This document shows positions 1 to 64,000 of a stretch of 64,000 nucleotides of DNA, in pieces (positions within the stretch are counted from its first letter, which is position 1; the number at the start of each line of letters is the position of its first letter). A program made the translations under genes and the position numbers. Source of the stretch: Anaerolineae bacterium (GTDB lineage: Bacteria; Chloroflexota; Anaerolineae; VGOG01); contig JBAWAP010000384.1 of assembly GCA_049589355.1 (NCBI GenBank), positions 2,349 to 66,348 on the forward strand. Direction: 5' to 3'. The notes under the pieces were generated by a model. The model made no database searches, was not told where the DNA came from, and saw nothing but the letters and a program-made list of their open reading frames with translations.

Positions 1-1
1 C

Positions 2-532
2 TCATTCACCGAAGGTGACGACATCTTCCAGACTTCGGCGTGAAGTTCGGTGAGGGTGAGCGGTGGGATAGCCAATAGGGACAATAGCCACAGGACGCAG
101 GCTAGCTGGCAGGCCGAGGGCTTTGGAGGCTGCCCTTTCGTCGAATGCACCTACCCAACAAGCGCCCAAACCCAGGGCTGTGGCAGCCAGCAGGATGTGC
201 TCGGTAGCAGCAGCAGTGTCTTGCAGACAATACAACTGCACCCCTCGGCTTCCGTAGCGCGAGGCTGAACGAACGGGGTCAGCGCAAACGACGATGACTA
301 CGGGCGCATCGGCGATAAACCATTGGCCGTAAGCGGCCTCGGCGAGCAGGCCCTTGGTCTGTTCGCTGCGGACGACCACGAAGTGCCAGGGCTGGCAGTT
401 GCCGGCTGAGGGAGCTCGAATAGCTGCCTCCAGGATTCTCCGCACCATTTCGGGCGGGACCTCGCGCCCGGCATCGAAATCCCGCACGCTATGCCTTTCC
501 TCGATCACTTGCCAAAAATCCATAGGGCTCAA
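2..532 (-). CDS. NAD(P)H nitroreductase family protein
   Basis: 176-aa ORF; nitroreductase-fold hallmarks read from the translation (RHSVRDF near N-terminus, SAGNCQPW, C-terminal IVPIGYP). Confidence 0.8.
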   Translation of the reverse strand: MSPMDFWQVIEERHSVRDFDAGREVPPEMVRRILEAAIRAPSAGNCQPWHFVVVRSEQTKGLLAEAAYGQWFIADAPVVIVVCADPVRSASRYGSRGVQLYCLQDTAAATEHILLAATALGLGACWVGAFDERAASKALGLPASLRPVAIVPIGYPTAHPHRTSRRSLEDVVTFGE

Positions 533-551
533 ACTCCTTGATCCAGGTATA

Positions 552-1310
552 TCACGCTTCCAATCCCCATTGCCTCAGTTCCTCCATCATCTGGTATTGA
601 GTCATATCGAGATGGAGGGGAGTAATGGAGACATAGTTGTTAGCCAGAGCCCAGATGTCCGTGCCCTCCTCATCCACGCCGCGCGGCGGTTGGCCCCCGA
701 TCCAATAGTAGCTGCGGCCCCTGGGGTCCCGGCGCTCCACCAGGGCATCTCTGTAAACGCGCCTGCCCAAACAGGTAATTCTGATGCCTGCTATCTCATC
801 TTGAGGCACAGCAGGCACGTTGACATTGAGGAAGGCAGTAGGGGGTAAGCCGCGCTCCAGGACGAGTGTAACCAGCCGGGCGGCAAATCGGGCAGCGTAG
901 GCGAAATCCTCACTCTCGTACGAATCCAAGGAGACGGCGATGGCAGGCATGCCAAAGATGACTGCCTCCATGGCTGCGGCTACAGTACCCGAGTAGGTAA
1001 TGTCCTGGCCCAGGTTGGCCCCCTGGTTGATCCCGGAGACCACCAGGTCCGGCTTTCGGGGTAGGATGCCGAGCACGGCCAGGGCCACGCAATCTGACGG
1101 AGCCCCGTTGGAGGTATAGGCCATCGTCCCATCGGGCAGGGTCGTTTGGTTCACCCGTAGAGGCTTGTGCATGGTTTTTGTGTGGCCAGCAGCCGACCAA
1201 TTGTGATCGGGGGTGAAAACCGTGACCTCGCCGACCTCTTGGAGGGCCTTCTGAAGGATAAACAGCCCCGACGCATCAACGCCATCGTCGTTGGTGATTA
1301 AGATGTGCAA
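552..1310 (-). CDS. surE: 5'/3'-nucleotidase SurE
   Basis: 252 aa beginning MHILITNDDG, the SurE N-terminal signature; conserved GxNxG region. Confidence 0.9.
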   Translation of the reverse strand: MHILITNDDGVDASGLFILQKALQEVGEVTVFTPDHNWSAAGHTKTMHKPLRVNQTTLPDGTMAYTSNGAPSDCVALAVLGILPRKPDLVVSGINQGANLGQDITYSGTVAAAMEAVIFGMPAIAVSLDSYESEDFAYAARFAARLVTLVLERGLPPTAFLNVNVPAVPQDEIAGIRITCLGRRVYRDALVERRDPRGRSYYWIGGQPPRGVDEEGTDIWALANNYVSITPLHLDMTQYQMMEELRQWGLEA

Positions 1311-1496
1311 ACTGCAATTACCTCACTTTTGTAGGGATGCCCCAAAAGATCCATTAAGCGATTATACCCCACTAGCTTGTAAAAGGCAAAAACCTATAGC
1401 TTGTGCGGCGATTCGACCTTGGTGGAGGTCCTACCTTTTTTCTGTTCGCGAAGGCGTCACTAGCGAACCCTTGAGGGACCAAACTTAGATCGGCAC

Positions 1497-1536
1497 TTCA
1501 CGGAGAATTCACGGAAGTTTCACGCCGTTTTCACCC
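1497..1536. promoter_or_regulatory. Four direct repeats of TTCACGG/TTCACSC with exact 11-bp periodicity upstream of the response-regulator gene
   Basis: TTCACGG at 1497, 1508, 1519(TTCACGC), 1530(TTCACCC). 11-bp spacing is typical of helically phased transcription-factor sites. Confidence 0.35.
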
Positions 1537-1629
1537 ACTGTTGGGTTTAGAGGTGTTATACTATTGGTGGTAGTGATTCTCTATTATCCCTGTAAATAGG
1601 GGACCGGTCTAGGGCTAGCAGTAAGTGAA

Positions 1630-2418
1630 ATGCTCATCGAGGAACAAGAGGAGGAGATGAGAAACATGAGTGGCAAAGCTAGCATATTGATCGTGGACGA
1701 CGACAAAGGCATGGGCGAGACCTTGCTTGATATCATGGAGGAGATAGGGTACGATGCCGATGTCGCCAGGGATGGATTCGAAGCTATTGAGAAAGCCAAG
1801 AATGGCACCTTCGATGTAGTCCTTATGGACATCAAGATGCCGGGGATGAACGGGGTGCAGACGTTCAAGGAGATAAGGAAGATCCTGCCAGAGGTAAACG
1901 TCGTCATGATGACAGCCTATGCTATGGAAGACTTGATCACCGAGGCCCTGCAAGAGGGAGCCTATGGTGTGCTCTACAAGCCGCTGGAAGTCGAGAAGGT
2001 ACTGAACCTCGTTGAAAGTTTAAGCAGTCTAGGTCCTATCTTGGTGATAGATGACGACCCTGGTGTCTGTGAACAACTTAGGGACGTGTTGCAGCGCAAA
2101 GGTTATAATGTGCGCCTAGCCAGGAGCGGTGCCGAGGCCATAGATATTGTAAGGCAAATAGACACACAGATCGTATTTGTGGATGTCAAATTGCCGACTG
2201 CTACTGGTTTTGAGGTCTACAAAGCCATTAAAGAGATTAATCCCCAAGCGATGGCCATCATGATGACCGGCTATCATTACGAAGTTGTAGAGATGGCTGA
2301 CGAAGCCCCAAGGGGTGGTGCCATTGCTTGTTTATACAAACCCTTTGATGTCACCGAGATAGTGAGACTCGTCGAGGGAATTTCCCAGGAAAAGCGTCAG
2401 GTAGTGCCAAATACCTGA
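1630..2418 (+). CDS. Response regulator with two tandem CheY-like receiver domains, no output domain
   Basis: Two REC domains in the translation (ILIVDDD...DVVLMDIKMPGMNG...; ILVIDDDPG...VFVDVKLP); true start probably MSGKA at ~1666. Confidence 0.85.
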   Translation: MLIEEQEEEMRNMSGKASILIVDDDKGMGETLLDIMEEIGYDADVARDGFEAIEKAKNGTFDVVLMDIKMPGMNGVQTFKEIRKILPEVNVVMMTAYAMEDLITEALQEGAYGVLYKPLEVEKVLNLVESLSSLGPILVIDDDPGVCEQLRDVLQRKGYNVRLARSGAEAIDIVRQIDTQIVFVDVKLPTATGFEVYKAIKEINPQAMAIMMTGYHYEVVEMADEAPRGGAIACLYKPFDVTEIVRLVEGISQEKRQVVPNT

Positions 2419-2520
2419 CAACTGAATTGCTTAGCGGTTCCGAACTAGCGTGGGCAAGAAATATGCAGGACAATCAGGCGCGCTTTTGGGGATATCACTA
2501 CAAATGCCCGTCAAGGTCCA

Positions 2521-2549
2521 ACTTGACAACATGGGCATCCTAACCTATA
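2521..2549 (+). promoter_or_regulatory. Consensus sigma-70 promoter (TTGACA-17 nt-TATAAT)
   Basis: ttgacaacatgggcatcctaacctataat. Both hexamers perfect with a 17-nt spacer. Confidence 0.55.
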
Positions 2550-2556
2550 ATTCCCC

Positions 2557-2710
2557 TTGGGAAACAAGCAATGTACCTGATGGGGAAGAGGTTAGCTGCT
2601 AAACACGATTCGTGGGCTTTGGACCCGTCGCTTTCGGTGGACCGGGTAAGTGTGCGGGCGTTGATTACGCTTAGAGCCTAATGCCTTCGGGCATTGGGCT
2701 CTTTTTGTTC
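2557..2710 (+). ncRNA. Candidate ~150-nt small RNA or riboswitch-like leader of the downstream zinc-ribbon gene
   Basis: Bounded by a perfect promoter (2521-2549) and an intrinsic terminator (2673-2710); no plausible ORF inside. Class not identified. Confidence 0.3.
2673..2710 (+). terminator. Rho-independent terminator hairpin
   Basis: AGAGCCTAATGCC-TTCG-GGCATTGGGCTCT followed by TTTTTGTT. Confidence 0.6.
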
Positions 2711-2743
2711 TAGCTTGTGGCAAATGGCTGACGCTACACTTCT

Positions 2744-3463
2744 ATGGAGGTTGCTATCATGAGTAAGGCTGAGAGACTTTATCGCTTGCAGACCATTGAC
2801 CTGGAGGTCGAGGCGAGGAACTGCCGCCTGAGAGAAGTGAAAGCCACTTTGGAAGGAAATGAGGAATTGCAACGAGTGCGGCAGGCCCTGCAAGACGGAG
2901 AGAAGAAACTGAGCCGGCAGCGAACGAAGCTGCGCGACAGGGAACTGGAGATGCAAAGCCTGACCAACAAGATTGTTTCGGTGGAGGATATTCTCTACGG
3001 CGGCCGTATCAAAACCCCCAAGGAGCTAGCCAATCTTCAGGAAGAGGTTCAGTACCTGAAGCGCAGGAAGGGCGAACTCGAAGATCAGGTGTTGGAATCC
3101 ATGATCGAGGTTGAGGAGAGCGAAGCCAGCGTGACGGAGCAGCGGGAGAGGCTGGCCCGCCTGGATGAGGAGTGGCAAGAGACCCAAGCCCGGCTCTCCG
3201 CCGAACAAAATGAGCTAATAAGCCGACTGAGCCAACTAAAGGCGGAACGGGCTGGACTACAGAGGGCAATTGAGGCAGGCGACCTGGCCTTATACGAGGA
3301 TTTGCGACGCCGCAGGGGTGGGCGAGCGGTGGCTCTCCTGGAAGGCGAACTCTGTCAGGCCTGCAGGGTGACCCTGCCCACCAGCAAGGCGCAACAGGCC
3401 CGTCAAGGAGAGGCATTGACCCTCTGCAGTAGCTGCGAGCGCATCCTCTATGTGGAGCGATAG
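2744..3463 (+). CDS. Coiled-coil zinc-ribbon protein (COG1579/DUF164-like, C4-type)
   Basis: Long coiled-coil region followed by CQACRVTLP...CSSCERILY C4 ribbon. Probable true start MSKAER at 2759. Confidence 0.7.
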   Translation: MEVAIMSKAERLYRLQTIDLEVEARNCRLREVKATLEGNEELQRVRQALQDGEKKLSRQRTKLRDRELEMQSLTNKIVSVEDILYGGRIKTPKELANLQEEVQYLKRRKGELEDQVLESMIEVEESEASVTEQRERLARLDEEWQETQARLSAEQNELISRLSQLKAERAGLQRAIEAGDLALYEDLRRRRGGRAVALLEGELCQACRVTLPTSKAQQARQGEALTLCSSCERILYVER

Positions 3464-3880
3464 AGGCTTAACTATTCTAACAATCTTTCCTCCACTCTCT
3501 GAGCTGACAAACCAGATCAGAATCAGAAGCCCGGCTCTGTCGAAGCCTGGCTTTAACTGTCTTGCGTCTAGGACAGCTCGGTGTCAAGAATGCCTTGCTG
3601 CAGAGCTAGAGCTACCGCTTAGGTGCGGGCAGGCGCGTCAAGTCTCCACCTTGTCTACGAATGACTTTTCGATTACAATATGGGTGATCAAAGTGAGAAA
3701 ATTTCATCTTGGACAAGGACAGGCTGGCGCGCTACGGGGAGAAGTGCTTCGAGATCACCTTGCGGGGCATCGCGCTGGAGACCGTCAGCGAGAAGAGGCT
3801 GTTCACCGCGCTGCGCCTGGCCCGCAAGCGGCGTCGGTAAAAGGATAGACATCACGGAACAGAGGGAAACTATTGAAGGA

Positions 3881-4510
3881 ATGACGAACACGACTCCCAC
3901 CATCGAGCATGTGCGCGCCACGATGCATGGTCCGCTGCCCGGCCTTGAGGCGCAGATCACCATGGCTCCGTGCCCACGCCCGTTCAGTCCACCTCCCGGC
4001 GTCGAGCCCCGCCAGGCCGGGGTCCTGCTGGTCCTGTACCCCATCCACGGCGTGCTCCACCTGATGTTGACTGTGCGCACGCCAGACCTAAATCACCACA
4101 GCGGTCAGGTCTCGCTGCCCGGAGGCGGGTGGGAGGAAGGGGATGCTTCGCTCCAGGAGACCGCGCTGCGTGAGGCTCAGGAGGAAATCGGGATCGTCAG
4201 TGACGAGTTGGAACTTCTTGGTTCCCTCACGCCGATCTATGTCCCGCCCAGCAACAACATCGTTCATCCTTTCGTCGCTTACGTACCCCAACGCCCCTCC
4301 TTTCACCCCGATCCCAAAGAAGTGGCCGAGTTGCTGGATGTCCCCCTGTATCTGCTTCTGGACCCGGCGACGCGGCGCGAGGAGGACTGGACTTGGCGTG
4401 GAGCACCCTTGCACGTTCCCTTCTACGCTGCGGGCGAGCATAAGGTCTGGGGCGCTACCGCTATCATACTGGCTGAGTTCATCGCGCTGCTCACCCAATT
4501 GCCAACCTGA
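3881..4510 (+). CDS. NUDIX hydrolase (CoA pyrophosphatase-like)
   Basis: Nudix box GGGWEEGDASLQETALREAQEEIG. ATG at 3881 chosen over the upstream long ORF start (3680). Confidence 0.8.
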   Translation: MTNTTPTIEHVRATMHGPLPGLEAQITMAPCPRPFSPPPGVEPRQAGVLLVLYPIHGVLHLMLTVRTPDLNHHSGQVSLPGGGWEEGDASLQETALREAQEEIGIVSDELELLGSLTPIYVPPSNNIVHPFVAYVPQRPSFHPDPKEVAELLDVPLYLLLDPATRREEDWTWRGAPLHVPFYAAGEHKVWGATAIILAEFIALLTQLPT

Positions 4511-4814
4511 CTTGTCCCACTTGACCGAGCGACGAGCTCGATATGAGCAGGAACGCGTGGAGGAGCGATGACCAGTGGGCGCTAGGGAGATAAAAAAGCA
4601 GAGCCGGGGCCTGCTGCGCAGTAACGTGTAGCTCCAGCCACGGAGTGGATACCGTGAGGGCACTACACCACCCGGCTTCTGCTAATAGTATACCAGACTC
4701 TTGCCGGATTGTCAAGCTGAAGTTATAGGCGAAGTGCGCGGTACGAAGGAGAACGGGCGAAGGAGCGATGAAACATGAAGCGTAGAAAGTCAAACGTCAA
4801 ACGAGAAACGTTAA

Positions 4815-5366
4815 ATGGGAGAGGGAGCGATGCTATTACTGGAGGAAATCGCCCATCGGTTTGATGGGGCTGGCATTACCTGGGCGGTGTTTGCTGGAGC
4901 GGCTGCGGCCGTCTACGGTGCGACCTGCCCGGTGACCGACGTGGATATTCTGATTCCAGCCTCGGAGGGAGAGGGAGTGGCCGCCCTTTTCCCTGAGGCA
5001 CACGTGACACGGCAGGAGGATGGCTCGGTTCGTGGAATCAAACTACCCGGCTTTGATATCCTGGCGGGGTTAACCAGCATGGATCTGGACGTCCAGATGG
5101 CAGCGCGGCTGACGCATCACGAGATTGCTGGCGTCACCGTGCCTGTGATCCCGCCCGAGGATAACATCCTTCTGAAGGCTATTTGGAGGCGTGGCCCAGA
5201 GGAGGGCAAGCACGATTGGGAGGACGTGCAGGCAATGATGGCCCACCTCCCAGCCCTCGACTGGGACTATCTGCACTGGCGGGCCAATGCATGTGGTCCC
5301 CAGCAACGTGTGCAACAGGCTCTAAACTGCCTGGAGGAGTTGTGGCGACGGCTAAACAAATCATGA
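4815..5366 (+). CDS. Nucleotidyltransferase-fold protein (Pol-beta superfamily, minimal NTase)
   Basis: GAAAAVYGATCPVTDVDILI matches hG[GS]...DhDh NTase motif. Likely start at second ATG (~4830) with GGAGAGGGAGCG RBS. Confidence 0.5.
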   Translation: MGEGAMLLLEEIAHRFDGAGITWAVFAGAAAAVYGATCPVTDVDILIPASEGEGVAALFPEAHVTRQEDGSVRGIKLPGFDILAGLTSMDLDVQMAARLTHHEIAGVTVPVIPPEDNILLKAIWRRGPEEGKHDWEDVQAMMAHLPALDWDYLHWRANACGPQQRVQQALNCLEELWRRLNKS

Positions 5367-5378
5367 GGAGGTTCGCCT

Positions 5379-6146
5379 TTGAAACTGGTTCGATTTCTGA
5401 AGAATGACCAACCATGCTACGGCCTGATCGAGGGGGAAGCCGTCTACGCAGTCGAGGGCTCTATCTTTGGCAAGTTCCGCCAGGGGGAGAAGGTGGCCAC
5501 ATTGACCGAGGTCAGCCTCCTGGCCCCCTGTCAGCCTACCAAAATTCTGGCCGTGGGTCTCAACTATCGCGCCCATGCTGCTGAGTCCGGCCACGACGTG
5601 CCGTCGGAACCTCTCTTTTTCTCTAAGCCTCCTTCCTCCGTCATCGGCCCCTTCGAACCCATCGTTCACCCCGTCCTATCACAACAGGTGGACTACGAGG
5701 GCGAGCTGGCCGTGATCATCGGACAACGGGTCAGAAATGTGCGACCGGAGAAAGCGCATGGCTTCATCCTCGGCTACACTTGCGGCAACGACGTCACGGC
5801 CCGCGACCTGCAGCGGCGGGATGACCAATGGACCCGGGCCAAGGGATTCGACACCTTTTGCCCCCTCGGACCCTACATCGTTACCGACCTGGACCCTGGG
5901 CATCTCACCATTCAGACACGGGTAAACGGCGAAATCCGCCAGAGCACGTCCACCGCCGACATGGTCTTCAGCGTGGCCGAGTTGATCGCCTACATCTCAC
6001 AGGTTATGACCCTGGAGCCCGGCGACGTGATCCTCACCGGCACGCCGTCCGGCGTGGGGCCCTTGCAACCTGGCGATGTGGTGGAAGTGGAAATCGAAGG
6101 CATCGGAACCCTGCGCAACCCGGTGGTGAGCCAGGGCTCAGGATAG
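5379..6146 (+). CDS. Fumarylacetoacetate hydrolase (FAH) family protein
   Basis: 255 aa; [15 protein letters not shown]...[11 protein letters not shown]...[13 protein letters not shown] typical FAH-fold motifs. Confidence 0.9.
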
Positions 6147-6153
6147 GAGCGTT

Positions 6154-7365
6154 TCACTCCCCAGACGGCTCCTTCACCGCCAAGACAACAGCCACCAGCG
6201 CGATAGCAACGCCCACCAGGTTGGCCAGGATGGGGGCCTGGAACCCGAATCGGTCGTAGAGTAGACCGCCAATGTAAGGCGCGGGGAAGCCAATCAGCCC
6301 CCGGAAGGCGGAAAGCCGCCCCATTGCCTCTCCTAATTGCTTCGTGGGTACACTGTTGGCCAGAAGCGCCCGTAGGGCCGGCGCCCAGGTGGCGGCCACC
6401 AGCCCAAAGAGAGCATGCAGAGCGGCGAAGGCCACGAAGCTGGTACTGAAGAGCCATCCGCCGACGACGAGGATGCCTATCACCTCCGATAGGGCCAGGA
6501 AAAGCTTGGAGCCATAACGGTCTATCAGCCTCCCAATGGGCAGTTGGGAGAGCGCCCAGACTAGCGAGAGAAGGCCGGACATCATCCCCAACTGGAAGGT
6601 AGTGAAGCCGTAGGTCTCGCTCAGCATCCCGAAGAGAAGGGTTCCCCCCAGTCCCCAGACGAAGATGTCCACGGCCATGGCCCAGTAGAAACCCCGCAGT
6701 TCCCTGGGAGGCACGACCATCCTGATCAGCACTCCCTTCAGTTCGCCCAGGGGAATGTCCCTGGTCGCCCTGGTCAAGGTTTCCTCCAGGAGCCAGAGGA
6801 TGAGGAGCAGGCGCAGGGCCTCCAGTCCAAAGTGCAACAGAAAGACCGGGGCGAAACCCCAGCGGTCAGCGATGAATCCGCCCAGAGCCGGGGCGAAGAC
6901 ACCGGGCACAATCCAAGAGGTCAACTGGAGGCTGTAGGCCAGGCCACGCTGGCCGGTTTGTGCCGACTCGGCGACCAGCGAAATCTCGGCGGGACTGGAA
7001 GCTAAAGTCGCTCCTAATAAGATTACCCCCGCCAGCAGCCATCGCCAATCGCCGAGGATAGCTGCCAGCAGGTAGAACACCATGACCAGGAGGCCCAAGA
7101 GGCTGCCCAGAGCGAGAAGGGGCTTCCTCCCCAGGCGATCGGAGAGCCAGCCACCGATGGGCTGGATAAGGGCGGTTGTAAGTCCCCTCCTCCCACCCAG
7201 GCTCTCCAGGAGGCCAAGCGTGCTCATCGGCGCGCCCAGGCTGAGCACAAAGGGTTGCCACACGGCCTGCGTCATAGTGGAGAACAGGCCAGTCAGGAAA
7301 GAGGTGATGGCAATAACCCGCAGATTCTGGCTTATCCGGCCCCCTTTTATACTTTTGCCTCTCAT
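6154..7365 (-). CDS. MFS transporter
   Basis: 403 aa, ~12 predicted TM helices, MFS-type G-x-L-x-D-R-x-G-R-K motif (GGWLSDRLGRKP). Confidence 0.85.
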   Translation of the reverse strand: MRGKSIKGGRISQNLRVIAITSFLTGLFSTMTQAVWQPFVLSLGAPMSTLGLLESLGGRRGLTTALIQPIGGWLSDRLGRKPLLALGSLLGLLVMVFYLLAAILGDWRWLLAGVILLGATLASSPAEISLVAESAQTGQRGLAYSLQLTSWIVPGVFAPALGGFIADRWGFAPVFLLHFGLEALRLLLILWLLEETLTRATRDIPLGELKGVLIRMVVPPRELRGFYWAMAVDIFVWGLGGTLLFGMLSETYGFTTFQLGMMSGLLSLVWALSQLPIGRLIDRYGSKLFLALSEVIGILVVGGWLFSTSFVAFAALHALFGLVAATWAPALRALLANSVPTKQLGEAMGRLSAFRGLIGFPAPYIGGLLYDRFGFQAPILANLVGVAIALVAVVLAVKEPSGE

Positions 7366-8651
7366 CTTTTAGCAAGGGTGAAGGGGTTCTTCACGTAGGT
7401 TCCAGGGGGATATGGCTTCACCACGACCTCGACGTCTTCCCCGCTGAGGAAGCGGCCCAGCCGTTGGGCCTCGGTCATTAGGGCCTTGTTCTCGACATCC
7501 TGCCAGAGGAGCAATTCGATGGCAGCCTCTAGCTCCCGCCAGACGCCCACCGCCCTCCCATTGACCCAGACGGTGGCGAAGGCATTGCCTGCCCGGTCGA
7601 AGACCTTCTCGTAGTGCTCCGGCGCGAGAAAGCGGCGGCGATCCCGATACCCCATAAGGTAGGGATCGAGGCTGGGAAGCAAGTTGGCAGTCGGCTCTGG
7701 CCCAAGCTGGGTCTCCTGTAGCTGTTGATGATCCGTCGCCAGCATCAAATAGCCCCCGCCCAGGCCCTCAATCTCGGTCTCCACGATCTCGTCGTCCAAG
7801 GCGGACAGGGCCCTCCTTGTCTCCCCTTTGCTGAAGCCGCTCCACCAGGCGATGTCCTCCAGGGTGGCCGGGCCAAGGGCGGCGAGGTAACTTCGCACCA
7901 AGCGAGCCTGTGCCTCATCTGGTGTGAGGGATTCCAGATCTACATCGGGCAACCAGACAGCCAGGGAAGCGTACTCGTGCAGGGTGCTGCGCCAACTGCC
8001 GCGGGGTTTGGCCCTCACCAGAAGGCCCAGGATGCACATGCCTGGCACGATCCTCGAACCCAGGCTAAATTCACCCGCGTAGGGCTTGTCCACGTTGTAC
8101 TTGACCTTGATATTGAGCTCCGGCACCAGTTCGCTCATCTCCGACACCGTGGATGGCCCTCTGTCTGCCAGAATCTCCGCGATCCGCTGATGCAGGCGGT
8201 CCAGCGCCTCCGCTTCTTCTCCCTCTTTGCACAGCCCGGCTTGCACCAGCAACCCGCGTGCCGCGCTCGGGAACCGCCTTTGCACTTGCTTCTTCGTGGC
8301 CTGGAAGAAGGCCGGTAGCTGGTCTGAGGGGACGATGTGCAGTGTCCTGCGCATGGATATTACCCTAACCAGCCTTCTGTTCTCGTACAGTGCCGCATCG
8401 AGTTGCTGACGACTAAACCCTTTCACTCTGCTCCAGAGGGAGAGATAGGGGGTGAGGGCTGACGTGGCGTGCAGGGCGCAGATGTCCTCGACGACCTGCA
8501 CGACATCGTCCCCCCGCGTCTCCGGAGCAAGGTGCTGCTTGCTCAACAGAAACCAGTTGACTTGATCCGGAGTCACTGGCCTGATGCCCACGGTCACCCT
8601 CTGTAGACCTGTTCGTACTTGGCCCCGCACTCCCTGTGCAATTGCAGCCAC
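7362..8651 (-). CDS. Winged-helix DNA glycosylase, YcaQ/AlkZ (DUF1006) family-like
   Basis: ~400 aa with wHTH region and 'RRTLHIVP' motif characteristic of the YcaQ/AlkZ interstrand-crosslink glycosylase family. 5' end overlaps the next ORF, so the true start is probably an internal GTG/TTG. Confidence 0.55.
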   Translation of the reverse strand: MAAIAQGVRGQVRTGLQRVTVGIRPVTPDQVNWFLLSKQHLAPETRGDDVVQVVEDICALHATSALTPYLSLWSRVKGFSRQQLDAALYENRRLVRVISMRRTLHIVPSDQLPAFFQATKKQVQRRFPSAARGLLVQAGLCKEGEEAEALDRLHQRIAEILADRGPSTVSEMSELVPELNIKVKYNVDKPYAGEFSLGSRIVPGMCILGLLVRAKPRGSWRSTLHEYASLAVWLPDVDLESLTPDEAQARLVRSYLAALGPATLEDIAWWSGFSKGETRRALSALDDEIVETEIEGLGGGYLMLATDHQQLQETQLGPEPTANLLPSLDPYLMGYRDRRRFLAPEHYEKVFDRAGNAFATVWVNGRAVGVWRELEAAIELLLWQDVENKALMTEAQRLGRFLSGEDVEVVVKPYPPGTYVKNPFTLAKR

Positions 8652-9004
8652 CTGTCCCGCTGACGCTGGTCGGCCCAGTATGCCTCCTGCTCGTCCAGCC
8701 AGGCCTCCACGCCGATGCGCCGTATCCGCCTCAGGTTCTCCAGCACGGGCAGGTGGGTTCGCCAGATAGGGTCGTAGGCGAACTGGATGATGCGCGTGCA
8801 GGGGAAATCGTCACACTCAGCGCAGCTTTCGAGTCCCTTCTCGGTGATACAACGATAGATGTAGCAGGCACGGCGATGAGGCCCCGCCGCGCAGTGATCG
8901 CAGTCGCAGGCGCAGCCGTGACAGGTCCTATCCAGCAAAAACTCGCTGCAGTTGCCGCAGTAGAGACCGCATGGAGCAGCGAGCTTCTTTCGATCGCTCA
9001 ACAT
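8594..9004 (-). CDS. DUF3795 cysteine-rich protein
   Basis: CGLYCGNC...C..C.C..C...C.EC..FPC pattern. Confidence 0.7.
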   Translation of the reverse strand: MLSDRKKLAAPCGLYCGNCSEFLLDRTCHGCACDCDHCAAGPHRRACYIYRCITEKGLESCAECDDFPCTRIIQFAYDPIWRTHLPVLENLRRIRRIGVEAWLDEQEAYWADQRQRDRWLQLHRECGAKYEQVYRG

Positions 9005-9016
9005 TTTGCATCCTTT

Positions 9017-9622
9017 TTACTCGGGCCTTTTCCTCAGCTTCAGGTCAACGCCAGCTTGCGAGGCCAATGCTTGGATGGACGATTTCATGGCTTTGGCCTT
9101 GGCTTTCAAGTCCAAACCATCAATCTGCTCGCTGGCCAGCATCCCCTCTATCTTGCCTATCGCCTGGCGGATCAGATCGGGAGGCATCAGGGCGCAGGCC
9201 GCACAGTAGAAGCTCATCGAGCGGCCCTCGTTGTAGTTGGCCAGGAGGTGTTCCACCAAAAGCCGTCGTTTCCGCTGCTCCTCCAGGTAGGTTTCCAGCC
9301 CGACCTCCCTGATCCTGTCCAGATTGGGGATAGCGGGCTTGTGGCTCAAGAAGCTGTCCAGTCCCTCCTCCATGCCCAGCACCCTCAGCAGCCTTTCGCA
9401 AGGATACTCGGCGCAGTCAGCGCAGGTGAAAAGCTTCCGCTTGACGACACAGCAGCGGTAGACGCTACAGTAGGAATGTTGCTCGCCCAATTGGCAGCCG
9501 AGGCACCTGCTCTGGGCCTGGGACTGATAGCGGGGGCACAACCCGCAGTAGAGGCCGCAGACACTGGCCAGGTCTCTCTCTTCCACCAAGTTTACGATCT
9601 CTGCCTCCATATTCGCCAGCAA
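9017..9622 (-). CDS. DUF3795 cysteine-rich protein
   Basis: CGLYCGLCPRY...CLGC...C..YRCC...CADCAEYPCERL. Confidence 0.7.
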   Translation of the reverse strand: MLANMEAEIVNLVEERDLASVCGLYCGLCPRYQSQAQSRCLGCQLGEQHSYCSVYRCCVVKRKLFTCADCAEYPCERLLRVLGMEEGLDSFLSHKPAIPNLDRIREVGLETYLEEQRKRRLLVEHLLANYNEGRSMSFYCAACALMPPDLIRQAIGKIEGMLASEQIDGLDLKAKAKAMKSSIQALASQAGVDLKLRKRPE

Positions 9623-9659
9623 AAAGCGTCAGGGAGCTTTCCACGATGCACCCTTTGCG

Positions 9660-10163
9660 TTATCCCTCTGGTTTCTCGAACGCCCGATTCCGAACTGCCT
9701 CATCTACCTGGTAACGGATGTCGGCGTAGACGACGCCACGCCGTGCCCGTTCCTCCTGCTCGCTCAGCCATTGTTCCAACCCCACAGCCTGCAGGCGCCG
9801 GTTGTCGGCGATGAGCGTGGGGTAAATGGCGTTCAGAGCCTCAATGCGGGAGCATGGGAAATCGGGGCACTGGTTGCACAGTTCCAGGCCCCGTTGCTGG
9901 ACGCAAACGCGGATCTGGCAATAGGGTGGACCGCCACCAGCACGACAGCCGGGACAACCACCATTGGCGTGCAAGCCATCCAAGAAGCGCCAGAACTCGG
10001 CAAAGCCGGAGATGCCGGCTCCCCAGTCAGCCCATCCTTCCTCGGCCATCGCCTTCTGTAACGCTGTAGCCCGTTCGGGGATGCGCGATCGGGCAGCACA
10101 CAACCCACAGTGCAGGCCACAGTAAGTCACGAACTCCAATCTCTTGGTCATCTCAGCCTCCAT
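9660..10163 (-). CDS. DUF3795 cysteine-rich protein
   Basis: YCGLHCGLCA...CPGC...C..C..CPDFPCSRIE. Third of three tandem paralogs. Confidence 0.7.
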   Translation of the reverse strand: MEAEMTKRLEFVTYCGLHCGLCAARSRIPERATALQKAMAEEGWADWGAGISGFAEFWRFLDGLHANGGCPGCRAGGGPPYCQIRVCVQQRGLELCNQCPDFPCSRIEALNAIYPTLIADNRRLQAVGLEQWLSEQEERARRGVVYADIRYQVDEAVRNRAFEKPEG

Positions 10164-10423
10164 AAATTCTTCTGGCCGCTCGCAGGAACATGTCGTAGCC
10201 GAATGCCCTTGGCATGCCTTTAGTCAGGGAGTTGGGAGCACCTCGGCCTGGATCGTGCCTTCTACAAGGGTCAATAATCCCACCGTCGGCGGCCCGGTCA
10301 CCACTGTCGGCGATCGCTTCAGCCTGCCGCCGCGCCGCGTCATCTTTTAGCCTTCGCCCATCGATTTTTCCCCGCGGCGTAGGCGGCAGGCGCGTGTTCT
10401 CTGCTGTGCATCGTCGTTCGGTG

Positions 10424-10966
10424 CTATGTCGTTCGCGCCATCAATAGTTCATCGTAAAAGACACTGTCGTAGTAAAGGGCTTGTGGTTCGATTCCGTAAA
10501 CCTGAAACCCACAGTGAGCATAGCAGCGAATCGCACGAGTATTCGTTGTGACCACCGCTAGTTTGACAATCTTTACATCCTGAGTTCGTGCCCAATCCGC
10601 GCAAGCAGTTACGAGTCCCTCGGCAATACGAAACCCGCGCCAATCGGGTCGGACGTACATTCCCACGATATTTGCGCTGTGCTGTATCTTGGGCGAGTTC
10701 GTGCGAGTAATGCCACACATGCCTATCACCTGTTGGTCGTGAACGGCAAAATAAATCATGACCGCGCTATCCGTGCTGTTAAACCGAAGTCTCTCTGTCC
10801 AGAAGGTCATCGGCTTGGCAAGGTTCGCCGCGTAATCCGAGGAAAATGCCTCAGGATGATTACGCAAAGCCTCTAAGCGCAAGTCGCGATAGGCTGGGGC
10901 ATCCTCCTCTCTTGCTGAACGTATTGTTACTGTTCCACGCGGAGTAGTGATAGGTGTATCCATTGT
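10424..10966 (-). CDS. GNAT family N-acetyltransferase
   Basis: Acetyl-CoA binding motif region (VRPDWRGFRIAEGLV). Start placed at internal MDTPI. Confidence 0.75.
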   Translation of the reverse strand, partial: TMDTPITTPRGTVTIRSAREEDAPAYRDLRLEALRNHPEAFSSDYAANLAKPMTFWTERLRFNSTDSAVMIYFAVHDQQVIGMCGITRTNSPKIQHSANIVGMYVRPDWRGFRIAEGLVTACADWARTQDVKIVKLAVVTTNTRAIRCYAHCGFQVYGIEPQALYYDSVFYDELLMARTT

Positions 10967-10977
10967 CCTTTGCTGAT

Positions 10978-11586
10978 TCAAGTTGGAATTGGACACCGAC
11001 CATAGTGCGAGCGGCATGGCAGAGAACTCGCCGCACGACGCAGAAAGACGCGCCGGGTAAGTGGTGGGCTCTTGGACAACTGAGCTTGAGCGCGCTCTGG
11101 TGTGAGGTGATAGACCGCCCCTGGACTGAAAAGCAACACATCATCATGCCACGATAGGTATGGCCGGTGGAAATGTCCGAAAATGATGGCATCCACCTGG
11201 CTGAAGGCTCGCAACACCTGTCGCTGGAAGCCACCCCACCAGAAGCGGCGGCCAGTGAACAGTTCGTTGGAAAGCATGCTGGGCAACTCTCGCCACACTG
11301 ATCGCCGACCGTGAACTAAACCAATCCGTGCCTTTCCTATCTCAATGACAGTCTTCACGGGCAGGTCGAGGGCGTCGTGATCACCCTTGACCGCCACCAC
11401 CGGAGCAAGTAACCTCAACTCGTCCAACACCTCTGAGTTGGTAATGTCGCCAGCGTGCAAGATCAGATCCACATCCTGAAAGAGATGCACAATCCCCTTG
11501 GGCAGCGCAGGCAAAAACTCGGGTACGTGTGTGTCAGCAATCACTCCTATCCTGTAAGCGGCCATCGGTAACTCTTTATGCGCCAC
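10978..11586 (-). CDS. Metallophosphoesterase (YfcE/MJ0936-like)
   Basis: IGVIADTHVP...HAGDI...GHFHRP metal-binding motifs. Confidence 0.8.
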   Translation of the reverse strand: MAHKELPMAAYRIGVIADTHVPEFLPALPKGIVHLFQDVDLILHAGDITNSEVLDELRLLAPVVAVKGDHDALDLPVKTVIEIGKARIGLVHGRRSVWRELPSMLSNELFTGRRFWWGGFQRQVLRAFSQVDAIIFGHFHRPYLSWHDDVLLFSPGAVYHLTPERAQAQLSKSPPLTRRVFLRRAASSLPCRSHYGRCPIPT

Positions 11587-11595
11587 TGCCTCACG

Positions 11596-12279
11596 TCATC
11601 GTCCCCGCGCCCGGCCCATAAGGGCGATAGTTCCTGGGTAAACGCGCTCCTCGACCACGTCGAACCCCACACTCGCCAGCAACACCATCAACTCATCCCT
11701 GGTGTACTTTCGAGCCCGCTTGCTCCTGCTGGCCAGCACTTTGAGTTTCCAGAAGATGAGCCTGGGCAACGTCGTCTTCAGCTTCTTTTTCAGTGCTGCC
11801 GTCTGTGAACTATCCACGGCCATGACCAGGAATAGGCCATCGGGCTTCAGCACACGCCTGATCTCGCGCAGAAAGCGCGGCGGACTGGCAACACACTGGA
11901 GGGCATGTATGCAGATAACGTGGTCGAATGACTTGGCAGGGAAACGCAGATCGCGGTTAAAATCCGCTTGCTCAAACGTAACGGACGCCTGTGGAAGCCG
12001 CGCCGCTTTTGTGCTGGCTTTCTTCAGCATCCCCAGTGCGAAATCAATGCCCACGACGTCGAATCCGACCTCTGCCAGCGCCAGGGCATAGTTGCCGGTG
12101 CCACATCCAATATCGAGCACCCGTTCGTTGTCGCGCCGACGGTAGCTGGTCAACCAGGCAACCGTCGCTTGGATGTCTTCCCGAGTTTCGGGAAGCTGAA
12201 GATAGTCATCCCAGGTATAGCTGTGCAGACTCCAGAACACACGCTCAAGCCAGTAAAATGGGCGCCTGTTCTTCGGCAT
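11596..12279 (-). CDS. Class I SAM-dependent methyltransferase
   Basis: VLDIGCGTGNYALALAE...FDHVICIHAL...LKPDGLF motifs I-III. ATG at 12279 preferred over the long upstream ORF. Confidence 0.8.
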   Translation of the reverse strand: MPKNRRPFYWLERVFWSLHSYTWDDYLQLPETREDIQATVAWLTSYRRRDNERVLDIGCGTGNYALALAEVGFDVVGIDFALGMLKKASTKAARLPQASVTFEQADFNRDLRFPAKSFDHVICIHALQCVASPPRFLREIRRVLKPDGLFLVMAVDSSQTAALKKKLKTTLPRLIFWKLKVLASRSKRARKYTRDELMVLLASVGFDVVEERVYPGTIALMGRARGR

Positions 12280-12469
12280 AGCTGTACTTGCTTTTGCCTC
12301 TCTCAAAAACTCACAGTTCGATATTTCGCCCGGCAGGGATGGCCTTCGGCGATTTCCAACTTTCGCTGGCCTGGACGTCCAACGACTGACTATAGCGTTC
12401 CGAACTTGCGCTCGGGGAAGTGGGCCCCGTGGGAGCAGACCAACTCCTGCTACTCCTTGTTGCCTGGCA

Positions 12470-13252
12470 TCAATGCTCGGCGTCAACTGGAATGAGCTGC
12501 CGTGGCTTCCCATCGGGCCACAACATCACCCGGCCAGCTAGCGTATTGTCTCGGATGAACATGATGACCACCTCGGCGACCTCATCAGGCTGGATCAGAA
12601 CAGGTGGAGGAGGAAAGTCAAGGGCTACGAGCTTATCTGGCGTCGTCGTAGCTAAGTAACGCTGCACCGCCGGCGTCTCGACCCAACCCGGGCAGATGCA
12701 GTTCACACGGATGCCGGCTTCTTTGAGGTAACCCAACGCGGCGGTGAGGCGCACTACGCTCGCCTTGCTGGCTGCGTACTCCGGGGCATCGTACGGTCGG
12801 TATCCGATCCCCGCCATTGAAGAGATATTGATAATCGCCCCGCCTCCACGCTTGCGCATGGCCTGCATGCCAAACTGGATGCCCAGCATGACGCCGCGCA
12901 AGTTGACGTCGAGCGTGCGGCTCCAGTGACCGGGTTCCGCTTCAGGAAAATATGGCTCAGGAGCGATGCCAGCGTTGTTCACGAGAATGTCCAGGCCCCC
13001 GAAGCGTTGCTCTACAAAGGCGATCATGGCCTGCACGTCTGCCTCGACCGCCACATCGGCCAGAACCAAGGCAGCGCGGCCACCATCTGCCTCAATTTGA
13101 CGCACCGTCTCTGCGCCGCCATCTTGATCTATGTCGGCAACGACAACTGCTACGCCTTCGCGTGCTAGTCGGGTAGCTATCACACGGCCGATACCAGCAG
13201 CAGCTCCGGTAACGAGTGCAACTTTATCTTTCATATCAACTCCTATGGCCAA
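12470..13252 (-). CDS. SDR family oxidoreductase
   Basis: TGAAAGIGR Rossmann motif, NNAG, YxxxK (YAASK). Confidence 0.85.
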   Translation of the reverse strand: MAIGVDMKDKVALVTGAAAGIGRVIATRLAREGVAVVVADIDQDGGAETVRQIEADGGRAALVLADVAVEADVQAMIAFVEQRFGGLDILVNNAGIAPEPYFPEAEPGHWSRTLDVNLRGVMLGIQFGMQAMRKRGGGAIINISSMAGIGYRPYDAPEYAASKASVVRLTAALGYLKEAGIRVNCICPGWVETPAVQRYLATTTPDKLVALDFPPPPVLIQPDEVAEVVIMFIRDNTLAGRVMLWPDGKPRQLIPVDAEH

Positions 13253-13262
13253 AAAACATCTC

Positions 13263-14147
13263 TTACAAAGTCAGGCCATGCTTCTCGGCGAGCATCCGCG
13301 CCCTGGCCATCAGCGCGTCGTGATAGGGCTTGCGGTTGGCGGCGATGTGGCGGTATCCCTCCACCAGGTCGGGGTAATGCCTCTCCAGCACCCTCCTGAC
13401 CTTGCCCCAGATCGCGCCGCTCAGTTTCATGCTGTCCACGAAAATGTAGGAGACACCCGCCCGCGCCAGTTCTCCGAAGAGGGCATCCATTTGCTCCTCT
13501 CCGTCTGAGAGGAAGGGCAGAAGCGGCCCGCAGAAGGCCCAGGTTCTGATCCCCGCACTCGCCAGCTCTGCCAGGGTTACCAGGCGGGCTGGAACAGGCG
13601 AGGAGCGGGGCTCAAACACGCGCCGCACCTCCTCGTCGAGAGTGGCGATGGTGAAGCCTATTTCTATGTCAGGGAGACGGAGAAGGAGGTCGAGGTCGCG
13701 CAGCACCAGGTCGGATTTGGTGAGGATGGAGACGGGAAAATCGCAGGCGGTGAGCACCTCCAGGCAGGCGCAAGTGATTTGATACTTCCTCTCCAGCGGC
13801 TGGTAGGGGTCGGTTACCGTGCCAATGGCGATGTTACCCCTCTTGGCTCGCCTCATCTGTCGGGCCAGCACCTCCGCTGCGTTGATCTTGGCGTCCACAA
13901 AGGTGCCCCAGTCCTCTTTGTGGCCGGTGAAGCGCTTCATGAAGATGGCGTAGCAGTAGACGCAGCCGTGGCTGCAGCCGACGTAGGGGTTGATGGCATA
14001 GTCAACCCCCTCGATGCCCGATTTGGTGAGGATGGACTTGCAGTTTATTTCCTTTACGATCACGTCGTGCTTTCCATGGTCACTGGTAATCCCCAAGCCA
14101 GTGGATTCTGGAGAAGTCGTCCCGGACAGTGTTGTACAGCCTCTCAT
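13263..14147 (-). CDS. Radical SAM protein, spore-photoproduct-lyase-like (SPL family)
   Basis: CSHGCVYCY CxxxCxxC motif; N-terminal KSILTKSG region typical of SPL-like 'DNA repair photolyase' radical SAM proteins. Confidence 0.75.
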   Translation of the reverse strand: MRGCTTLSGTTSPESTGLGITSDHGKHDVIVKEINCKSILTKSGIEGVDYAINPYVGCSHGCVYCYAIFMKRFTGHKEDWGTFVDAKINAAEVLARQMRRAKRGNIAIGTVTDPYQPLERKYQITCACLEVLTACDFPVSILTKSDLVLRDLDLLLRLPDIEIGFTIATLDEEVRRVFEPRSSPVPARLVTLAELASAGIRTWAFCGPLLPFLSDGEEQMDALFGELARAGVSYIFVDSMKLSGAIWGKVRRVLERHYPDLVEGYRHIAANRKPYHDALMARARMLAEKHGLTL

Positions 14148-14517
14148 CGGCTGTCCAGAACTCGCCTTCCATCATCTCGGCCAGGGCCAGGTAGTGAGTA
14201 TCATAGGCAGCGGGGCGGTCGAAGCGAGCGGCCAGGTCGAAGGCTTTCAAAGAGATGTTGGATGGGTGGAGTAGGCGCACTCCAAGCATAAGGGCCCCGC
14301 GGACGGCCTCTTTGGCCTCCTCCACACTCATTAGGCCCCGCTTCGCTTTTCGCCAGATGGCCGAGGTGATCTCGAAGCAGAAGAGGTAGGGAGCGACGAT
14401 TTCTCGATCCTCATTCAGCCATTTTCCCCACAAGGCCAAAGCGAGGGGGCGATCTGGTTCCGGGGCCACAAGTTTGACGACAATATTAGCATCAACGCAG
14501 ACCGGTGATCTCGGCAT
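14080..14517 (-). CDS. vapC: PIN-domain toxin VapC
   Basis: VDANIVV...CFEITSAIW...YDTHYLALAE acidic PIN residues. Start ATG at 14517 overlaps the antitoxin 3' end. Confidence 0.7.
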   Translation of the reverse strand: MPRSPVCVDANIVVKLVAPEPDRPLALALWGKWLNEDREIVAPYLFCFEITSAIWRKAKRGLMSVEEAKEAVRGALMLGVRLLHPSNISLKAFDLAARFDRPAAYDTHYLALAEMMEGEFWTADERLYNTVRDDFSRIHWLGDYQ

Positions 14518-14758
14518 CCCGCTCCTCCCGCATCTGGCGGATATCCTCGACGCAGCTAGGCATCTCGCCGTATTTCCGTTCGAGTTCATCACCCAAGGCT
14601 CGTACCCGCTCCAGTGCCTCCAGACTTTGTCTCCTCCGTATCTCCCGCTCTGTCGCCTCGGCGATCAATCGTGAACGCTCCCCACTGGGGATCAGCCGCT
14701 TGATCTCTTCCCAGAGCCCACGAGGGAAAACCAGGGAAACCCGTACTGTATCGCTCAT
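14492..14758 (-). CDS. Antitoxin (ribbon-helix-helix/VapB-like)
   Basis: 88 aa immediately upstream of and overlapping the PIN gene; basic N-terminus then helical C-terminus. Confidence 0.5.
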   Translation of the reverse strand: MSDTVRVSLVFPRGLWEEIKRLIPSGERSRLIAEATEREIRRRQSLEALERVRALGDELERKYGEMPSCVEDIRQMREERDAEITGLR

Positions 14759-14803
14759 ATATACCTCCTGTCAGCACTGATGTTCTATACCCATTATACA
14801 CCA

Positions 14804-15466
14804 TCATCGTTTCCTTGTCAATTTCTCTGGCCCAATGAAATCAGCCACCGCCTCAGCCACTTCCTTCTCCCGCCCTATGAGAAAGTGGTCGGTTCCCCTT
14901 AGGATGCGCATTTCCTTTGGAGGAGGCAGGCCCTCTACGAAGCGGTGTAGCACGTCGGGTGGACATACGGAATCGTCCTCGCCAGCGATGAAGAGCTTGG
15001 GCCTGGCATAGCTGCTGAGGAAGCCCTCTTCCGACTGCCATACAGGAAGCCCAATGGCGACTACGCCGCAAATGCGTGGATCATGCTCGGCATGGTGTAG
15101 CCCCACCCAGGCCCCGAAAGAATAGCCGACCAGGTAGAGCTTCCCTTGATCCACGCCTTTTGCTCGGAGGAGTAAATCCACCGCCCCGGCCACGTCATCT
15201 AGCTCTGCCACTCCATCGCCAAATGCCCCTTCGCTTCGCCCAACGCCGCGAAAGTTGAAGCGGAAGGCCATGATGTCACACTGCGCCAAGGTTCGAGCGA
15301 TGCTCACCACCACGGAGACGTCCATGCTGCCACCGTAAAGCGAATGAGGATGGCAAACTATTGCCGCCGGAAGATCCTTCCCGCCGGGACGGTGAAGGGC
15401 ACCCTCTAACTGGATGGCTTCCTCCCCTTTGCTGGTGAAGAAAAACCTTGTCTCCTTGATGGTCAT
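14804..15466 (-). CDS. Alpha/beta hydrolase (dienelactone hydrolase-like)
   Basis: GYSFGAW nucleophile elbow (G-x-S-x-G), 220 aa. Confidence 0.75.
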   Translation of the reverse strand: MTIKETRFFFTSKGEEAIQLEGALHRPGGKDLPAAIVCHPHSLYGGSMDVSVVVSIARTLAQCDIMAFRFNFRGVGRSEGAFGDGVAELDDVAGAVDLLLRAKGVDQGKLYLVGYSFGAWVGLHHAEHDPRICGVVAIGLPVWQSEEGFLSSYARPKLFIAGEDDSVCPPDVLHRFVEGLPPPKEMRILRGTDHFLIGREKEVAEAVADFIGPEKLTRKR

Positions 15467-15538
15467 GGCCTGATCTCCGTTGTTGTGTACAAAGATAACC
15501 TCCTGCAGGTTCTAAAACCTACGGGAGGCTACTCCGTC

Positions 15539-15886
15539 TCAGAGGCCCTGCCTGATCGCATCCAGGGTAGCCCTGGCGGCAGGTACGAAGCCGAAGAAGC
15601 GCTCGATCTTCTCGCAGCCGTAGTCGTCGCAGTAAGCGCAGTTGAGGACACCTCGCTCCATGCCGCAGGCGCGGATGTCGCACTCATACCAGTGGCCGCA
15701 CTTGCGTTCTCCTTCGGTCACGCACCCGTCGCAGATGACCGATTCGACGGTGATGTCGGGCGCGTTGAACTCCTCGCGCCATTGCGCGGCCACTCGCTCC
15801 AGTGCGGCGTGGTCGTCTGCCTGGGTGGCGATGTAGGCCGGGCAGTCGCTGCATACCAGTCCACAGTAAGCGATGATCTTGTCCAT
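15539..15886 (-). CDS. DUF3795 cysteine-rich protein
   Basis: YCGLVCSDCPAY...CDGC...C..C.C...CAYCDDYGCEK. Confidence 0.75.
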   Translation of the reverse strand: MDKIIAYCGLVCSDCPAYIATQADDHAALERVAAQWREEFNAPDITVESVICDGCVTEGERKCGHWYECDIRACGMERGVLNCAYCDDYGCEKIERFFGFVPAARATLDAIRQGL

Positions 15887-15913
15887 TAGATTTCCTCCCT
15901 TTTTTAGTTATTT

Positions 15914-16267
15914 TCACGCCGCTAGGCTGGCGCGGATACCATCCAAGGTGGCGCGGGCGTGGGGCGCCATGCCAAAGAAGCCCTCCAGCTTTTCGCAGGC
16001 GTAGTCGTCGCAGTAGGCACAATTGACGACGCCCCGCTCCATGCCACAAGCGCGAACCTGGCACTCAAAGCAATAGCCACACAATCGCTCGCTATCCGAC
16101 AGGCAACCGTCGCACATGGCGGATTCGATGGTGATGTCAGGATTATTGAATTGTTCCCTCGCTCGTGCGGCCATTCGTTCTAGTGCAGCCAGGTCATTCG
16201 TCTGGGTAGCAATGTATGCCTCGCAGTCGGTGCACACCAAACCACAATAGGCGATCATTTTGTCCAA
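15914..16267 (-). CDS. DUF3795 cysteine-rich protein (tandem paralog of 15539-15886)
   Basis: Near-identical architecture and many identical residues to the downstream paralog. Confidence 0.75.
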   Translation of the reverse strand: MDKMIAYCGLVCTDCEAYIATQTNDLAALERMAARAREQFNNPDITIESAMCDGCLSDSERLCGYCFECQVRACGMERGVVNCAYCDDYACEKLEGFFGMAPHARATLDGIRASLAA

Positions 16268-16452
16268 CAGATTTCCTCCTCTCTTTACTCGTTATGCGGT
16301 CATTGGTGGGCTTGCAAGTATTGTTCGAATTCCTTCATACAGACGAGGCAGCGGTCGAGGGCATTTTCGGACCGCCCACCCCTTTTCAGGAACTTGCGAA
16401 ACCCTTGCGCATCCATGTAGTACCTCCTTCCAATGAAACACCCCCGATTGAT

Positions 16453-17496
16453 TCAAGCGTTTCTGGCTCTCATCCACTTGCGGAGCTGGGTCTTGGCCCA
16501 GCGATAGTGGCTGCTGGTGTTGGCGGCGGCCATGGTCCACAATGGGTTGCCGGCCCGCCATTCGAAGCGGTCTGGATCGATCAGGTCTTCTTCCGGCATG
16601 GCCTCTATCGTTTTCAGGACCTGCTGGTACGAGGCATGAAACTCGGCCAGTACATCGTCCAGGGGGCGATGGCGGTGTTTCTCAAAGGTCCGCTGGTTTA
16701 GAATGTCCAGGTCCCGCCAGGTGAGCCCAGGTTCTGGCGTTTCGGGAGTTAGGCCGCGCAGCCCTTCGTCGTACCAGCGCAGGAAGCGTTGCTCCCAGTC
16801 TACGAGATGGGCCAACAGGTCCTTGACCGACCACTCGCTCACGACGCCGGGCTGGATCATCTCATCTTCGTTTAATTCAGCCAAGTTCTTTTCCAACCGT
16901 CGCCGTTCGGCGCGGATTCTCTCCAGGATTATGTCCTTGTTCAACTGTTTGCCAGTGTGCTTTGTCTTCCAGCGGCGGATCTGCCTCTTCGCCCAGTCGT
17001 AGCAGTGGAAAGTATTGGCGGTGATGTAGTCAGCCAACGTCAGGTCTTCCGTCCAGGCAAAGCGACCAGGGGCAAACAGATCGGCTTCAGGGATTGTCTG
17101 TACGGTCGCCAGTACTTGCTGGAATGAAGTCATAAACTCGGCTAAAATGTCCTCCAGAGAGTGGCTACGATACTTCTCGATCTCGAGAACCAGGGCCTCA
17201 AAGCCATCTCGACTGACTTTGACGACAGGTGCTTCAGGGACATCACCCCGTGGACCAGCCCCGTACCAGTTCAGAAAACGTTGCTCCTGCGCTATGAGAT
17301 GAGCCAACAGTTCTTTGACCGACCATTCGCCTACGACACCTGGCTCCAACATCTCTTCTCTACCGAACTTGGGTCTGTTGCTGGCAACAAACGCCCCGTT
17401 GCTTCCTCGTTCGAAGTAGAAGAGGTATCTTTCCAATTGTCTATGCTTGACGCGGATTTGCTCAAGGAGTTCGTCCTTGCTCACCTTTTCTGCCAT
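16453..17496 (-). CDS. Tandem double ClbS/DfsB (DUF1706) four-helix-bundle protein
   Basis: Two repeats each containing WSVKELLAHL/WSVKDLLAHL and the C-terminal WAK/RQ motif. ClbS family = colibactin self-protection cyclopropane hydrolase fold. Confidence 0.65.
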   Translation of the reverse strand: MAEKVSKDELLEQIRVKHRQLERYLFYFERGSNGAFVASNRPKFGREEMLEPGVVGEWSVKELLAHLIAQEQRFLNWYGAGPRGDVPEAPVVKVSRDGFEALVLEIEKYRSHSLEDILAEFMTSFQQVLATVQTIPEADLFAPGRFAWTEDLTLADYITANTFHCYDWAKRQIRRWKTKHTGKQLNKDIILERIRAERRRLEKNLAELNEDEMIQPGVVSEWSVKDLLAHLVDWEQRFLRWYDEGLRGLTPETPEPGLTWRDLDILNQRTFEKHRHRPLDDVLAEFHASYQQVLKTIEAMPEEDLIDPDRFEWRAGNPLWTMAAANTSSHYRWAKTQLRKWMRARNA

Positions 17497-17511
17497 CTGA
17501 ATTTCCCCACG

Positions 17512-18312
17512 TCAAAACTCATGTGCATCAGATACGAATCTACCACCATCAACAGTGATACACTGGCCGTTGATGTACGACGAGTCGTCGCTGGCCAGGA
17601 ACAGCGCCACGCTGGCGATCTCTTCGACGGTGCAAACCCGTTTCAGGGGATAACCCTTTGCGATCCGGCCCAGCCACGCCTCGACTTCCTCCGGGCTGCG
17701 ATCACCCTCTGAGTTGGCGATCCGCACAAAGCCGGGGCAGATGGCGTTGGCGCGGATGTGGGGCGCAAAATCTATGGCCAGGGTCCTCGTCAGGGCGTTG
17801 ATGGCCGCCTTGGTCACGGGATAGACGCTGAAGTTCTTCATCACCTTAAACGCCGCGCCCGACGAGATGTTAACGATGGTCCCTCCGCCGCTCTCCAGGA
17901 TCAGGGGGATGGCGTATTTCGCAAACCTGAAGTAGCCATTCAGATTCACGTCAATAATGTGATTCCAGTTTTCTTCCAAGATCTCCACAACGTTTCTGAA
18001 AATGTCGCCTTCATAGGATGCGGCGCAGTTTACGAGGCAGTGCAACGCCCCGAACTCCTGCCGCGTGATTTCGACGGCTCGCTTGACCTCATCCGTTTTC
18101 GAGACATTGGCTCTGACGAACAGGGCCGTGCCTCCGTCCTCCCGGATCCGGTCGGCTGTTCTCTGGCCCATTTCCTCCAGGATGTCCACGACGACGACCT
18201 TGGCACCTTCGGAGGCAAGCTTGAAAGCGATGGCGCTGCCGATGGAGGGGCCGCCATATTTGTAGCCCAGGGCGGCCCCAGTAACCAGGGCCAATTTGTC
18301 TTGCATCTTCAC
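17512..18312 (-). CDS. SDR family oxidoreductase
   Basis: TGAALGYKYGGPSIG...NCAA...YPVTK motifs. Confidence 0.85.
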   Translation of the reverse strand: MKMQDKLALVTGAALGYKYGGPSIGSAIAFKLASEGAKVVVVDILEEMGQRTADRIREDGGTALFVRANVSKTDEVKRAVEITRQEFGALHCLVNCAASYEGDIFRNVVEILEENWNHIIDVNLNGYFRFAKYAIPLILESGGGTIVNISSGAAFKVMKNFSVYPVTKAAINALTRTLAIDFAPHIRANAICPGFVRIANSEGDRSPEEVEAWLGRIAKGYPLKRVCTVEEIASVALFLASDDSSYINGQCITVDGGRFVSDAHEF

Positions 18313-18339
18313 CGTTGATCTCCTCCTCTGTCCTGTGCC

Positions 18340-19317
18340 TCACAGACGAATCAGCTCTTCCAACCAGGGAACCGGCTCGTGCTTGCGTCGCCAAAACAGG
18401 TCCTCGAAGAGGTAGTGGGCGGCGAGCATCTTCCACTGGCCCCAGCGCCGGTCCACTTTGGCCAGGATCTGCTCGGCAGGTACAAGCTCTTGGTCAAACA
18501 GCAGCCGGGAGTAGATCTTTTGCTCCCACGGAGAGACGTGGTCAAACGCATCGTAACGATGGAAATTCCCGGACATCAGATACCACACTGTCGCCGGTCC
18601 GACGCCATAGAGCTTGAGCAGCGCTCGCTTCAACTCCTCGTTGGGTAGCTGGCGCAGAGCGTGGGCATCTATCTCGCCGTGAGCAAACTGGCTCGACATC
18701 CGCTTGAGCGATTTGGCCCGGTAGCCCACCTTGAGGGCGCGCAGGTCTTCCTCCGGCGCCGCATCCAGCACCTGCGGCGGCCAGAAGCCGTAGAGGACCT
18801 GGCCGTCGAAATGTAACCGGGTGCCATAGGCCCGAAAGAGGTTGTCCAGCATCTGCACCGAGCGGCGGACAGTGGCGTTCTGCAGCACGATGTAAACGAT
18901 CATGCTCTCGTAGAGGGGGCCAGTCACGTCGCGCATCCCCCGCCAGCGATGCAGGACCGGTTTCATCAATTCGTCGCGCTCAAGGGTGGCATTGAAGAGG
19001 GCAAGGTCAAGGTACAGATCAAAATTGTAGGCCACCTCGTCGCAGACAGCCTCGACATCCCCGGACGTCAGGGGGCGGTCGGCAAAGATCGTCAAACGCA
19101 ATAGCGGCTCGTCAACTGTGCCAACATTCTGAAGCTTGAGGCCGAAGAGATCGCTTCCCATGCGTTGAGTGACCCACAAGGTGCCCGGTTCCCAGAGTAC
19201 GTCGCCACTTGGAAAGTGACTGGGCTTGTGCACCGTGCCGTCAAAGTGGAATGGTGGCGTTGGCCGTATCTCTGTTTCGTGTGACACAGCCAGAGTCATT
19301 TGGGGTGCAGTGTCCAT
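18340..19317 (-). CDS. DNA-3-methyladenine glycosylase II-like (AlkA/HhH-GPD family)
   Basis: AlkA-like N-terminal domain plus HhH motif LYGVGPATVWYLM and catalytic Asp region. Confidence 0.7.
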   Translation of the reverse strand: MDTAPQMTLAVSHETEIRPTPPFHFDGTVHKPSHFPSGDVLWEPGTLWVTQRMGSDLFGLKLQNVGTVDEPLLRLTIFADRPLTSGDVEAVCDEVAYNFDLYLDLALFNATLERDELMKPVLHRWRGMRDVTGPLYESMIVYIVLQNATVRRSVQMLDNLFRAYGTRLHFDGQVLYGFWPPQVLDAAPEEDLRALKVGYRAKSLKRMSSQFAHGEIDAHALRQLPNEELKRALLKLYGVGPATVWYLMSGNFHRYDAFDHVSPWEQKIYSRLLFDQELVPAEQILAKVDRRWGQWKMLAAHYLFEDLFWRRKHEPVPWLEELIRL

Positions 19318-19346
19318 TCAACGATCCTCCGAGAGGGTAGTGGCGG

Positions 19347-19844
19347 CTAGTTGTCTCTACTTCGGAACTCTTCAATCTGCCTGTGGTGGGTTTTCTCATC
19401 CTTGATCTCCGCTTGCAGGAGGCGCGCGATGGTGACTTTGTAGCCCTTGTAGCGGATTCCTCGGTCTTTGCCGAACTCTTCGGCCGGAATCGTCTCCAGA
19501 CAGCCTATGAGCTTTCGGAGGGAGTCCTCCACAGACGAAAGAAGGTCCGCAAAGTCATCCCTCTTGTACTCTGCGACCAGGCGCGCGTTGTAGGTCTTCC
19601 AATCACGGTCCTCGTAGGAGTAAAAGGCGGGCAGTTCGCCAGCGAGGATTGCTCTCGCAGCTTCCATGTTGGTGAAATCCCATCCTACCAGGTGGGCCAG
19701 CAGATCTTTGACGGACCAAACGCCAAGAAAGGCCTCATCTTGTTGGACCGGGGGCAGGGCAGACGCGGCGTCGAGGATCTTCCGCCGTGTTTCTGTCAGT
19801 TCCGAGATAATCTCGTCCTTCTTTGCTTGGGCTTTGGCACTCAC
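19347..19844 (-). CDS. ClbS/DfsB (DUF1706) family protein
   Basis: WSVKDLLAHLVGW motif shared with the tandem-domain paralog at 16453-17496. Confidence 0.65.
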   Translation of the reverse strand: MSAKAQAKKDEIISELTETRRKILDAASALPPVQQDEAFLGVWSVKDLLAHLVGWDFTNMEAARAILAGELPAFYSYEDRDWKTYNARLVAEYKRDDFADLLSSVEDSLRKLIGCLETIPAEEFGKDRGIRYKGYKVTIARLLQAEIKDEKTHHRQIEEFRSRDN

Positions 19845-19926
19845 TGTCCATCTCCTAGATTCATTTCACAGTATCGTTGGGTCACGGCTTTTTCGTGAGC
19901 GCTCTCGAACTATCGAGGACTGCCAA

Positions 19927-20535
19927 TCACTTTACGAGGCTCAACGCCGCAGCGATGTCTTCCGCGATCATCCTTCTCTTGCTCTTCTCGATAAAGAAGC
20001 TGGGACCTGCCTGCAGGTAGGATGGGAACGCCCTCTTCTCTTGGAAGAAATATTCCTGCCCTCGGATCTTGTACGTGGACCCGGCGGGAATCACCCTCTC
20101 CTCACCGGCCCTCTTCGCGATGTAGTTAATGGCCTTGATGGCAACGTCGCCCATGAGCATCAGCACCTGCACATCTGGAAACAGGGCCAGTTCTTTCTCC
20201 AGCAGGAATGAACATTCCCTGATGGTGCTCGCCTCGATTCCGTATCCGGTCTTCCCGCATTTTACGGCAGTGGTGAGGTACACACCGAGATCGAGGATAT
20301 CCTGTATAGACGAGACATCCACACCAGCATCGTTGAATGCTTGAACGGTCGTCTGCTGAAACAAGGCCTCCCCTTCCGCATAGTAGTAGTCGCCAGAGTT
20401 CGCGGGTGCAGCTTCCGAGATCATCACGATGGAAATGTCCTCTGGCTTCACATTCACGTCCGGAATGATGTAGCACTCGTGCCTCACATCAGCACACGGA
20501 AAGTCTTTACATTCCACACACTTGCTCACTTGCAT
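19927..20535 (-). CDS. Uracil-DNA glycosylase superfamily protein (divergent, Cys-rich N-terminus)
   Basis: ~200 aa; CVECKDFPC N-terminal Cys cluster and UDG-like core. ATG at 20535 with GGAGG RBS. Confidence 0.45.
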   Translation of the reverse strand: MQVSKCVECKDFPCADVRHECYIIPDVNVKPEDISIVMISEAAPANSGDYYYAEGEALFQQTTVQAFNDAGVDVSSIQDILDLGVYLTTAVKCGKTGYGIEASTIRECSFLLEKELALFPDVQVLMLMGDVAIKAINYIAKRAGEERVIPAGSTYKIRGQEYFFQEKRAFPSYLQAGPSFFIEKSKRRMIAEDIAAALSLVK

Positions 20536-20587
20536 TTTGCCACCTCCTGCCAAATCTAACCCAGGACCTTCCCCTGGACTCTGGCGT

Positions 20588-21220
20588 CTAGGCCCCTTTC
20601 TCAACCGGATGTCTCAAGATCGTCCTTAGCCTCTCCGGCTTGGCCCGCCGAGGATCGCCCAAATAGATCTCATGATGTTTGCCACGAAGCCGATAGCCAT
20701 TCTCCCGAGCAAAGGTCATCATTTTCTCAATGGCTCGTGGCTCTTCAGCGTACGGTCCAAGGTGCATGATTTGCATACAAAGCCCTTCGTGGAAACCCTC
20801 AAATCGGATCTTAGATAAGGCTGGGTTTTCTCTCTTCTCTTTGACTTGTTGCAGGGCTTCCTGGTACATCTCCTCAGTGATGTGCTCTGGCTGCAGAATC
20901 ATCATCGTCCATTTCCAATCTTCTTTCTTGTTGAAATCGAACTCACCCGACTCCGTCCACCACAGCCCTTCCAGTGCCATCACTGTGTAATCAATAGGAT
21001 TCGTTTCTCGCAGTTTCGACATGAACTTCAACGTGTACGACACGCCGTACAGCGCACCCATTGCGCCCTGAAACTCCTGAGACGCTTCCGGTGTCTCACC
21101 GAGTTGGATCCCGCCGTCAACCATGACGAATTTGAACTTCGGCACGTCCACAATCTCCACCTTCTTTGCGGAGGGTGCGTAGAGGTACTTCAATTCCTTC
21201 TTTAGATCGATCTTGTTCAT
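20588..21220 (-). CDS. GyrI-like small-molecule-binding domain protein
   Basis: 210 aa, beta-alpha-beta-beta duplicated pattern. Family resemblance to YtkR7/C10R6-type cyclopropane hydrolases. Confidence 0.4.
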   Translation of the reverse strand: MNKIDLKKELKYLYAPSAKKVEIVDVPKFKFVMVDGGIQLGETPEASQEFQGAMGALYGVSYTLKFMSKLRETNPIDYTVMALEGLWWTESGEFDFNKKEDWKWTMMILQPEHITEEMYQEALQQVKEKRENPALSKIRFEGFHEGLCMQIMHLGPYAEEPRAIEKMMTFARENGYRLRGKHHEIYLGDPRRAKPERLRTILRHPVEKGA

Positions 21221-21288
21221 CGTACAACTCCTTTCACTTTGATGGGTCGTTCTTTGTCAAGCTTCAGGTCTGAGCGCGAGGCAAGCCG

Positions 21289-22404
21289 CTATCCGAACAG
21301 ATCAACCGCCTGCTTCATTTTCAAGATCACATCCACACCAAAGGGACAGCGCTCCACACAGGCCCCACATTCGGTGCAGGCAGAAGCCCTCACCGGAAGT
21401 GCGTCATAAGCCATCTGCAGACTCTTGGTAACGCCCCATTGTGCGGCGTCAACCAGGCGATGGATCTGGGCAATGTCAATGACAGCCAGACAAGGCAGGC
21501 AATGGTTGCAGTACACACATTCCCCTTCTTCGTATCTTCCAAAGCTCGTAACGAGACTGCTGAAATCTCGCTCCGCTTCGGTCGCCTCCAGCGTGTGAAG
21601 CGCTGTGGCCAGTTCGGCATTGCTCTTGACGCCGGGGACCGTCGTGCAGACCCCCACCTGTGCCAGCACATAGCTGAGGCATTGCACCGGGGAGATCTCG
21701 GAGGTGATCCTGGCCTGGTAGCTTTCGCCGCCCGTCTGATACTTCGGCACTCGGAATATGCCCCTCTGCGCTAACAGCTTCCCGCCGCCGAACGGTTTCA
21801 TCGCGACCAAGCCTACCCCATGCGTTGCACAGAGATTCTGCAGTTCCTTTCTGCCGGGCATCGCGTTCCCGAGCAGGTTGATCGGAAACATCACCACGTC
21901 TATTTGCCCGCTCTCTACTGCCTTCCTTGCCACTTCGACGTAGTGCGCGCTGATCCCGAGGAACCGGGCCTTGCCCTCCTCTCGGAGACGGCAGGTCAGG
22001 TCCATCACCCCGCCGAGCTTGGTCACGGCATCAAAGTCCTTGACGGAATTGAAGTTGTGCAGGAACAGGATGTCTACATACTCCGTGCCGAGGCTTGAGA
22101 GAAGGTCGAGGAAAAACCTTTCACACGTTTTTGCGCTTCGTGTTTTGCAGTACTGCCCATTCTTTTCCGTGGAGCCCAGATGTCCGGTCAGGATGACACG
22201 GTTCCTGTGCCCCTCGAACGCCACACGCAGGTTATCCAGGTATTCGTGGAAGGAAAAAACGAGGTCAAAGTAATTGACCCCGCGCTCGATGGCCTCGTGG
22301 ATGACCGAGACCACCGTCTCGCGGGGCTGGCCATTCAGGTGTTCGGTTCCCAGCCCGATGACGCCGACATCGAGACCTGTTTTGCCTAGTTTGCGAAATT
22401 CCAC
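21289..22404 (-). CDS. Aldo/keto reductase with C-terminal 4Fe-4S ferredoxin-type domain
   Basis: AKR N-terminal barrel followed by CVYCNHCLPC...CTECGACVERCP clusters. Confidence 0.85.
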   Translation of the reverse strand: MEFRKLGKTGLDVGVIGLGTEHLNGQPRETVVSVIHEAIERGVNYFDLVFSFHEYLDNLRVAFEGHRNRVILTGHLGSTEKNGQYCKTRSAKTCERFFLDLLSSLGTEYVDILFLHNFNSVKDFDAVTKLGGVMDLTCRLREEGKARFLGISAHYVEVARKAVESGQIDVVMFPINLLGNAMPGRKELQNLCATHGVGLVAMKPFGGGKLLAQRGIFRVPKYQTGGESYQARITSEISPVQCLSYVLAQVGVCTTVPGVKSNAELATALHTLEATEAERDFSSLVTSFGRYEEGECVYCNHCLPCLAVIDIAQIHRLVDAAQWGVTKSLQMAYDALPVRASACTECGACVERCPFGVDVILKMKQAVDLFG

Positions 22405-22644
22405 GTCTATTGCTCCTTAACGTAGCACGTGCGCATGTACGCAGCGAATCGTCCAAAAGCTTCAAAATTTAACACTTGGTTATCATCAACTGGAGCGTTA
22501 CTCATGCTAACCTGACCGTTCCTTCAGCCCAGAATTGATGCACGGAAGCTTACAGGGGATCATAGGTTGACCATAACGTCCCAATGACCAGCGTTACCGG
22601 TGCATTTGAGCAAGGTTTCATCCAGATGTAGGCCGCGAAAAATG

Positions 22645-23667
22645 TCAAAAATTCAAGGTGTAAGACGATTCCCGCGCTGCGTGCGCAACGGCTAGGTTAA
22701 TCCGTTTTTGCACGCGCAGCACCAGGAAGGTGACCCAGGGCGAGGGGTTCTTCTTGTCGGCGAAGGACCAGCCCTTCCAGGCGCGGTACATCGAGCCCGC
22801 GGTGTAGTGGCCCTCCCCGTCCGCCTGAGCGGTGATCGTCTCCACCATCTCCCGGAAGCGAGGGTCAGTGTGAACGAACAGGAAACGGCTGAGCATGTCC
22901 ACCACGTGCAAGATGTCGTACCAGACGAACGGGTACTTGAGCTTGCGAAAGTCGGTACCGATGCCGAACATGTAGATCTTGCGCTCGATCCGGTGTTCCC
23001 AGTGCCAGAGGAGCATCTCGGCGCCAGTGCGTGTGGCCGGGCCGTCGAGCAATTCTGGAACCTGGGCCAGCGCCTTGAGCGCATAGACGTTGACGATGGG
23101 GCAGGGATCTTCTCTGCGCCCCGGCCCCTTGAACTTGCCCAGCTCCGGCGCGCCGACGCATCGCCAGCCGTTGCCGTCTACCAGGCCAATCAGGTGATCC
23201 ACCGCTCGCTGCACGCGCGGGTCGTTGCCCAGCCCCATCGCCAGCAAGGCGTAGAGCAACGTCGGTGCGTCGCACAGCATCCACGTCCATAAGTCCTCGC
23301 CTGTCCCACCAAAGGCCTCGGGGATGTTCACCAGGCTCTGGAAAGCCCCCTCCGGCGACTGGTGGGTCATCACAGCCTTGATGCCGGCGGACATACCCGG
23401 ATCATCCGCCCGTACGCCGAAGTCGGCCAGGGTGCTGAACTTGTAGAGGGGGTGGTTGGCGTCGTTGTGCCGCTGGAGGGCATAGCCGGGCCAGGTGGCG
23501 GCCTCGGCGATGAGCCCCTGCACTGGTGGATGGGCCAGCATCTCGGCGTGGGCAGTTTGCACTTCGGGGTCGTCTTCAGGCCGGTCGAGCAGATCCACCA
23601 GCGTGCGATACCGAGTCCAGGGCTCATCCGATTCCAGCAGCCATTGAATCAGATCAGTTTTTATCAT
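22645..23667 (-). CDS. Prenyltransferase/squalene-oxidase (QW) repeat alpha-toroid protein, paralog 1
   Basis: N-terminal DLIQWLLESDEPWTRYRTL motif; QxxxGxW-like repeats (QSPEGAF, VDGNGWRC, ADGEGHYT). Confidence 0.5.
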   Translation of the reverse strand: MIKTDLIQWLLESDEPWTRYRTLVDLLDRPEDDPEVQTAHAEMLAHPPVQGLIAEAATWPGYALQRHNDANHPLYKFSTLADFGVRADDPGMSAGIKAVMTHQSPEGAFQSLVNIPEAFGGTGEDLWTWMLCDAPTLLYALLAMGLGNDPRVQRAVDHLIGLVDGNGWRCVGAPELGKFKGPGRREDPCPIVNVYALKALAQVPELLDGPATRTGAEMLLWHWEHRIERKIYMFGIGTDFRKLKYPFVWYDILHVVDMLSRFLFVHTDPRFREMVETITAQADGEGHYTAGSMYRAWKGWSFADKKNPSPWVTFLVLRVQKRINLAVAHAARESSYTLNF

Positions 23668-23712
23668 TTCACTGCTCGAATATCCTGTGAGCTTGCTTCA
23701 ACAATGTCTTTG

Positions 23713-24702
23713 TCATTCTTTGCTTAAAACCCGCATGTCCGCCTTGGAAAAATATCTAAATGCCCTTTCGCCGTACTCTTCGTCAAGCCTAGCCACATAG
23801 CTCCGAAGCGCTTCTAGTGCGAATACGCCGCCAGCATCATCACCAAAGGACATCTCTATGAACCACGCCCCTTTCCTCAACGCTCCCGTTGGAGTCAACC
23901 ATCCCTCTTCCGCTAGCGGGATGTGTTCACAGCGCACGCCGTATTCCTCCAGAGCCTTACAGTAGTCCTTCACCCTTGAATAGCTCGAGTGTATCTTCTG
24001 CGCCAAATAAGTCTCGCCGTCAATTACAAGGTCTGAACCACCTTCCTCCTTGGGTTGGCCGAAGCGTCCGAACGCCCACAATAGCTTAAGTAAGTGCCGT
24101 CTCCTTTTCTCGAGCACTGCCTGCCGGGCGTATGAGACATCGTTGACGACTTCTATCGCTGCTATGAGCCGATGGAGGGCTTCAAGCGCCGAGGTCTCTT
24201 CCTTGGAGAAGGGCAGGTCGTCGGGGAAGTCTACGAGTTCAGGCCTGGCGGAAACCTTGGTCATCTCTACGATGTCTTTCGGGCCAAGGGAAGCGCGTAT
24301 TTTATGCAGATGCTTAATGCCTTCGTAGGGCTCTATGAAAGTGAGGTAGTCTTCTTCTGGTATCGGGGTTCCTAGTCGGGCGGCGGTTCTCTCCCTCGCA
24401 TCCGCCGAGAGAGAAACCCTTGGCACATCTTCACAGGGGTAGCCAGAGCAATGGACGCAGGTCTTGACGCCGTTTCTTACCGCGCATCTTCGCACGTAGC
24501 AGTTCTGATAGCGCACCGGATTTTCATCGTCCGGCGCCTGGCAGCCATCGCAGAGGCGAAGCTTGGAAGGACTTAGTCGGAAGCCCAGGTATTTCGCCCA
24601 TCCGTCGCTGCATCGCTGTCTGTCCCCGTCGGTCTGAAGGGTTTCTTTGTAAGATGGGCAGCGGCCGCAGTTGCAACCGCATTTGGAAAACAAGTCTTTC
24701 AT
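23713..24702 (-). CDS. DUF3795 N-terminal Cys-rich domain fused to an uncharacterised ~200-aa C-terminal domain
   Basis: CGCNCGRCPSY...CDGC...C..C.C...CVHCSGYPCED, then a non-Cys domain. Confidence 0.55.
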   Translation of the reverse strand: MKDLFSKCGCNCGRCPSYKETLQTDGDRQRCSDGWAKYLGFRLSPSKLRLCDGCQAPDDENPVRYQNCYVRRCAVRNGVKTCVHCSGYPCEDVPRVSLSADARERTAARLGTPIPEEDYLTFIEPYEGIKHLHKIRASLGPKDIVEMTKVSARPELVDFPDDLPFSKEETSALEALHRLIAAIEVVNDVSYARQAVLEKRRRHLLKLLWAFGRFGQPKEEGGSDLVIDGETYLAQKIHSSYSRVKDYCKALEEYGVRCEHIPLAEEGWLTPTGALRKGAWFIEMSFGDDAGGVFALEALRSYVARLDEEYGERAFRYFSKADMRVLSKE

Positions 24703-24763
24703 TAGGATTCTCCTTGAGATCAGGATTGATATTGAACAGCCCGGGATGCAGAGATTCCTCTCA

Positions 24764-25771
24764 TCAGAAATTCACCGTTCGATACTCCGCCTGGCAGGGA
24801 TAACCGGCTGCGATGTCCAGTTGCCGTTCACCCGGCCGCCCCACCACCGACCACAGTGTCCCGAACTTGCGGTCGGGAAAGTGCGCCCCGTGGGAGCATA
24901 CCAAACCCTCGTGGTCGCGTAGGGCCTGTTTCACAGCATCCTTATCCACCAACCCATTGCCCCCAAGCAACTCACGGAGACGGTTGTAGCGGGGATGAGA
25001 GTCCATGGGCACGAAGGTTTCTTTACCAGCCCATTCCGGACAGACGGCGTGGTTGGTCATAATCAGTAGTCCGTCTTCTGGGTAACGCACTGCGATTCCC
25101 TCCACGGTCGGCTCCACAACCGCGGCTTTGCCGGACTGATCTGCCAGGAGGTAGGTCCAACTGCCCGCATGAGGCACCTTTTGGATCAGCTCCAGCCCCT
25201 CGTCCACCGTCGCACAGCGGTCGAGGACCAGGCGGGCGATAAGCCAGAAGGTCAGACCTGGCTGCAGGCCCGGAAGGAAAAGAGCAGCAATCGCCACAAA
25301 GAGGCCGGCTTCGTTGAGTCCATCGTCGCGCCCCACCCAGATATCGCAATCGCCCAGGCTAGCGTAGCGCCCGTCGGGATAGGTGCGATAGGTTGTTGCC
25401 GGCTCCTCCGAGATGTCGTGGAAATAGTCGTAGTTCCGGCCGACGATGGGCCAACCATCGGCCGTCCGCTCCGGCGTTACCGCAAGCACGCTGCAACCAG
25501 ATACCTCTGCAGAATCGAAGGGGGCGGTCAGAGTCAGGGTCATCAAGGCACTGTAGTCCACCTCAGCCGCCTCCGCCAGTCCCCGCATCTCGTCCAACAA
25601 CTCTGGTGCATACTGCCCCACAATTTGCTCACACTGCTTGGCAAAATGGAGCATTTTGGGGTCTGGCGGGGGTAGGGTCATGCCCTTCAAGGGATAACCA
25701 TGCTGTCGTCCTATCTGTTCATAACTACCACGGAGTTCAACCTGATGCATCGGATAAGCCTCCTTTCTCAA
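24764..25771 (-). CDS. C45 family Ntn-hydrolase (acyl-CoA:6-aminopenicillanic acid acyltransferase-like)
   Basis: MHQVELRGSYEQIGRQHG N-terminus and putative autoprocessing Gly-Cys (SGCSVLAV). Confidence 0.65.
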   Translation of the reverse strand: MRKEAYPMHQVELRGSYEQIGRQHGYPLKGMTLPPPDPKMLHFAKQCEQIVGQYAPELLDEMRGLAEAAEVDYSALMTLTLTAPFDSAEVSGCSVLAVTPERTADGWPIVGRNYDYFHDISEEPATTYRTYPDGRYASLGDCDIWVGRDDGLNEAGLFVAIAALFLPGLQPGLTFWLIARLVLDRCATVDEGLELIQKVPHAGSWTYLLADQSGKAAVVEPTVEGIAVRYPEDGLLIMTNHAVCPEWAGKETFVPMDSHPRYNRLRELLGGNGLVDKDAVKQALRDHEGLVCSHGAHFPDRKFGTLWSVVGRPGERQLDIAAGYPCQAEYRTVNF

Positions 25772-26724
25772 AGCTCATTGACAATTCTCCGCAGTGCCTC
25801 TAATCCGTCTGCCTCAGCATCTCGGGCTGTTCGCAGGGCGTCTATCGCCGTGCGAATTTGCGCTTGGTCCTTGACGTGCTCAGGCTTCATGCCGTGAAAC
25901 GGAAACGTGTTGGCGACAGTCTGGAGGTTCTCGGACACCACCTGATACTGATCGAGCGCCTCATCAAACAAGGCTGCTGCCTGTCCATCCAGGCGTTCCT
26001 TGGCTTCTTGCAGGAACAAGACGGCATAGCCGCGACATTCCTGCCAGACCGCAGCATTGTAGGCCACGCCAAACCCGTCGGCCGTACCGCTTTCCAGGGC
26101 GCGGATCCAGGTGTCGTACCCGGCCAATCCAGCTTTGTACTTGGGGAATATCCACTTTGCCGGACTGGTAGCGTGCTCCAGGGCAAATGTCAACGCTTCT
26201 TTGACGGTCTGAACGTCATCGGCCGCTTGCCCCGGCTTTAGGCTGTACATCTCCAGCACGCCGATTTCGGTGTCCCCCAACTCTTGCCACGGTTTGGGGC
26301 CTTTCCCCTCATCGCAACCTGGCCCGGAAAAGTAGTATCCGTTGTCATCGTAGCCGTATACGACGTAGTATTCGGCAATGTCCAACTCCCAGCCATAGCA
26401 GGGAAGACCTTGGTCAATCGCCGCTTTGACATGCTCCCAGACCAGTTTCTGCTTTTCGGCAAAACCATCGGCTGACTTCATGCCGAACACACTATCAATC
26501 TCATAGCCAATGTTCTTGCCGAGCTTGAACAGCATCTCCATGTTCCACGCCGTTGGCCCGCTGGGGCAAACCACCTCGTGCACGTTGATGACAAACGCAT
26601 GGCCCGTCGAACCGAACAACCAGGCGTCGGAACCGTCCAGATTCAGATAGTCCAGACACCCTTTGATACAGCCAAGGTGCGACACCCAGCGCGGCACCCA
26701 TCTCAGATTCTCTAGCTTTTTCAT
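25768..26724 (-). CDS. Hypothetical protein (possible BtrH_N/DUF4872-like papain-fold domain)
   Basis: 318 aa; 4-nt overlap with the C45 gene suggests co-translation. Family call tentative. Confidence 0.3.
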   Translation of the reverse strand: MKKLENLRWVPRWVSHLGCIKGCLDYLNLDGSDAWLFGSTGHAFVINVHEVVCPSGPTAWNMEMLFKLGKNIGYEIDSVFGMKSADGFAEKQKLVWEHVKAAIDQGLPCYGWELDIAEYYVVYGYDDNGYYFSGPGCDEGKGPKPWQELGDTEIGVLEMYSLKPGQAADDVQTVKEALTFALEHATSPAKWIFPKYKAGLAGYDTWIRALESGTADGFGVAYNAAVWQECRGYAVLFLQEAKERLDGQAAALFDEALDQYQVVSENLQTVANTFPFHGMKPEHVKDQAQIRTAIDALRTARDAEADGLEALRRIVNEL

Positions 26725-26742
26725 TTGGTCACTCCTTTCTCG

Positions 26743-27252
26743 TTATAGGTACAAGATGATCCTGCGACATTCTGTTTTTCTATGGCCGTGCCACTCCCCT
26801 GGCAGGCAACCTCTTCTCAAAGAGAATCTGACCACGGGGGTCTGACCCCACCTCGACAAAACCCACCTTCTTGTAGAAATGGCGCGTGCGACGGTTCCAG
26901 GCTGGCGTATCGAGGGCCATCTCTTGGCCAGGGGATACTCTTCCCACAGGAACTCCATGGCCTGGGTGCCGGCCCCTTGATTCTGATAGTCGGGATCAAC
27001 GAAGATACGCCCCAGCTCGTATTCGCGAGGTCCCTTGCGAAGGACAATGAACCCACCAACGATCTGATCGCCGACCAAGATCTTGTAATAGTCGCCGATG
27101 TGCATCATTTTTCTTTGCCACTGCTCCGATTCGTAGCCAGGAGGGCCACCCAATCCTGGGGCGCCACAGTGGATGTCGCTGTGGAACGCACGCTCGGAGA
27201 TACGAGCCAACGTGGCGGCATCCGTGGGCCTGGCCTTCTCGAAGCGAATCAT
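26743..27252 (-). CDS. GNAT family N-acetyltransferase
   Basis: RIFVDPDYQNQGAGTQAMEF acetyl-CoA motif. Confidence 0.75.
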   Translation of the reverse strand: MIRFEKARPTDAATLARISERAFHSDIHCGAPGLGGPPGYESEQWQRKMMHIGDYYKILVGDQIVGGFIVLRKGPREYELGRIFVDPDYQNQGAGTQAMEFLWEEYPLAKRWPSIRQPGTVARAISTRRWVLSRWGQTPVVRFSLRRGCLPGEWHGHRKTECRRIILYL

Positions 27253-27626
27253 CCGTTTTTCTCCTCCCAGAGTCCGAACATATTGCCGCTGGGATCGGTG
27301 AAACAGGCCCTATAAGCAGGGCCTTGTGGAGTCTTAGGGGTGACGACCTTTCCCCCGAGTTCTGTCACTCTCTTCAGAATAGTCTCGATGTCCTCCACTA
27401 CAATGTAGACGACTACACCAAGGGGTTCACCCTTGGGCCTTAACCATATCCCACCTCGTCGAAGGTTCTGTAGCCGTGGTTCACCAGCCGTATCAAAAAT
27501 CCAGACACCGAACCCTTCTGCAGTCTCCTTTTCGATTATCTTCCAGCCAAACAGGTTTTGATAGAAGCTTGCGGTTTTCTCTATATCTCTTGTCCTTATC
27601 TCAATCCAATCAAACGCATTAGACAT
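27249..27626 (-). CDS. VOC/glyoxalase-fold protein
   Basis: ~125 aa beta-alpha-beta-beta-beta modules (FDWIEIRTRD..., VVYIVVEDIE). Confidence 0.75.
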   Translation of the reverse strand: MSNAFDWIEIRTRDIEKTASFYQNLFGWKIIEKETAEGFGVWIFDTAGEPRLQNLRRGGIWLRPKGEPLGVVVYIVVEDIETILKRVTELGGKVVTPKTPQGPAYRACFTDPSGNMFGLWEEKNG

Positions 27627-27659
27627 CGCAAAACCTCCTGTTCGTTTCTGTTGTTTCAC

Positions 27660-30659
<3,000 letters not shown>

Positions 30660-31425
30660 GTCCCTCAGCCTGAACTTGGGCGGAAATCAGTTTTAGCCGC
30701 GTTGGCCACTCGTCAGGCTGTAACGCTGGCGCGTCAAACAGGGCTGGCGTCTCGACCCCGCCGATTACAGCGGGAAAGAACTCGATGCTGATTTCGTCTA
30801 CAAGCCCAGCACGCAAGAGCGCGCCGTTCAACTTGCCCCCAGCCGTTGACACCACACATGTAACACCCAACTGGTACCCCAGCTTCTCCAGGGCAGCGTG
30901 AAGATCAACTCGCTCTTCCCCTGCCACCAGGTAGGGAATCTTTTCGCGCTGGAGGTAGGCCAGATACTCGGGTGGAGTATGGTGGGCTACCAGGACCAGC
31001 AGGTGCCACCCTTCCCATCCCTCAAATTCTTTGTAAAACCATCGTACGCGTCCTCGACTATCCACAGCCGTGAACCACCCCTGATGTCCCGGACGATGGA
31101 CGACATCGTGTGGCAAAAAGTCCTGATACAGTGACTGAGGATCATCGTCAACGGGCGGGAGAGGCTCGGGCTCCGCGTCATTCAAAACAAAAGAGCCGCT
31201 GCCTTCAAGAAAGACTTGTGGTTTGTAGGTAAGCTTGAGCCGTTCGTATACATCGTCGCTTGATCCCGCGACAGCCTGCCATCTCTCGTCCCCGTATAGC
31301 AGAAGGACATCGGGTGCAAGCGTTATCCTCCCATCTACTGAAGCAACTGCATGGACTACCACTCGTGGTCTGTCCATAGACACTTTCCTCCTCTGTTCAA
31401 AATTGTGCCAGGTATCTTGAATTTA

Positions 31426-32388
31426 TCATCCAACGGATGCGTACTGCGCTGCGATGGCGCGGGCCCGTTCGCTCACCAGGCAACGTAATTCCTCCGGCTC
31501 CAGCACCACGGCGTGGGGGCCATAACTGAACGCCAGCCGGGCCGGCCACTCCAGGTCTAACGCGGCGAAGGTGACGATCACCGAGCCGTCGGGCTGCTCG
31601 TCCACCGTGTCCCAGAAGGCACGGTCATCGAGCGCCAGGAGCGCCGCCTCTGGGGCGAAGCACATGCGGACTTGCACCTGTGGCTGTGCCTCTGGCTCCG
31701 CAGCCAGGTACTCCTGGATGTCGAAATCGCCTGGCACCTGGAAGATCTGGTTGAGCAGTGTCAGTTCGATGATGCGATCCACGCGGAAGGTACGCACGGC
31801 CTCGCGCAGGTGGCAGTGGCCGATGACGTACCACCAGCCCCAGCGGTGGATCAGCGCATAGGGATCGAAATCTCGCTGCAGGGGTTCTGACTGCCCACGG
31901 CTCCGGTAGGCCACCGTGACTCGTCGCCGCTCACGGGTCGCGCGCCGCAGTTTCTCCAGCAGCGGTACCAGCGGCGTGAAGTCGGCGCGGTGCATACCGG
32001 TCGCCCACAGTGTCCGACGCGCCCAGGCCACTTCGTGCCGCTGTTCGTCGGGGAGCACGTTAACCAGCTTGGCCAGCGCGCCTTGCGCCGCCTCACGGTA
32101 CATCTGGCCCCAAATCTCTTCCACCAGGCTGGTGCCCAGATAGACGGCGACGGCCTCCTCGGGGGTGAAAACAAGCGGGGGCATCTTGTAGCCACGCACT
32201 AACGAGAAGCCGCCGTAGGGGCCGCGCTCGGAGTAAACCGGGATGCCCATCTCGTCCAGCATCATGATGTAGCGGTGCAAGGTGCGCACCGAGATACCCA
32301 ATTCCTCCGCCAGTGCAGCCGCTTTCTGGCTGGGTCGCCGCTGCAATAGCATGATCAGTGAGATCAGTCTGGTAGCAGTGTTCAACAT
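31426..32388 (-). CDS. WYL-domain transcriptional regulator (HTH-WYL-WCX, YafY/PafBC/DriD-like)
   Basis: N-terminal HTH (SVRTLHRYI), central WYL (HRWGWWYVIGHCHLREAVRTFRVDRI), C-terminal WCX-like region. Confidence 0.8.
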   Translation of the reverse strand: MLNTATRLISLIMLLQRRPSQKAAALAEELGISVRTLHRYIMMLDEMGIPVYSERGPYGGFSLVRGYKMPPLVFTPEEAVAVYLGTSLVEEIWGQMYREAAQGALAKLVNVLPDEQRHEVAWARRTLWATGMHRADFTPLVPLLEKLRRATRERRRVTVAYRSRGQSEPLQRDFDPYALIHRWGWWYVIGHCHLREAVRTFRVDRIIELTLLNQIFQVPGDFDIQEYLAAEPEAQPQVQVRMCFAPEAALLALDDRAFWDTVDEQPDGSVIVTFAALDLEWPARLAFSYGPHAVVLEPEELRCLVSERARAIAAQYASVG

Positions 32389-32497
32389 GATGCTCTCCCT
32401 CGATCGTCCGATGGACGGGGTACGACAATATTCTACACCAGGTTTATGACAAAAGCTGGCATAATTGTAGTGGAGTTTGAGGAAAAATCAAATGGAT

Positions 32498-32941
32498 TTA
32501 GCCAGGAAGAGGGACTCCACAGGCGCGGCAGGTCTCGCTATAGATGTCCACCGGTTTGCGGCAAGCAGGGCAGCGCCAGCGAGCCTCCTGCTCAACCAGC
32601 CAGGCATCGAGGCCGACCTCGGCCAGGCGGCGCAGGTTGGAGAGAGGGATGTCGCGGCGGTCGGCGCTGAAGGCGGCCAGTTCCTTGCAGGGAAAGTCCA
32701 TGCACTCATAGCAGAAGGTGATGCCCTGGTCCTGCGTGCAGGTCTTGAATCGGCAGTCCGGAGTCCAGAGGCAGTCAAAGGGGCCACGACAGCCCTCGCA
32801 GCGGATGTCCTCCGGCTGGCAGTGGAAGGCCTGGCGGGCGGCCCGTTCCAGCCGTTCGGTGTCCCTGTCTTTGTACATCCGGTAGATGCCGCAGGCCCCG
32901 CAGTAGAGACCGCAGGCGCTGGCTAATGTAGTGTCAGTCAT
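32498..32941 (-). CDS. DUF3795 cysteine-rich protein
   Basis: CGLYCGACGIY...CEGC...C..C..C...CYECMDFPCKEL. ATG at 32941 forms ATGA overlap with the stop of the upstream toroid gene. Confidence 0.75.
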   Translation of the reverse strand: MTDTTLASACGLYCGACGIYRMYKDRDTERLERAARQAFHCQPEDIRCEGCRGPFDCLWTPDCRFKTCTQDQGITFCYECMDFPCKELAAFSADRRDIPLSNLRRLAEVGLDAWLVEQEARWRCPACRKPVDIYSETCRACGVPLPG

Positions 32942-33837
32942 TTCACCTCTTCCCCGAATTGTTTGAGCACGTGCAAGGCTTTGAGTGTGATCCACTTGCT
33001 CGGTTGCCCATTGCGCTCGATGCGCACGGCGGTGGAGCCGCCCTCCTTGAACCAGCGACCATCGTCCTGCTGTTTCTTCACGACGTGCTGCACCAGTGTC
33101 CAAAACCGTGGGTCGGCGGCGTAGCCGCAGGCGGCCAGCGCCTCCAGCGCGTCCAGCAGGTCGGACTGAAAGTACCACGGGAAGCCGAATCGCAGCCAGC
33201 AGGCTTCCTCACCCTCGAAATCGAAGTCGTGGGAGAGGAGTGCTTCGGCTGTACGGGCTATCGCGCCGCGGACGTCCCAACCTTTAGGGGCGGCGGCAAA
33301 GGCCCACAGCGCTTTGACTGCCAGCCAGTGGCAGGGGTGCTGCTTCTGGTACCAACAGATGAGGCCATCGTCCTGCTCCAGCCGCTCAATCATCGCTCTC
33401 CAGCCTTCATCCACACGGGGATCGTCCCCGTAGCCGAAATGGGCGAGGAAGCGCAGGCAGTTGGCAGTGTAGCAGGGCACAATGCACACCGGCCGGCGCA
33501 TCGGGAGCCAGGGCTTGCTCAGCACGAACTCGCAGCCTCGGTGAGTGCGCTCGTCGGGCGGGACGCCTAAACGGGAAAGGATGAGGAGTTGTCCTGATGC
33601 GCGTTTGATCCCGGTTGCCCTTTCCGGCGTATCCCACCAGCCAGTGGGATCCTGGCGGGCGAAGATGGCCTGCACGTCCTTCGAGCCGGGGATAGCCGCG
33701 CGTGCCTCGCTCACTTCGGGGCTGCCGGTGGGCCGTTCAAGGATGTCGGTGAGCGTGAAGTAGCGCACCGAGGAATTATCTAGTTCGAGAAGCCAATCGG
33801 TTGGATCTGCCTTTAAGAGGTCTTTCCAATTCGCCAT
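32938..33837 (-). CDS. Prenyltransferase/QW-repeat alpha-toroid protein, paralog 2
   Basis: DLLKADPTDWLLELDNSSVRYFTL N-terminus; QDPTGWWD, QDDGLICWY, QQDDGRWFKEG repeats. Confidence 0.5.
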   Translation of the reverse strand: MANWKDLLKADPTDWLLELDNSSVRYFTLTDILERPTGSPEVSEARAAIPGSKDVQAIFARQDPTGWWDTPERATGIKRASGQLLILSRLGVPPDERTHRGCEFVLSKPWLPMRRPVCIVPCYTANCLRFLAHFGYGDDPRVDEGWRAMIERLEQDDGLICWYQKQHPCHWLAVKALWAFAAAPKGWDVRGAIARTAEALLSHDFDFEGEEACWLRFGFPWYFQSDLLDALEALAACGYAADPRFWTLVQHVVKKQQDDGRWFKEGGSTAVRIERNGQPSKWITLKALHVLKQFGEEVK

Positions 33838-33871
33838 GTTTCTCCTCTCGATTTGGGAGGTCAGGCCAACA

Positions 33872-34882
33872 TCATCCCGATTCCGCCGGCAACCAGTGCA
33901 GTCCCTCGCCCTGGGCGGCGAGCGCCAAGCCCCACCCGAACGGCTCGCTCACCCGCAGCACGGCGGTAAGACAGTGCGTGCCAGACGCTAACACCTGCCG
34001 GAGGGCTTGCATCCCCAACTCTACGTACCCGCGTGCCGCGCGGTCCGCAAAGCCTTGGAAAGTGTTCTCCCCACTGAAGATAACCTGCCCGTCCAACTCC
34101 AGGGTAAGAGCATCACTGAAGCCAAACTCGAATGTCATTGCCCCTCCCTCAGGCGTCTCGAAACGTCGGGTCAGACGCACTTCGCTCAACGAGATTGGCA
34201 GGTAGCGGTTCAGGTTGATCACACCATTCGGTTCGCAGGTCACTACGCCGTAACCCTCCACGAACCAGGCTCTGACAGTGCCTTCGCCAGCGCTGGGCAT
34301 CTCTCCGCGTGGGATATCCAGCCTATCACAGGTTGAGACTCGCAGGTCGCAAAAGTAGGCCGGGCGATAGGTCCACAGCCCAAAAAGCCCAGCCGCGATT
34401 GGATGAGCCAGCTTCTCCATGATCAACGGCGGCTGCCCATCTACCGAAACAGCGGCTCGGCCGCCACAAAAATCCACCTTCAGTCGGAACCAGTGCCCGG
34501 TCGGCACCTGCGTGGCGCGTTGGTAGCTCGGGCCATGATACACCTGCCAGGTGTTCGATCCATGGAAGACCGGGTCATACTGCAGCGCATCCCACTGGCC
34601 ACTGACGTGAGGTACGGCGTAAGCCAGCTCAAAGTTGAGTACATCGGCGACACGGAAAGCGACACCCGGATACGCCGGCCCATCAGCGCCAATCAGCATC
34701 TCTATGCTGGCGTCCGTCATCCGGTGGCCGGGGATCAGGGCCAAACCGTCCTCCAACCGCAGCGCCTCGCGCCCCTGCCAGGTGACGACCTCAGCCCGCG
34801 CCGCGTGGATTTCCAGGTCGGGAATGTTGGTAAGGCTGTGTTCCAGGAGAGTGTCCATCTCGAATGACTCCTTGCGTTTCAC
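33872..34882 (-). CDS. Hypothetical protein (possible tandem concanavalin/LamG-like jelly-roll domains)
   Basis: 336 aa, beta-rich, no recognised catalytic motif. Confidence 0.3.
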   Translation of the reverse strand: MKRKESFEMDTLLEHSLTNIPDLEIHAARAEVVTWQGREALRLEDGLALIPGHRMTDASIEMLIGADGPAYPGVAFRVADVLNFELAYAVPHVSGQWDALQYDPVFHGSNTWQVYHGPSYQRATQVPTGHWFRLKVDFCGGRAAVSVDGQPPLIMEKLAHPIAAGLFGLWTYRPAYFCDLRVSTCDRLDIPRGEMPSAGEGTVRAWFVEGYGVVTCEPNGVINLNRYLPISLSEVRLTRRFETPEGGAMTFEFGFSDALTLELDGQVIFSGENTFQGFADRAARGYVELGMQALRQVLASGTHCLTAVLRVSEPFGWGLALAAQGEGLHWLPAESG

Positions 34883-34918
34883 TCTTTATCTTACAACACC
34901 GCTTGAGCCTTCCGTGGC

Positions 34919-35848
34919 TCAGGCATCCGCGGCCTTGATCGCGTACAGCGCCTGCCACGTGACCCATTTACTGGGTCGGCGACGCGGTTCCAGTGGGGTC
35001 CACATACGGCTACCGTAGGGATTAGCACCGTTCCAGCGACCGTCGTCACGGCGTCGGGTCTCCAGCCACTCTAGCGCCTTGCGAAAAGCGGGTTTTTCGT
35101 TCACGCGCCCCAGGTCGGTCAGGGCGCGCAGGGCGAAGAGCACGTCAGCCTGGTAAAAGAGCGGAAAGTTGAGCCGGTCCCACAACTTGTGGCGTGGGCC
35201 GCTGCTGGGATAGTTCCCCTCGCAGAGTTCAAAACGGCCCAGGAAGCAGACACCGCTCGCAACCGCCTCTTGGACAGCACCACTGCGCTCGCCGCTGGGG
35301 ATATGCCCGAAACCCCATAATGCCCGCACCACGCCCCAGGCGCAGGGCAGGTCTCCGTTGATGTTGCAACGCCACTCCCCCGGCGTGCCTGCGCGGGCCA
35401 GTTCTGCCTCGAACTCCCCCACCCGTTCATCCTGTCCGTGACCGAGGGCGTGCAGGTAACCGATAAGGTTGCCGTGGAAGCAGGGCCAGACAGTGGAGCG
35501 GTCCTCACCGTACACCCTGTCAATCATCCGATGGCAGGCAGCGGCGATACGTTCGTCCTGCCCATCGGCGGCGAGTTCGGCCAGCAGGAGCAATTGCCAA
35601 TGAGTCGAGGTATACTTGTAAGTGTAATAACCCCGCTCACCTTCCCAGCGTCCATCGCCGGCATAGTGGGAGAGAATCTCGACCGCCGGCCCTCGTTCCA
35701 GGATCGCCCGACGCATCTCGATCACTTCCGCATCTCCCTCGGTTCGGTCGAGCAACTTGACCAACGTCCAGTAGCGAACCGAGGGGTTCTCTGGCTCCAG
35801 CAGCCATTCCGTCGGGTCGGCTTTGAGTCTACTTTTCCAGTTTCTCAT
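34919..35848 (-). CDS. Prenyltransferase/QW-repeat alpha-toroid protein, paralog 3
   Basis: RLKADPTEWLLEPENPSVRYWTL N-terminus; AGDGRWEGE, RRDDGRWNGANP repeats. Confidence 0.5.
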   Translation of the reverse strand: MRNWKSRLKADPTEWLLEPENPSVRYWTLVKLLDRTEGDAEVIEMRRAILERGPAVEILSHYAGDGRWEGERGYYTYKYTSTHWQLLLLAELAADGQDERIAAACHRMIDRVYGEDRSTVWPCFHGNLIGYLHALGHGQDERVGEFEAELARAGTPGEWRCNINGDLPCAWGVVRALWGFGHIPSGERSGAVQEAVASGVCFLGRFELCEGNYPSSGPRHKLWDRLNFPLFYQADVLFALRALTDLGRVNEKPAFRKALEWLETRRRDDGRWNGANPYGSRMWTPLEPRRRPSKWVTWQALYAIKAADA

Positions 35849-35868
35849 GTATTTCCTGACTCTTCATG

Positions 35869-36489
35869 CTATCGCACTCCAAGAATTTCTCTCGCCACCT
35901 CCAACGTTCGATCTGCCAGAAACAGCAGTCTCCTTTGGATCTCCTCCTCGTTAATCAGGCCGCCAAAGAGGTTCTCTGTCGTGAAGCCAGCGTTATTGAT
36001 GACCTCGAAACCGGCCAGCTTTCTCCCCATACACTTCGCATCGTCGGACACTAAGCCTGGCGTCCATTGTGCACCATCTGACCAGTGAGGGGCGGCCAGG
36101 ACCACGGCGCTGACGACAGAGCGTTTTAGTTTCTCCACCGGCGCCTGATGGGAGAAAGCTTGCGCTCTCTGAGAAAAGGCTATCCACAGAGCGGGTGGCA
36201 GGCCGCCATAATTCGGTATGAAGAGTAGCAAGATATCCGCCTGCTAGCACTTCTCCCAGATCATTCGTACATCGTCTTCAATCGGGCAGGCTTCATCTGC
36301 TCTGCGCTGTGGATCGAAGCGAGCCACACACTCATACGAGCAGCGCTGGCAGGGGGTGATTTGGCAGTCATAGAAGTTGATCAACTCCCCCTCTACGCGC
36401 TGCTGTTTGAGCCGCTCCAGCATAAACTCGGCGAAGTCATAGCAATTGCCTCGCTCTCTGGCGCTGACTACCAAGGCCAGGGCTTTCAT
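35869..36489 (-). pseudogene. Flavodoxin-like/NADPH-dependent FMN reductase-like gene interrupted by an in-frame TAG
   Basis: ORFs 36244-36489 and 35869-36231 are in the same frame, separated only by TAG (WEKC*QADILLLFIPNYGG). Confidence 0.45.
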
Positions 36490-37445
36490 CGCCTCCTCCC
36501 TCTCCCCGGGTTTGGAATGTAACGCAGGGCCACTTCGGCGGCTTGTGCTCGCTGCTCATCCTGTAGCCAGCCCTCCAGAACCGGCCGCACGGCCTCAGGC
36601 TGGCGCTGGCCCAGATAGTGGAGTGCAGAAGCGGCGGCTCGCCAGACAAAGCGCCGCTCGTCAGCCGCCAACTGGCCGAGGATTTCGAGTGCCTCCTGCA
36701 AATGTCGAGTTCCCCCGAAGCTACGAAAGGCCATGGCCACATTCCACCGCACCTCTTCTCTGGGGTCATCGGCCCAGCGACGAAGGCGGGCCAGAGTGGG
36801 CCGCGGATGGCACCTCAAGAGCCCATCGCCGATGGCATAGGGACCCAGATTCTTGCGTACGTACTCCTCGCGGTCGGCGAGTAGCGACTCCACCAGGTTG
36901 AGGAGGGCCTCGGCCCACTCTTCTCTCCGCTCGTTGCCCGCCTTCCGCACGGCGATGGTCACACCTCGCCGCACGTTGGCAGAAGGATGCCGCGTCCAGG
37001 ACCAGAGAACGCGGTAGAAGACGTCGAAGTGGGCTACGAGGAGGCTGCCCAGCGTACTATGGGCAGCCTCGCGGACCCACCAGTCCTCGTCGTCGGCGAG
37101 ACGCAGAAGCCATGCCTGAACCTCGGCAGCCCGCAAGGGCCAGTAGTGACGAAGCAAAGGGGCTGCGACGGCTCTCGCCGCTGGCTCCGGCCGCTCGGCC
37201 AGACGGCAGGTCCAATCGTAGAGCTCTTCCGTCCCAGGACCGAGGGCCTCCTCGATAGTCACCATGGCCTGGTAGCCAGTCTTGCCCCACTTGGTGGTCA
37301 TCAGGGTAGCAACCAGGCCCTCCTCGTCATCGGCTTCGAGAGCGCGTTGCGCAGCCTGAGCGTCGAACTGGCCCTTGGACGAACTTGCAAGCCCAGGTGT
37401 GCGGGTTGTTTCCTGGTGTTGCGGCAACCGGTTGGCCAACGACAT
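36486..37445 (-). CDS. DNA alkylation repair protein (AlkD/AlkC-like HEAT-like-repeat glycosylase family)
   Basis: WWVREAAHSTLG, NVRRGVTIAV, EVRWNVAMAF motifs typical of the DNA_alkylation HLR family. Confidence 0.65.
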   Translation of the reverse strand: MSLANRLPQHQETTRTPGLASSSKGQFDAQAAQRALEADDEEGLVATLMTTKWGKTGYQAMVTIEEALGPGTEELYDWTCRLAERPEPAARAVAAPLLRHYWPLRAAEVQAWLLRLADDEDWWVREAAHSTLGSLLVAHFDVFYRVLWSWTRHPSANVRRGVTIAVRKAGNERREEWAEALLNLVESLLADREEYVRKNLGPYAIGDGLLRCHPRPTLARLRRWADDPREEVRWNVAMAFRSFGGTRHLQEALEILGQLAADERRFVWRAAASALHYLGQRQPEAVRPVLEGWLQDEQRAQAAEVALRYIPNPGRGRRR

Positions 37446-37465
37446 GGCTACATCCCCTTTATATA

Positions 37466-37507
37466 GAACGAATGTTCGACATCCACATTATACCAGAACA
37501 TCTGTTC
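37466..37507. promoter_or_regulatory. Two Cheo-type LexA (SOS) boxes GAAC-N4-GTTC
   Basis: AGAACGAATGTTCG (37465-37478) and AGAACATCTGTTCG (37495-37508), positioned over the spacer and +1 of the promoter below. Confidence 0.6.
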
Positions 37508-37515
37508 GTTGTCAA
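37487..37515 (-). promoter_or_regulatory. Consensus sigma-70 promoter (TTGACA-17-TATAAT) driving the AlkD-like gene and downstream minus-strand genes
   Basis: Minus-strand reading cTTGACAacgaacagatgttctggTATAATg, ~45 nt upstream of the ATG at 37445. Confidence 0.6.
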
Positions 37516-37737
37516 GTTCGTGTAAGCAGGAATGTGCATTTCAGTTCTGGGGCAAATGCCATGGCGAGCGAAGCGAAGCAATCTCCTTTCCTGCATTTGG
37601 GGATTGCTTCGTCGCTGCGCTCCTCGCAATGACAGACTGCGCCAACCCTCAGTCTCGCCCCCAAATTGAAATACACCTTAAGCAGGGCGGCATTTGACTT
37701 TTTGTGGCCTGATCAGTATAATACTAATAGCTTGAGC

Positions 37738-37812
37738 GCGGGTGTGACGCAGGGGTAGCGTATCTGCTTCCCAAGCAGAGTGTCGAGGGTTCGAATCCCT
37801 TCACCCGCTCCA
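37738..37812 (+). tRNA. tRNA-Gly (anticodon CCC)
   Basis: GCGGGTG acceptor stem, anticodon stem TCTGC/GCAGA with loop TTCCCAA, T-loop GGTTCGAATCC, 3' CACCCGC-T-CCA. Confidence 0.9.
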
Positions 37813-37945
37813 GAAAAACGGCCTCTCGGATACGAATTCCGGGAGGCTGTGTTTTCTAGAGCAGCACGCCTAGCGCTGAAGCACTGGGCTGAAAGAGCAA
37901 AGCCCTGCGGGCTGAAATTCAGCCCTCGAAGAGGGCCTTGCCCTT

Positions 37946-38752
37946 TTAGCGTCGAGCTTCAACTTGGCGCTGGCTTTGCAACGTCACATCCCCGGCCAAT
38001 ATCCGCTTGCGTTGGCCATCGGAGGTGCGCAGGATGAGGGCTCCATCGGCATCTACTCCCTCGGCTAAGCCTGCCAGCACTCCATGAGGCGTGGTCACCT
38101 GCATCTGACGGGCCAGGTTAATGAGGCGAGCCGCCCATTCTTCATGGGGTGATTCTCCCCTCCTCAGGGACTTGTACCTTATCTCGATTCCCTCCAATAT
38201 TTTCCACAACAACTCCAGCCGTGAGACTTCCCAGGCTAGCTCCTGTGAAAGGCTGGTCGCCATACCTCTCAGCTCTGGCAGGGTAGAGATGGCCAAGTTG
38301 ACGTTCAGCCCCATACCCACGACGACGTAGTCGAGATGCCTGCCTGTCGTCCCCAATTCTGTCAAGATACCGCCAGCCTTCTTGCCCCGGATGAGGATGT
38401 CGTTGGGCCACTTCAGACCCACTGGCAAGCCCGTGAGTCCTTCGACGGCGTCGGCCATGGCCAGCGAGCAGATCATGGTCAGTCGCTGGGCTTGTTTGAG
38501 AACAAGCTCGGGGCGGAAGAGGAGAGACATGAGAAGGCTGGTGCCTGGTGGAGCCAACCACCTCCTGCCTAGCCGTCCCTTCCCTGTCGTTTGCTCGTCG
38601 GCGATGACCAGCGTACCTTCTGGCGCGCCTTGGACAGCTAACTCCTTGAGCAAGTCATTGGTCGAGCTGAGGGAGGAATAGTATACTATGCTCAGGCCGA
38701 TGAGGTCTGTCTTTAATCCTCTTCTAATGTTTTCAGCCGATAACTTGCTCAA
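37946..38752 (-). CDS. birA: Biotin--[acetyl-CoA-carboxylase] ligase
   Basis: GKGRLGRRW biotin-binding motif; 268 aa without N-terminal HTH. Confidence 0.9.
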   Translation of the reverse strand: MSKLSAENIRRGLKTDLIGLSIVYYSSLSSTNDLLKELAVQGAPEGTLVIADEQTTGKGRLGRRWLAPPGTSLLMSLLFRPELVLKQAQRLTMICSLAMADAVEGLTGLPVGLKWPNDILIRGKKAGGILTELGTTGRHLDYVVVGMGLNVNLAISTLPELRGMATSLSQELAWEVSRLELLWKILEGIEIRYKSLRRGESPHEEWAARLINLARQMQVTTPHGVLAGLAEGVDADGALILRTSDGQRKRILAGDVTLQSQRQVEARR

Positions 38753-38861
38753 GTCCAGCCTTGTCCCTTCCTATGCCAAAGTTACCACAAAAGTAGAACA
38801 AAGTCAAGATGCAAAGTCAAGCCCTGTTGACTAAAGAGGCAATTTCTGGTAAACTATTGAT

Positions 38862-39632
38862 GTGCAGGCCGCTACAGAAAGTACAGGAGGCCAACAAATG
38901 GATAACCGTTCTCAAACGATAATAGGCTGTTTTTCGATCATAGGCGTGATCTTCACGATCGTGGGCGTGATCATAGCTATCTTAGCCCTCGTTTCGCCTC
39001 AAAGGATCGTTGTAGTCTTACAGCACATTCTTCCTGAAGCGACCCCCGTTGTAATAACCGTGATGTCCACACCTGCACCAACGCTAGGCGCGAAGCCAGG
39101 CCCAACCTTGACTGTTCTACAGCTTGCATCAACGCCTTCACCCACATCATTTCCGAGTACATCGACGCCAACCTCCATGCCGCGTCCCACAGATACCCCT
39201 CCACCGACGGCAACTCCTCGGTCAAACACGCCACTTGGTTCGGTACTGAAACCTGGGGAACCATGGACACAAGATGGATTTTCATTAACCCTACACCTTA
39301 ACGAGATTGAGCCGGACTTTTTATCTTTCAATGTTTTTGGTGAAAACCAAACTGGCCAAGAGATCCTTGTTAAGATACAGCCACAGAATTTCATTGCGAT
39401 CAACAGTTTGGGACAGCACGGAGGTCTTGATTGGATGGAAACCGAGCGGCGTGGAGGAATTGCGAATTTTGGAACGAAAAAACTGGCTGCAGGTGAATCA
39501 ATAGTCATTTTGAGTCCTGGTCTTTTCCATGGGCTTGACTTAGGAAACCCAAAAGTCGAGTATGTAACTATTAGCATACACGATCTTTCACGAGTCAGCA
39601 AGGCCAGTTGGCGTATAGAAATCCCGCACTAG
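38862..39632 (+). CDS. Membrane-anchored hypothetical protein with Pro/Thr/Ser-rich linker
   Basis: One N-terminal TM helix, PT-rich low-complexity linker, ~120-aa C-terminal domain. Lower GC than surroundings. Confidence 0.4.
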   Translation: MQAATESTGGQQMDNRSQTIIGCFSIIGVIFTIVGVIIAILALVSPQRIVVVLQHILPEATPVVITVMSTPAPTLGAKPGPTLTVLQLASTPSPTSFPSTSTPTSMPRPTDTPPPTATPRSNTPLGSVLKPGEPWTQDGFSLTLHLNEIEPDFLSFNVFGENQTGQEILVKIQPQNFIAINSLGQHGGLDWMETERRGGIANFGTKKLAAGESIVILSPGLFHGLDLGNPKVEYVTISIHDLSRVSKASWRIEIPH

Positions 39633-39890
39633 AATGTGTCTTTACCCCCCCGGCTACCGTGGGGGTCTCAGAGACATCTACGCCGAGTCGGGCAAGCCAG
39701 ATAAACTATTCAAGAAGTACAGGCTTACCACCACTGATATAGTGGAAACTGTGAAGCAGGTATTAGCGAAGTAGGAGAAATAGTGCTCAAAGACAGTGTA
39801 CTTGAGAAATGATGGAGAAAAAGCAAAGGGCAGGAGGATAAGTCCTGCCTTATTCTTTGCCACTATTGACCTCGACAATTCTATGTTCAA

Positions 39891-39966
39891 GGGTAGAAGC
39901 CCAACCGTGTTGGGCGTTGACGGAGCAACAAGGCTTATGACGGCCAATACGATTGGCCTTCTACCC
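39891..39966 (+). other. 76-nt nested-hairpin element (8-bp closing helix enclosing two 6-7 bp hairpins) upstream of the HIT gene
   Basis: GGGTAGAA...TTCTACCC; CCCAAC-cgt-GTTGGG; GGCCAAT-acg-ATTGGCC. Confidence 0.3.
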
Positions 39967-40010
39967 CCCAACTTGAGGCGATTATGCCACCTGAGAAGGG
40001 GGGAGAAGCT

Positions 40011-40517
40011 ATGAAAAGGCTGTGGTCGCCTTGGCGCCTGGAATACATACTGAGCGAGAAGGGCGGGGGGTGCATTTTTTGCGAAAAAATCACCGATAAC
40101 GATGACCAGGCCAATTACATTCTCCACCGGGGCAAGAAGTGCTATGTGATGCTTAATCGCTATCCCTATAACAATGGCCACTTGATGGTCATCCCTTATC
40201 AGCACGTGCCGAGCCCAGAGCAGTTGGAAGAGGATGTGCTAGCTGAGATGATGCTCATGGTCAACAGGAGCCTCGAGGCGCTGCGCCGAGCCATGCACCC
40301 GGATGGCTTCAACATAGGGATCAATATCGGCAAGGCAGCAGGGGCAGGAATCGAGGAGCACGTCCACATCCACGTTGTCCCCCGCTGGAAGGCGGACACC
40401 AACTTCATGCCTGTTTTTTCACACACCCGCGTTATCCCAGAGCTTCTTGACGACACTTATCAAAAGCTTAAGGCTGCTTGGGAAGAGTCTGAAATGAGTA
40501 ATGAGTCAACGAGTTGA
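40011..40517 (+). CDS. HIT family hydrolase
   Basis: HVHIHVVPR histidine triad; C-terminal ESEMSNESTS tail encoded by a palindromic repeat copy. Confidence 0.85.
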   Translation: MKRLWSPWRLEYILSEKGGGCIFCEKITDNDDQANYILHRGKKCYVMLNRYPYNNGHLMVIPYQHVPSPEQLEEDVLAEMMLMVNRSLEALRRAMHPDGFNIGINIGKAAGAGIEEHVHIHVVPRWKADTNFMPVFSHTRVIPELLDDTYQKLKAAWEESEMSNESTS

Positions 40518-40584
40518 TGAGTCACCGAGTTAACGAGGGCCTCTTGACTCGTTACCTCAGTAACTCATTGACTCGGTAACTCAT
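40494..40584. repeat. Palindromic GTAACGAGTCAA-family element, copy B (overlaps HIT stop codon)
   Basis: ATGAGTAATGAGTCAACGAGTTGATGAGTCACCGAGTTAACGAG-GGCCTC-TTGACTCGTTACCTCAGTAACTCATTGACTCGGTAACTCAT. Confidence 0.55.
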
Positions 40585-40608
40585 GACTACGACACCGGTG
40601 GTGGTAGC

Positions 40609-42000
40609 TTGCGATTAAAGTTAGGCTTAGCTTATTTCCGTCTCAAACATCGCCTGATCTGGGCCATAATATACCCTGTCAGAGTGAGGGGGATAAGAAG
40701 CATCCCCTCGATTCTTCTAGGTAGCGCTCGTCGCCTTTGGCGTCAGGTGTTTCGGCGGCGAAAGACGGTCGAAGAACAAAACACCTGGAATCTCTATCTG
40801 GACATCACCTGGTTCGGCGTCCTGAGTGGCATCACGGCTACCTTCGTCAGCGTGTTTGCCATTCGCCTGGGGGCCTCCAATACCCTGGTAGGACTGTTGG
40901 TCTCCCTGCCGGCCCTGATCAGCATCTTCTGGCTGATACCTTCGGCGCGGGTCATCGAGCGCCAACGCCGCCGCCTGCCTATCATCGTGCTAACGGGTTT
41001 CCTGCACCGCCTGGGCTACCTCCTCATCGCTCTGGTGCCTTTCGTGCTTCGCACTCAGCGGCCAGAGGCACTGGTGGCCCTGGTGGCCTTACTCACCATC
41101 CCTGCCGCCATGGCCAGCGTGGCCTTCACGTCCATGATTGCAGATGTGGTGCCAATTGATAAGCGCGCCCACGTGATCAGCATCCGCAACGTGCTTATCT
41201 CCGCTGTCAGCACCGTAACCGTGCTCATCAGCGGGAAGCTCCTTGACCTTCTGCCCTTCCCCTTGAACTACCAGCTTCTCTTTGGCGCTGGCTTCGTCAC
41301 CTCTCTGGTCAGCCTATACTACGTGAGCCGCATTCAGGTGGCTGATGTTAGCATGGCCCAATATCAGGCTCAGCGTAAGGCACCGCTCACTGTTGGCTTT
41401 CGCCGCCTCGTGAAGCAGATAATGAACCAGCGCGATTTCGTGCGCTTTTCCGCCAGTGCTTTCATCTTCCATTGGGGGCTCTATCTGCCCGCGGCCCTCT
41501 ACGCCATCTATCGAGTAAGGAGGCTGGGCGCTTCCGATACCTGGATTGGCCTACTTTCTATGGTAGAGAATGCGGTTACTATTTGGGCTTATTTCTATTG
41601 GGGAGGGGTGGCCAGCCGAAAGGGCAACCGGCTGGTGCTGCTTATATCCAGCCTGGGCATAGTGCTCTTTCCCGTCCTAACTGGCCTCTCAACGAGGATC
41701 GAGCCCCTGCTCCTCGTGTCCGTCATTGGCGGCATCTTTGGAGCGGGGCTTAACCTGTCCTTCTTTAACACTTTGCTGGAGGTCTGTCCGCAGGAGCGAT
41801 TCCCCAGCTACGTGGCCATCAACACCACCTTGATCAATGTGGCCGCCTTCCTGGCCCCCCTGTTGGGCACTTCCCTGGCCAACCTCCTGGACATCAGGAT
41901 CGCCTTCTTCATCGCCGGGGCCATGCGCTTGTTGGGGGCGGGCATCTTCTACGAATTGGTTGTCAGACTTCCGAAGTCTGCCAGACTTCGGAAGTCTTGA
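40609..42000 (+). CDS. MFS transporter
   Basis: 463 aa, 12 TM segments. C-terminal 11 aa (RLPKSARLRKS) encoded by a 33-bp perfect inverted repeat. Confidence 0.8.
   Translation: MRLKLGLAYFRLKHRLIWAIIYPVRVRGIRSIPSILLGSARRLWRQVFRRRKTVEEQNTWNLYLDITWFGVLSGITATFVSVFAIRLGASNTLVGLLVSLPALISIFWLIPSARVIERQRRRLPIIVLTGFLHRLGYLLIALVPFVLRTQRPEALVALVALLTIPAAMASVAFTSMIADVVPIDKRAHVISIRNVLISAVSTVTVLISGKLLDLLPFPLNYQLLFGAGFVTSLVSLYYVSRIQVADVSMAQYQAQRKAPLTVGFRRLVKQIMNQRDFVRFSASAFIFHWGLYLPAALYAIYRVRRLGASDTWIGLLSMVENAVTIWAYFYWGGVASRKGNRLVLLISSLGIVLFPVLTGLSTRIEPLLLVSVIGGIFGAGLNLSFFNTLLEVCPQERFPSYVAINTTLINVAAFLAPLLGTSLANLLDIRIAFFIAGAMRLLGAGIFYELVVRLPKSARLRKS
41965..41997. repeat. 33-bp perfect inverted repeat AGACTTCCGAAGTCT-GCC-AGACTTCGGAAGTCT at gene 3' end (terminator-like hairpin)
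   Basis: Read directly from sequence. Confidence 0.5.
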
Positions 42001-42045
42001 GTGTGAGCGCAAGCCAAACATAACAAACTTCGAGGAGGAAGTTGA

Positions 42046-43236
42046 ATGAAGAACGAACACGAGGTCGTTATCGTCAGTGCGGCGCGCACTCCCATTGGCC
42101 GTTTCCAGGGTACAATATCCAACATCCCTGCCTCAGAGCTGGGGGCGGTGGCCATCAAGGCCGCAGTGGAGCGGGCGGGCATCAACCCGGGCTCCATCGC
42201 TGAGGTGCTGATGGGCAACGTCGTGCAAGCTGGACAAGGCCAGGCCCCCGCTCGCCAGGCTGCCATCAAAGCAGGCATCCCTCCCTTCGTCGGGGCCACG
42301 ACGGTGAACAAGATCTGCGGTTCGGGCCTGAAGACGGTAATGCTGGCTGCGGCGATGATCCAGGTTGGCGATGGCGAGATATTCGTCGCCGGGGGAATGG
42401 AGAGCATGAACATGGGGCCTTACGTCCTGCCCGAGGCCCGCTTTGGCTACCGCTTGGGCGATGGCCAACTGGTGGACGCTATGGTTCACGACGGGCTGTG
42501 GTGCTCTTTCACCAACCAGCACATGGGCAACTCGGCCGAGTGGATCGCTAGAGAATACGGCCTCACTCGTCAGGAGTTGGACGAGTACGCTTACCACAGC
42601 CATAAAAAGGCCATCGCTGCCATTGATGCGGGCAAGTTCAAGGAGGAGATCGTGCCGGTGGAGGTTCCGCAGCGCAAGGGGCCGCCTATCCTCTTCGATA
42701 CCGACGAGTGCCCCCGTCGTGATACCTCACTGGAAGCTCTGACCAGGCTCAAGCCCGCTTTCCAAAAGGACGGCTTGGTTACTGCTGGTAACTCGCCGGG
42801 CATCACTGATGGGGCAGCCGCGGTGGTGGTAATGAGCCGGGGGAAGGCTGATGAGCTGGGGATAGAGCCGCTGGCGCGGATCGTCGGCTATGATCAGGCG
42901 GCCGTAGAACCGCTGAAGGTGTTCACCGCTCCCATCTTTGCCGTGCGGAAGCTGCTGGAGAAGACTGGCTACAGCCTGGACGATTTGGACCTCATTGAGG
43001 CAAATGAGGCCTTCGCGGCCCAGGTTGTGGCCGACGGCAAGGCGCTGGGGTGGGATTGGGACAGGGTGAACGTCAACGGCGGGGCCATCGCCCTGGGCCA
43101 TCCCATTGGCTGCAGCGGGGCGCGTATCCTGACGACCCTCATCTACGCCCTGAAGGATCGCGGCCTGAAGACCGGCCTGGCTACCCTCTGCCTCGGGGGA
43201 GGGGAAGCAGTGGCGATGATTGTCGAACTGATCTAG
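42046..43236 (+). CDS. Acetyl-CoA C-acetyltransferase (thiolase II)
   Basis: [22 protein letters not shown] (active Cys), [17 protein letters not shown]-terminal signature. Confidence 0.9.
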
Positions 43237-44693
43237 AGCAACTCCAGCAGTCTCCTGACCCCTATCGGGATCAGGTCACCGGCCGCGCCGCTTCCAATGG
43301 CATCCATCCCCACAAGATAGAGACCCTCGATGGGCGTGCGAGGATCCAAACGCATATCCCCTACCTGTCCGAAGGTCTGGGCGCATCCGGCCCCGGTCCA
43401 ACCTCCCAGGAAAAACATGGGCACCATCATCTCGGCGATTTCGTCCAGGTGGGGAAAGAAGGCCCTCAGGTCGGCCATGGCCAACTCGAGCTCCGCCCGC
43501 CAGTCTTTGGAGAGCAAGGGGAGGAAGACGTCCACCGTATGTCTTCCCGGCGGGGCGACACCTGGGTCGAAGAAGGTTGGGGCAAACAGGCCCACCACCC
43601 GGTCGGTGCCTGTCGTCATGAGCATCGGCACGCCCTCCCAGAGGGGCTCGGTGGTGCCCAGAATGATGGCCACGCACTCCAAGGGGATGAACCCTTCGAT
43701 GCGCTCCACGTAATCGGGGGGCAAGTTCTCCCTCCCAACGAGGTTTATCAGCCCCCTGACTCCGCCGTTGTGGATGACCACATCGGCCGCCACCTCATCG
43801 CCATTGGCCAAGATCACCCCCCTGGCTCGCCCATCCTCAAGCAGGAGGCTAGCTACCTCCGTACGAGTGAAGATCTCACCATCGTGGGCCTCGATCACTT
43901 TGGCCAGGGCCTCGATGATCGCCCTCACCCCTCCCACGGGAAAGGCGAATTCCAGCCCAGCGGCCCGCGTATCCATAGTGATTTGAACATACTCGCTGGC
44001 AGGGAAGTCCTCGGCCCTCACTCCTGAGGCCGTGCCCACGATGGTGTCGAGTACTGCCATCAGGTCATCGTTCTGGACGTATCTCCCCACGTAATCCGTG
44101 GTGCTCATATCGTGGGGTGCGCCCTTCTTCCCTTCGATGAGGGCACGCAGGAAGCCTCGCATGTCCTCACGGGAGAGCATCTGGTCCAGCGAGGAATAAC
44201 GCCGTCCGTCCTTGAACCATATCCCGGACTGCTGGGCCGCACCTTTCTCCCTGAGGGTGATATACCGGACATCGGCGCCCACGTCTTTCAGGAAGCGGCC
44301 GATGTTGCACTGCTCGCCCAGGGAGGTCCAGGCGGCGGTGGTGACGGCGTAGCCGTGGTAATCGAGCTCGGTATAGCGCCCGCCGATGAAGGAGAGCCTC
44401 TCGAAGACACCCACCTTTCGGCCCTCTTTGGCCAGCCAGCCGGCAGCCATCAGCCCCCCTATGCCCGCGCCGACGACCACGACATCGTAGCGGTCTTGAT
44501 ACTTGGCCTTGGACAGTTCGATAGGAGACGCGGGGACGAGGCAGCGGTTCGGGCAGGCGAAGAAGCAGATATTGCAATCGTTGCAGCGCTCCTCATCCAC
44601 CCTGGCCCAACCATCGGAGGAGATAGCATCCTGGGGACAACTCAGCAGGCAATAGCCGCAGCCGGTGCAATTCTCCATCTCAACTTTCATCAC
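43233..44693 (-). CDS. FAD-dependent oxidoreductase with N-terminal 4Fe-4S ferredoxin domain
   Basis: CTGCGYCLLSCP...CNDCNICFFACP then VVVGAGIGGLMAAG dinucleotide fold. Confidence 0.75.
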   Translation of the reverse strand: MMKVEMENCTGCGYCLLSCPQDAISSDGWARVDEERCNDCNICFFACPNRCLVPASPIELSKAKYQDRYDVVVVGAGIGGLMAAGWLAKEGRKVGVFERLSFIGGRYTELDYHGYAVTTAAWTSLGEQCNIGRFLKDVGADVRYITLREKGAAQQSGIWFKDGRRYSSLDQMLSREDMRGFLRALIEGKKGAPHDMSTTDYVGRYVQNDDLMAVLDTIVGTASGVRAEDFPASEYVQITMDTRAAGLEFAFPVGGVRAIIEALAKVIEAHDGEIFTRTEVASLLLEDGRARGVILANGDEVAADVVIHNGGVRGLINLVGRENLPPDYVERIEGFIPLECVAIILGTTEPLWEGVPMLMTTGTDRVVGLFAPTFFDPGVAPPGRHTVDVFLPLLSKDWRAELELAMADLRAFFPHLDEIAEMMVPMFFLGGWTGAGCAQTFGQVGDMRLDPRTPIEGLYLVGMDAIGSGAAGDLIPIGVRRLLELL

Positions 44694-44791
44694 TATCCCC
44701 CTCCCACAAGTCCTCAGCCACCCATGCCAATCCCAACTCCTCCAGCTTCTTCCGGCTTGGCTTGCCAGTGGACAACTTGCCTGCCTTCTCT

Positions 44792-45451
44792 CTATTCACA
44801 TTGGGCTTCCACTTCCAGGGCAAACCGCTCAGCCTCGCCGCAAATACCCCGTACCCGATCAAAGCGGGCCACCACTTGAGGAGCCAGATGAATATCGTAC
44901 TGGCGGGTGGTAGGTTTTTTGATCTTACCGTCAGACGTTCGCTTCAACTGAAAGCCCAAGTCGCTGAAATTTGCCAGCCGTTCTAGTGGTTCCAGATCAC
45001 ATTCGAGCAAGCTGTCTCCACCAGCAATCGCTGCGCAGACCCAGGCGTCACTGGTTTTGGATGGCACGGCTATAATGGCATTAGGAGGAAGTTGACCACC
45101 AGCCCATTGGATGACGAGACCACGCAAAGCATTGGTAGTGTCGGAAGCGGGAGGACACGGTCGTTCCAGATTGATCGCGGGGTTGTGGGCAATGCTCGCG
45201 TCTATGTGAATCACCAACAGATCAATAGGATCACCGTATTCTTGCATAAACTGGATCAAACGGGGACCATAGCGTTGACACCAGCGCTTTACACCTGCCC
45301 ATCCCGTCACAGCGTCTCCTGCACTGGCGGACAGTTCATCAATAGGGGGATGAATGCGTCGAACCCCCTCAACAGCCGGGCAGAGCTTTTTGATAACAGC
45401 CTCGAAAACGGGGAAATCCCGCGTCCCTTCTACGACGATGCCAGCGATCAT
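44792..45451 (-). CDS. DUF4276-like small protein (partner of upstream AAA/ABC ATPase)
   Basis: ~220 aa beginning MIAGIVVEGTRDFPVFEAV (VEGxxE/D N-terminal acidic motif typical of DUF4276). 12-nt overlap with the ATPase gene. Confidence 0.4.
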   Translation of the reverse strand: MIAGIVVEGTRDFPVFEAVIKKLCPAVEGVRRIHPPIDELSASAGDAVTGWAGVKRWCQRYGPRLIQFMQEYGDPIDLLVIHIDASIAHNPAINLERPCPPASDTTNALRGLVIQWAGGQLPPNAIIAVPSKTSDAWVCAAIAGGDSLLECDLEPLERLANFSDLGFQLKRTSDGKIKKPTTRQYDIHLAPQVVARFDRVRGICGEAERFALEVEAQCE

Positions 45452-45461
45452 GGTCTTTATC

Positions 45462-46691
45462 CTATAGCAGCCTGGGCACGCCACCCAGTCGCCCCATCAC
45501 CCATAGCTCGGAAAGCGTAACGTGCTTCTGCTCCAGCTCTTGCAGCAGAGCCTCTGTCACCCGTAGGGGCTTAATTTGAGTCATACCTTCGTGGCGGTCT
45601 ACAGTGAACAACCGGATGCGTTCATCGCGCAGGTTGAGACCATCCAGCACCATTGGGTTATGAGTAGTGAGGAGCACCTGCCGTTGATTTTCCGATGCCA
45701 ATACCTGCTCGCAGAACAGTTTCGTCAAGGCGCGTGCCAGCAGAGGGTGCATCGCTTGATCAAAGTTGTCAATCGCCAGCAAACGAGGCGCTCCGGGGTG
45801 TAGTGCCAACACCAACGTGAATAGCACGTACATCGCACCTTCGCTGGCGTCATAGCCCGATAAAACGTTTCGTCCTTCCCGCATCCAGGTATCTTGGAAA
45901 CGAACAATCAAGCGGGTAGCGGGAACACTAGGAGAGAGAATCTGTCGCGAGGGAGGACCGACAGAAATGCTTGCTACCCAGTCCAGTAGCTCCTGTAACT
46001 CATCCAATTCGAGGCTGCCGAACGTTCTTGCACGCGGATCGAGCAGGGTTTCAATAGCTTCAGCGAGTTGGCCACCAAAGAGTCCAACCGGAACGCGAGG
46101 GGCCGGGTCGGGGGCAATGCCGCGTAGGATCGGCGTTGTCGGTGCAAAGATAGCAAAATCTTCCAGCACCGACAACAAGGCAGCCGGTGCTCCCTCACAT
46201 GCCTCATGTCCCCGAACAAGGGCGGCGAAACCTGTATCAGGACGCATTGGGTACTCAGTACGCCGAGCACGTTGGCCCAACGAGGCCCCTCGTGGCGAAC
46301 GCCCCATGACTTTGCGATTGCCACGGAGTATACTTTCTGTCATGTATTCCCAGGCCGGTTTGGGTTCTTCAATAATGTTATCTAAACCCACTTTGTAGGT
46401 GGCGCTCTCTTCGGCTGTTCTCCATGTAGCCGAGAGGGTGATGAAACGGCGATATTTTTTCTCCCTTTGAGAGAATTTGTATAACGCAGGCACACCAGGC
46501 CGCACACCACGCCGCAGTAGCGCCAGATCATCCACCCGACCAGCGGCAGCAGCACCCAGCACACCCAAAGCTTCCAGGAAATTACTTTTACCGCTGCCGT
46601 TGGCGCCGACGAATACATTGACTTGACCCAACTCCAGATTCTCAAGTTCCCAGATTGACTTGAATCCTTCTACGTTAATGGTGTGTAACAT
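45462..46691 (-). CDS. AAA_21/ABC-type ATPase (OLD/AriA/AbiLi-like architecture)
   Basis: MLHTINVEGFKSIWELE...GANGSGKSNFLEALGV Walker A; C-terminal LLAIDNFDQAMHP (Walker B/D-loop) and LLTTHNP H-loop. ATG at 46691 with GGAGGTGGAG RBS. Confidence 0.7.
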   Translation of the reverse strand: MLHTINVEGFKSIWELENLELGQVNVFVGANGSGKSNFLEALGVLGAAAAGRVDDLALLRRGVRPGVPALYKFSQREKKYRRFITLSATWRTAEESATYKVGLDNIIEEPKPAWEYMTESILRGNRKVMGRSPRGASLGQRARRTEYPMRPDTGFAALVRGHEACEGAPAALLSVLEDFAIFAPTTPILRGIAPDPAPRVPVGLFGGQLAEAIETLLDPRARTFGSLELDELQELLDWVASISVGPPSRQILSPSVPATRLIVRFQDTWMREGRNVLSGYDASEGAMYVLFTLVLALHPGAPRLLAIDNFDQAMHPLLARALTKLFCEQVLASENQRQVLLTTHNPMVLDGLNLRDERIRLFTVDRHEGMTQIKPLRVTEALLQELEQKHVTLSELWVMGRLGGVPRLL

Positions 46692-46716
46692 ACTCCACCT
46701 CCTGTGGGAGAATAGT

Positions 46717-48564
46717 TCAAGCTGCGTTCCACAACTCGTCAGCAGCGAAGCCCAAGCCCAGCCTCTCCAGCACCTCTCGCGTGGGCTTGCCCGTTGCCGG
46801 ATCCCAGTCCCTGGCCTCGTAGTACTCACCGAGCATCAGTTCCAGGTCAGGCACGTGGCCCTGGGTCCCACCCTCGGAGAGGGGCTGCAAGACCAGTTTG
46901 GGCAGCCTGTCGTCGGCACGGGTCAGCCCCAGGCGATGGTTGAAAGCCCGTTTCAGGTTCCAGATGCGCTCGCCCGCGAGCAGCATGTCGTCAGTGGTCA
47001 CCTCCCAGCCAGTGGCTGTTGCCAGCAGGTCAATATAGCTCTGGGCGGGGGCATTGGAGAAGTAGCACACGACGAGGGAGTTGCAGAAGCTACGCCAGTC
47101 CTGATGGCGAGCCACAATCTGGGCCTTGCCCTCCATCTGAAAACGGTCGGTCATAGGGATTCCCAGCTCTTCCAGCGATCGTCCGCTCTCCACCCAATAC
47201 ATGTCGCTCTGATTGTGGCTTCCCCCAAGAGGTGAGGTGGCGTAGACCAGGGCCATGGCCGAAAAAGCGCGGGGATCGTGCATGCCCAACTCCAGGCCAT
47301 TGACCTGGACGGCCAGTTCCTCCGCTCCATACTGCTGACCCAGCCATCGTGAGCCCTCGGCCAAGGCGTCACCCAAGCTCTCCCTTCGTGCGATCATCCC
47401 GATCAGTTCGGCGACTGTGTCCGGATCGCCCCATCGCAGAGCCAAGCCGCTCGTCTCGGCAGGGCCGATGATGCCACACTCGAAGAGGTGATGGGCGAAG
47501 GCGATGGTGGAGCCAGTGCTGATGGTGTCCAGGCCGTAGGTGTCGCAGAGGTGGCCCAGATAGGTGACGGCAGGGAGGTTGTCAATGAGCAATATGGTGC
47601 CCAAAGCAGCCACGGTCTCGTACTCTGGCCCCTTGGTCTCCGCTAGCTTATACTTTCCCTCTTTAACCTCCACCTTGCGTCCGCAGGCGACGGGGCAGCC
47701 GTAGCAGGTGGAGTAGCCGGTGAGGATCGTCTCGCCCATTGTCGAGCCACTGAGAGCTTCCGCCTCGGGAAATTCCCCTTCGGTAAAATACCGGTTGGGA
47801 GGGCTCCCCAAGAGCATGAGGTAATCGAGAGTTCCGGCTGTTCCCGTGACCCGAAGCGCCTCGGTGAGGGAATCGTCCTTGAGGACACTCAGCATCTCCC
47901 GGACGAAGGTCTTAAAATGCTCCTCCTCAGCCAAAGGCACCTGTCCATTGCCACGCACGGCCACGGCTTTGAGGTTCTTGGAGCCCATGACCGTACCCAT
48001 GCCGGTCCGGGCTGCTGCTCGCCCCTTGTCGCTGATGATGGCCGCGTACTTGACCAGGTTCTCACCAGCCGGGCCGATGCAGGCCACTCTGGTCTTAGCG
48101 TCGCCCATTTCCTCCCTGATAGCTTCCTGGGTCTCGAAAGTACCCTTGCCCCAGAGGTGCTTGGCGTCCCGAAGGGTGGCCTTGCCATCGGCGATGTGAA
48201 GGTACACAGGCTCCGGCGCTTTGCCCTTGATGATGATGCCATCATAGCCAGCGAACCTCAACTCGGGGCCGAAAAAGCCACCAGCATTGGCCTCGCCCCA
48301 GAGGCCGGTGAGGGGCGAACGGGCGCAGACCACAAAGCGACCGCAGGAGGGGGCGCGGGTGCCCGTGAGTGGGCCGGTCATGAAGAACAGCGGATTCACG
48401 GAATCTAACGGATGAACGGAAGCATCGAGCATGTCGTAAATGTAGCGGCAGGCCAGCCCGCTGCCGCCGATGAATTGGTTGGCGTAGTTTTCGTTCAAGG
48501 GTTCGTCCTCGATCTTGCCACTGGTCAGATCAACGACCAGTAGTTTGCCCATGTAGCCGTTCAA
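46717..48564 (-). CDS. Aldehyde:ferredoxin oxidoreductase (tungsten-containing AOR family)
   Basis: 615 aa, N-terminal MGKLLVVDLTSGKI and conserved AOR domains. Confidence 0.9.
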   Translation of the reverse strand: MNGYMGKLLVVDLTSGKIEDEPLNENYANQFIGGSGLACRYIYDMLDASVHPLDSVNPLFFMTGPLTGTRAPSCGRFVVCARSPLTGLWGEANAGGFFGPELRFAGYDGIIIKGKAPEPVYLHIADGKATLRDAKHLWGKGTFETQEAIREEMGDAKTRVACIGPAGENLVKYAAIISDKGRAAARTGMGTVMGSKNLKAVAVRGNGQVPLAEEEHFKTFVREMLSVLKDDSLTEALRVTGTAGTLDYLMLLGSPPNRYFTEGEFPEAEALSGSTMGETILTGYSTCYGCPVACGRKVEVKEGKYKLAETKGPEYETVAALGTILLIDNLPAVTYLGHLCDTYGLDTISTGSTIAFAHHLFECGIIGPAETSGLALRWGDPDTVAELIGMIARRESLGDALAEGSRWLGQQYGAEELAVQVNGLELGMHDPRAFSAMALVYATSPLGGSHNQSDMYWVESGRSLEELGIPMTDRFQMEGKAQIVARHQDWRSFCNSLVVCYFSNAPAQSYIDLLATATGWEVTTDDMLLAGERIWNLKRAFNHRLGLTRADDRLPKLVLQPLSEGGTQGHVPDLELMLGEYYEARDWDPATGKPTREVLERLGLGFAADELWNAA

Positions 48565-48580
48565 GTCGTCCTCCTTGATT

Positions 48581-48650
48581 GGTTAACGAGTAACAAGGTA
48601 ACGAGTCAATGAGGCCCTTGTCAACTCATACCTCGTTGACTCATCAACTC
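48581..48650. repeat. Palindromic GTAACGAGTCAA-family element, copy C (fills AOR-ADH intergenic gap)
   Basis: GGTTAACGAGTAACAAGGTAACGAGTCAATGAG-GCCC-TTGTCAACTCATACCTCGTTGACTCATCAAC. Confidence 0.55.
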
Positions 48651-48651
48651 C

Positions 48652-49794
48652 CTAGAAGTCAATGGCCCTGCCCTCGAAGGCATATCGGTAGAGCCTCTCG
48701 AACTCCTCCGCGCTGGGGATGCGGGGGTTGCTGAAAGTGGCGTTGTCGCCCTCGGCGTTCTCGATCAGCTTGGGTAGGGCGGCCTCGAAGTCCTCCTGGC
48801 TGATTCTCAGCTCGCGGATGGACGTGGGCTGTTCGATGCGCCGGGCCAGCTCCCGGATGGTCCTCACCAACGCCTCCGGAGAGGGCTCCAGGCCCAGGAA
48901 ATGGGCGATCTCGATGTAGCGGCTTCCCTCCTGGTTAGCTGTGAACTCGGTGGTGTAGGGCAGGAACAAGCCGACGGCCCGGCCGTGGGGCACGTGAAAG
49001 ACAGCTCCCAGGGAATGGCCCATCCCATGGGCCAAAGTGGCCCAGGAGTTACCGAAGCCCAACCCGGCGATGGTGGCCGCGATGTGCATCTTCCCCCTTG
49101 CCTCCTCGTCGCCCTCGTAGGCTCGGGGAAGGTGATCGAAGATCAGTTGAATGGCCTTGAGGCACAATCCGTCACAGAAGTCGTTGTGGTAGATGCAGGT
49201 GTAACCCTCCACGGCGTGAGTGAGGCCGTCCATGCCGGTGTCAGCCGCCAAGCGAGGGGGGAGCTCGGCCACCAGGCTGGGGTCAACGATGGCCATGTCA
49301 GCCATGACCTCGCGCGAGCCCAGGGCCAGCTTCCTCCCCTCCTTCACATCGGTCAAGACCACGGCCCATGTGACTTCGGCCCCGGTGCCAGAGGTGGTGG
49401 GGATGGTGATGAGGCGGGCCTTTTTGCGCAGGCCCAAGGTCTCCATGGGATTTATCTCATCGGGCTCCATGTCCGGCCGCTCGTAGAGCACCCACATAGC
49501 CTTCGCCGCATCCATCGGTGAGCCGCCACCCAGTCCGACGATCCAATCCGGCTGGTAGGCAAGCGCGGCCTGCGCTCCCCGCTTTACCATCTCCAGGGAG
49601 GGGTCAGGCTCCACCTCGGCGAAGACTCGCGTCTCGATCCCCGCCTCCTTGAGGTGGCCAATGACCCTGTCCACGAAGCCTAGCTTCACCATGTTCTGAT
49701 CGGTAACGATGAGAGCCCGCTTCCCCTCGATCTCACTCAGGTAGCTCAGGGCATCCTCGCCGAAGACGATCTCTGGACTGTTAAAGAACCACAT
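48652..49794 (-). CDS. Iron-containing alcohol dehydrogenase
   Basis: GGGSPMDAAK motif and conserved His metal ligands. Confidence 0.9.
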   Translation of the reverse strand: MWFFNSPEIVFGEDALSYLSEIEGKRALIVTDQNMVKLGFVDRVIGHLKEAGIETRVFAEVEPDPSLEMVKRGAQAALAYQPDWIVGLGGGSPMDAAKAMWVLYERPDMEPDEINPMETLGLRKKARLITIPTTSGTGAEVTWAVVLTDVKEGRKLALGSREVMADMAIVDPSLVAELPPRLAADTGMDGLTHAVEGYTCIYHNDFCDGLCLKAIQLIFDHLPRAYEGDEEARGKMHIAATIAGLGFGNSWATLAHGMGHSLGAVFHVPHGRAVGLFLPYTTEFTANQEGSRYIEIAHFLGLEPSPEALVRTIRELARRIEQPTSIRELRISQEDFEAALPKLIENAEGDNATFSNPRIPSAEEFERLYRYAFEGRAIDF

Positions 49795-49803
49795 GCTTCT
49801 CTC

Positions 49804-50082
49804 CTAAGACTGATCCCGATACCAGGCCGGGTTGACGTAGATCACTGAATGGATAGCCTCAATGGGATACACCTTGAGTGCCTTGCCAAGGGCAGTCCGG
49901 ATGGCCTCCTGATCGGGGGCTTCCCAATCACAGAACAGCTTGTTCGCCTCTGACGTGTACCAACTGCTGATCCACTCCACCCCTGGCTTAAGGCGGGCCA
50001 CTACCTGCTTCGCCAGGTCAACGAGTTGGTCCTGCGAGATCTCCTCCGCGGCCACATTGTGAATTACGATAAACCTTGCCAT
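49804..50082 (-). CDS. DUF4242 domain protein
   Basis: 92 aa; KLFCDWEAPDQEAIRTA core resembles DUF4242. Confidence 0.5.
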   Translation of the reverse strand: MARFIVIHNVAAEEISQDQLVDLAKQVVARLKPGVEWISSWYTSEANKLFCDWEAPDQEAIRTALGKALKVYPIEAIHSVIYVNPAWYRDQS

Positions 50083-50131
50083 TGCTCCCTCCTTCTTGGG
50101 TAGATCGCTTGACCTTTCCGACAGGCCAGCT

Positions 50132-50539
50132 CTAGGACGGAAACTCGGTCTCGATGTGGGTACAGCACTCCACCAGCTCCTGGGCGGCCTTGACGTTGCG
50201 CATGATCATGGCCATGTTGCCCTTGAGCTTTATCTGACGGGTCAGCAATCCCTGGATCACGTCCAGCTTCTTGGTAACCACCTTTTCCCAGACACTCAAG
50301 GGTGCTGCCATCCTGAACACCGGTTCCTTCTCACTCTCATCGGTGACCAGGTAGGCATCGCGACACTTGCCATGCCAGAGGTCCATGTAGTAGATGACAG
50401 GCCCCGTCATGCTGCCCTCGGGGGTGATAATGAAATAGAAATCCCCCTCCCATTGCTCAGCCGCCTTGGCATACGGCTCGCTTTGATTGATATCAACCTG
50501 GAGCGCCTTGATCCATTCGTCCAAAAGAAACTTTGGCAT
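50132..50539 (-). CDS. SCP2 sterol-binding domain protein
   Basis: C-terminal KLDVIQGLLTRQIKLKGNMAMIMRN matches SCP2 fold signature. Confidence 0.65.
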   Translation of the reverse strand: MPKFLLDEWIKALQVDINQSEPYAKAAEQWEGDFYFIITPEGSMTGPVIYYMDLWHGKCRDAYLVTDESEKEPVFRMAAPLSVWEKVVTKKLDVIQGLLTRQIKLKGNMAMIMRNVKAAQELVECCTHIETEFPS

Positions 50540-50696
50540 TATCTTCCTCCTTGAAGTATTGTTATCATTCAGTACCACATCGAATTGAGAAAGGAACTAA
50601 TTTCTTTGAAGTAGGGATTCCGCAACGTGGGAAATTATACAACTGATGCGAGCAATGGTCAAGGAAGAAGCAAGCGGACTGCTTGAACGTAACTGC

Positions 50697-51056
50697 TCAG
50701 CCTTGCGAAGGTTTGAAGGCGAATTCACCTGGAAACGTGCCTGGTGAGCAAAACTGCGTACACCTGCAAGCATGTTTGCAACCTTCGCAAGGCTTGGCTG
50801 AGCAGTCACGCTTGAACAGCAACAAAAAAGGGCCAGCACAACTGAAGTGCTGGTTCTTTTGCACCTTCCACCTTGAGAGACTGGCGGTCAATGGCTGAAG
50901 CTGGCGCCTGATTCTTTTCAACTCACCAGCATCAAGCCAAATGCCAGCACACGCAGCACACTCGCCAGATTCCTCCGCAACCACCCTGGCATACATCAAC
51001 AACCACATCGTCTACCACCATCTCCGTCAGTCGAGTATCACAGGCCGGGCATTTCA
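50697..51056 (-). pseudogene. Frameshifted TFIIB-type zinc-ribbon protein gene
   Basis: MKCPACDTRLTEMVVDDVVVDVCQGGCGGIW in one frame and ...CAGIWLDAGELKRIRRQ in the next; a ~28-nt near-duplication separates them. Confidence 0.35.
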
Positions 51057-51213
51057 TTCATCTACCTCCTTCTGTGGAATACGGCCGTAGCAAGTCCACC
51101 TAGCGAAAAAGCTCAGGCGCGCCGTGCCCATCAATTCAACGTGCCCCACAAAGCCAAATCGTGGCGCGATACAAGGCCGCGAAGCGGCGTCGCCTGCAGC
51201 GAGAGCTAGCGCG

Positions 51214-51762
51214 CTAACGCTGCTTGATGGGGCCTGGGCGGTGCTCCTCACGCCCATCCACGTACACCGCCACCCACTGTGCCAGCCGCTTCCCCAACCG
51301 CCGGCAGGCGGCGATCTCTTCCTCGCGCTTCGGCTCACGGGCCACGACGGCCCCGTGGTGTAGCGTGAACGCCTCGCCGACGTAATCGGGGACGCCGAAC
51401 ACGAGAAAGCCAAAGTTCATCAGCATGATGTACAGCGAAAGGCAGGTCAGCTCCGCGCCGCCGCCCCACCCGCCCGAGGAGGAAAAGGCACACGCGATCT
51501 TGCCATCTACCTTGCCCCACGCTTTCGGCACGACCTCATCCCAGAAGCGCTTCATGCGCCACGACACGATGCCCACGTAAGTGGGGCTGCCCACCGCCAG
51601 CCCGTCACACCAGAAGACATCATCTGCAGATGCCTCGTCCACCGAAAGAAGCCGCACCTCGGTGCCCTCCACCTCCTCCGCTCCCTGGGCGACATAGTCG
51701 GCCATTTTGGCAGTGTTGCCGGTCTTGCTATCGTACAACACCAACACGTTTCCCACGTTCAC
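51214..51762 (-). CDS. Flavodoxin-fold NAD(P)H-dependent FMN reductase (WrbA-like)
   Basis: VLVLYDSKTGNTAKMA flavodoxin signature. Confidence 0.8.
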   Translation of the reverse strand: MNVGNVLVLYDSKTGNTAKMADYVAQGAEEVEGTEVRLLSVDEASADDVFWCDGLAVGSPTYVGIVSWRMKRFWDEVVPKAWGKVDGKIACAFSSSGGWGGGAELTCLSLYIMLMNFGFLVFGVPDYVGEAFTLHHGAVVAREPKREEEIAACRRLGKRLAQWVAVYVDGREEHRPGPIKQR

Positions 51763-51938
51763 CTCCCCACCTTCCCGAAAGCTAAAAATCGTAAAAGTGG
51801 AAGAAACCTGATGATGGGCCTATCGTTCTCCTCGGCCCACGCCGCGACCCCATCGAGATCCGCGGAGTGCCGTCCAGATTGGGAACCCCCAAAGAGCCTT
51901 TCTGTCCTACGCGCTACCACCTGACGCCTGGATGTCTC

Positions 51939-52223
51939 CTATCCCCCTTCGATCAGCTTGTCGAACTCCTCCACGGTCACGGCTGGCGCTGTCGTGAATG
52001 AGATCCCCAGCAGCTTGGTCAGCTCAACAGAGGCCTTCATCGCCTCCTTCACGCCCGGGAAGTCCACAATGAGAACCAGGTCTGTTTCCCCGAGCAGAGC
52101 GTACCCAGCTTTGATCTCTCCGCCACAGTCCCCAACGATAGCGGTGGCGTTCTTTGTCCGTTCGGCGCTGATCTCCTTCAACGCGTCGATCGAATACTTG
52201 CCAAACATGAAAAACGTAGGCAT
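51939..52223 (-). CDS. GYD domain protein
   Basis: 94 aa, MPTFFMFGKYS...GYALLGETDLVLIVDFP pattern. Confidence 0.8.
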   Translation of the reverse strand: MPTFFMFGKYSIDALKEISAERTKNATAIVGDCGGEIKAGYALLGETDLVLIVDFPGVKEAMKASVELTKLLGISFTTAPAVTVEEFDKLIEGG

Positions 52224-52559
52224 GTCACTCCCTCCTTTCCGTATGTGCGCTGTTTGTCGCCCTACATGACAGCTCTTTGGGATTTCCCGTGGTGAGACCT
52301 AATTTGAAGAACGATCAAGCCTCCTAAACCTAGCGCCGCCCAACGCCCGGCATCACCCGCTCGGCGCGACAGTCGAGAAAAGACACACCGGAGACCGATA
52401 GCCTGCTGGCTTTGGGCGCCCGTTGGTAAGGCGCGGAGCGCCGAGTCGGGTGCAAGTCGTGGTTGGGCGGCCTTTTGGGTCTTGTGTGGGAATTACACGG
52501 TTTCCTTCCTGCTGTTCATCACCACCCAGCCGAGCACGGCGAGGCGAAGCAAGGGTTCT

Positions 52560-53501
52560 TTATCTGTGTTGTTCAAGCCATTCCAGAATGGCGCGAACAC
52601 TGCCGCTGGCCAGGGCAATGCTCGTATCCGCCGCGCCATAATACAGGTGGATCGTGTCGCCATCAGGAGCAATTGTGTAGCCGCAAGGAAAGACGACGTT
52701 GTCCACATCCCCGAGCCGCTCATAGGGTTCTTCCGGGCCAAAGATCCACTCGTTGCTGCGTTTTAGGCAACGCTCCGGTGTGTGCAAATCAAACAGCGCT
52801 AGTCCCTGCCGGTAAATGGAGCCGGCTGCGTTTTGTCGCACTCCGTGGTAGATCACCAGCCAACCTTGCGGAGTTTCGATGGGCGGGGGCGAGAGTCCAA
52901 TTTTGTTCGCGTCCCACCACCCACCCAGTCGGGCTTCCAGCATCAACTTGGGACTGCCCCAGTGGCGCAAGTTGGAGGAGTAAGAGATCCACATATGCGC
53001 GCCGCGCGAACTGACCGGGCGGTGGATCAAAGCCCAATTTCCGTCAATCCGATGAGGCAGGAGAGCTGCGTCTTTATCTTCCGGCTGCATGATCAAACCA
53101 TAGCGCTCGAACTGGTGGAAATCTTCCGTGAGCGCCAGGGCCACGCCTGGGCCGTCGCGCGTGTAGGCGGTGTAAACGACGGCATACTGGCTTAATTCGG
53201 GGACGTAGGTGATACGTGGGTCTTCAATGCCCCACAATTCTTCCGGGAAGCGCTCAGGATCTGCCGGTAAGGTGGGCCGGGAATCGATCTTCCAGTCGTC
53301 CACACCATTGGCAGAGCGGGCAGCGCATAGGTGGGAATGCCCGCGTCGGTCTTCCACACGGCACAAGAGCAGGGTGGTTCCATCGGCCAATAATGTCGCG
53401 CCAGGGTTGAACACGCTACTCACCGGATAAGGCCAACCAGCGGCGGTCAGGATAGGGTTGAGTTTGTGGCGAAGAAAGAGTTCGCGACGTTGATCGCTCA
53501 T
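52560..53501 (-). CDS. Glycoside hydrolase family 130 (beta-mannoside phosphorylase-like)
   Basis: LNPILT...FNPGA...IEDPRITYV...HWG motifs of GH130 beta-propeller. Confidence 0.85.
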   Translation of the reverse strand: MSDQRRELFLRHKLNPILTAAGWPYPVSSVFNPGATLLADGTTLLLCRVEDRRGHSHLCAARSANGVDDWKIDSRPTLPADPERFPEELWGIEDPRITYVPELSQYAVVYTAYTRDGPGVALALTEDFHQFERYGLIMQPEDKDAALLPHRIDGNWALIHRPVSSRGAHMWISYSSNLRHWGSPKLMLEARLGGWWDANKIGLSPPPIETPQGWLVIYHGVRQNAAGSIYRQGLALFDLHTPERCLKRSNEWIFGPEEPYERLGDVDNVVFPCGYTIAPDGDTIHLYYGAADTSIALASGSVRAILEWLEQHR

Positions 53502-55807
53502 CGTGATCCTACCTCAGCAGATAGAAGGGGATTTTCAGCCAGCCGCAGTTCCAGCAAGGCTTGGAGAAAGGCCAGCGTCGACTCCGCGCCCTGATTCTCG
53601 TTAGGGCGGTCAGGATGCAAACCGTCCCGGCAGCCCCCCGTAGTCGGGTCGTAAACCGGGAGGTTCAGGTCGTTGCGCCCGAGGAACCACTCGAAGGCGC
53701 GGCGGGCTTCCTTACGCCAGCGCTTATCGCCCGTGATCCGGTAGGCTTCGAGACAGGCAGAGACCATCGCTTGCGCCTCCACCGGCTGTTGATCGAACCG
53801 GGCCCGCTCACCATTTCGTTGATAAAAGCCGTTGGATCCGATAGGCACAAAATGCCCCGCGTCCGCGCGCTGCAGGTCGGCCAGCCAACAGAGCGCCTCT
53901 AGTCCGGCTTCGGTCATGGTGGCATTCGGTATCGATTGGCCACACGTGAGCAACGCATGCGGTAGCGCGGCGTTGCAATAGGTCAGCCGGTCTTCATACC
54001 AGCGCCATTCATCCGAGCGGTGGCTTTGATACAACGTCAGCAGCCGCCCGGACAATTCCTCCCGGACTTGGCTAGCCCTGCGGTCACCGGCAAAGCGTTG
54101 CAGGTATTCGTGGATGCCGATCAGCGCGAAAGCCCAGGCGCGTGGGCTGGTCGTGTTGACAATAGCGGGCAAGGCCTGCTCGAAAACCCGGCCAGCCATA
54201 CTTTGCAGGGCCGGCGTGTTCGAGCGGCCCAACACGGTGCCCAACGCCCACAACGTGCGGCCATGGCTGTCGTCGGAACCGCCAACTTCCAGCCAGTGGC
54301 GCTGGTAATCCATAGAGTTACGGAAGCGTCCGGTTTCAGTATTGAAGGCATACCAGATAAAAGCAAGATAGCGGGATGCCAGATCGAGAGCCTCTTTGTT
54401 GCCGAGCGACTCGAGGAGCGCGCTCACCATGAGCGCGCGGGCATTGTCGTCGGTGGTGTAACCTTCGCGATAGTTGGGGATCGCGAAAATGGCGTGTTGC
54501 AGTATGCCGGTCTCGTCTGTCATATGGTGCAAGTGGTCCAGTTTGAGAGGCGGCAATTCGCCCGGACGTTTGTCTAATGGTTTAACTGCGAAGTCCGGAT
54601 GAGCAAAATGACGGCGCTCCGCTCGAGCGCGTTTGAAACTCTCCATATAGCGGCTCGCTACCTGCGGCCAGATCATCTCTCGCCCAAACACATAGGCCCG
54701 CTTGCGCATGGCGTGGCGCTGGGCATCGTTGTCTAAAAGGTTAATCACCTGATCGGCCAGCGCCACCGGATCCCGGAACGGCACCAGCGCTCCCCGTCCT
54801 TCGGCTAGCATCTCTTCCGCATACCAATATGGTGTTGAAATGACCGCCTTGCCTGCCCCTACAGTGTAAGCGAGCGTACCCGAGACGATCTGCGCCGCGT
54901 TGAGATACGGTGTGATGTAAATGTCCGCCGCGCTGATGAACTGAACGAGCTCTTCCAAACTAACAAAGCGGTTATAGAAAATCACCTGACCTTCTACGCC
55001 TTTCTCCTGAGCCAGCCATTGCAGGGACAGCCGGTACGTTTCGCCTTCATTCCGGACTACGTGGGGGTGGGTCGCGCCGAGGATGATGTACACCACGTTT
55101 GGGTGTCGGGCTAAAATAGCGGGCAGGGCGGCGATGACATTTTCGATCCCTTTGTTCGCCGAGAGCAAGCCGAAGCTAAGTAAGACGATTTTGCCCTCGA
55201 CTCCAAACAGGTCTTTGTGAAAACTCGGGTCTACAAAGGGCACATCAGGGATGCCGTGGGGGATCAGATCAATCTTCTCCGGCAGCACACCATAGACCTC
55301 GTGCAAGAATTTCGCGCCGCGCTCACTCATGACGACCAACCGATCGGATAGGGCCGCCACCTCTTCCAGCACCCGGCGCTGGTCGGGGTCGGGGTCGCGC
55401 AGAATGGTGTGCAGGGTGGTGACGATGGGCATGCGCAATTCACGTAAGAGGGCCAGGATGTGACTGCCCGCCCGCCCGCCGAAGATGCCATACTCGTGTT
55501 GCAGGCACACCAGGTCAACGTTGTTGATATTCAAAAAGTCGGCGGCGCGGCGATAAGAATCAATATCCTTCTCGGTGAGTTCAAACCGAACGCGGGGCGG
55601 ATAGGCGTAGCCGGCCTCGGTGTCATTGACGGGCAGGGCGAGGCAGGTTGTGTCGCCGTATTCGGCGGCGACGGCCTCACACAGGTCGGTAGTGAACGTG
55701 GCGATGCCGCACTGGCGCGGCGAGTAGTTGCCGATGAAGCCAATGCGGTTGATGGTTGAAGCGCTTGAGCTATGCTCCATGACGAACATCTCTTTTCTAG
55801 CAACCAC
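53498..55807 (-). CDS. GT4-family glycosyltransferase fused to a C-terminal alpha/alpha-barrel (six-hairpin glycosidase-like) domain
   Basis: N-terminal GT-B fold (~400 aa) and ~350-aa helical C-terminus. 4-nt overlap with the GH130 gene. Confidence 0.75.
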   Translation of the reverse strand: MVARKEMFVMEHSSSASTINRIGFIGNYSPRQCGIATFTTDLCEAVAAEYGDTTCLALPVNDTEAGYAYPPRVRFELTEKDIDSYRRAADFLNINNVDLVCLQHEYGIFGGRAGSHILALLRELRMPIVTTLHTILRDPDPDQRRVLEEVAALSDRLVVMSERGAKFLHEVYGVLPEKIDLIPHGIPDVPFVDPSFHKDLFGVEGKIVLLSFGLLSANKGIENVIAALPAILARHPNVVYIILGATHPHVVRNEGETYRLSLQWLAQEKGVEGQVIFYNRFVSLEELVQFISAADIYITPYLNAAQIVSGTLAYTVGAGKAVISTPYWYAEEMLAEGRGALVPFRDPVALADQVINLLDNDAQRHAMRKRAYVFGREMIWPQVASRYMESFKRARAERRHFAHPDFAVKPLDKRPGELPPLKLDHLHHMTDETGILQHAIFAIPNYREGYTTDDNARALMVSALLESLGNKEALDLASRYLAFIWYAFNTETGRFRNSMDYQRHWLEVGGSDDSHGRTLWALGTVLGRSNTPALQSMAGRVFEQALPAIVNTTSPRAWAFALIGIHEYLQRFAGDRRASQVREELSGRLLTLYQSHRSDEWRWYEDRLTYCNAALPHALLTCGQSIPNATMTEAGLEALCWLADLQRADAGHFVPIGSNGFYQRNGERARFDQQPVEAQAMVSACLEAYRITGDKRWRKEARRAFEWFLGRNDLNLPVYDPTTGGCRDGLHPDRPNENQGAESTLAFLQALLELRLAENPLLSAEVGSR

Positions 55808-56057
55808 CCTCTTTTTTCGTTGCCTCTTGGCTCATTAACGCAAAGAGGCGGTTGCCCTAGTGACAGCCTCTGCCATACCCAGAAAAGATTGGGGCCGAGT
55901 GTTTTCTGTGTGGAAGGTGAGCCGGCAATGATTACATCGTCAATCATTATACCAGACGGTTAGGGTTAATCTTAATCTGCTCTCCTTGCTCAAGTTGCTG
56001 AGATAGATTCAATCAGTAAACGACATTGTCTGAGATGTTGCCATTGTGCGAAGTGCC

Positions 56058-56165
56058 CGCCCAACGATCAAGCTGAGCCACGCCGGGCCGAGGACTCGGG
56101 ACAACCCGCGACTTCTCGGCAAACTGAAGACGCCAACCGGCGTTGGCTCCAGCGATTTTGTTAGG
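56058..56165 (-). repeat. attC site (cassette 4, distal end of array)
   Basis: Minus-strand GCCTAAC overlapping the ORF stop ... GTTGGGC; internal complementary arms. Confidence 0.6.
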
Positions 56166-56631
56166 CGTCATGTGTCGGAACAAGCTCATGGACGAACTCC
56201 TCTGGTGAAGATGGTGACACGACCACGGTGCGTCCTGTGTATCGCAAAACCACAGTTCGGCGCAGGTCAGTAACAAAGGCTCGGTAAACGCCCAAAAGCT
56301 TGCTCCAGTAAAACCCTGTAATAGAAAAGAATCCGCCGTTGCCACAACGGATGCTCCAACGCATCACTCGCGGCTGAAACTGCGCAGACTGCAAGCCGGC
56401 AAGTGGCAGCCGCGTTGCCCAGAACAAACGATGAATCAAGATGGCATCGGGAGTGACCGTGTATCCACGAATGGTGAAGAGCGCGCAACCGAGAATCAAT
56501 GCCAGCAACAGCAGTCCGAACAACGTGTGGCTCTGCATAAATGCTTCATATGCGATGCCCAGGCACAAGACCGTGAGCAGTGATGATACAACGATGAGCG
56601 GAATACCCCAGTGTGCTTTGTAGTGTTTCAT
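56161..56631 (-). CDS. PH-domain (bPH_2/YdbS-like) membrane protein, integron cassette 4
   Basis: Two N-terminal TM helices then bacterial PH domain. Confidence 0.55.
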   Translation of the reverse strand: MKHYKAHWGIPLIVVSSLLTVLCLGIAYEAFMQSHTLFGLLLLALILGCALFTIRGYTVTPDAILIHRLFWATRLPLAGLQSAQFQPRVMRWSIRCGNGGFFSITGFYWSKLLGVYRAFVTDLRRTVVLRYTGRTVVVSPSSPEEFVHELVPTHDA

Positions 56632-56653
56632 AATTGTGTGGTGTGTTGAATGA

Positions 56654-56752
56654 CGCCTAACGGCCTCGAGCTGAGCCGCCCGGCCAGCCAAGGCTAGTAT
56701 CGCGCGAGAGCCAAGACCTGGCTGGCCGGGTCGGCTCCAGCGAGTTGTTAGG
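56654..56752 (-). repeat. attC site (cassette 3)
   Basis: GCCTAAC-...CTCGAGCTGAGCC/GGCTCCAGCGAG, GCCGCCCGGCCAGCC/GGCTGGCCGGGTCGGC paired arms...-GTTAGGC; 99 bp. Confidence 0.7.
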
Positions 56753-56800
56753 CAGACTTCTGCCCATGATCATGGTCCCCGACTTAAAATAATCCCCGCC

Positions 56801-57982
56801 CTAATCGGGAGAGTCAATTTGATTTCGAATTGCTTCAGCAGTTAAGAAAGCGGCGTTCCATCCACCGAGGCTGGTTTCGCGCAACTCTGACGCGATGCTT
56901 GTCTTATCCAATCCATGGGTCATGAGATTCTTTGTCAGACCAAATCCAATCCTACGACCGGGGTCTGCGAATCCCAATGATCCTCCTGCGCCTGTATGAC
57001 CAAATTCATTACCCGATGTACCCATAGGTATGATCCCACCCCGGCTGACGTCACCTCCAAGAAAATAGCCAAGTGCCTTACGAACCCTATAACCAAGCAC
57101 CTCATCGCGAGCATCGGTCTGTAGGGTTCGAATTACATCGACCTGCTCGGATGAGAGGATTCGAACTCCGTCAAGCTCTCCGTGGGACGCCAACATCGCG
57201 AAGTGACGGGCAATAGCGCGCGCATTCATAATGCCCCCCGCTGCGGGAATTGAGGCTCGGCGCACGTCGGGCCGATTGAGGACCTCAACGTTGGACACAT
57301 GGGCTGGTATCGCCCTTGAAAGGAGTTCGGTCGGCTCAGATGTCACCCCCTCGGGTAGCGGTTCTCGAGAAAGCGGTGCAATGCGGGTTTCAACATCATC
57401 AGGAATGCCTAGGTAGAAGTCTTCAATACCCAAAGGATGACAGAGTTCTTCTTGAGCAAACTGCGCAATAGATCGGCCATCGATCCGGCGAATTAGCTCA
57501 CCCACAATCCAACCGAAAGTGAAAGCGTGATATCCCGTCTTAGTACCAGGTGCCCATAATGGCTCAAGCTTAGCTATGGCTGTACACATGGCCCCCCAGT
57601 CGGTCATCATCTCAGGTGTCACACCTTTCGGCATTTGTGGTATGCCTGCCGTATGAGTCAGTACATGGCGAACTGTGATCGCATCTTTTCCATTCGCGGA
57701 GAATCCAGGCCAATAGATCGCAATTGGCTGGTCGTAGTCGATAGATCCACGATCAGCCAAAATATGAAGACAGGTTGAGGCAAAACCTTTGGTAACTGAC
57801 CAGGAGGTGAAGAGTGTATTCCCGTCAATAGGCTGTCCGGTAGTTACGTCAGCAATCCCAGACCAAGCATCTACAACGAGTTCACCGTTTATGTACGCTG
57901 CTACTTGCAAACCAAGCTCTTTACCTGTGGTGACCAAATCAATAAGAATACCCTGCACTTGTTCATTCAAATCGTTCTGCAT
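56801..57982 (-). CDS. Beta-lactamase-fold serine hydrolase (class C/EstB-like), integron cassette 3
   Basis: SWSVTKGF S-x-x-K motif. Confidence 0.8.
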   Translation of the reverse strand: MQNDLNEQVQGILIDLVTTGKELGLQVAAYINGELVVDAWSGIADVTTGQPIDGNTLFTSWSVTKGFASTCLHILADRGSIDYDQPIAIYWPGFSANGKDAITVRHVLTHTAGIPQMPKGVTPEMMTDWGAMCTAIAKLEPLWAPGTKTGYHAFTFGWIVGELIRRIDGRSIAQFAQEELCHPLGIEDFYLGIPDDVETRIAPLSREPLPEGVTSEPTELLSRAIPAHVSNVEVLNRPDVRRASIPAAGGIMNARAIARHFAMLASHGELDGVRILSSEQVDVIRTLQTDARDEVLGYRVRKALGYFLGGDVSRGGIIPMGTSGNEFGHTGAGGSLGFADPGRRIGFGLTKNLMTHGLDKTSIASELRETSLGGWNAAFLTAEAIRNQIDSPD

Positions 57983-58010
57983 AGCTGGACTGCTTCTTTC
58001 GTTTCAGTCT

Positions 58011-58165
58011 GCCTAACGGCGCGGACGCGCAGCGTCCGCGCTAACGGAATGGCTCAGCGGCAGCGGCGGGACAGGCAAGACGCCTTCTCGATTATCGCGT
58101 ATTTCTGGCAAAACGCGCCTGCACGCGAGCGGCGCAGCCGCTGTCCGCTGGAGCCGGTGTTGGGT
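58011..58165 (-). repeat. attC site (cassette 2), ~155 bp
   Basis: Minus-strand ACCCAAC ... GTTAGGC located 29 nt upstream of the serine-hydrolase ATG; internal perfect 10-bp inverted repeat GCGCGGACGC/GCGTCCGCGC. Confidence 0.55.
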
Positions 58166-58190
58166 GCGCATTTGGTTATTGAATACTGAC

Positions 58191-59192
58191 CTATGAGTTG
58201 GTTTCAGCATCTTCATCTTCCTTGTCCACAATTCCCATACGCTCAGTTCGAGCCAAAGCTTTTCGGATTTCAACGTATTTCTGTGTGTCACCTTTTGCGC
58301 TTGCCAAAAGCAGAGTCATCATGGGGTTGCCCGACTTCTCTATTTCCTCAGCGTGCTTTAGAACAAATTTGTCAAGTTCTTTATGCCAGCCTAGTTCTTG
58401 GAGTGCGCGAATCTGCCACCATAAATCGCCTTCATCAGCAGATTGTCTAAGGGCAAGAATAAACAGCTCATCCAAGAGACCTTCTTCTACAAACTCTTTC
58501 AAGTAGAAAGCGGCTGAAAAATACCGGTTATCTTGAAGCGACTTGTTAATGCCGAGAATATAATCCGATATAGCTTCGCGAGTCTTGCCTAGACCCTTAT
58601 AGAACCGCGCTCGTTGAAGCCAGTCCTTGTCTTGGGTGTATCTCATTACTTCACGTTCAATAACTTCGGCTGGTATAAGGTCGGGCTTGCCTTGCATACT
58701 TCTCAGGAAGCAGATTGTTTGGTCGTGGGGGTCTTGTTTAATTGCTAATTCAATATATTTATCCCGCAACTCGATATTGCCAATAGAATGATAGTGCATT
58801 GCCAATAATTCGTATTCTTGATTCTCTCGATAGATTTCTGCGACTGTAGTTACCAATTCGACATTATAACTATCGTCGCCTTCAAGGACCTCATATTTTT
58901 TATAGTTTGCACGTTGTTGTGCTACAAGTCGAAGCCAATCATCGCGATAGAGGATGACTTGGTCTGCGTCAAGCTTCCTATCAAAGCCGCCACTAATTTG
59001 TGTTTCACGATGACAGTCAAAGCATAGGACAGCAAGATTTTTTAGGTCGTAGTTGCTTGGTTCTTCGTCGATGTGATGTATCTGAACGGGCTTGCCACGA
59101 ACACGGCAGACACAGCATACGCGGTCCGAGAGAAACAAGACACGCGCCGCAATATCATCGGGTATTGGTTCTTTTATCTTCTTCTTCGCCAT
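58191..59192 (-). CDS. HNH-nuclease-motif protein fused to alpha-helical repeat domain, integron cassette 2
   Basis: CCVCRVRGKPVQIHHIDEEPSNYDLKNLAVLCFDCH (C-x2-C...HH...N...C-x2-C-H). Confidence 0.5.
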   Translation of the reverse strand: MAKKKIKEPIPDDIAARVLFLSDRVCCVCRVRGKPVQIHHIDEEPSNYDLKNLAVLCFDCHRETQISGGFDRKLDADQVILYRDDWLRLVAQQRANYKKYEVLEGDDSYNVELVTTVAEIYRENQEYELLAMHYHSIGNIELRDKYIELAIKQDPHDQTICFLRSMQGKPDLIPAEVIEREVMRYTQDKDWLQRARFYKGLGKTREAISDYILGINKSLQDNRYFSAAFYLKEFVEEGLLDELFILALRQSADEGDLWWQIRALQELGWHKELDKFVLKHAEEIEKSGNPMMTLLLASAKGDTQKYVEIRKALARTERMGIVDKEDEDAETNS

Positions 59193-59248
59193 ATGCAAAA
59201 GCTCAAATCGTTACAAATGGAAGCGCCCGACTGCGGCGAGGAACGCCT

Positions 59249-59323
59249 GCCTACCAAAACGTAACACAGACGAAGAACGTTTGAAAAAAGCCGCGTGAGG
59301 GCGTCGGCTGCACGCAATGTTAG
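59249..59323 (-). repeat. attC site (cassette 1)
   Basis: GCCTAACATTGCGTGCAGCCGACGCC... closely resembles class-1 style attC left end; right boundary degenerate (GGTAGGC) and may extend to ~59215. Confidence 0.5.
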
Positions 59324-59354
59324 GCGCGGCACTGATGCGTAAAGATTTCCCGAT

Positions 59355-60938
59355 CTAGTAAAAGATATCTTCAAACAACGGCGCAAAAACGTCCTCGTCC
59401 ACCTCAATACCAGCAGGGACCGCTAATGGCAGTTTGTCAGAATCATAGAACCCAACCCTCTCTTTCTTCAAGAGTCGAAAATTGGGGTCACTTAAGACGT
59501 GATCAGTGTGAGTGCATGAGGGTAACCAACCTTTCACATTTGCTTCGTATGAGAGCAACCACTGTGAATCATACAGGTTGGCTTCATCCATATAAGTTTC
59601 CCAGAGGGTTGTGTCTAGACCGGATGGTATCAGCCCTCGCTCATTAGCGTCTAACGTGAGCAGCGCCACTATAGAATCATGCATCCTTGACAACGCGGCG
59701 GCAGCGGCGGGATCAATTGTAATCCCGAAGAAGATTGCGGCCCAAACAGACCAGGCAGCTTCGCCCCCATAATTCGAGGCGCACTGATGTACGATTTCAC
59801 TATTTAGTACCTCGCCAACTGAAGCAACATCAATATCGAAGCCTAATTGATGATATTGAATCAACAACTCCAGGACTTGGAAAAATGTTCCAGTCTCAAC
59901 CATTAGGCATTGAAACAGGAAATGTTGAAGCAACGGCCAGTTGGCGCGGTCAATTGCCTCACTCTTATCTTCTCTAGGAGAAAGCCGTGCGACAGCGTAC
60001 TCGAGGACGTGGTCCTTGGAATGTTCGCGTGCGAGTTCAAAAGCCAGATCGAAATAGGTCATCAGGTCAGTGGCTTGTGCTTTAGGGGTGCTTCGGAATC
60101 GGAATGTTCGCAACTGGGGAACCCATCTGGCCACAATGCGAATCGGCAACTCGATTATCTCTGTCTTATCCGAGTTTAGTTCGAGCTCATATTCCCGCAG
60201 TACTGCGCGAAGCGTAGATAGGGCAGACTCGGCTTCTGATCGCGATCGAAACCCAAACTCAAATTCGTCCACAAATCGAAAGCCCCTGATCTTTCCGAGT
60301 TGTTTTTCCAGTTCCTCGTCGGTTGCATTAAGGATTATCTCGGCTATCAAAAACGATGTATCGGGGCCAATCGGTATGCCTATGGTCTGATCATCCTGCC
60401 CGCGCCTGATCCACCGATCTAGCGAGTTGCCGATATGCTGATTACCACGATTGACCTTTGCAAAGTCTTTACCGTGAATTGCCCACGGAATGCTATGTGT
60501 ATAAACCGACGGGTAGAATTTTGAGATATCGGCCTTGAGGATGAACTTTGAGGTAGATCTAGCCTGCAATCGCATCGCAGGTAAATCATCGTAAGTCACT
60601 ATTGGTACAATAGCACGACTTGTAGGTTGCCCAATGGTGGGCTTGCTACAAGAGATTCTTGAACGGTTCGCAGCGCTGCTTAACTGAGGCCAGTTATTTA
60701 CCACATCACAGCAAAGGTTGTGTTGAACTATTGGGTTGGGGATCGATAAAAACCTGCGATTAATGCCTACGCGCGCGAAACTATGGCGCACAGGCTTTGC
60801 CCGTTTGGGGTCGTTGAAGGTGTTTGGAAGATGTCCAGCATTTGCGGCCATTACTTGTGCGAATCGCTCAGTCGAGAACGGCGCTGGGAGTTTAGCAGGG
60901 AAGAAACCGCGAGATAATAGCAATGATAAGTCGGTCAT
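59355..60938 (-). CDS. Reverse transcriptase, Abi/DRT (unknown-group) type, integron cassette 1
   Basis: RT motifs ILKADISKFYPSV (motif 2), IGIPIGPDTSFLIAEIIL (motif 4), FRFVDEFEF at the YxDD position; 130-aa N-terminal and ~230-aa C-terminal extensions. Confidence 0.65.
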   Translation of the reverse strand: MTDLSLLLSRGFFPAKLPAPFSTERFAQVMAANAGHLPNTFNDPKRAKPVRHSFARVGINRRFLSIPNPIVQHNLCCDVVNNWPQLSSAANRSRISCSKPTIGQPTSRAIVPIVTYDDLPAMRLQARSTSKFILKADISKFYPSVYTHSIPWAIHGKDFAKVNRGNQHIGNSLDRWIRRGQDDQTIGIPIGPDTSFLIAEIILNATDEELEKQLGKIRGFRFVDEFEFGFRSRSEAESALSTLRAVLREYELELNSDKTEIIELPIRIVARWVPQLRTFRFRSTPKAQATDLMTYFDLAFELAREHSKDHVLEYAVARLSPREDKSEAIDRANWPLLQHFLFQCLMVETGTFFQVLELLIQYHQLGFDIDVASVGEVLNSEIVHQCASNYGGEAAWSVWAAIFFGITIDPAAAAALSRMHDSIVALLTLDANERGLIPSGLDTTLWETYMDEANLYDSQWLLSYEANVKGWLPSCTHTDHVLSDPNFRLLKKERVGFYDSDKLPLAVPAGIEVDEDVFAPLFEDIFY

Positions 60939-60992
60939 GTCATTTGATAGGTGAATCTACCTCCAAGTCTAATGCTCAATCAATCTTCAGTT

Positions 60993-61085
60993 TCGATTTG
61001 AAGCGCCTAACTATTGAGTATACGGAATCCATCTTTCCTTGCCATTTAAGCGTCTTAGACGGAATCAACCTAATCTGCTAGCAAG
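60993..61085. other. attI region with GTTAGGC crossover core (minus-strand reading) at 60993-60999
   Basis: GTTAGGC 55 nt upstream of the RT start, between the first cassette and intI. Confidence 0.5.
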
Positions 61086-61114
61086 GTTGCATTTGCGGGA
61101 ATTGTGTGTATAAT
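61086..61114 (+). promoter_or_regulatory. Candidate P_intI promoter (TTGCAT-16-TATAAT)
   Basis: ttgcatttgcgggaattgtgtgtataat ~100 nt upstream of intI ATG. Confidence 0.45.
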
Positions 61115-61216
61115 AACCCTGTTCCCAGCCCTTCTGCGGAATGTGCCAGATGGCCGGGTAGATGCATTATAAAGCGCAATCCAGAAAAAGTCAACCTGTA
61201 CCGGAGGAAAACCGCG

Positions 61217-62176
61217 ATGGAACCCGCTTCTAGAAAACTGCTCGATCGAGTCCGAGATGCCCTGCGCCTCAAACACTACTCCATCCGTACCGCAGTTTCC
61301 TACGTGAATTGGATCCGACGCTATGTCCTATTCCACAATAAGCGACATCCCAACGAAATGGGCAGCGTCGAGGTCGAAGCCTTTCTCACCCATCTGGCGG
61401 TGAAGGAAAACGTCGCCGCATCCACACAAAACCAGGCCCTCAGCGCTCTGCTGTTTCTGTACCGCGAGGTGTTGAAAAAAGACCTGGGGCCTATAGACGC
61501 CCTGCGCGCGAAAAAGCCCAAACGCCTGCCCACCGTCCTGACTCGGGAGGAGGTGCGCCGCGTCCTCGGCCACCTGTCGGGCACGCACCAACTAATGGCC
61601 AAACTGCTCTATGGTAGTGGCCTGAGGTTGATGGAGTGTGTACGCCTGCGCGTCAAAGACCTGGATTTTGCCCAGCGGGCGATTGTCATCCGCGACGCCA
61701 AGGGCGACCAGGACCGGGTGACGATGCTGCCCGAAAGCCTCATCGCACCGCTACAGGAACATCTGCTGCGTGTAAAACGCCTGCACGAAGAAGACCTGGC
61801 CAAAGGCTATGGCGCCGTCTACCTGCCCTACGCCCTGGAACGCAAATACCCCAGTGCCGACCGGGAATGGACCTGGCAATATGTCTTCCCTGCGCAGCGG
61901 CTTTCCGTGGACCCTCGCAGCGGCGTCGTGCGCCGCCACCACGTAGACGAGAGCGGTCTGCAAAAGGCGGTTCGAGAGGCGGCCCGCCTGGCCGGCATCC
62001 CCAAACCGGTCAGCCCCCATACCTTCCGCCACAGCTTTGCCACCCATTTGCTGGAAAATGGCTATGACATCCGCACCGTGCAGAAGCTCCTCGGCCATAA
62101 GGATGTGAAAACAACCATGATTTACACCCACGTCCTCCAGCGCGGCGGCCTGGCAGTACGCAGCCCACTGGACTAG
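61217..62176 (+). CDS. intI: Integron integrase IntI (tyrosine recombinase)
   Basis: Integron-specific insertion [23 protein letters not shown]...[26 protein letters not shown]; catalytic R..HxxR..Y ([12 protein letters not shown]...IYTHV). Close resemblance to IntI1 across the whole length. Confidence 0.9.
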
Positions 62177-62370
62177 ACTTGAGCAACGCTGATTGACCTA
62201 TGCACCAAGAACATATCTACATTGAGAAACTGACCACCATCCAGCAATTCCATCGTGGAGCCTCCCTTTGAGCTGAACCCTGACGGGCCGGGCATCGGCG
62301 TGACGGTGGACGAGCGCCCTTCGCTGGAATGTACTATCAGGAGGCAGGTCTTCCAGGAGGGAATTCAGGT

Positions 62371-63108
62371 TCAATTAACGCGAACGTACATCCCCCGCCA
62401 GTCGTTGAGCCGCACTTTGAGCAGTTCTCCTAACATACCCAGGGTATCTTTGATAGGGCGGACCCTGCTGTTGGCCATGTAGTACCAGTTGATGGGCACC
62501 TCAACGATATGGTAACCCCGCTTCCGGGCGATGAATAGCACCTCCACGTCGAAGCCCCAGCCCTCCATGGTCTGATAAGGGAAGATGTCGCGGGCCACCG
62601 CTTGCCGAAAGCACTTGAAGCCGCACTGGGTGTCCTGGAAGCCCGGCACAGCCAACAGGCGGACGAGGAAGTTAAACACTCGTCCCATGAGATGGCGATA
62701 GGCGGGCTCGCCGTAGCGTCGGGCCCCCTCTACCTCCCGCGAAGCGATGGCCACATCGTAATTCTCAAGCTGGGGAGGGAGGAACTTGGCCACCTCCTCA
62801 ATGGGCATGGAGAGATCGGTGTCGCAGAAGAAGAGATACTCCCCCCGCGCGGCCATCATGCCTAGCTTGACGGCCAGCCCCTTGCCCCGCCGCTCGTCCC
62901 TGATCAGCGAGATGAAGGGGCAGCGAGCCATAAACTCTTCGACCACGGCGGCGGTGTTATCCTGGCTGCCGTTGTCAACCACGATCACCTCGGCCTCGTA
63001 GTCCTGCTCCTGAAGGAAAGCGACGATCTTTTCCAGGCTTCCAGGCAGCCGCTGCTCCTCATTATGAGCAGGGATAATTATCGAAAGAAGCGGCTCAGAG
63101 TTTAGCAC
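62371..63108 (-). CDS. GT2-family glycosyltransferase (polyprenol-phosphate mannosyl/glucosyltransferase-like)
   Basis: LSIIIPAHNEE...VVDNGSQDNT...DTD DxD motif. Confidence 0.85.
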   Translation of the reverse strand: MLNSEPLLSIIIPAHNEEQRLPGSLEKIVAFLQEQDYEAEVIVVDNGSQDNTAAVVEEFMARCPFISLIRDERRGKGLAVKLGMMAARGEYLFFCDTDLSMPIEEVAKFLPPQLENYDVAIASREVEGARRYGEPAYRHLMGRVFNFLVRLLAVPGFQDTQCGFKCFRQAVARDIFPYQTMEGWGFDVEVLFIARKRGYHIVEVPINWYYMANSRVRPIKDTLGMLGELLKVRLNDWRGMYVRVN

Positions 63109-63124
63109 TGGTTCTTCTCTCCTT

Positions 63125-63185
63125 AATCAATTTGCGATTTTCGGTTTCCGATTTCCGAATCGAAAATCGGCAATCGGCAATCGAA
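63125..63185. repeat. Low-complexity palindromic intergenic tract built from CGATTTTCG / CGAAAATCG units
   Basis: gcgattttcggtttccgatttccgaatcgaaaatcggcaatcggcaatcgaaaatcgc. Confidence 0.45.
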
Positions 63186-63193
63186 AATCGCTG

Positions 63194-64000
63194 TTAATGA
63201 GTCAAGATGGACTCTAAATACTCATCGGTGACCCATTTGCTGGCCTGCACGGCGCGGCGCTTGGCCAGCATCCGGGGCAGGCCCCACAGCCCGGCCAGTT
63301 GTCCCCGCAGCCGGGCCCTGGCCGCCTCCCCTCGCCAGGCTTTTAAAGCCTTCCAGGCGATGTCAATCTGGGCACGGACAATCCGCCGCCAGTGTTTTTT
63401 CAGCAAGGTCGTCGGGTAGTTCTTGGACAGGACGTAGATGAAGTTGCGACCGCAATAATAGCTGGCAATCTTTCCACCGCCGGTGGCGCTCAGCTTATGG
63501 TAGACTACTGCCCTGGGGACGTAGACGCACTTCCAGCCCGCCAGTTGAGCCCGCCAGGCCAGATCCACGTCCTCGCAGAAGGAGACGAGGCCCTCGTCGA
63601 AAAGGCCCACCTCATCCAGCATGGCCCGACGATAGGCCGCCGCCACGCCCGCAGCCCCGAAGACGTATTCCTCACGGTCGAACTGCCCCTCGTCCCGCTG
63701 CCAGACGCCGCGATTACCGGGGACCCCGTCCACCCCGTAGAAGTCTCCGGCCGAGTTGATGACGTCGCGCCGGTCGAAGAGGAGCACCTTGGGAGTGGCC
63801 ATCCCTGCTTCGGGATGCCGGGCCAGGGCCTTTGCCAGTTCCTCCAGCCAGTGGGGGTCTGCCTCGGCATCGTTGTTGAAGACGGCGACGGTCTCCCCTC
63901 GGGCCTCGCGGATGCCAGCGTTCACTCCTCCAGCGAAGCCACGATTTTGCGGCAGGGCCACCACCTTCACCTCCGGGTAATCCCTCTCCAGAAGCTGCAG
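63194..64000 (-). CDS. GT2-family glycosyltransferase (C-terminal part; gene continues past window end)
   Basis: ALPQNRGFAGGVNAGI motif is mid-protein in GT2 enzymes; ORF open to the window edge. Confidence 0.75.
   Translation of the reverse strand: MQLLERDYPEVKVVALPQNRGFAGGVNAGIREARGETVAVFNNDAEADPHWLEELAKALARHPEAGMATPKVLLFDRRDVINSAGDFYGVDGVPGNRGVWQRDEGQFDREEYVFGAAGVAAAYRRAMLDEVGLFDEGLVSFCEDVDLAWRAQLAGWKCVYVPRAVVYHKLSATGGGKIASYYCGRNFIYVLSKNYPTTLLKKHWRRIVRAQIDIAWKALKAWRGEAARARLRGQLAGLWGLPRMLAKRRAVQASKWVTDEYLESILTH

Follow-up and report, generated by a model that had tools for sequence, protein, structure and literature searches.

The described systems closest to the leader reported here are the E. 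coli pyrE and pyrBI attenuators, in which a terminator lies just 5' of the gene and an open reading frame (ORF) either ends before it, as rph does in front of pyrE, or runs through it, as does the 44-codon pyrBI leader. In both, the hairpin cannot form when a ribosome follows RNA polymerase closely, and the sequence of the peptide is irrelevant. The trp, his, and leu attenuators likewise combine a strong promoter, a short translated ORF, and a terminator, and their terminated leader RNA accumulates. In a further set of leaders, namely TnaC, SpeFL, and SecM, a ribosome at or near the stop codon of a short ORF decides downstream transcription or translation. The coupling at the pyrBI pause site has been described (PMC4824070), and when a stop codon was shifted in E. 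coli to a place 5 bp ahead of a terminator, termination fell from ~90% to <10%, an effect that needed translation and was lost on uncoupling (PMC4824070).

The locus reported here lies in a stretch of 64,000 nucleotides of DNA from an uncultured member of the Anaerolineae (Chloroflexota), which was analysed as a whole and is referred to as the window. It precedes a zinc-ribbon gene of COG1579/DUF164, a family (H. pylori FlgZ, Chlamydia CT398, the mycobacterial homologue of Rv2229c) that is widespread and sometimes essential, and whose mechanism is not understood (PMC8469502, PMC3372290). As in pyrE and pyrBI, an intrinsic terminator stands before the gene, an ORF ends at or runs through that terminator, and the sequence of the peptide appears irrelevant; unlike in the pyr attenuators, the leader has no U-rich, UTP-sensitive pause region, the gene is unrelated to nucleotide synthesis, and the stem is nearly invariant across the class, which is not required there. 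The strong promoter, the short, presumably translated ORF, the terminator, and a terminated leader RNA that would accumulate are reminiscent of trp, his, and leu, but runs of regulatory codons and conserved antiterminator or anti-antiterminator helices are both lacking, and the stop codon lies inside the terminator instead of upstream of a 1:2, 2:3, and 3:4 helix set. The resemblance to TnaC, SpeFL, and SecM is that a ribosome at or near the stop of a short ORF would be decisive; their arrest motif is conserved in amino acids, whereas the leader peptide here has a pN/pS of ~0.8 and other frames and ends in relatives, and TnaC and SpeFL act on Rho. Position and layout are also those of the cis-regulatory leaders and riboswitches in Rfam, from which the locus differs in having no family match and no aptamer-like fold. 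Its features, by position in the window, are:

2523-2551, plus strand: sigma-70 promoter, TTGACA (2523-2528), 17-nt spacer, TATAAT (2546-2551), 12/12 match to the consensus

2559-2570, plus strand: short 5' untranslated region, with a purine-rich, Shine-Dalgarno-like GGGAA (2559-2563) 7 nt 5' of the leader ATG

2571-2681, plus strand: leader ORF, ATG 2571 to TAA 2679-2681, 36 codons and stop, MYLMGKRLAAKHDSWALDPSLSVDRVSVRALITLRA

2623-2647, plus strand: small internal hairpin from the RNAalifold consensus, ACCCGUCGC-UUUC-GGUGGACCGGGU

2673-2702, U-run to 2709, plus strand: terminator/attenuator hairpin, 13-bp stem, AGAGCCUAAUGCC-UUCG-GGCAUUGGGCUCU

2710-2758, plus strand: spacer and translation start region, GGAGG at 2746-2750

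2759-3463, plus strand: COG1579 (DUF164)/CT398-like gene, 234 aa, coiled coil and C4 zinc ribbon

Relatives of the locus were found in uncultured Anaerolineae and other Chloroflexota. Eighty species-level genome loci were fetched, anchored on the zinc-ribbon protein, and relatives are grouped below by the identity of that protein to the one in the window, i.e., group A (at least 70%; 24 distinct sequences, the window included), group B (54-61%), and group C (38-44%). Group A keeps the whole promoter-leader-hairpin unit, with a mean column identity of 84% over the transcript; the sequence 5' of the -35 hexamer is not alignable between its subclades, and the length of the spacer that follows the U-run is variable. 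The perfect TTGACA-17-TATAAT promoter seen in the initial annotation holds at every position, and its hexamers are unchanged in the alignment in every group A relative. Sigma-70 sites with at most one mismatch occur seven times in the 64-kb window versus 0.04 expected, a ~175-fold excess, which indicates that the host organism uses canonical sigma-70 promoters; a chance origin of the promoter at 2523-2551 is very unlikely. Judged from its position, transcription would start at ~2558, and the predicted transcript runs from there to ~2708, in agreement with the span of ~150 nt that had been placed between promoter and terminator.

The spacer between the -35 and -10 hexamers, at the equivalent of window positions 2529-2545, reads CAGGATG-GG-CATCCTG in most group A relatives (L002, L004, L005, L007, L092, and others), a perfect 7-bp inverted repeat that resembles a repressor operator; the promoter spacer of the window keeps only its right half (GGGCATCCT). 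The gene 5' of the promoter (1630-2418) encodes 262 aa that comprise two receiver (REC) domains, with no output domain recognised, and ends 104 nt 5' of the -35 hexamer. ANTAR-type antitermination by this response regulator was rejected, as it has two receiver domains and no ANTAR domain, and the leader has no paired hexaloop hairpins.

The hairpin at the 3' end of the predicted transcript folds on its own at -23.5 kcal/mol (z = -6.6 versus shuffles) and is followed by TTTTTGTT, with the U-run UUUUUGUU at 2702-2709. It is thus the strong intrinsic terminator that the initial annotation took it for, and the ~37 nt between the end of its U-run and GGAGG agree with the ~35 nt given there. It occurs once in the 64-kb window and once in every locus fetched. 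A gene-blind scan of metagenome contigs with the hairpin pattern gave 89 matches, of which 57 have a COG1579 start codon 20-200 nt downstream, for proteins that are 38-93% identical to the one in the window. Of the 31 matches away from COG1579, most are bidirectional palindromes with perfect Watson-Crick pairing that stand in unrelated surroundings, some next to rRNA, and they were disregarded; the remaining match is cut by a contig end. When a covariance model of the hairpin was run over 529 kb of the protein-anchored loci, plus-strand matches were obtained just 5' of the COG1579 gene and nowhere else, in 25 of the 80 species, with one exception. In this exception (L010, Anaerolineales; 1640-1890), the same unit (promoter TGTGGTATAAT, ORF of 40 codons, hairpin) precedes NIF3 (COG0327), which is followed by COG1579; the pairing of NIF3 with COG1579 is already known, and the arrangement fits it (PMC8469502). 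What lies 5' of the hairpin differs between lineages (response regulator, lgt, a small ORF, or NIF3) while the COG1579 gene is constant, and the linkage holds also in lineages that have neither the upstream promoter nor the leader. A genome-wide repeat or a terminator of the uptake-sequence type is ruled out by the single copy per 64 kb and per locus. The hairpin is, in short, a gene-linked element that stands almost unchanged before COG1579 across the class Anaerolineae.

Among close relatives the hairpin is 99.6% paired, and over 36 distinct sequences compensatory changes are found at two stem positions (UA/UG/CG and AU/GU/GC), with a score that was reached by 0 of 500 shuffles. Ten of the 12 stem pairs are invariant over these 36 copies, an invariance that is partly imposed by the pattern used to select the metagenome copies, and the loop varies in sequence and in length (3-5 nt); the consensus is GAGCCYRAUGCC-loop-GGCAUNRGGCUC followed by the U-run. 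The relaxed copies that the covariance model found in the protein-anchored genomes retain the core GCCYGRUGC...GCAYNRGGC. The G-U wobble pairs and loops of 3-5 nt indicate that selection acts on an RNA helix, and they rule out a DNA operator palindrome.

The leader ORF's stop codon overlaps an AUG (UAAUG; ATG 2681-2683) that opens a 10-codon ORF, MPSGIGLFLF (window 2679-2713), across the loop, the 3' arm, and the U-run. Such UAAUG/UGAUG overlaps are common among the hairpin copies; all those selected by pattern have the AUG, and three relaxed ones (L010, L037, L023) have GUG instead. The overlap could be a termination-reinitiation site or a mere consequence of the sequence of the helix.

The zinc-ribbon protein matches Pfam PF24481 (1.2e-17) and PF02591, and its start is likely ATG 2759 and not 2744, since homologues of 234 aa predominate; a search by its exact sequence returned no contig. 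No promoter-like site was found between the U-run and the Shine-Dalgarno sequence, either by a scan of the window or by inspection of the spacers of relatives. The spacer from U-run to Shine-Dalgarno sequence is only 14-19 nt long in four relatives (L003, L092, L103, L127), and in group C there are ~11 nt from the U-run to AGGAGG. With spacers this short and no promoter inside them, the zinc-ribbon gene would be transcribed by read-through only, and the hairpin would be part of the leader of the COG1579 mRNA. That this is a leader of the zinc-ribbon gene, as had been suggested, is therefore borne out by the short spacers and by the way in which promoter, leader, and hairpin are kept together upstream of its orthologues. 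Behind the zinc-ribbon gene, a gap of 216 nt (3464-3679) with a weak promoter-like site (3651-3679) and no RNA family match separates it from a NUDIX gene (3680-4510).

The initial annotation had called the element a small RNA (sRNA) or a novel riboswitch-like leader. A promoter, ~110 nt, a terminator, and a gene are a typical riboswitch layout, and the region is conserved at the nucleotide level, so that a metabolite- or ion-binding aptamer within 2558-2672, with the terminator as expression platform, had to be considered. None of the 4227 families in Rfam matched, either in a scan of the window at gathering thresholds or in a permissive scan of 2400-2800 (E up to 10), in accordance with the earlier remark that no known riboswitch consensus could be recognised; the sole sub-threshold match was the terminator-like sbrA (E = 0.013), and a gathering scan of 13 relatives gave no relevant family. 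Without the terminator, the leader folds like its shuffles (z = +0.62). RNAalifold on 21 sequences returned the terminator and two small hairpins only, with the 5' 70 nt unpaired and a covariation term of -0.72. The comparison of COG1579 upstream regions that had been proposed as a check gave conservation of the unit and covariation in the hairpin, but none above controls in the leader, where pair counting yielded 0.138 versus 0.137 in shuffled controls. An alternative (antiterminator) pairing to either arm was sought by inspection of alignments and minimum free energy folds, and no conserved one was seen; furthermore, group B leaders carry indels of 30 nt and of 20/40/60 nt. Taken together, a riboswitch is highly improbable, and only the leader half of the term riboswitch-like leader stands, i.e., the unit is conserved before orthologues but its leader has neither an aptamer-like fold nor covariation above controls. 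Single-sequence folds, RNAalifold, and pair counting revealed nothing beyond the terminator, and a structured sRNA was rejected along with the riboswitch; a 6S-like rod was ruled out because there is no closing stem and no rod-like fold. The small internal hairpin at 2623-2647 is 89-92% paired across relatives, has one compensatory change per helix, and has an energy of -10.1 kcal/mol, which is no better than that of shuffles; it is a weakly supported candidate for an RNA polymerase pause hairpin.

The 150 nt between promoter and terminator had been taken to be non-coding sequence, and in this respect the earlier view has to be revised, since they contain a 36-codon ORF that is kept open in relatives and whose stop codon (2679-2681) sits within the 5' arm of the hairpin. 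The ORF is intact in 23 of the 24 distinct group A sequences; in the exception (L095), a 1-nt insertion brings the stop forward by 6 nt, to the stem base. Across 21 aligned group A sequences, no stop codon occurs in the ORF frame at any of the 36 codon positions, and in the other two frames of the same alignment, stops are polymorphic at 8 and 6 positions. Given at least 134 substitutions (a lower bound), each with a 3.7% chance of creating a stop, and among sequences that are related to each other, ~5 stop-creating substitutions were expected in group A versus 0 observed (P ~0.007). Indels within the group A leaders are in-frame, lie 5' of a replacement ATG, or are compensated.

The peptide itself is not maintained. 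The pN/pS of the ORF in group A is 0.74-0.80, the same as in the off-frames, versus 0.25 for the zinc-ribbon gene in the same genomes; over all estimates, group B included, the ORF has 0.74-0.89 and the zinc-ribbon gene 0.21-0.25. In one relative (L139), 74 of the 108 aligned columns fall in a different phase, and the ORF is open nonetheless. Conservation in the group A ORF is highest over its C-terminal codons (..ALITLRA-stop), where it is equally strong at synonymous sites, and the leader peptides have no match in Pfam or NCBIfam. Selection keeps the leader ORF open while its peptide drifts, and an open frame with a peptide that is not under purifying selection fits a regulatory ORF, for which translation matters and the product does not.

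In group B, the leader ORF starts with GTG behind a TGGTATAAT promoter and a strong AAGGAGA Shine-Dalgarno sequence, with 0 stops over 41 ungapped codons versus 5 and 6 polymorphic positions in the off-frames (2.7 stops expected, P ~0.07) and a pN/pS of 0.89. Group A and group B leaders can be aligned at their 5' ends over a Shine-Dalgarno-like sequence, the start codon, and YACC: the GGGAA of the window, in a stretch whose GGGAA/GAG columns are at least 90% conserved in the group A alignment, corresponds to the AAGGAGA/AGGGA Shine-Dalgarno sequence and GTG start of group B. By inspection, inner nucleotide blocks common to both groups are read in different frames. The 3' end of the group B ORF moves with the 20/40/60-nt indels; depending on the locus, it coincides with the base of the stem or with the same 5'-arm UAA, falls in the loop, lies just past the U-run, or reaches into the Shine-Dalgarno sequence of the zinc-ribbon gene. 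Among the individual loci, the ORF ends at the same 5'-arm UAA/UGA in six (L009, L012, L107, L154, L168, L123), in the 3' arm in L010, and at the stem base in L011 and L167, and runs on to the Shine-Dalgarno sequence of the zinc-ribbon gene in L086, L126, L164, and L166; in L009, L012, L107, and L010, ORFs of 27-40 codons each end inside the hairpin. Different frames with ends near the hairpin imply that what is conserved is an RNA presumably translated up to or through the hairpin and not a protein. A conserved small protein is accordingly ruled out by the pN/pS of 0.74-0.89, the phase change in L139, the frame differences between groups A and B, and the lack of a family match. A motif shared by groups A and B, VxVR[AS]L, was also dropped, as the nucleotide alignment puts the homologous blocks in different frames.

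The 20/40/60-nt indel modules in group B lie just 5' of the hairpin (L011, L089, L143, L167, L154, L123; ~60 nt were viewed on each side). In some group B loci there is a complementary block 3' of the hairpin, with CCACUGUUGCACCAC..CGGUACAGGCGG against CCUGUGCCGCC..GUGGUGCAAUAGUGG, which would put the terminator at the tip of a much longer stem, and L011 has tandem CCTGTGCCG repeats.

The element is best read, with some reserve, as a ribosome-coupled transcription attenuator of the pyrE/pyrBI type, composed of a promoter, a short translated ORF, and a terminator with the ORF stop in its 5' arm. Translation of the leader ORF, and the dependence of termination on it, are deduced here from the arrangement and its conservation. 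Most transcripts would end at the hairpin and give an RNA of ~150 nt. A ribosome that translates the leader ORF close behind RNA polymerase would come to sit on or near the UAA at 2679-2681, cover the 5' arm, and so block the terminator, leading to read-through into the zinc-ribbon gene; where translation lags, the hairpin would form and the transcript would end as the ~150-nt RNA. Expression of the zinc-ribbon gene would in this manner report how tightly translation follows transcription. In favour of the attenuator, a terminator (the hairpin of -23.5 kcal/mol with its U-run) stands before a gene that has no other promoter, an ORF ends within reach of a ribosome at that terminator, as it does in 23 of 24 close relatives and also in a number of distant lineages, and the depletion of stops in this frame only points to selection for translation and not for the product. 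Against it, the Shine-Dalgarno-like GGGAA of the window ORF is weak to moderate, relatives of the L006 type have no good one, and without a pause site, it is rare for a ribosome to reach RNA polymerase over the first 100 bp (PMC4824070).

In the distant group C, the hairpin lies between an lgt-like gene and the zinc-ribbon gene, and a consistent bridging ORF was sought around it and not found, which is a further reserve; with frames that are inconsistent in this GC-rich DNA, the group itself argues neither way. In six group C loci (L042, L051, L071, L105, L114, L115), the stop codon of the lgt-like gene shares bases with an ATG inside a conserved YTGATGCNGGAT, and open frames of varying phase run from the end of lgt through the hairpin to an ATGA at the start of the zinc-ribbon gene. 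These frames may reflect translational coupling, inconsistent as they are.

The attenuator also leaves the near-invariant stem unexplained, which points to an additional, sequence-specific partner. Neither a terminator nor a ribosome sensor needs a stem that stays nearly invariant in front of proteins that are only ~40% identical, and this too suggests such a partner. The hairpin might then serve, within the 5' leader of the COG1579 mRNA, as an operator to which a protein binds sequence-specifically and so sets termination, stability, or translation; the leader ORF would be secondary, and the natural candidate partner would be the zinc-ribbon protein itself, in a feedback that is compatible with an attenuator. 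The constancy of 10 of 12 pairs next to a variable loop, the core retained in the relaxed copies, and a single-copy hairpin that follows the COG1579 gene whatever adjoins it 5' all speak for an operator, as does the proposal that the zinc ribbon of this family binds nucleic acid, with FlgZ discussed as a possible RNA chaperone (PMC3372290, PMC8469502). The naming of the partner is, however, a guess, part of the invariance stems from the metagenome search pattern, and sequence-specific recognition of a perfectly regular A-form helix is unusual. An operator of this kind is considered unlikely, and the more specific proposal that the hairpin is a dedicated RNA operator of the COG1579/DUF164 protein, i.e., an autoregulatory loop layered on a ribosome-sensitive terminator, somewhat more unlikely still.

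The conservation of the leader itself bears on a further alternative. Its nucleotide divergence of 0.25-0.31, versus a synonymous divergence of 0.43 in the neighbouring gene, is not codon-periodic, which suggests some constraint at the RNA level that an attenuator does not need and leaves room for a role of the terminated RNA in trans. The region could accordingly be an independent small gene, either for a trans-acting sRNA or for the mRNA of a fast-evolving small protein, with an incidental leak into the zinc-ribbon gene. Such a gene would have its own perfect promoter and strong terminator, conserved as a unit as is expected of an sRNA, and its conserved and predictedly unpaired 5' 70 nt would be like the seed regions of sRNAs; because a terminated leader would accumulate as an RNA of ~150 nt, the sRNA variant has to be kept in view, and leaders derived from attenuators are known to act in trans, e.g., rnTrpL. 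However, the zinc-ribbon gene would be left without a promoter of its own, the hairpin is tied to COG1579 even where the upstream promoter or leader is missing, and a pure sRNA does not explain the stop-free frame; the small-protein variant is at odds with the pN/pS of ~0.8, the phase change in L139, the frames that differ between groups A and B, and the lack of any family match. The strict linkage of hairpin and COG1579 argues for a role in cis, and an independent gene seems improbable.

Searches of the literature and of Rfam returned no earlier description of this element. An attenuator with a leader ORF is a known device; what is new is the gene family under control, the phylum, and a stem whose sequence is conserved across a class. 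The element is a conserved, previously unannotated cis-regulatory RNA through which the dosage of COG1579 would be controlled after transcription start, probably by the state of translation, and it would exemplify an ORF that is conserved for being translated and not for its product. It is a candidate for a new cis-regulatory family in Rfam, from a phylum in which hardly any RNA regulation has been characterised. In addition, the hairpin offers a defined RNA for testing binding by the zinc-ribbon protein; if it does prove to be an operator, it would be the first defined RNA ligand of, and a biochemical handle on, the widespread DUF164 family.

Further promoters of this type were noted in the window. 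A second perfect TTGACA-17-TATAAT promoter (37443-37515, minus strand) drives a gene for a 319-aa HEAT-repeat/DNA-alkylation-repair (AlkD-like) protein (36486-37445), and its spacer and early transcript each contain a GAAC-N4-GTTC (GAACAGATGTTC and GAACATTCGTTC) that resembles LexA boxes of the Gram-positive type. Another perfect match to the consensus, the third (14793-14821, minus strand; region 14080-14821), drives an 88-aa ORF without a Pfam match, behind which comes an overlapping 170-aa PIN-domain protein; the two probably form a toxin-antitoxin pair of the VapBC type. Lastly, a near-consensus promoter, TTGACT-17-TATAAT (within 37694-37812), lies directly 5' of tRNA-Gly(CCC) (37738-37812), the only tRNA in the 64-kb window.

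Follow-up and report, generated by a model that had tools for sequence, protein, structure and literature searches.

A plastic array of several operons in an Anaerolineae genome as a candidate genotoxic-stress defence cluster

Extent and orientation of the array

The DNA analysed, a 64-kb stretch from an uncultured Anaerolineae bacterium (the window), carries between positions 6154 and 37445 an array of about 36 genes over 31 kb. Every ORF with profile support lies on the minus strand, as the first-pass annotation had stated, and the plus-strand ORFs inside these limits (for example 8636-9814) merely overlap minus-strand genes supported by Pfam. The right flank is also biased, with about 19 of its 23 genes on the minus strand, and the cumulative GC skew falls steadily along the window, so replication-strand bias probably accounts for part of the co-orientation; 36 genes in a row on one strand have a probability of about 0.001 at p=0.83.

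The concentration of repair and genotoxin-resistance families previously remarked on is real: such families account for 10 of the 36 array genes and for none of 30 flank genes (Fisher p=0.0012, in a post hoc test). About half of the array genes (SDRs, GNATs, an AKR, a C45 hydrolase, a methyltransferase and a toxin-antitoxin pair) have no evident role in DNA damage, and many uncharacterised cysteine-rich proteins are also encoded. Two genes are disrupted, one of FMN_red type by an in-frame stop and a GNAT gene by a frameshift, which may reflect relaxed selection or assembly errors. No mobility hallmarks were seen in the array. The near flanks encode a nitroreductase and a beta-lactamase-fold protein.

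A LexA-box promoter and a WYL-headed uvrA block

The array begins with a promoter and six tightly packed genes:

37466..37515, minus, SOS promoter (-35, LexA box 1, extended -10, LexA box 2)
36486..37445, minus, HEAT-like-repeat (HLR) protein of the AlkC/AlkD/AlkD2 superfamily (Pfam), first gene of the LexA-headed unit
35869..36489, minus, FMN_red-type flavoprotein gene, its Pfam FMN_red match spanning an in-frame TAG (36246-36244)
34919..35848, minus, PT3, alpha/alpha-toroid protein of a family without a Pfam model
33872..34882, minus, 336-aa protein without family match
32938..33837, minus, PT2, alpha/alpha-toroid paralog, 35% identical to PT3 in alignment
32498..32944, minus, DUF3795 g, with a C-terminal zinc ribbon, last gene of the unit

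A -35 element TTGACA (37515-37510) and an extended -10 element TG-TATAAT (37492-37487), separated by 17 nt, give a promoter (TTGACA-N17-TATAAT, 37515-37487) that matches the consensus at 12 of 12 positions. One perfect GAAC-N4-GTTC LexA box (37496-37507) lies within the spacer, and a second (37466-37477) follows the -10 element after about 10 nt, ahead of the first ATG at 37445. Across the 64-kb window three perfect sites were found, against 0.84 expected by chance. The motif is validated in the clade because 5 of 22 Chloroflexota loci have a perfect AGAAC-N4-GTTCT box directly before uvrA; these five, out of 15 perfect sites in 375 kb, fall inside about 3% of the sequence.

The promoter and its boxes thus bear out part of the claim that a LexA-box promoter heads the array, but they are demonstrably upstream of only six genes. 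It is plausible from the sequence that the promoter drives just these (37445-32498, about 5 kb). A single LexA operon for the whole array was considered and rejected, as the unit is followed by at least four further promoter-bearing gaps (the WYL promoter described below and three more). We infer co-transcription, and LexA or WYL control, for the individual units.

The head HLR protein matches Pfam DNA_alkylation (PF08713, 46.4 bits, cut-off 21) and HEAT_2. It had been described as AlkD-like, of the YtkR2 type; however, a profile built from 30 homologues and compared with the PDB finds AlkD2 (4X8Q, 1e-9) and then AlkC (5VHV, 2e-6) as nearest solved relatives, and B. cereus AlkD was not detected among them. 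AlkD2, the closest, lacks glycosylase activity. Anaerolineae metagenomes commonly contain HLR orthologues, at 72-90% identity. The ATG of the FMN_red-type gene overlaps the HLR stop codon (ATGA). PT3 has three invariant cysteines and is paralogous to PT2 and PT1, while the 336-aa protein has no match in Pfam, NCBIfam or PADLOC. The likely start of DUF3795 g (32944) overlaps the end of PT2, and orthologues occur in three related loci (L088, 61%; L090, 74%; L096, 70%).

The operator is identical to the GAAC-N4-GTTC "Cheo" box of the Gram-positive-type SOS regulon, which is distributed in Firmicutes and Actinobacteria with variants in Chloroflexi (PMC4951493). As in that regulon, the operator and a sigma-70-type promoter overlap, and relatives also have the operator ahead of uvrA. 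The LexA regulon of B. subtilis includes yhaZ, a gene of the DNA_alkylation family. In contrast to the Gram-positive regulon, the HLR, toroid and DUF3795 genes of the LexA-headed unit are not among the known SOS genes, the array contains no recA, lexA or translesion polymerase, and uvrA here has no LexA box of its own.

That uvrA gene belongs to a second block:

32425..32491, minus, conserved promoter region of the WYL gene (TTGTCA-N17-TAGAAT, with CAATTATGCCAG ahead of it)
31426..32388, minus, HTH-WYL-WCX transcription factor (Pfam WYL 3e-23, WCX 5e-16, HTH_11 2e-11)
30616..31383, minus, RibD_C (pyrimidine-reductase-like), overlapping the uvrA start
27660..30659, minus, UvrA, canonical excinuclease subunit (class I), by UvrA equivalog models
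22645..27659, minus, rest of the block, six genes with gaps all of 61 nt or less, as follows
27249-27659, minus, glyoxalase/bleomycin-resistance-like protein
26743-27252, minus, GNAT, frameshifted
between GNAT and DUF3795 f, minus, unknown 318-aa protein, then C45 acyltransferase/hydrolase
23713-24702, minus, DUF3795 f
22645-23667, minus, PT1, alpha/alpha-toroid, last gene of the block

The WYL regulator heads this block from its own promoter, whose region is about 90% identical at the same position in L090 and recognisable by alignment in L003. L090 has an orthologue of the regulator (82%) upstream of UvrA, and L003 has a homologue (46%) that adjoins UvrA. The idea that this UvrA is a DrrC-like paralog does not survive: it passes the equivalog models (NF001503, 1431.7 bits against a cut-off of 1147; TIGR00630, 1365 bits), carries the UvrA_inter (UvrB-interaction) and UvrA_DNA-bind domains, and is 53-75% identical to UvrA across phyla.

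On binding single-stranded DNA, WYL factors switch on DNA-damage genes, uvrA and DinB-like genes among them; uvrA is a target of PafBC, and adjacent genes of the DinB superfamily are controlled by SiwR (PMC10693628). The array factor has the same HTH-WYL-WCX architecture as PafBC, SiwR (with its dinS operon) and DriD, and likewise adjoins DNA-damage genes. It differs in being co-oriented, and probably co-transcribed, with uvrA; binding of single-stranded DNA and activation by it are putative.

Downstream blocks and known self-resistance sets

Three further blocks complete the array:

14804..22404, minus, third block, beginning after a 240-nt gap: AKR with ferredoxin domain, GyrI-like, UDG-like, DUF1706/DinB, HhH-GPD, SDR, double DUF1706, 38-aa ORF, DUF3795 e, DUF3795 d, alpha/beta hydrolase
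20588-21220, minus, GyrI-like cyclopropanoid-hydrolase homologue (E 2e-13)
19927-20604, minus, UDG-like, marginal (26.3 bits, cut-off 24.3)
19347-19844, minus, single-domain DUF1706/DinB (E 5e-9, marginal, barely better than DinB_2)
18340-19317, minus, HhH-GPD, Ogg/AlkA-like, below the Pfam cut-off (bacterial Ogg structures, E 1e-19)
16453-17496, minus, double DUF1706, two domains (E 5e-62)
10424..14821, minus, fourth block, with a 12/12 consensus promoter (14821-14793): VapB-like antitoxin, PIN toxin, SplB-related radical-SAM, SDR, methyltransferase, Metallophos_2, GNAT
13263-14147, minus, SplB-related radical-SAM (rSAM) protein, by profile search
6154..10163, minus, fifth block, after a 260-nt gap: DUF3795 c, b and a, AlkZ-like, MFS
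7362-8651, minus, AlkZ-like glycosylase homologue (PF06224, E 4e-68)
6154-7365, minus, MFS transporter, ATGA overlap with the AlkZ-like gene

Profile searches support most of the families first proposed, namely AlkZ-like, DNA_alkylation/HEAT, three DUF1706 domains, GyrI-like and SplB-related rSAM, although the UDG-like, third DUF1706, HhH-GPD and rSAM assignments are marginal or below cut-off. For the rSAM protein, matches to the PA0069, Rv2578c and mobile-pair-B families reach E 1e-51 to 1e-57 but stay under the cut-offs of those families. The Ogg catalytic Lys is missing from the HhH-GPD protein, and the catalytic Asp fails to align. The GyrI-like protein, assigned from the outset to the YtkR7/C10R6 type, is homologous to Lin2189 over its full length (E 4e-46) and keeps the catalytic Glu pair (E157 and E185) together with W85, Y187 and W99, the residues being mapped by hand on the alignment and their roles taken from PMC5684135.

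The array shares an HTH_42 glycosylase, an HLR protein, a GyrI-like cyclopropanoid hydrolase, the ClbS fold and an efflux pump with the self-resistance sets of genotoxin clusters (azinomycin AlkZ; yatakemycin and CC-1065 YtkR2/C10R5 and YtkR7/C10R6; colibactin ClbS; DrrC-like UvrA). This likeness (PMC9040887, PMC5684135), to which the UvrA might be added, would suit a self-resistance island for a genotoxin of the same organism, made by a biosynthetic cluster elsewhere in the genome. We consider this very improbable. Biosynthetic genes (PKS, NRPS, tailoring or other) are absent from the 64-kb window, and none for PKS, NRPS or tailoring lies within 10 kb on either side of nine related clusters, so the earlier suggestion of a self-produced toxin finds no support. 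The array HLR is nearer to AlkD2/AlkC than to YtkR2/AlkD, the UvrA is the canonical housekeeping enzyme, and, unlike the self-resistance sets, the array would be regulated by the DNA-damage response. The AlkZ-like motif H-A-T-S resembles that of the AZL2 clade rather than (Q/H)-phi-Q. Glycosylases of the AZL2 and YQL kinds are encoded outside biosynthetic clusters (in Streptomyces, AZL2 is never within 20 kb of one) and have been proposed to protect against environmental genotoxins (PMC9040887). Lin2189-type hydrolases (PMC5684135) and ClbS-like proteins are likewise widespread in non-producers, and the latter protect bacteria that do not make colibactin (PMC8907063). Specificity for cyclopropane or azabicycle toxins, also proposed at first, is not established.

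Recurrence in Anaerolineae and proposed working

In related genomes, subsets of these families are again clustered and not scattered. About seven other Anaerolineae lineages have an HLR or toroid gene in the company of further array families, DUF3795 being the most frequent, and the HLR-toroid-DUF3795 core itself occurs in four of these lineages (L085, L088, L090 and L096) in differing gene orders. The L085 cluster (DNA_alkylation, AlkZ-like, DUF3795, hydrolase, DUF1706, DNA_alkylation, toroid, HLR, DUF3795, toroid) is headed by a LexA-box promoter, a 12/12 match whose spacer holds the box, and has the AlkZ-like gene second in the operon. The L088/L089 cluster (DUF3795, toroid, toroid, rSAM, HLR, DUF3795, DUF3795, GNAT) has a head promoter with one LexA box in the spacer and one after the -10, as at 37515-37466. 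A perfect box is absent from the cluster head in five of the eight cluster lineages examined. In L096, L098, L099 and L100 the toroid co-occurs with HLR/DNA_alkylation, DUF3795, rSAM, GyrI-like or HhH-GPD genes.

These comparisons bear on the proposal that there is no functional unit, only housekeeping and accessory genes co-oriented by chance on the leading strand, with a LexA promoter serving one small operon and a theme selected post hoc among abundant families. Consistent with this, the UvrA is an ordinary enzyme with different neighbours in most of 80 related loci, minus-strand genes predominate in the window and its GC skew is steady, and pseudogenes and one duplicated gene fragment are present. 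Gene content differs even in the 90% relative L083, which keeps AKR-GyrI-UDG-HhH-GPD-DUF3795d and lacks the DUF1706 genes and the SDR. Against it stand the enrichment over the flanks, the recurrence of array families around HLR or toroid genes, and L090 (HLR, DUF3795c, DUF3795b, Metallophos, DUF3795g ... WYL, UvrA, glyoxalase), where genes from both ends of the array, including orthologues of DUF3795 c and b directly after the HLR gene, are united in a 14-kb cluster beside WYL-UvrA-glyoxalase. We regard this proposal as distinctly unlikely.

A general xenobiotic or reactive-electrophile detoxification cluster, with DNA-repair genes a minority and not the organising principle, is a possible but doubtful reading. 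The AKR, two SDRs, FMN reductase, GNATs, DinB-fold proteins, glyoxalase, hydrolases and MFS pump would handle small toxic molecules at large: generic detoxification-type enzymes make up about half of the 36 genes, the DinB/DUF1706 and GyrI-like folds belong to broad families that bind small molecules, and the two proteins of the near flanks fit as well. However, the readable regulatory signals (LexA boxes, and a WYL factor beside uvrA) are DNA-damage signals, the recurrent core joins HLR, toroid and DUF3795 to AlkZ-like, DNA_alkylation and SplB-related rSAM genes, not to oxidoreductases, and the rSAM homologue of L099 carries a fused helix-hairpin-helix DNA-binding domain.

The reading that we prefer, at a probability of roughly 55%, is that several chromosomal operons together form a cluster for defence against genotoxic stress, controlled by SOS and probably by the WYL factor. 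Judging from the families present, DNA damage would generate single-stranded DNA and RecA-driven cleavage of LexA, de-repressing the strong promoter at 37515-37487 and yielding the AlkC/AlkD2-like HLR protein, two alpha/alpha-toroid proteins, one unknown protein and a DUF3795 protein. The WYL regulator, if it works like PafBC and SiwR, may sense single-stranded DNA and drive its own conserved promoter, which would also serve uvrA (nucleotide excision repair), the glyoxalase/bleomycin-resistance-like protein and further genes. Downstream, the Lin2189-type hydrolase and three ClbS-fold domains would inactivate toxins, the AlkZ-like, lysine-less HhH-GPD and UDG-like proteins would act in base excision, and export would fall to the MFS pump, whose gene is coupled in translation to that of the AlkZ-like protein. 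The E. coli/Bacillus adaptive (Ada) response is likewise an inducible alkylation-repair set that includes a monofunctional glycosylase, but the array has no Ada, Ogt or AlkB homologue and its predicted signal is SOS/single-stranded DNA, not methyl-phosphotriester sensing.

The cluster is plastic in evolution, an HLR, toroid and DUF3795 core recurring in Anaerolineae while other modules are gained, lost and shuffled. As a defence against environmental alkylating or crosslinking agents, it would most likely be directed at such electrophiles in general.

Layout of the array and its promoters

All of the roughly 36 genes that we counted between 6154 and 37445 lie on the minus strand, which confirms the single-strand array described in the first-pass annotation; the plus-strand ORFs inside this interval merely overlap minus-strand genes that are supported by profile matches. 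Because the right flank is likewise mostly minus-strand and the cumulative GC skew declines steadily, part of this co-orientation is probably leading-strand bias. The features to which the text returns are these:

36486-37445, minus strand: head gene of the array, encoding a HEAT-like-repeat (HLR) protein
35869-36489, minus strand: FMN_red-type flavoprotein gene, translationally coupled to the head gene
26743-27252, minus strand: GNAT gene, downstream of the glyoxalase gene
14080-14821, minus strand: VapBC-like pair (a ribbon-helix-helix-like antitoxin ORF in the gap and a PIN toxin), mid-array
Flanks of the array: thiolase, aldehyde ferredoxin oxidoreductase, alcohol dehydrogenase and glycosyl transferases, all of ordinary metabolism

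The head gene stands behind a promoter that matches TTGACA-N17-TATAAT at 12 of 12 positions, has an extended -10, and carries two perfect GAAC-N4-GTTC palindromes (37496-37507 and 37466-37477), while the whole window holds three such palindromes against 0.84 expected. Box 1 falls within the 17-nt promoter spacer, and box 2 lies 10 nt past the -10 and 20 nt ahead of the ATG. Judged by these sequence features, the LexA-box promoter at the array head is real and strong.

Firmicutes and Actinobacteria are reported to use the GAAC-N4-GTTC motif, and variants of it occur in Chloroflexi (PMC4951493). Among 22 Chloroflexota loci, five (L007, L009, L012, L013 and L031) have a perfect AGAAC-N4-GTTCT directly upstream of uvrA, and these account for 5 of the 15 perfect sites in 375 kb; at the level of sequence, the uvrA-upstream boxes validate the motif for the clade. 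The window has no E. coli-type LexA box (CTGT-N8-ACAG) and no lexA gene, and relaxed Cheo-box searches did no better than chance. A precedent is yhaZ, a DNA_alkylation-family gene that reportedly belongs to the B. subtilis LexA regulon. Two perfect GAAC-N4-GTTC boxes also occur 62 bp apart, at 15810 and 15872, on the Chloroflexota MAG contig L006. On the other side of the head promoter, in the plus-strand region 37694-37812, an 11/12 promoter lies just upstream of tRNA-Gly(CCC) and is divergent from the LexA promoter; a tRNA-like sequence is likewise found just upstream of the toroid cluster in the related locus L098.

The proposal that this promoter heads the array was thus upheld for the promoter itself, but not for a single operon running the length of the array. 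The first six genes (37445-32498) are tightly packed, with gaps of at most 36 nt or overlaps. After 32498 comes a 110-nt gap with a promoter-like sequence of its own, which heads a block running from a WYL gene through RibD_C and UvrA to PT1, one of the alpha/alpha-toroid paralogs. One relative keeps this sequence at about 90%, against only 64-82% identity for its proteins, and a more distant relative still has it in recognisable form. Three further gaps, of 212-260 nt, divide the remainder, and the array is probably more than one operon. A scan of the array for intrinsic terminators found sites rarer than chance.

Several local irregularities were observed along the array. The FMN_red-type gene has an in-frame TAG at 36246-36244, through which its Pfam match runs; a pseudogene, a sequencing error and read-through are all possible explanations. 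Compared with its orthologue in L010, which is 81% identical, the GNAT gene has a frameshift near 26917-26926: residues 1-112 are encoded in one frame, residues 110-154 in a second. A 146-nt direct repeat with 76% identity (12303-12448 and 24764-24909) is the 3' end of a C45 acyltransferase gene copied between SDR and methyltransferase genes, and is a trace of rearrangement within the array. The VapBC-like pair sits behind a 12/12 consensus promoter at 14821-14793.

Family assignments

The family calls were tested by profile searches (Pfam, NCBIfam) and by matches to solved structures. The proposed YcaQ/AlkZ-like glycosylase homolog was borne out by a full-length match to PF06224 (E 4e-68, profile positions 1-329 of 329), and its C-terminal half aligns to AlkZ (5UUJ, E 9e-15). 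Its gene is translationally coupled to that of an MFS pump. The catalytic motifs of the family are Q-phi-D in YQL, (Q/H)-phi-Q in AZL and H-phi-(S/T)-(D/E) in AZL2 proteins (PMC9040887). The window protein reads L-H61-A-T-S64 where the Pfam match begins, with three of the four AZL2 positions; its N-terminal segment gave no alignment to solved structures, and the motif was placed by eye. On that placement, H-A-T-S resembles the AZL2 clade, whose Streptomyces members are never near a biosynthetic cluster and are thought to be protective against environmental genotoxins (PMC9040887). The siting typical of AZL, in or beside a biosynthetic gene cluster, was not seen in the window, which is without biosynthetic genes.

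The head HLR protein matches the DNA_alkylation family (PF08713, 46.4 bits, cut-off 21, profile positions 50-176 of 213) and also HEAT. In the structure search the single sequence matched generic HEAT repeats only; a 30-sequence HLR profile matched AlkD2 (4X8Q, 1e-9; 3L9T; 6M9M) and AlkC (5VHV, 2e-6), and in the search with this profile B. cereus AlkD was absent at E<=0.1. The earlier description of an AlkD-like HEAT-repeat protein of the YtkR2 type is therefore right as to the DNA_alkylation family and wrong as to the closest solved relatives, which are AlkD2 and AlkC. S. mutans AlkD2 is without excision activity (PMC4433238).

UvrA had been described as a paralog on the DrrC-like principle. 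The protein well exceeds both equivalog cut-offs (NF001503, 1431.7 bits against 1147; TIGR00630, 1365.4 bits against 729.8) and retains the UvrB-interaction domain (PF17760 UvrA_inter, E 3e-34), so it is the canonical class I enzyme and no such paralog. Identity is 75% to the UvrA of one Anaerolineales MAG and 53-67% to the remaining UvrA hits, drawn from many phyla. The host is an uncultured bacterium of the phylum Chloroflexota, probably of the Anaerolineales.

Of the remaining repair assignments, that of an SPL-like radical-SAM enzyme survives in part. The SPL model did not match, and the related radical-SAM families that did, all below their cut-offs, were mobile-pair B (6e-57), PA0069 (5e-52) and Rv2578c (4e-51); these matches put the protein in the SplB-related PA0069/Rv2578c group, outside SPL proper. 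In the related locus L099, a radical-SAM protein 30% identical to this enzyme and fused to an HHH_8 (helix-hairpin-helix) DNA-binding domain is encoded at 13585-14712 between two DNA_alkylation genes. The UDG-like glycosylase is marginally supported (PF03167, 26.3 bits against 24.3; Thermus family-5 UDG 2D3Y, E 6e-5 over 59 residues). Its proposed AlkA-like companion, an HhH-GPD protein, stays below the cut-off in both Pfam (24.1 bits against 26.2) and NCBIfam (ogg, 1e-18), and its nearest solved structures are those of bacterial Ogg (4EJY, E 1e-19). In its motif, GVGPATV, the catalytic Lys is absent, and the Asp is out of register in the alignment. A metagenome scan with this protein returned three short contigs only.

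The toxin-hydrolase families proposed for the array were recovered. Three ClbS/DfsB domains are present, two of them as stretches within 16453-17496 that match DUF1706 (PF08020) at E 5e-62, and a weaker third at 19347-19844, where PF08020 (E 5e-9) is barely better than DinB_2 (1.5e-8). The C-terminal DUF1706 domain is similar to ClbS (6ANR, E 7e-9) and to 5COF (2e-11). The GyrI-like protein, assigned to the YtkR7/C10R6 type, is a full-length homologue of Listeria Lin2189 (3B49, E 4e-46, residues 2-206 of 210). In the cyclopropanoid cyclopropyl hydrolases, E157 and E185 are catalytic and W85, W99 and Y187 form an aromatic cage (PMC5684135), and all five Lin2189 residues are conserved in the window protein (chain numbering is native plus 3), with substitutions at Y46 (to F) and F154 (to Y). 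Both ClbS-like (PMC8907063) and Lin2189-like proteins (PMC5684135) protect non-producers. The array also encodes a glyoxalase/bleomycin-resistance-like protein, and its remaining genes are ordinary oxidoreductases, acetyltransferases and hydrolases.

Two further families occur in the array. Eight genes encode DUF3795 proteins with ten invariant cysteines, a family for which the literature consulted has a single incidental mention. An AlphaFold2 model built from seven of the window paralogs reached a pLDDT of only 55 and was unusable, and the homologue search found single-domain proteins only, with no informative fusions. Conservation is unusually high in DUF3795 protein d (115 aa, 15539-15886): a search yielded more than 1000 clusters, and among these the top 120 share 71-90% identity, have a single domain throughout and derive mostly from Chloroflexota metagenomes. 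The other family comprises three paralogous Pfam-less proteins that share three invariant cysteines, one of which AlphaFold2 models confidently as an alpha/alpha toroid. Directly upstream of uvrA lies the gene for an HTH-WYL-WCX regulator.

Related clusters and flanking DNA

Comparison with relatives gave the main new result. Anaerolineae metagenomes commonly carry orthologues of the head and toroid genes, and the neighbourhoods of these hold the same families in different orders. At L085, a LexA box in a perfect promoter heads a series of DNA_alkylation, AlkZ-like, DUF3795, hydrolase, DUF1706, DNA_alkylation, toroid, HLR, DUF3795 and toroid genes. At L088/L089, a two-box promoter laid out as in the window heads DUF3795, toroid, toroid, radical-SAM, HLR, DUF3795, DUF3795 and GNAT genes. 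L090 (GCA_964412395.1) holds HLR, DUF3795c, DUF3795b, Metallophos, DUF3795g and GNAT genes and, further along, WYL (82%), UvrA and glyoxalase genes, so that genes from opposite ends of the array are adjacent there. Further combinations occur at L096, L098 (with a Y-family polymerase next door), L099 (with a MerR-GyrI fusion and two DNA_alkylation genes) and L100, and the WYL regulator adjoins uvrA in the window, in L090 and in L003.

The clustering appeared only through look-ups centred on the HLR and toroid genes. Around UvrA, essentially no synteny was kept across 80 loci, except for WYL in L003 and for GNAT and DUF3795 in L010. The HLR gene stands alone or in unrelated contexts at L087, L092 and L095, a 90%-identical relative is without the DUF1706 genes, and five of the eight cluster lineages lack a perfect LexA box at the cluster head. 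Since the families recur in rearranged form, yet such counter-examples exist, we describe the cluster as a recurrent but fluid association. The opposite outcome, in which relatives would carry these genes scattered and unclustered, was not what we found; subsets of the families instead regroup around HLR and toroid genes in varied order.

Two observations concern individual relatives. In L090 (15870-20398), the gene call for the UvrA beside WYL gives 1235 aa and a Transglut_core match; about 1.8 kb, with a fragment of an aldo/keto reductase in it, separates the first 78 residues from the remainder, a split that may reflect an insertion, an intein-like element or a misassembly. In the HLR orthologues P0040 and P0041 (73-75% identity), a GNAT acetyltransferase domain is fused, which echoes the GNAT genes of several clusters.

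We considered whether the array might be a mobile genomic island and rejected this: it holds no integrase (the nearest is at 61106), has no flanking repeats, and its GC of 0.55-0.62 is like that of the flanks. The tRNA-Gly(CCC) gene (37738-37812) faces the array by its 5' end, which is not the arrangement of insertion at a tRNA 3' end, and an Rfam search found only this tRNA. Beside their metabolic genes the flanks hold a candidate defence ATPase, a group-II-intron-type reverse transcriptase and the integrase, 24 kb away. A phage-defence island was likewise rejected, because PADLOC gave the array proteins no system membership beyond a generic WYL match. The ATPase itself (45462-46829, minus strand) matches the candidate phage-defence protein PDC-M31A (E 5e-142), and a neighbouring 230-aa Pfam-less ORF (region 44792-46829) may be its partner. 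At 59355-62176, the reverse transcriptase (RVT_1, group-II-intron-like) adjoins a divergent tyrosine integrase, and local GC is lower, at 0.48-0.53.

A self-produced genotoxin, one of the two sources that the first-pass annotation had envisaged, found no support, as PKS/NRPS genes are lacking both in the window and within 10 kb on either side of the related clusters.

A proposed genotoxic-stress cluster and its possible significance

The array can be read as a chromosomal cluster for genotoxic stress that responds to DNA damage at two entry points, a kind of locus that resembles an SOS/DNA-damage regulon module with resistance-type enzymes. The first entry point would be a LexA-repressed operon of unknown-function proteins around the HLR protein. 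The second would be the WYL-headed block with uvrA, on the model of PafBC and SiwR: when these bind ssDNA, they switch on uvrA and DinB-like genes (PMC10693628). The downstream blocks would contribute toxin hydrolysis, through the Lin2189-type hydrolase and the ClbS-fold domains, together with base excision and efflux, and would most likely be directed against alkylating or crosslinking agents from the environment. The analysis established sequence features, family memberships and recurrence, and regulation, co-transcription and substrates are inferred from these. The original observation of such an array is confirmed, and its interpretation as an island for surviving a genotoxin is partly supported.

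What most deserves attention is that DUF3795 and toroid proteins are consistently present in the LexA-headed clusters. A bolder proposal, to which we give a low probability, is that these two families are previously unrecognised SOS-induced components that act with HLR proteins on DNA-alkylation or electrophile damage, so that the cluster would represent a new system of repair or tolerance, one found widely among Chloroflexota. Under that proposal the DUF3795 and toroid proteins would serve, for example, as metal-thiolate alkyl acceptors or scavengers, for which the Cys4-Zn principle of Ada is the model, or as Fe-S lesion sensors.

If the reading as a genotoxic-stress cluster is true, the SOS regulon of a poorly studied and mostly uncultured phylum would extend to families that lack an assigned function, namely DUF3795, a Pfam-less toroid family and AlkD2/AlkC-like HLR proteins, and the locus would suggest that the LexA and WYL layers of the DNA-damage response stand side by side at one site. 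It would also provide a compact candidate set of resistance genes against alkylating or crosslinking natural products in a non-producer, a set relevant to the survival of environmental bacteria amid genotoxin warfare and to resistance-guided genome mining.

Follow-up and report, generated by a model that had tools for sequence, protein, structure and literature searches.

A DUF3795 gene and the gene of an (alpha/alpha)6 toroid protein were found to form a translationally coupled pair, which is conserved in one lineage of the Anaerolineae. The pair was examined in a 64-kb window (the whole 64,000-nucleotide stretch of DNA that was analyzed) from an anaerobic Chloroflexi bacterium (Anaerolineae), where it lies in an array of 37 genes on one strand in which repair and detoxification genes are abundant and which appears to be under SOS (LexA) control. 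The pairing, together with a fusion of the two genes in one contig, points to an undescribed metal-binding protein pair.

Seven DUF3795 genes had been claimed for this DNA in a sequence-only reading, and this count was borne out. All seven open reading frames (ORFs) scored above the 22.6-bit gathering cut-off of Pfam PF12675 (28.8 to 62 bits, E-values 1.7e-6 to 7.8e-17; Table 1), and an HMM built from the seven identified no further copy in the six reading frames of the 64-kb window. The term expansion used in that reading proved misleading, as the DUF3795 lineages share only 25-41% mutual identity and each has 65-97% identical orthologues in other Anaerolineae; recent tandem amplification was rejected on the same low identity of the paralogues. 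The exception was the d/e pair, which at 70% identity is the only recent duplicate. By sequence comparison, the seven genes are six anciently diverged lineages and one recent duplicate. Orthologues were identified for DUF3795 a (79-91% identity in L003, L002, and L128), b (94% in L128 and 77% in L136), c (78% in L056, where it lies between two toroid genes, and 79% in L095), and d (L002, L136, and L081), with copies of d of about 50% identity adjoining toroid genes in the Bathyarchaeia loci L060 and L067. A plasmid search with DUF3795 d (tblastn) returned one Parabacteroides match in an uninformative metabolic context.

Table 1. Coordinates of the features discussed, counted in the 64-kb window
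Feature	Position	Strand	Length (aa)	Remarks
AlkZ-like DNA glycosylase	7362..8651	-		PF06224, E 4e-68; directly downstream of the DUF3795 trio
DUF3795 a	8594..9004	-	136	PF12675 E 4.9e-7; last of the tandem trio; 3' end overlaps the longest ORF of the AlkZ-like gene
DUF3795 b	9017..9622	-	201	PF12675 E 1.7e-6; TTG start
DUF3795 c	9660..10163	-	167	PF12675 E 9.3e-15
DUF3795 d	15539..15886	-	115	PF12675 E 7.8e-17; short form; alpha/beta-hydrolase gene 72 nt downstream
DUF3795 e	15914..16267	-	117	PF12675 E 2.1e-15; TTG start
Toroid C	22645..23667	-	340	25% identity to toroid A, E 3e-12; 45 nt downstream of the DUF3795 fusion gene
DUF3795 fusion protein	23713..24702	-	329	PF12675 E 1.4e-11, residues 5-93
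HTH-WYL-WCX regulator	31426..32388	-		Pfam WYL, WCX, HTH_11; directly downstream of the toroid A/DUF3795 g pair
DUF3795 g	32498..32941	-	147	PF12675 E 6.1e-16; start overlaps the toroid A stop
Toroid A	32938..33837	-	299	(alpha/alpha)6 barrel; near-invariant or invariant C102, C122, C161, C169
Toroid B	34919..35848	-	309	32% identity to toroid A, E 5e-37; sub-threshold SQHop_cyclase_C match
Array head	37466..37515	-		TTGACA-17-TATAAT promoter, 12/12 match, TG extension
LexA-type boxes (two)	37496-37507, 37466-37477	-		Perfect GAAC-N4-GTTC, overlapping the promoter

Ten cysteines, rather than the eight conserved ones previously suggested, hold together the small helical domain that forms the DUF3795 core; their pattern is C-x3-C-x2-C, C-x2-C, C, C, C-x2-C-x4-C, and none of them varies among the seven copies or in 42 homologues. 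Because of these ten invariant residues, metal binding is very probable, and the site may hold Zn or an Fe-S cluster. The AF2 model of DUF3795 g (pLDDT 93) had no fold relative in the PDB. A 2x[4Fe-4S] ferredoxin was considered and rejected, as the CX2CX2CX3CP motif was absent and neither a Fer4 Pfam match at E up to 10 nor a fold match was obtained. DUF3795 g additionally carries a C-terminal zinc ribbon of four cysteines (with a weak Pfam match to Zn_ribbon_3), while the fusion protein consists of an N-terminal DUF3795 domain and about 230 residues without a family match, and is represented by more than 120 full-length clusters at 60% identity or more. No second Pfam family was detected at E up to 10 in the DUF3795 core, the C-terminal 183 residues of the fusion protein, or toroid A, and the PDB sequence search gave no match for DUF3795 d or for the fusion protein, its C-terminal part included. 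Likewise, NCBIfam, PADLOC, and PHROGs gave no match for the DUF3795 and toroid proteins or for the uncharacterized 336-aa and 318-aa proteins. The g-type profile matched 3,256 representative clusters. Across the searches, the organisms named among the hits were mostly anaerobes (Anaerolineae, Bathyarchaeia, Brockarchaeota, and Parabacteroides). Elsewhere DUF3795 is fused to an alpha/beta hydrolase (P0464), to TPR (P0382), to an (HhH)2 DNA-binding domain (P0195), and to itself in tandem, and these domain arrangements suggest a portable accessory module.

The ATG of DUF3795 g (32941-32939) overlaps the TGA of the toroid A gene as ATGA (32938-32941), as had been noticed from the sequence, and a GAGGTGA ribosome-binding site lies upstream. 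The longest ORF at this locus starts with GTG and spans 226 aa; the ATG start was taken as correct because the orthologues are 147-148 aa in length and begin with MTD or MSD. The arrangement expected for translational coupling, an overlapping stop and start with a ribosome-binding site, was conserved in orthologues, as L081 and L089 carry the same 4-nt overlap with the junction kept at 80-97% identity. The pair was also detected (i) as one in-frame fused ORF in L090, a single 3.2-kb metagenome contig in which an assembly indel is possible; (ii) as adjacent genes in L085; and (iii) as adjacent genes among glycosyltransferase genes, outside any repair context, in L082-84. In L093 and L094, the g-type gene is preceded by a C-terminal remnant of the toroid gene. 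Thus, a toroid gene or its remnant adjoins the 32498-type orthologues in most contigs, with g-type genes that lack an intact adjacent toroid gene found in L091, L092, L093/94, and L095/96.

The broader claim of a recurring pairing between DUF3795 and toroid proteins held for the g-type pair but was limited to this narrow Anaerolineae lineage. Among the homologues of less than 50% identity (about 40 loci), a toroid gene was present in only 2; these distant homologues reside in unrelated contexts (NUDIX, GNAT, DUF885, and ribosomal neighborhoods), and clustering of their neighbors revealed no shared partner. From the toroid side, DUF3795 was encoded in only 7 of 80 loci (9%), and ABC exporter (12/80) and AlkZ-like (8/80) genes were at least as frequent. 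Nonetheless, DUF3795 genes were closer to toroid genes than expected by chance: the 80 toroid loci, taken from other genomes, contained 8 DUF3795 genes, every one of them within 1 kb of a toroid gene, and the other 724 kb of flanking DNA contained none (binomial p = 5e-5, uncorrected for relatedness). The adjacency of toroid C to the fusion gene was shared with the close relative L002 only and was absent in L139, L141, and L142.

The window encodes three toroid paralogues, each with four invariant or near-invariant cysteines. The twelve helices form the six hairpins of an (alpha/alpha)6 barrel of generic type, a fold common to LanC and prenyltransferases. Toroid A gave no match to the squalene/terpene cyclase HMMs (PF13243 and TIGR01787), and toroid B remained below the cut-offs of both (18.7 versus 26.1 bits for PF13243 and 15.8 versus 322.7 for TIGR01787). 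In comparison with other six-hairpin barrels (class II terpene cyclases/SHC, prenyltransferase beta subunits, LanC cyclases, and thioester domains), the toroid proteins differ in being single barrels of 300 aa that score below the Pfam thresholds. Toroid A, as a single 299-aa barrel, departs from the two-barrel class II cyclases and was read to have no DxDD motif. Similarly, no invariant His or Asp was found in the position matching the LanC/prenyltransferase Zn site (Cys-Cys-His or Asp-Cys-His), and four conserved cysteines are present instead.

All seven DUF3795 genes were confirmed to lie within a DNA-damage-linked array, whose Pfam families include AlkZ-like, HhH-GPD, UDG, UvrA, AlkD-like/HEAT, DinB_2, GyrI-like, glyoxalase/bleomycin-resistance, and a WYL regulator. 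The WYL regulator holds the equivalent position in L089, and the order of DUF3795 followed by AlkZ recurs in L128 and L081. When searched with HMMs of anti-phage defense (PADLOC) and phage (PHROGs) families, the WYL regulator was the sole match. The genes are separated mostly by gaps of 0-70 nt or overlap, and an integron cassette array was rejected, since these gaps are too short and no integrase was found among the annotated genes. Related contigs retained the gene order of the window but lacked many of its genes; examples are L136, with the order UvrA, toroid C, DUF3795 d, DUF3795 b, and MFS, and L091, with DUF3795 g, RibD_C, and toroid C. This shows that gene order in these arrays shifts as entire genes are gained or lost while the promoter stays in place, such that some adjacencies are incidental by-products.

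The promoter at the array head is overlapped by two of only three perfect GAAC-N4-GTTC boxes in the 64 kb, a motif bound by LexA in Firmicutes and Actinobacteria, with variants in Chloroflexi (PMC4951493). Within the array such boxes occur at the head only; degenerate boxes (up to 2 mismatches) elsewhere in the array were at chance level and gave no indication of SOS control beyond the head promoter. Six related contigs carry the same promoter unit of about 70 bp, placed immediately before DUF3795, toroid, uvrA, or radical-SAM genes: it heads DUF3795/toroid runs in L001, L002, L003, and L136, directly heads uvrA in L136, and directly precedes the g-type gene in L091 and L092. In 1.5 Mb of retrieved loci, all four cases of paired boxes were this promoter unit. 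The feature expected of a LexA operator, a box placed over the promoter and conserved in relatives, was found in the window and in six related loci. No terminator-like site was detected on the coding strand between the promoter and the 32498 gene, and the first operon runs in the order AlkD-like, FMN-reductase-like, toroid B, 336-aa protein, toroid A, and DUF3795 g. Because this strong promoter carries two LexA-type operators, at least the first operon is predicted to be switched on by DNA damage. The array resembles the LexA (SOS) operons with Cheo boxes in Firmicutes and Actinobacteria in its two perfect operators overlapping a consensus promoter and in its excision and base-repair genes. 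It differs in cargo, being a long gene-shuffling array of mainly detoxification-type enzymes with DUF3795 and toroid proteins; in addition, the 64-kb window showed neither lexA nor recA nor a gene for a translesion polymerase, and LexA binding here is predicted.

The content of the array also recalls the genotoxin self-resistance sets found in biosynthetic clusters of actinomycetes, in which AlkZ serves against azinomycin B, and a YtkR2/AlkD-type glycosylase and a GyrI-like hydrolase against yatakemycin (PMC8626424, PMC9854587). AlkZ-like, AlkD-like/HEAT, GyrI-like, glyoxalase/bleomycin-resistance, UvrA, and MFS genes stand side by side in the window; however, the window has no biosynthetic genes, its host is an anaerobic Chloroflexi bacterium, and DUF3795 and toroid proteins are part of no described set. 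DUF3795 itself is like the small Cys-rich metalloproteins (ferredoxins, rubredoxins, metallothioneins, and the N-terminal Zn(Cys)4 domain of Ada) in its small size and its dense invariant cysteines, and in serving as a portable accessory module, either fused with an enzyme or encoded next to one.

Taken as a whole, the explanation that we favor, with modest confidence, is that DUF3795 g and the toroid protein act as a pair in an SOS-linked genotoxic-stress array. DUF3795 genes would be standing members of a flexible array typical of an anaerobic Anaerolineae clade, and the proteins of the g lineage, which combine DUF3795 with a zinc ribbon, most likely join the toroid in a metalloprotein of two subunits; their cistrons overlap, and in one contig the two are a single polypeptide. 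Substrate binding or catalysis may fall to the toroid, which has a central cavity and a four-Cys site of its own, and DUF3795 may be an accessory metal-cluster module, either an Fe-S electron carrier or a Zn-thiolate module; the target of the pair would be a small molecule that damages DNA, or a lesion. For the remaining six copies, an equivalent accessory role with other array proteins is probable, and they are not obligate toroid partners. A bolder version, which we regard as quite unlikely, would make the two proteins a new SOS-inducible two-subunit metalloenzyme of anaerobes, in which a four-Cys barrel and a ten-Cys cluster partner of new fold neutralize a DNA-damaging electrophile or process a lesion class, and would turn DUF3795 as a whole, a family of more than 3,000 representative clusters, into a new class of accessory domain that is portable and holds a metal cluster.

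Three other explanations were weighed. DUF3795 and toroid proteins could be two of about 20 families that work independently in a damage-inducible, shuffling array, with tight packing and deletions producing the adjacencies, ATGA included. The gene losses in L136 and L091 are in line with this view, as are the 4-nt overlaps common in the array (6154/7362, 24764/25768, 26743/27249, and 36244/36486), the varied adjoining of different DUF3795 paralogues to different toroid paralogues in both orders, and the fusion-gene orthologues, which are followed by other genes and not by a toroid gene. We nonetheless judge it fairly unlikely, since the pair persists outside any repair array (L082-84), is fused in frame in L090, keeps its junction in L081 and L089, and has a counterpart in the DUF3795 neighbors of Bathyarchaeal toroid genes, and since every DUF3795 gene in the 80 toroid loci is within 1 kb of the toroid. 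Somewhat less doubtful is that DUF3795 is a zinc-stabilized adaptor or nucleic-acid-binding module without redox function, which would target or regulate partners at damaged DNA with the toroid as one of several clients. Ten invariant cysteines in about 90 residues exceed the typical need of a zinc finger, no zinc-finger class matched the fold, and the mostly anaerobic hosts would better fit an oxygen-labile Fe-S cluster. Yet the three C-x2-C knuckles and added zinc ribbon, the fusions to (HhH)2 DNA-binding and TPR protein-interaction domains, and the position beside AlkZ-like DNA glycosylase genes in the window, L128, and L081 agree with such an adaptor, and a purely redox role is at odds with several DUF3795 partners (hydrolase, NUDIX, and GNAT), which do not require electrons.

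It is also conceivable, if highly improbable, that the DUF3795 proteins are induced as sacrificial Cys-rich electrophile acceptors (compare metallothionein and the Zn(Cys)4 methyl-acceptor of Ada), onto which the toroid, as a Zn-dependent thiol-alkylating catalyst akin to LanC and the prenyltransferases with which it shares a fold, would load genotoxic alkylators. Relatives of alkylating-genotoxin resistance proteins fill the array (AlkZ-like, AlkD-like, GyrI-like, glyoxalase/bleomycin-resistance, and DinB-type thiol transferases; for roles, see PMC8626424 and PMC9854587), and several paralogues could match several toxins. However, the ten invariant cysteines and confidently folded domain suggest structural or metal ligands rather than free thiols, and the toroid is without the invariant His of the LanC/prenyltransferase Zn site.

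DUF3795 is a sizeable family without literature or a solved structure, whose predicted fold is unlike PDB entries, and its location behind a conserved LexA-box promoter offers the first testable functional context for the family. The overlap, fusion, and co-transfer, which tie one DUF3795 lineage to a specific partner, contribute to this context as well. The turnover of entire genes downstream of a constant promoter matters for inferring function from neighborhood in these arrays. Furthermore, the context is a response to DNA damage or genotoxins in Chloroflexi that are strict anaerobes, and little of the SOS regulon has been mapped in this phylum.

Seven ORFs of the window, all on the minus strand, were found to pass the gathering score of PF12675 (DUF3795) in Pfam, as the sequence-only reading had proposed, and no eighth copy was detected when an HMM built from the seven was used to scan all frames of the 64-kb window. 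All seven belong to a tightly packed series of 37 minus-strand genes, the array (37445 down to 6154), in which gaps are mostly 0-70 nt or overlaps. The DNA-damage-linked setting claimed for these genes holds for every copy, as the array encodes: (i) the repair proteins AlkZ-like, HhH-GPD, UDG, UvrA, and AlkD-like/HEAT; (ii) the detoxification-type proteins DinB_2 (three genes), GyrI-like, glyoxalase/bleomycin-resistance, GNAT, SDR, aldo-keto reductase with Fer4, and MFS; and (iii) radical SAM and PIN proteins and an HTH-WYL-WCX regulator. Beyond 38 kb, the genes are those of ordinary anaerobic metabolism (thiolase, aldehyde:ferredoxin oxidoreductase, Fe-ADH, and glycosyltransferases). The DUF3795 core was found to carry ten invariant Cys residues (C-x3-C-x2-C, C-x2-C, C, C, C-x2-C-x4-C) instead of the eight first counted, and the DUF3795 g protein has an extra four-Cys zinc ribbon. 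Furthermore, the copies do not represent a recent expansion: they are 25-41% identical pairwise (exception d/e, 70%), and other Anaerolineae contigs hold orthologues of each lineage at 65-97% identity. The 329-aa DUF3795 fusion protein has a large and well-conserved set of orthologues, whose downstream neighbours are GyrI-like, SDR, or unknown genes instead of toroid genes.

Coordinates of the features (window positions unless a locus is named; window features on the minus strand except the tRNA gene and the sites flanking it)
Feature	Position	Remark
DUF3795 a	8594-9004	
DUF3795 b	9017-9622	
DUF3795 c	9660-10163	
DUF3795 d	15539-15886	
DUF3795 e	15914-16267	
DUF3795 fusion	23713-24702	
DUF3795 g	32498-32941	
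Toroid A	32938-33837	
Toroid B	34919-35848	32% identity to toroid A
Toroid C	22645-23667	25% identity to toroid A; 45 nt downstream of DUF3795 fusion gene
PIN-domain gene	14080-14592	
Sigma-70 promoter, perfect (12/12)	14821-14793	upstream of PIN gene and small ORF
LexA-like box	14773-14786	2 mismatches
AAT/peptidase-C45-like and 318-aa genes	24764-26724	4-nt overlap
Same two genes in L141	8913-10870	adjacent
336-aa protein gene	33872-34882	between toroid B and toroid A
336-aa protein gene in L089	435-1442	
336-aa protein gene in L056	1420-2430	
81-aa and 120-aa ORFs	35869-36489	12 nt apart
First array gene	36486-37445	
Promoter unit	37466-37515	
LexA box 1; box 2	37496-37507; 37466-37477	
Promoter-like site of tRNA	37694-37722	
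tRNA-Gly(CCC)	37738-37812 (plus)	
Terminator-like hairpin	37818-37850	
RVT_1 gene	59355-60938	
Unit in L001	7945-8040	DUF3795, then toroid, DinB, toroid A, UvrA downstream
Unit in L002	8200-8290	radical SAM, then DUF3795 a, toroid A and onward
Unit in L003	6626-6720	toroid A directly downstream
Unit in L136	1508-1600	uvrA, then toroid C, DUF3795 d, DUF3795 b
Unit in L091	5900-6000	DUF3795 g directly downstream; first box degenerate
Unit in L092	510-600	DUF3795 g directly downstream; first box degenerate

The window belongs to an Anaerolineae metagenome-assembled genome, and its toroid A is 100% identical to the NCBI protein with locus tag WBW48_21375. Its AF2 model (pLDDT 94) is a twelve-helix (alpha/alpha)6 barrel, and the family profile matched the QW repeats of squalene-hopene cyclase (E 1e-6), so the earlier term 'QW-repeat toroid' is fair for the fold. 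The term does not extend to membership of a known family, since toroid A is without the DxDD motif and second barrel and falls below Pfam thresholds, and no invariant His was found in the toroid family; the protein is outside every characterised family. Four Cys residues (C102, C122, C161, and C169) are (near-)invariant. Public records name the homologues P0057, P0080, and P0090 'nitrogen fixation protein NifH', which looks like a propagated annotation error. The neighbouring 336-aa protein had no match in Pfam, NCBIfam, PADLOC, or PHROGs, and its gene is kept near toroid genes in two other loci (71-95% identity).

The ATGA overlap of the toroid A and DUF3795 g genes (32938-32941) was found to be real, in agreement with the initial reading; it is preceded by a GAGGTGA ribosome-binding site, and the ATG start is confirmed by DUF3795 g orthologues of 147-148 aa. 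Toroid relatives were identified in 424 cases among GTDB species genomes, from Chloroflexota, Bathyarchaeia, Thermoplasmata, Atribacterota, and Asgard archaea. In the loci of the best 80 of these 424 relatives, a DUF3795 gene was present in seven; all eight DUF3795 genes were less than 1 kb from the toroid gene, with none in the other 724 kb (binomial p = 5e-5, kinship ignored), and ABC exporter (12/80) and AlkZ-like (8/80) genes were equally common neighbours. When DUF3795 g orthologues of at least 63% identity were compared, the 4-nt overlap of the window was found in L081 and L089, and a single in-frame toroid-DUF3795 ORF of 439 aa in L090, on contig Ga0163210_1013838. In L085 the toroid gene lies 40 nt upstream of the g-type gene; in L082-84 it lies 33 nt downstream, and the pair is surrounded by glycosyltransferase genes, without repair genes in the vicinity. 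The g-type gene had no adjacent toroid in L092 and L095/96, and the toroid was 750 nt away in L091. In L093 (about 2384-2572) and L094 (upstream of 3875), the last 50-60 toroid codons (…NKWLTLDALRVIK) lie upstream of a g-type DUF3795, with stop codons before; this fragment is a truncated remnant, which shows that a DUF3795 gene can survive the decay of the pair. In about 40 loci from DUF3795 g homologues with less than 50% identity, gene contexts were heterogeneous and a toroid was detected in only L130 and L136. The pairing recurs in the archaeal loci L060 and L067. Overall, the locus comparisons from the toroid and DUF3795 sides indicate that the pairing is real, and probably functional, in one lineage. 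The recurring module that had been suggested is upheld to this extent; elsewhere, archaea included, the pairing is sporadic and is not a property of the whole DUF3795 family.

The first array gene is directly preceded by a promoter of TTGACA-17-TATAAT (12/12 match, with a TG extension), which is overlapped by two perfect GAAC-N4-GTTC boxes; the whole window has only three such boxes. In Firmicutes and Actinobacteria the box sequence serves as the LexA operator, and LexA operator variants are reported for Chloroflexi (PMC4951493). The unit of about 70 bp, composed of TTGACA, LexA box 1, TATAAT, and LexA box 2, was found near-unchanged in seven contigs (the window and six loci) with a different first gene behind each, and each of the four paired boxes detected across the 1.5 Mb of loci fetched was an instance of it. 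The cargo of the array varies behind a fixed SOS-type promoter. As no terminator-like site was detected on the coding strand from the promoter to 32498, the toroid A/DUF3795 g pair is predicted from sequence to close the first operon, itself under predicted LexA control. Degenerate LexA boxes inside the array were at chance level, and the downstream sub-operons may depend on read-through or the WYL regulator.

Compared with window positions 6154-37445, the contigs of relatives (L002, L091, L136, L139, and L141) were found to have orthologues in the same relative order with many genes missing: UvrA, toroid C, DUF3795 d, DUF3795 b, and MFS in L136; DUF3795 g, RibD_C, and toroid C in L091; and radical SAM, DUF3795 a, toroid A, AAT, DUF3795 fusion, toroid C, AKR, and DUF3795 d within 7 kb of L002. 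Some of the adjacency in these arrays thus results from gain and loss of whole genes, so that neighbourhood is weaker evidence for six of the seven DUF3795 copies. Genomic islands are often bordered by tRNA genes, and the array may be island-like because a divergent tRNA-Gly(CCC) gene lies beside its head; no integrase was seen with the array beside this tRNA gene.

Other genes were also observed along the window. The 211-nt gap upstream of the PIN-domain gene has a small ORF (MSDTVRVSLVFPRGLWEEIKRLIPSGERSRLIAEATEREIRRRQSLEALERVRALG), which together with the PIN-domain gene resembles a toxin-antitoxin insertion of the VapBC type in the array. The AAT/peptidase-C45-like gene and its overlapping partner of 318 aa (itself of unknown type) remain adjacent in L141 at 79-82% identity, which suggests a second conserved uncharacterised pair. 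Near the array head, the match of an 81-aa ORF to the FMN_red model covers only positions 1-62 of 152, and a 120-aa ORF without a match follows; the two may represent one NADPH-dependent FMN reductase gene that was split or frameshifted. The RVT_1 reverse-transcriptase-domain gene, which may be a group II intron or retron-type element, lies at 58-60 kb, the lowest-GC part of the window (0.476 vs about 0.58), with no intron RNA detected there at the Rfam gathering threshold.

Structure models depict DUF3795 g as a ten-Cys domain of predicted new fold (mostly helical, AF2 pLDDT 93) and the toroid as a four-Cys barrel. DUF3795 g had no relative by sequence in the PDB and no NCBIfam model, and the literature found on DUF3795 was limited to one passing mention. 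Fusions of g-type DUF3795 were found with an alpha/beta hydrolase (P0464), TPR repeats (P0382), an (HhH)2 DNA-binding domain (P0195), and itself; in the window, an alpha/beta-hydrolase gene lies directly downstream of DUF3795 d, its product weakly similar to the P0464 hydrolase domain. DUF3795 may be a portable metal-cluster accessory module that, with the toroid, would form a damage-inducible heteromeric metalloprotein acting on a genotoxic small molecule or lesion. An Fe-S metal centre is favoured, since the hosts live anaerobically, each partner is rich in Cys, and ten Cys would suit two clusters. It is nearly as likely that DUF3795 serves as a Zn-based adaptor or DNA-binding module, and its use as a sacrificial thiol sink is possible but less likely. 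We know of no described system that includes the DUF3795/toroid pair, and it is rather unlikely to constitute a genuinely new enzyme class. The SOS regulon and genotoxin-resistance gene sets are known, while the DUF3795 and toroid components and the link between them are new.

Follow-up and report, generated by a model that had tools for sequence, protein, structure and literature searches.

A tandem DUF1706 protein with histidine at the ClbS tyrosine position in a candidate genotoxin defence gene string of an Anaerolineae bacterium

The stretch of DNA analysed here (64 kb, hereafter the window) carries a co-directional string of genes in the order GyrI-like CCH, UDG-like, 165-aa DinB-like, HhH-GPD-like, SDR and tandem DUF1706. 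The source organism is an environmental Anaerolineae MAG. The features of the locus are as follows.

16453..17496, minus strand: tandem DUF1706 (ClbS/DfsB-fold) protein, 347 aa; Pfam PF08020 in two stretches
16957..17496, minus strand: its N-terminal domain d1, aa 1-180; DUF1706, 82.7 bits
16456..16956, minus strand: its C-terminal domain d2, aa 181-347; DUF1706, 132.3 bits
17512..18312, minus strand: classical SDR oxidoreductase, 266 aa; adh_short_C2 211 bits; ends 15 nt before the tandem gene
18340..19317, minus strand: HhH-GPD-superfamily (AlkA/Ogg-like) glycosylase-like protein, 325 aa; PF00730 24.1 bits
19347..19844, minus strand: DinB-superfamily protein with a DUF1706-like fold, 165 aa; DUF1706 36.7 bits, DinB_2 35.6 bits
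19892..19909, no strand: near-perfect 18-bp palindrome, TTCGTGAGCGCTCTCGAA, within the 82 nt that precede the 165-aa gene
19927..20604, minus strand: UDG-superfamily-like protein with a Cys-rich N-terminus; PF03167 26.3 bits (threshold 24.3)
20588..21220, minus strand: GyrI-like protein, Lin2189/YtkR7 type (CCH); PDB 3b49 (Lin2189), E 3.7e-46

The four open reading frames of 347, 266, 325 and 165 aa were confirmed at these coordinates, all on the minus strand. Intergenic gaps in the string are 15, 27, 29 and 82 nt, and scans for promoters and terminators, which are uncalibrated for Chloroflexota, revealed no terminator-like site inside the string on the minus strand. The six genes may thus be co-transcribed. 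HMMs built from the three DUF1706 domains found no further match among the open reading frames of the window, and no PKS/NRPS-sized gene is present in its 64 kb, where the largest open reading frame has 999 aa.

The two halves of the 347-aa protein were scanned separately against PF08020 (DUF1706), for which the gathering threshold is 24.2 bits. All three domains scored above it, and the whole tandem protein matched in two stretches with E 4.6e-62. The initial annotation, which had described a tandem protein plus a third domain nearby and had assigned them to ClbS/DfsB, was borne out on both points (82.7, 132.3 and 36.7 bits). Both proteins, the 347-aa and the 165-aa one, lie in or at the edge of the ClbS/DfsB branch (DUF1706). 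The tandem halves are 42 % identical to each other, and hhalign aligned d1 and d2 with E 4.8e-68, leaving a 16-residue gap in d2; here d1 carries a conserved 16-aa beta-hairpin insertion without counterpart in d2. In the AF2 model (pLDDT 88) each domain matched ClbS (6anr) with TM 0.84, rmsd 1.9 A and 24 % identity. The top 10 PDB matches of the tandem protein were all DUF1706 structures (TM 0.77-0.84), and YfiT appeared only at E 0.1. A basic, aromatic C-terminal helix motif, H/x-Y-x-W-A-K-x-Q-I-R-x-W, is kept in both tandem domains, even in the degenerate d1.

The 165-aa protein is a marginal DUF1706 member, being above the threshold while scoring nearly equally on DinB_2 and passing that threshold as well. 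Source annotations for its family read "DinB family protein". Its AF2 model (pLDDT 93.6) has an unbroken last helix, and Foldseek placed ClbS on top at TM 0.75, with YfiT next at 0.66-0.68 and DUF664 and MST structures likewise close behind. H51, D149 and H153 were invariant across 27 members of the 165-aa family, and H51 aligned to H67 of YfiT (E 0.014, at very low sequence similarity). In YfiT, H67, H160 and H164 form a metal site, and eight divergent DinB-superfamily members are metal-dependent thiol transferases. The 165-aa protein has both parts of the DinB metal triad, the first-motif His and D/H-x3-H in the last helix.

Published work on ClbS describes Tyr55 as critical and the Y55F variant as inactive; Tyr55 is the only ClbS catalytic residue that was compared here. 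All three domains carry His at this column (H66 in d1, H230 in d2 and H51 in the 165-aa protein), whereas Tyr was found in five of five aligned solved DUF1706 structures. None of them therefore has the catalytic tyrosine of the ClbS type. Furthermore, the kink proline of ClbS/DfsB is His or Cys in the window domains. ClbS-like catalysis, as the initial annotation had proposed while itself counting absent catalytic residues against it, is not supported, given this replacement of Tyr55 in all three domains. DUF1706 proteins were described as lacking the DinB metal-binding residues and as having a last helix with a conserved Pro kink (Taylor 2016), and the metal triad is reported to be absent from ClbS and DfsB. 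The window proteins depart from these traits: the 165-aa family has the metal triad and the unbroken helix, and d2 has H230 and H330 together with His for Pro.

The two tandem domains differ at the triad columns. Within the tandem family, d2 has H230 in 36/36, N326 in 35/36 and H330 in 36/36 members, while in d1 His stands at the first of these columns in 22/36 members and at the third in 24/36, and the second has no consensus; d1 of the window protein reads H-N-C. The DinB metal triad is thus only partly present in d2 and not present in d1. Mean conservation is 0.67 for d2 versus 0.52 for d1, where the insertion is the best-conserved block. Relatives with a single domain align to d2, which would make d2 the more ancestral-like half of the tandem protein. 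Of 123 single-domain representatives, 78 have H-N-H and 8 have H-D-H, in favour of these columns being homologous to the DinB triad. Asn is an unusual metal ligand, and this second position varies among the single-domain relatives. H230, N326 and H330 would probably lie close in space. In the d2 model the last helix is broken at N326/T327, though His replaces Pro, and hhalign of d2 against the 165-aa family did not align the last helices. Other conserved polar residues in d2 are K225, D226, E235 and N267.

The three domains are mutually 24-42 % identical and form separate families, each with its own orthologues. They are therefore old paralogues, and a dosage effect, as had been read from their number, is wrong; d1 is moreover degenerate at the putative site.

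The gene at 20588-21220 lies 750 bp from the DUF1706 genes and had not been used in the initial annotation. Its product is 46 % identical to Lin2189 over the full length. Lin2189 is a characterised yatakemycin/CC-1065 cyclopropane hydrolase, and CCHs, which are widespread in non-producers, are recognised by the acidic pair E157/E185 and an aromatic cage of Y46, W85, W99, F154 and Y187 (PMC5684135). The window protein has both: the catalytic Glu pair is kept (E157->E160, E185->E184), three cage residues are identical (W85->W87, W99->W102, Y187->Y186), two are conservatively exchanged, aromatic for aromatic (Y46->F50, F154->Y157), and further aromatics are found at Y54->Y58 and Y58->Y62. Judged by its sequence, it is a convincing candidate, and the best one at the locus, for hydrolysis of cyclopropane warheads. 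Cyclopropane-warhead hydrolysis, as suggested earlier for this locus, is not upheld for the DUF1706 domains, which have no Tyr55; the theme itself is backed independently by this Lin2189-type GyrI-like protein.

An SDR gene and an AlkA-like gene had been placed between the DUF1706 genes, and this gene order holds. The SDR (211 bits) also matched the NCBIfam glucose-1-dehydrogenase subfamily at 218 bits (cut-off 215). The 325-aa protein is HhH-GPD-like by its structure matches; its PF00730 score of 24.1 is just under the threshold of 26.2, and it matched the bacterial Ogg/3-methyladenine glycosylases PDB 4ejy (E 1.1e-19) and CacOgg (E 6e-17). Glycosylases of the AlkA/Ogg type have an HhH hairpin (G-I/V-G) and, about 20 residues further on, a catalytic Asp; bifunctional ones also have Lys behind the hairpin. 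In an alignment of its family (n=28) both Gly of the hairpin G238-V-G240 are invariant. The Lys position (242) is Ala or Gln in 28/28 members and never Lys, hence the protein is not a bifunctional Ogg. At the HMMER-aligned position of the catalytic Asp stands Ser262, with Ser in 25/28 members, and the protein may be inactive as a glycosylase. Nearby, every member has an acidic residue at positions 256 and 259, and 27/28 have Glu at the position of E265. The UDG-like protein matched the Thermus family-5 UDG 2d3y in part (E 5.6e-5), and its gene likely starts at the ATG at about 20535.

Relatives of the DUF1706 genes were then compared across genomes. The tandem form, described as rare beforehand, is indeed so, as it occurred in about 5 of the best 80 species-genome loci and in about 20 of the best 150 clusters at 50 % identity (2,866 relatives in all). 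It is not unique, with about 100 full-length tandem clusters at 90 % identity, mostly from Anaerolineales/Chloroflexota, and represents a rare but established Anaerolineales lineage. His-type DUF1706 proteins, with the signature W-S-V-K-D-L-L-A-H ... N/D-T-x-x-H-Y-x-W, were confirmed at no fewer than 513 loci of species-representative genomes from Chloroflexota, Acidobacteriota, Gemmatimonadota and Asgard archaea. Their flanks differ greatly from locus to locus, with 183 Pfam families in 130 flanking proteins, and include methyltransferases, GNATs, hydrolases, glyoxalases and MFS transporters. Synteny with the DUF1706 homologues was not seen for the HhH-GPD, UDG-like and SDR genes (0-6 of 80 related loci; the UDG-like gene in 0/80, the SDR with no more than generic SDR matches), so the exact gene string is not a conserved module. 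Parts of it recur. At 5 loci a Lin2189-type orthologue (53-63 % identity) is found no more than about 3 kb away from a His-type DUF1706 gene, and a sixth locus has a more distant GyrI-like homologue (39 %) at this distance; by a rough estimate, about 0.1 such cases would be expected by chance. At locus L090 an AlkD-type DNA_alkylation glycosylase gene is adjacent to orthologues of the 165-aa (67 %) and the tandem protein (61 %) and a DinB_2 gene. At two other loci, L088 and L089, the tandem gene adjoins a further DUF1706 gene, and DinB_2 and glyoxalase genes lie close by.

We propose, with about equal readiness to believe and to doubt it, that the locus is a defence cluster acting in layers against electrophilic, DNA-alkylating compounds and that its DUF1706 domains are of a His/metal type, not ClbS orthologues. 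The domain families, folds, conserved residues, gene order and recurrence in other genomes are observed; metal binding, catalysis, substrates and co-transcription are what we infer. In all three domains the His at the Tyr55 column takes the position of the first DinB metal ligand. For the 165-aa protein we predict a metal-dependent thiol-S-transferase/hydrolase-type activity, in which an electrophile would receive a thiol or water. The 347-aa protein is an old internal duplication and would work as a covalent pseudo-dimer, with d2 as the predicted active domain, because of its invariant H230/N326/H330 and its Trp-rich, highly conserved pocket region. As d1 has lost the constraint on the triad and gained the conserved beta-hairpin insertion, it may serve d2 as a partner, either structurally or in binding substrate or DNA. 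The string as a whole would most likely give layered protection against electrophilic, DNA-alkylating small molecules from other microbes: the compound would be inactivated by the CCH and the DinB-type enzymes, possibly also by the SDR, and lesions would be removed by the glycosylase-like proteins. In favour of a defence role, CCH orthologues recur beside His-type DUF1706 genes, the 165-aa/tandem pair is found again at L090 beside an AlkD-type glycosylase gene, the gaps in the window are short, and DinB-family gene pairs of mycobacteria that respond to genotoxic stress offer a precedent.

These same observations speak against a possible, if somewhat unlikely, alternative, namely that the genes encode generic stress or housekeeping DinB proteins with no specific genotoxin link, brought together by the heterogeneous arrays of small accessory "detox" genes that typify Anaerolineae and by local duplication. 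The extreme diversity of the subfamily flanks agrees with it, as does the presence of HhH-GPD, UDG-like and SDR genes in so few related loci; elsewhere, one 165-aa orthologue lies among lactamase_B, isochorismatase, AKR, HAD and esterase genes, and some phyla have many DinB-superfamily genes per genome according to the literature. It does not account well for GyrI-like homologues, five of them Lin2189-type orthologues, at six loci, for the recurrence of the 165-aa/tandem pair in L090 beside a non-homologous alkylation-repair glycosylase, or for the very short gaps.

We regard as improbable the reading that all three are metal-free cyclopropane hydrolases like ClbS, with His replacing Tyr55 and the copies raising capacity against colibactin-like warheads. 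The tandem domains are clearly ClbS-fold, His is capable of a general acid/base role, ClbS-like proteins down to about 25-27 % identity shielded E. coli from colibactin in published work, and a genuine cyclopropane hydrolase of another family sits in the same string. However, the inactivity of Y55F, the loss of the kink Pro, the metal triad kept by the 165-aa protein, the degenerate site of d1 and the age of the paralogues all argue against it. The window also has no PKS/NRPS-sized open reading frame, but orphan clbS-like genes exist in non-producers, and association with a biosynthetic cluster is not strictly required. Least likely are non-enzymatic domains, either DNA-binding protectors or DfsB-like precursors of a cationic peptide: the basic, aromatic helix motif kept even in d1, the binding of dsDNA by ClbS (PDB 7mtl being a top structural match) and the non-enzymatic role proposed for DfsB in the literature fit, but the invariant His pair with K225, D226, E235 and N267 in d2 suggests a catalytic or ligand site, the 165-aa family has a complete metal triad, and the translations show no obvious hydrophobic N-terminal signal sequence.

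Several known systems can be compared. With ClbS (colibactin self-resistance on the E. coli pks island; 6anr, 7mtl) the window proteins share DUF1706, the fold and, in the tandem domains, the broken or kinked last helix. ClbS, however, is a single domain with Tyr55 and the kink Pro, compared with a tandem protein with His and His/Cys, and the window, from an environmental Anaerolineae MAG, has no colibactin-type biosynthetic cluster nearby. The DfsB/Slf precursor of Paenibacillus dendritiformis (5civ) and the structures 5cof, 5cog, 4n6c and 5com are alike in family, fold and the cationic aromatic C-terminal helix, but DfsB is monomeric, lacks metal ligands and was described as non-enzymatic and secreted, whereas His is retained at ligand positions in the window proteins. 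The DinB/STL metal-dependent thiol S-transferases, YfiT/BstA among them (1rxq, 5wk0, 8f5v), resemble the 165-aa protein in that its His51 equals YfiT His67 and D-x3-H stands against H/H-x3-H, and they resemble d2 in the retained H...N-x3-H; yet the window triads are His-Asp-His and His-Asn-His instead of three His, and the 165-aa fold is closer to ClbS. The Lin2189/YtkR7/C10R6 CCHs (PMC5684135) resemble the neighbour at 20588-21220, not the DUF1706 genes, and no yatakemycin/CC-1065 cluster lies at the window locus. [quoted passage not shown] In addition, among the genes annotated here no WYL regulator was identified adjoining the window genes.

The name of the family deserves caution. It invites the reading of any member as a colibactin or cyclopropane resistance gene. 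To our knowledge, ClbS is the only DUF1706 protein with known enzymatic activity, and for this reason databases label the whole family "ClbS/DfsB". A large environmental branch has the predicted DinB-type His ligands where ClbS has Tyr, so the family name is not enough to assign the function of ClbS to a member. If the members of this branch were metal-dependent detoxifying enzymes, they would mark a route from metal-dependent DinB ancestors to the metal-free ClbS hydrolase, and the natural resistome against natural products that alkylate DNA would gain a further component. We put forward the wider version of this idea only as a speculation that is unlikely to hold in full: His-type DUF1706 proteins would be the metal-dependent intermediate between DinB thiol transferases and metal-free ClbS, inactivating electrophilic genotoxins in environmental microbes, often beside Lin2189-type hydrolases, and the tandem form an obligate pseudo-heterodimer of one catalytic and one remodelled beta-hairpin domain. 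The co-location with Lin2189-type hydrolase and glycosylase-like genes makes the locus a concrete and testable candidate for genotoxin defence in several layers among uncultured Anaerolineae.

The palindrome TTCGTGAGCGCTCTCGAA upstream of the 165-aa gene has a single copy in the window. With up to 3 mismatches allowed, 10 of 100 shuffled sequences gave one or more matches, and the element may, on this slight indication, be an operator or a hairpin.

The flagged genes sit within a long stretch of minus-strand genes among the window ORFs. Four ORFs were found exactly where the initial annotation had placed them (16453-19844), comprising three ClbS/DfsB-like domains with an SDR and an HhH-GPD-like gene in between. 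They are separated by 15, 27 and 29 nt, and two further genes lie upstream in the same orientation.

Genes of the locus
16453-17496, minus strand: tandem DUF1706 protein, 347 aa (Pfam DUF1706, PF08020)
17512-18312, minus strand: classical SDR, 266 aa, lying between the two DUF1706-type genes
18340-19317, minus strand: HhH-GPD-superfamily protein, 325 aa; nearest structures are bacterial Ogg/3-methyladenine glycosylases
19347-19844, minus strand: DUF1706/DinB-like protein, 165 aa (DUF1706 and DinB_2 above threshold)
19927-20604, minus strand: UDG-superfamily-like gene, directly upstream (26.3 bits)
20588-21220, minus strand: GyrI-like gene, upstream of the UDG-like gene

HMMs of the three domains matched no other ORF in the window. 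Parts of the locus are contained in the Logan assemblies of run SRR28022779. Promoter and terminator scans returned counts at or below shuffled expectation and were uninformative. A single-copy, near-perfect 18-bp palindrome, TTCGTGAGCGCTCTCGAA, lies at 19892-19909, inside the 82 nt that separate the 165-aa gene from its upstream neighbour; it may serve as an operator or form a hairpin, with weak statistics.

PF08020 matched the tandem protein in two stretches (E 4.6e-62), and the halves scanned singly scored 82.7 bits (aa 1-180) and 132.3 bits (aa 181-347) at a threshold of 24.2 bits. Both halves share 42 % identity (hhalign E 4.8e-68), and AlphaFold models the protein as two four-helix bundles (pLDDT 88). 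The top ten PDB matches of this model were all DUF1706 structures, with ClbS (6anr) at a TM of 0.84, an rmsd of 1.9 A and 24 % identity, and YfiT came up only at E 0.1. The initial annotation had read the three domains as ClbS-type cyclopropane-warhead hydrolases, and had itself named absence of the catalytic residues as grounds for refutation. By that criterion the reading is refuted, as Tyr55 of ClbS is replaced by His in all three domains; of the ClbS catalytic residues the comparison covers Tyr55 alone, which was taken from a secondary source. In a gapless alignment, the counterparts of the ClbS motif LVS-Y55-LIGW are LLA-H-LVDW around H230 of the C-terminal domain, LLA-H-LIAQ around H66 of the N-terminal domain and LLA-H-LVGW around H51 of the 165-aa protein. 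Tyr occupies this position in each of the five solved DUF1706 structures aligned (ClbS, E. coli 5cof, S. pneumoniae 4n6c, yeast IRC4 and P. dendritiformis DfsB), and Pro occupies the H330 position, in a motif N-T-x-x-P. The window domains carry His/His or, in the N-terminal domain, His/Cys. ClbS and DfsB have been described as lacking the His...Asp-x3-His metal motif.

The 165-aa protein scored 36.7 bits against DUF1706 and 35.6 bits against DinB_2, and is 24-27 % identical to either tandem half. ClbS was the nearest fold match of its AlphaFold model (pLDDT 93.6; TM 0.75), with YfiT, DUF664 and mycothiol-transferase structures close behind. Its family comprises 814 matches, and source databases name the members "DinB family protein". 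H51, D149 and H153 are invariant in 27 members (66-90 % identical) and, judged from sequence, form a canonical His...Asp-x3-His triad. H51 aligned to His67 of YfiT, which together with His160 and His164 makes up the metal site of the DinB/STL superfamily. Proteins of this superfamily are metal-dependent thiol S-transferases. Certain proteins of the 165-aa family reach about 265-275 aa (P0146, P0182, P0210, P0235 and others), and part of these longer proteins contain TfoX_N/YjbR-type domains (PF04993, PF04237).

The best 150 representative clusters include 123 single-domain proteins; their triad columns read H-N-H in 78 and H-D-H in 8, which argues that the three columns are homologous to the DinB triad. 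In the hhalign mapping of N326/H330 onto D149/H153 the alignment ended before the last helix, and the H-D-H variants lend this correspondence indirect support. Taken together, triad conservation and the H-N-H and H-D-H variants suggest a series from DinB through the 165-aa type and His-type DUF1706 (members with His where ClbS has Tyr55) to ClbS/DfsB. DinB members would pair H with D/H-x3-H on a last helix that is straight, and the 165-aa type would carry the full triad on a ClbS-like fold. In His-type DUF1706 the residues would be H and N-x3-H and the helix kinked, and ClbS/DfsB would have Y and N-x3-P and no metal.

The two domains of the tandem protein are not equivalent. Across the tandem family (n=36), H230 and H330 of the C-terminal domain are present in 36/36 and N326 in 35/36 members, whereas the equivalent N-terminal positions are His in 22/36, without consensus, and His in 24/36; the window protein itself reads H-N-C there. 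Mean top-residue frequency is 0.67 in the C-terminal domain, with maximal conservation at the His motifs and the loop between them, as against 0.52 in the N-terminal domain, where the counterpart of this loop is variable and modelled with low confidence. The N-terminal domain also has a 16-residue beta-hairpin insertion absent from the C-terminal domain, the start of which is its best-conserved block. Single-domain relatives match the C-terminal domain almost exclusively. The dosage proposed in the initial annotation does not fit an N-terminal domain that is less conserved, remodelled and varied at the His positions. Most DinB-superfamily proteins are homodimers (PMC10693628). The simplest reading of the tandem protein is a covalent pseudo-dimer in which one domain is conserved and probably active and the other is a remodelled partner.

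The GyrI-like protein, absent from the finding of the initial annotation, shares 46 % identity with Lin2189 along its full length (E 3.7e-46). The latter, a cyclopropanoid cyclopropyl hydrolase characterised by structure and biochemistry, destroys yatakemycin and CC-1065 (PMC5684135); such enzymes require two acidic residues, E157 and E185, and a cage of aromatic residues (PMC5684135). The window protein keeps both catalytic Glu and the cage: E160, E184, W87, W102, Y186, Y58 and Y62 are identical to their Lin2189 counterparts, and the exchanges Y46 to F50 and F154 to Y157 are conservative. It is the GyrI-like gene, rather than the DUF1706 genes, that makes a credible cyclopropane-warhead hydrolase and the strongest candidate in the locus.

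For the 18340-19317 product, the label "AlkA-like" is acceptable at superfamily level (HhH-GPD, with an invariant G-V/I-G hairpin in the family). The closest structure to this protein was 4ejy (E 1e-19), among bacterial Ogg/3-methyladenine glycosylases. It is matched at 100 % identity by a hypothetical protein from a MAG listed by NCBI as "Anaerolineae bacterium", and the family has 2,946 matches, named "3-methyladenine/8-oxoguanine DNA glycosylase" by JGI. The Ogg lyase Lys is absent throughout, with Ala or Gln instead, and the catalytic-Asp position in the HMMER alignment is Ser262 in 25 of 28 members; positions 256 and 259 are always acidic and 265 nearly always. The family may represent a glycosylase clade that is atypical or inactive. 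The UDG-like protein has a Cys-rich N-terminus (CVECKDFPC...C) and only a partial match to the Thermus family-5 UDG 2d3y. The listed TTG start of its gene overlaps the GyrI-like gene, and the ATG 23 codons downstream is the more plausible start.

The most likely reading, to which we give an even chance, places the flagged genes in the ClbS/DfsB branch as DinB-type members with a His/metal site; these predicted metal enzymes would act alongside the Lin2189-type hydrolase, the SDR and the glycosylase-like proteins in a layered defence against electrophilic, DNA-alkylating compounds. Family, fold, residues and context are computed here, and metal binding, catalysis, substrates and co-transcription are what we infer. 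Gene context in other genomes bears on this reading and on its main alternative, unrelated stress proteins within a heterogeneous accessory gene array, which we regard as unlikely but worth weighing. Flanks of the His-type subfamily are very heterogeneous, with 183 Pfam families represented in 130 neighbouring proteins; the commonest of these are methyltransferases, GNATs, alpha/beta-hydrolases, GyrI-like and glyoxalase proteins, and the census returned no dominant partner family. A conserved six-gene operon was rejected, as the HhH-GPD and UDG-like genes occurred in 0/80 related loci and SDR matches were generic only. The unconserved arrangement and heterogeneous flanks weaken the case for a fixed module. 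On the other side, five other loci carry GyrI-like orthologues (53-63 % identity) no more than about 3 kb from single-domain His-type DUF1706 genes, and a sixth has a more distant homologue (39 %) similarly placed. Furthermore, the nearest NCBI relative of the tandem gene (locus L090; GCA_975902795.1, 764-4019) has, adjacent and in this order, an AlkD-type DNA_alkylation glycosylase, the 165-aa orthologue (67 %), the tandem gene (61 %) and a DinB_2 gene. The pair beside an alkylation-repair glycosylase thus recurs, with a glycosylase non-homologous to that of the window. In L088 and L089 a single-domain DUF1706 gene comes directly after the tandem gene, and DinB_2, glyoxalase, GNAT and MFS genes lie close by.

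That the three domains are ClbS-like hydrolases using His in place of Tyr is improbable: they share the ClbS fold but differ from ClbS at Tyr55. A literature search for a His-type ClbS variant found none. A non-enzymatic, DNA-binding or DfsB-like role is very improbable. Two other roles were rejected: anti-phage defence, as PADLOC matched 0 of seven genes, and self-resistance within a biosynthetic cluster, as the window holds no megasynthase-sized ORFs.

A base of 1.84 billion representative proteins contains 2,866 relatives at E <= 1e-3, 85 of them at E <= 1e-30. Tandem-sized two-domain proteins made up about 20 of the 150 best representative clusters, and full-length tandem proteins form about 100 clusters at 90 % identity, of which the few named ones are Anaerolineales or Chloroflexota. 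Species-representative genomes yielded 513 confirmed relatives with a His-containing motif, and a complete tandem gene occurred in only about 5 of the 80 best such loci. The tandem form, already labelled "ClbS/DfsB family four-helix bundle protein" by NCBI, is rare, yet an established lineage. The single-domain form is present in Chloroflexota, Acidobacteriota, Gemmatimonadota and Thor/Promethearchaeota MAGs. In the Asgard archaeal MAGs (L006-L009) the single-domain His-type genes reach 53-56 % identity with the window protein, more than most bacterial single-domain relatives do; this may reflect horizontal transfer or mis-binning.

Several other genes of the window deserve mention. A 340-aa ORF (22645-23667, minus strand) has paralogues at 32938-33837 and 34919-35848 and matched nothing by sequence in Pfam, NCBIfam or the PDB; six further loci (L004, L015, L027, L040, L045 and L055) have homologues of it (24-64 % identity) no more than a few kb from DUF1706 homologues. 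Just downstream of the tandem gene are two adjacent Cys-rich DUF3795 genes, 70 % identical (15539-15886 and 15914-16267, minus strand), and further DUF3795-containing ORFs lie at 23713-24702 and 32498-33178. A PIN-domain ORF (14080-14592, minus strand) and an overlapping upstream 88-aa ORF (14492-14758, minus strand) look like a toxin-antitoxin pair within the gene string, and a perfect sigma-70-like promoter match lies at 14821-14793. A radical SAM gene of the Rv2578c / PA0069 / "mobile pair protein B" type (13263-14147, minus strand; 177-193 bits, under curated cut-offs) adjoins an SDR and a class I methyltransferase.
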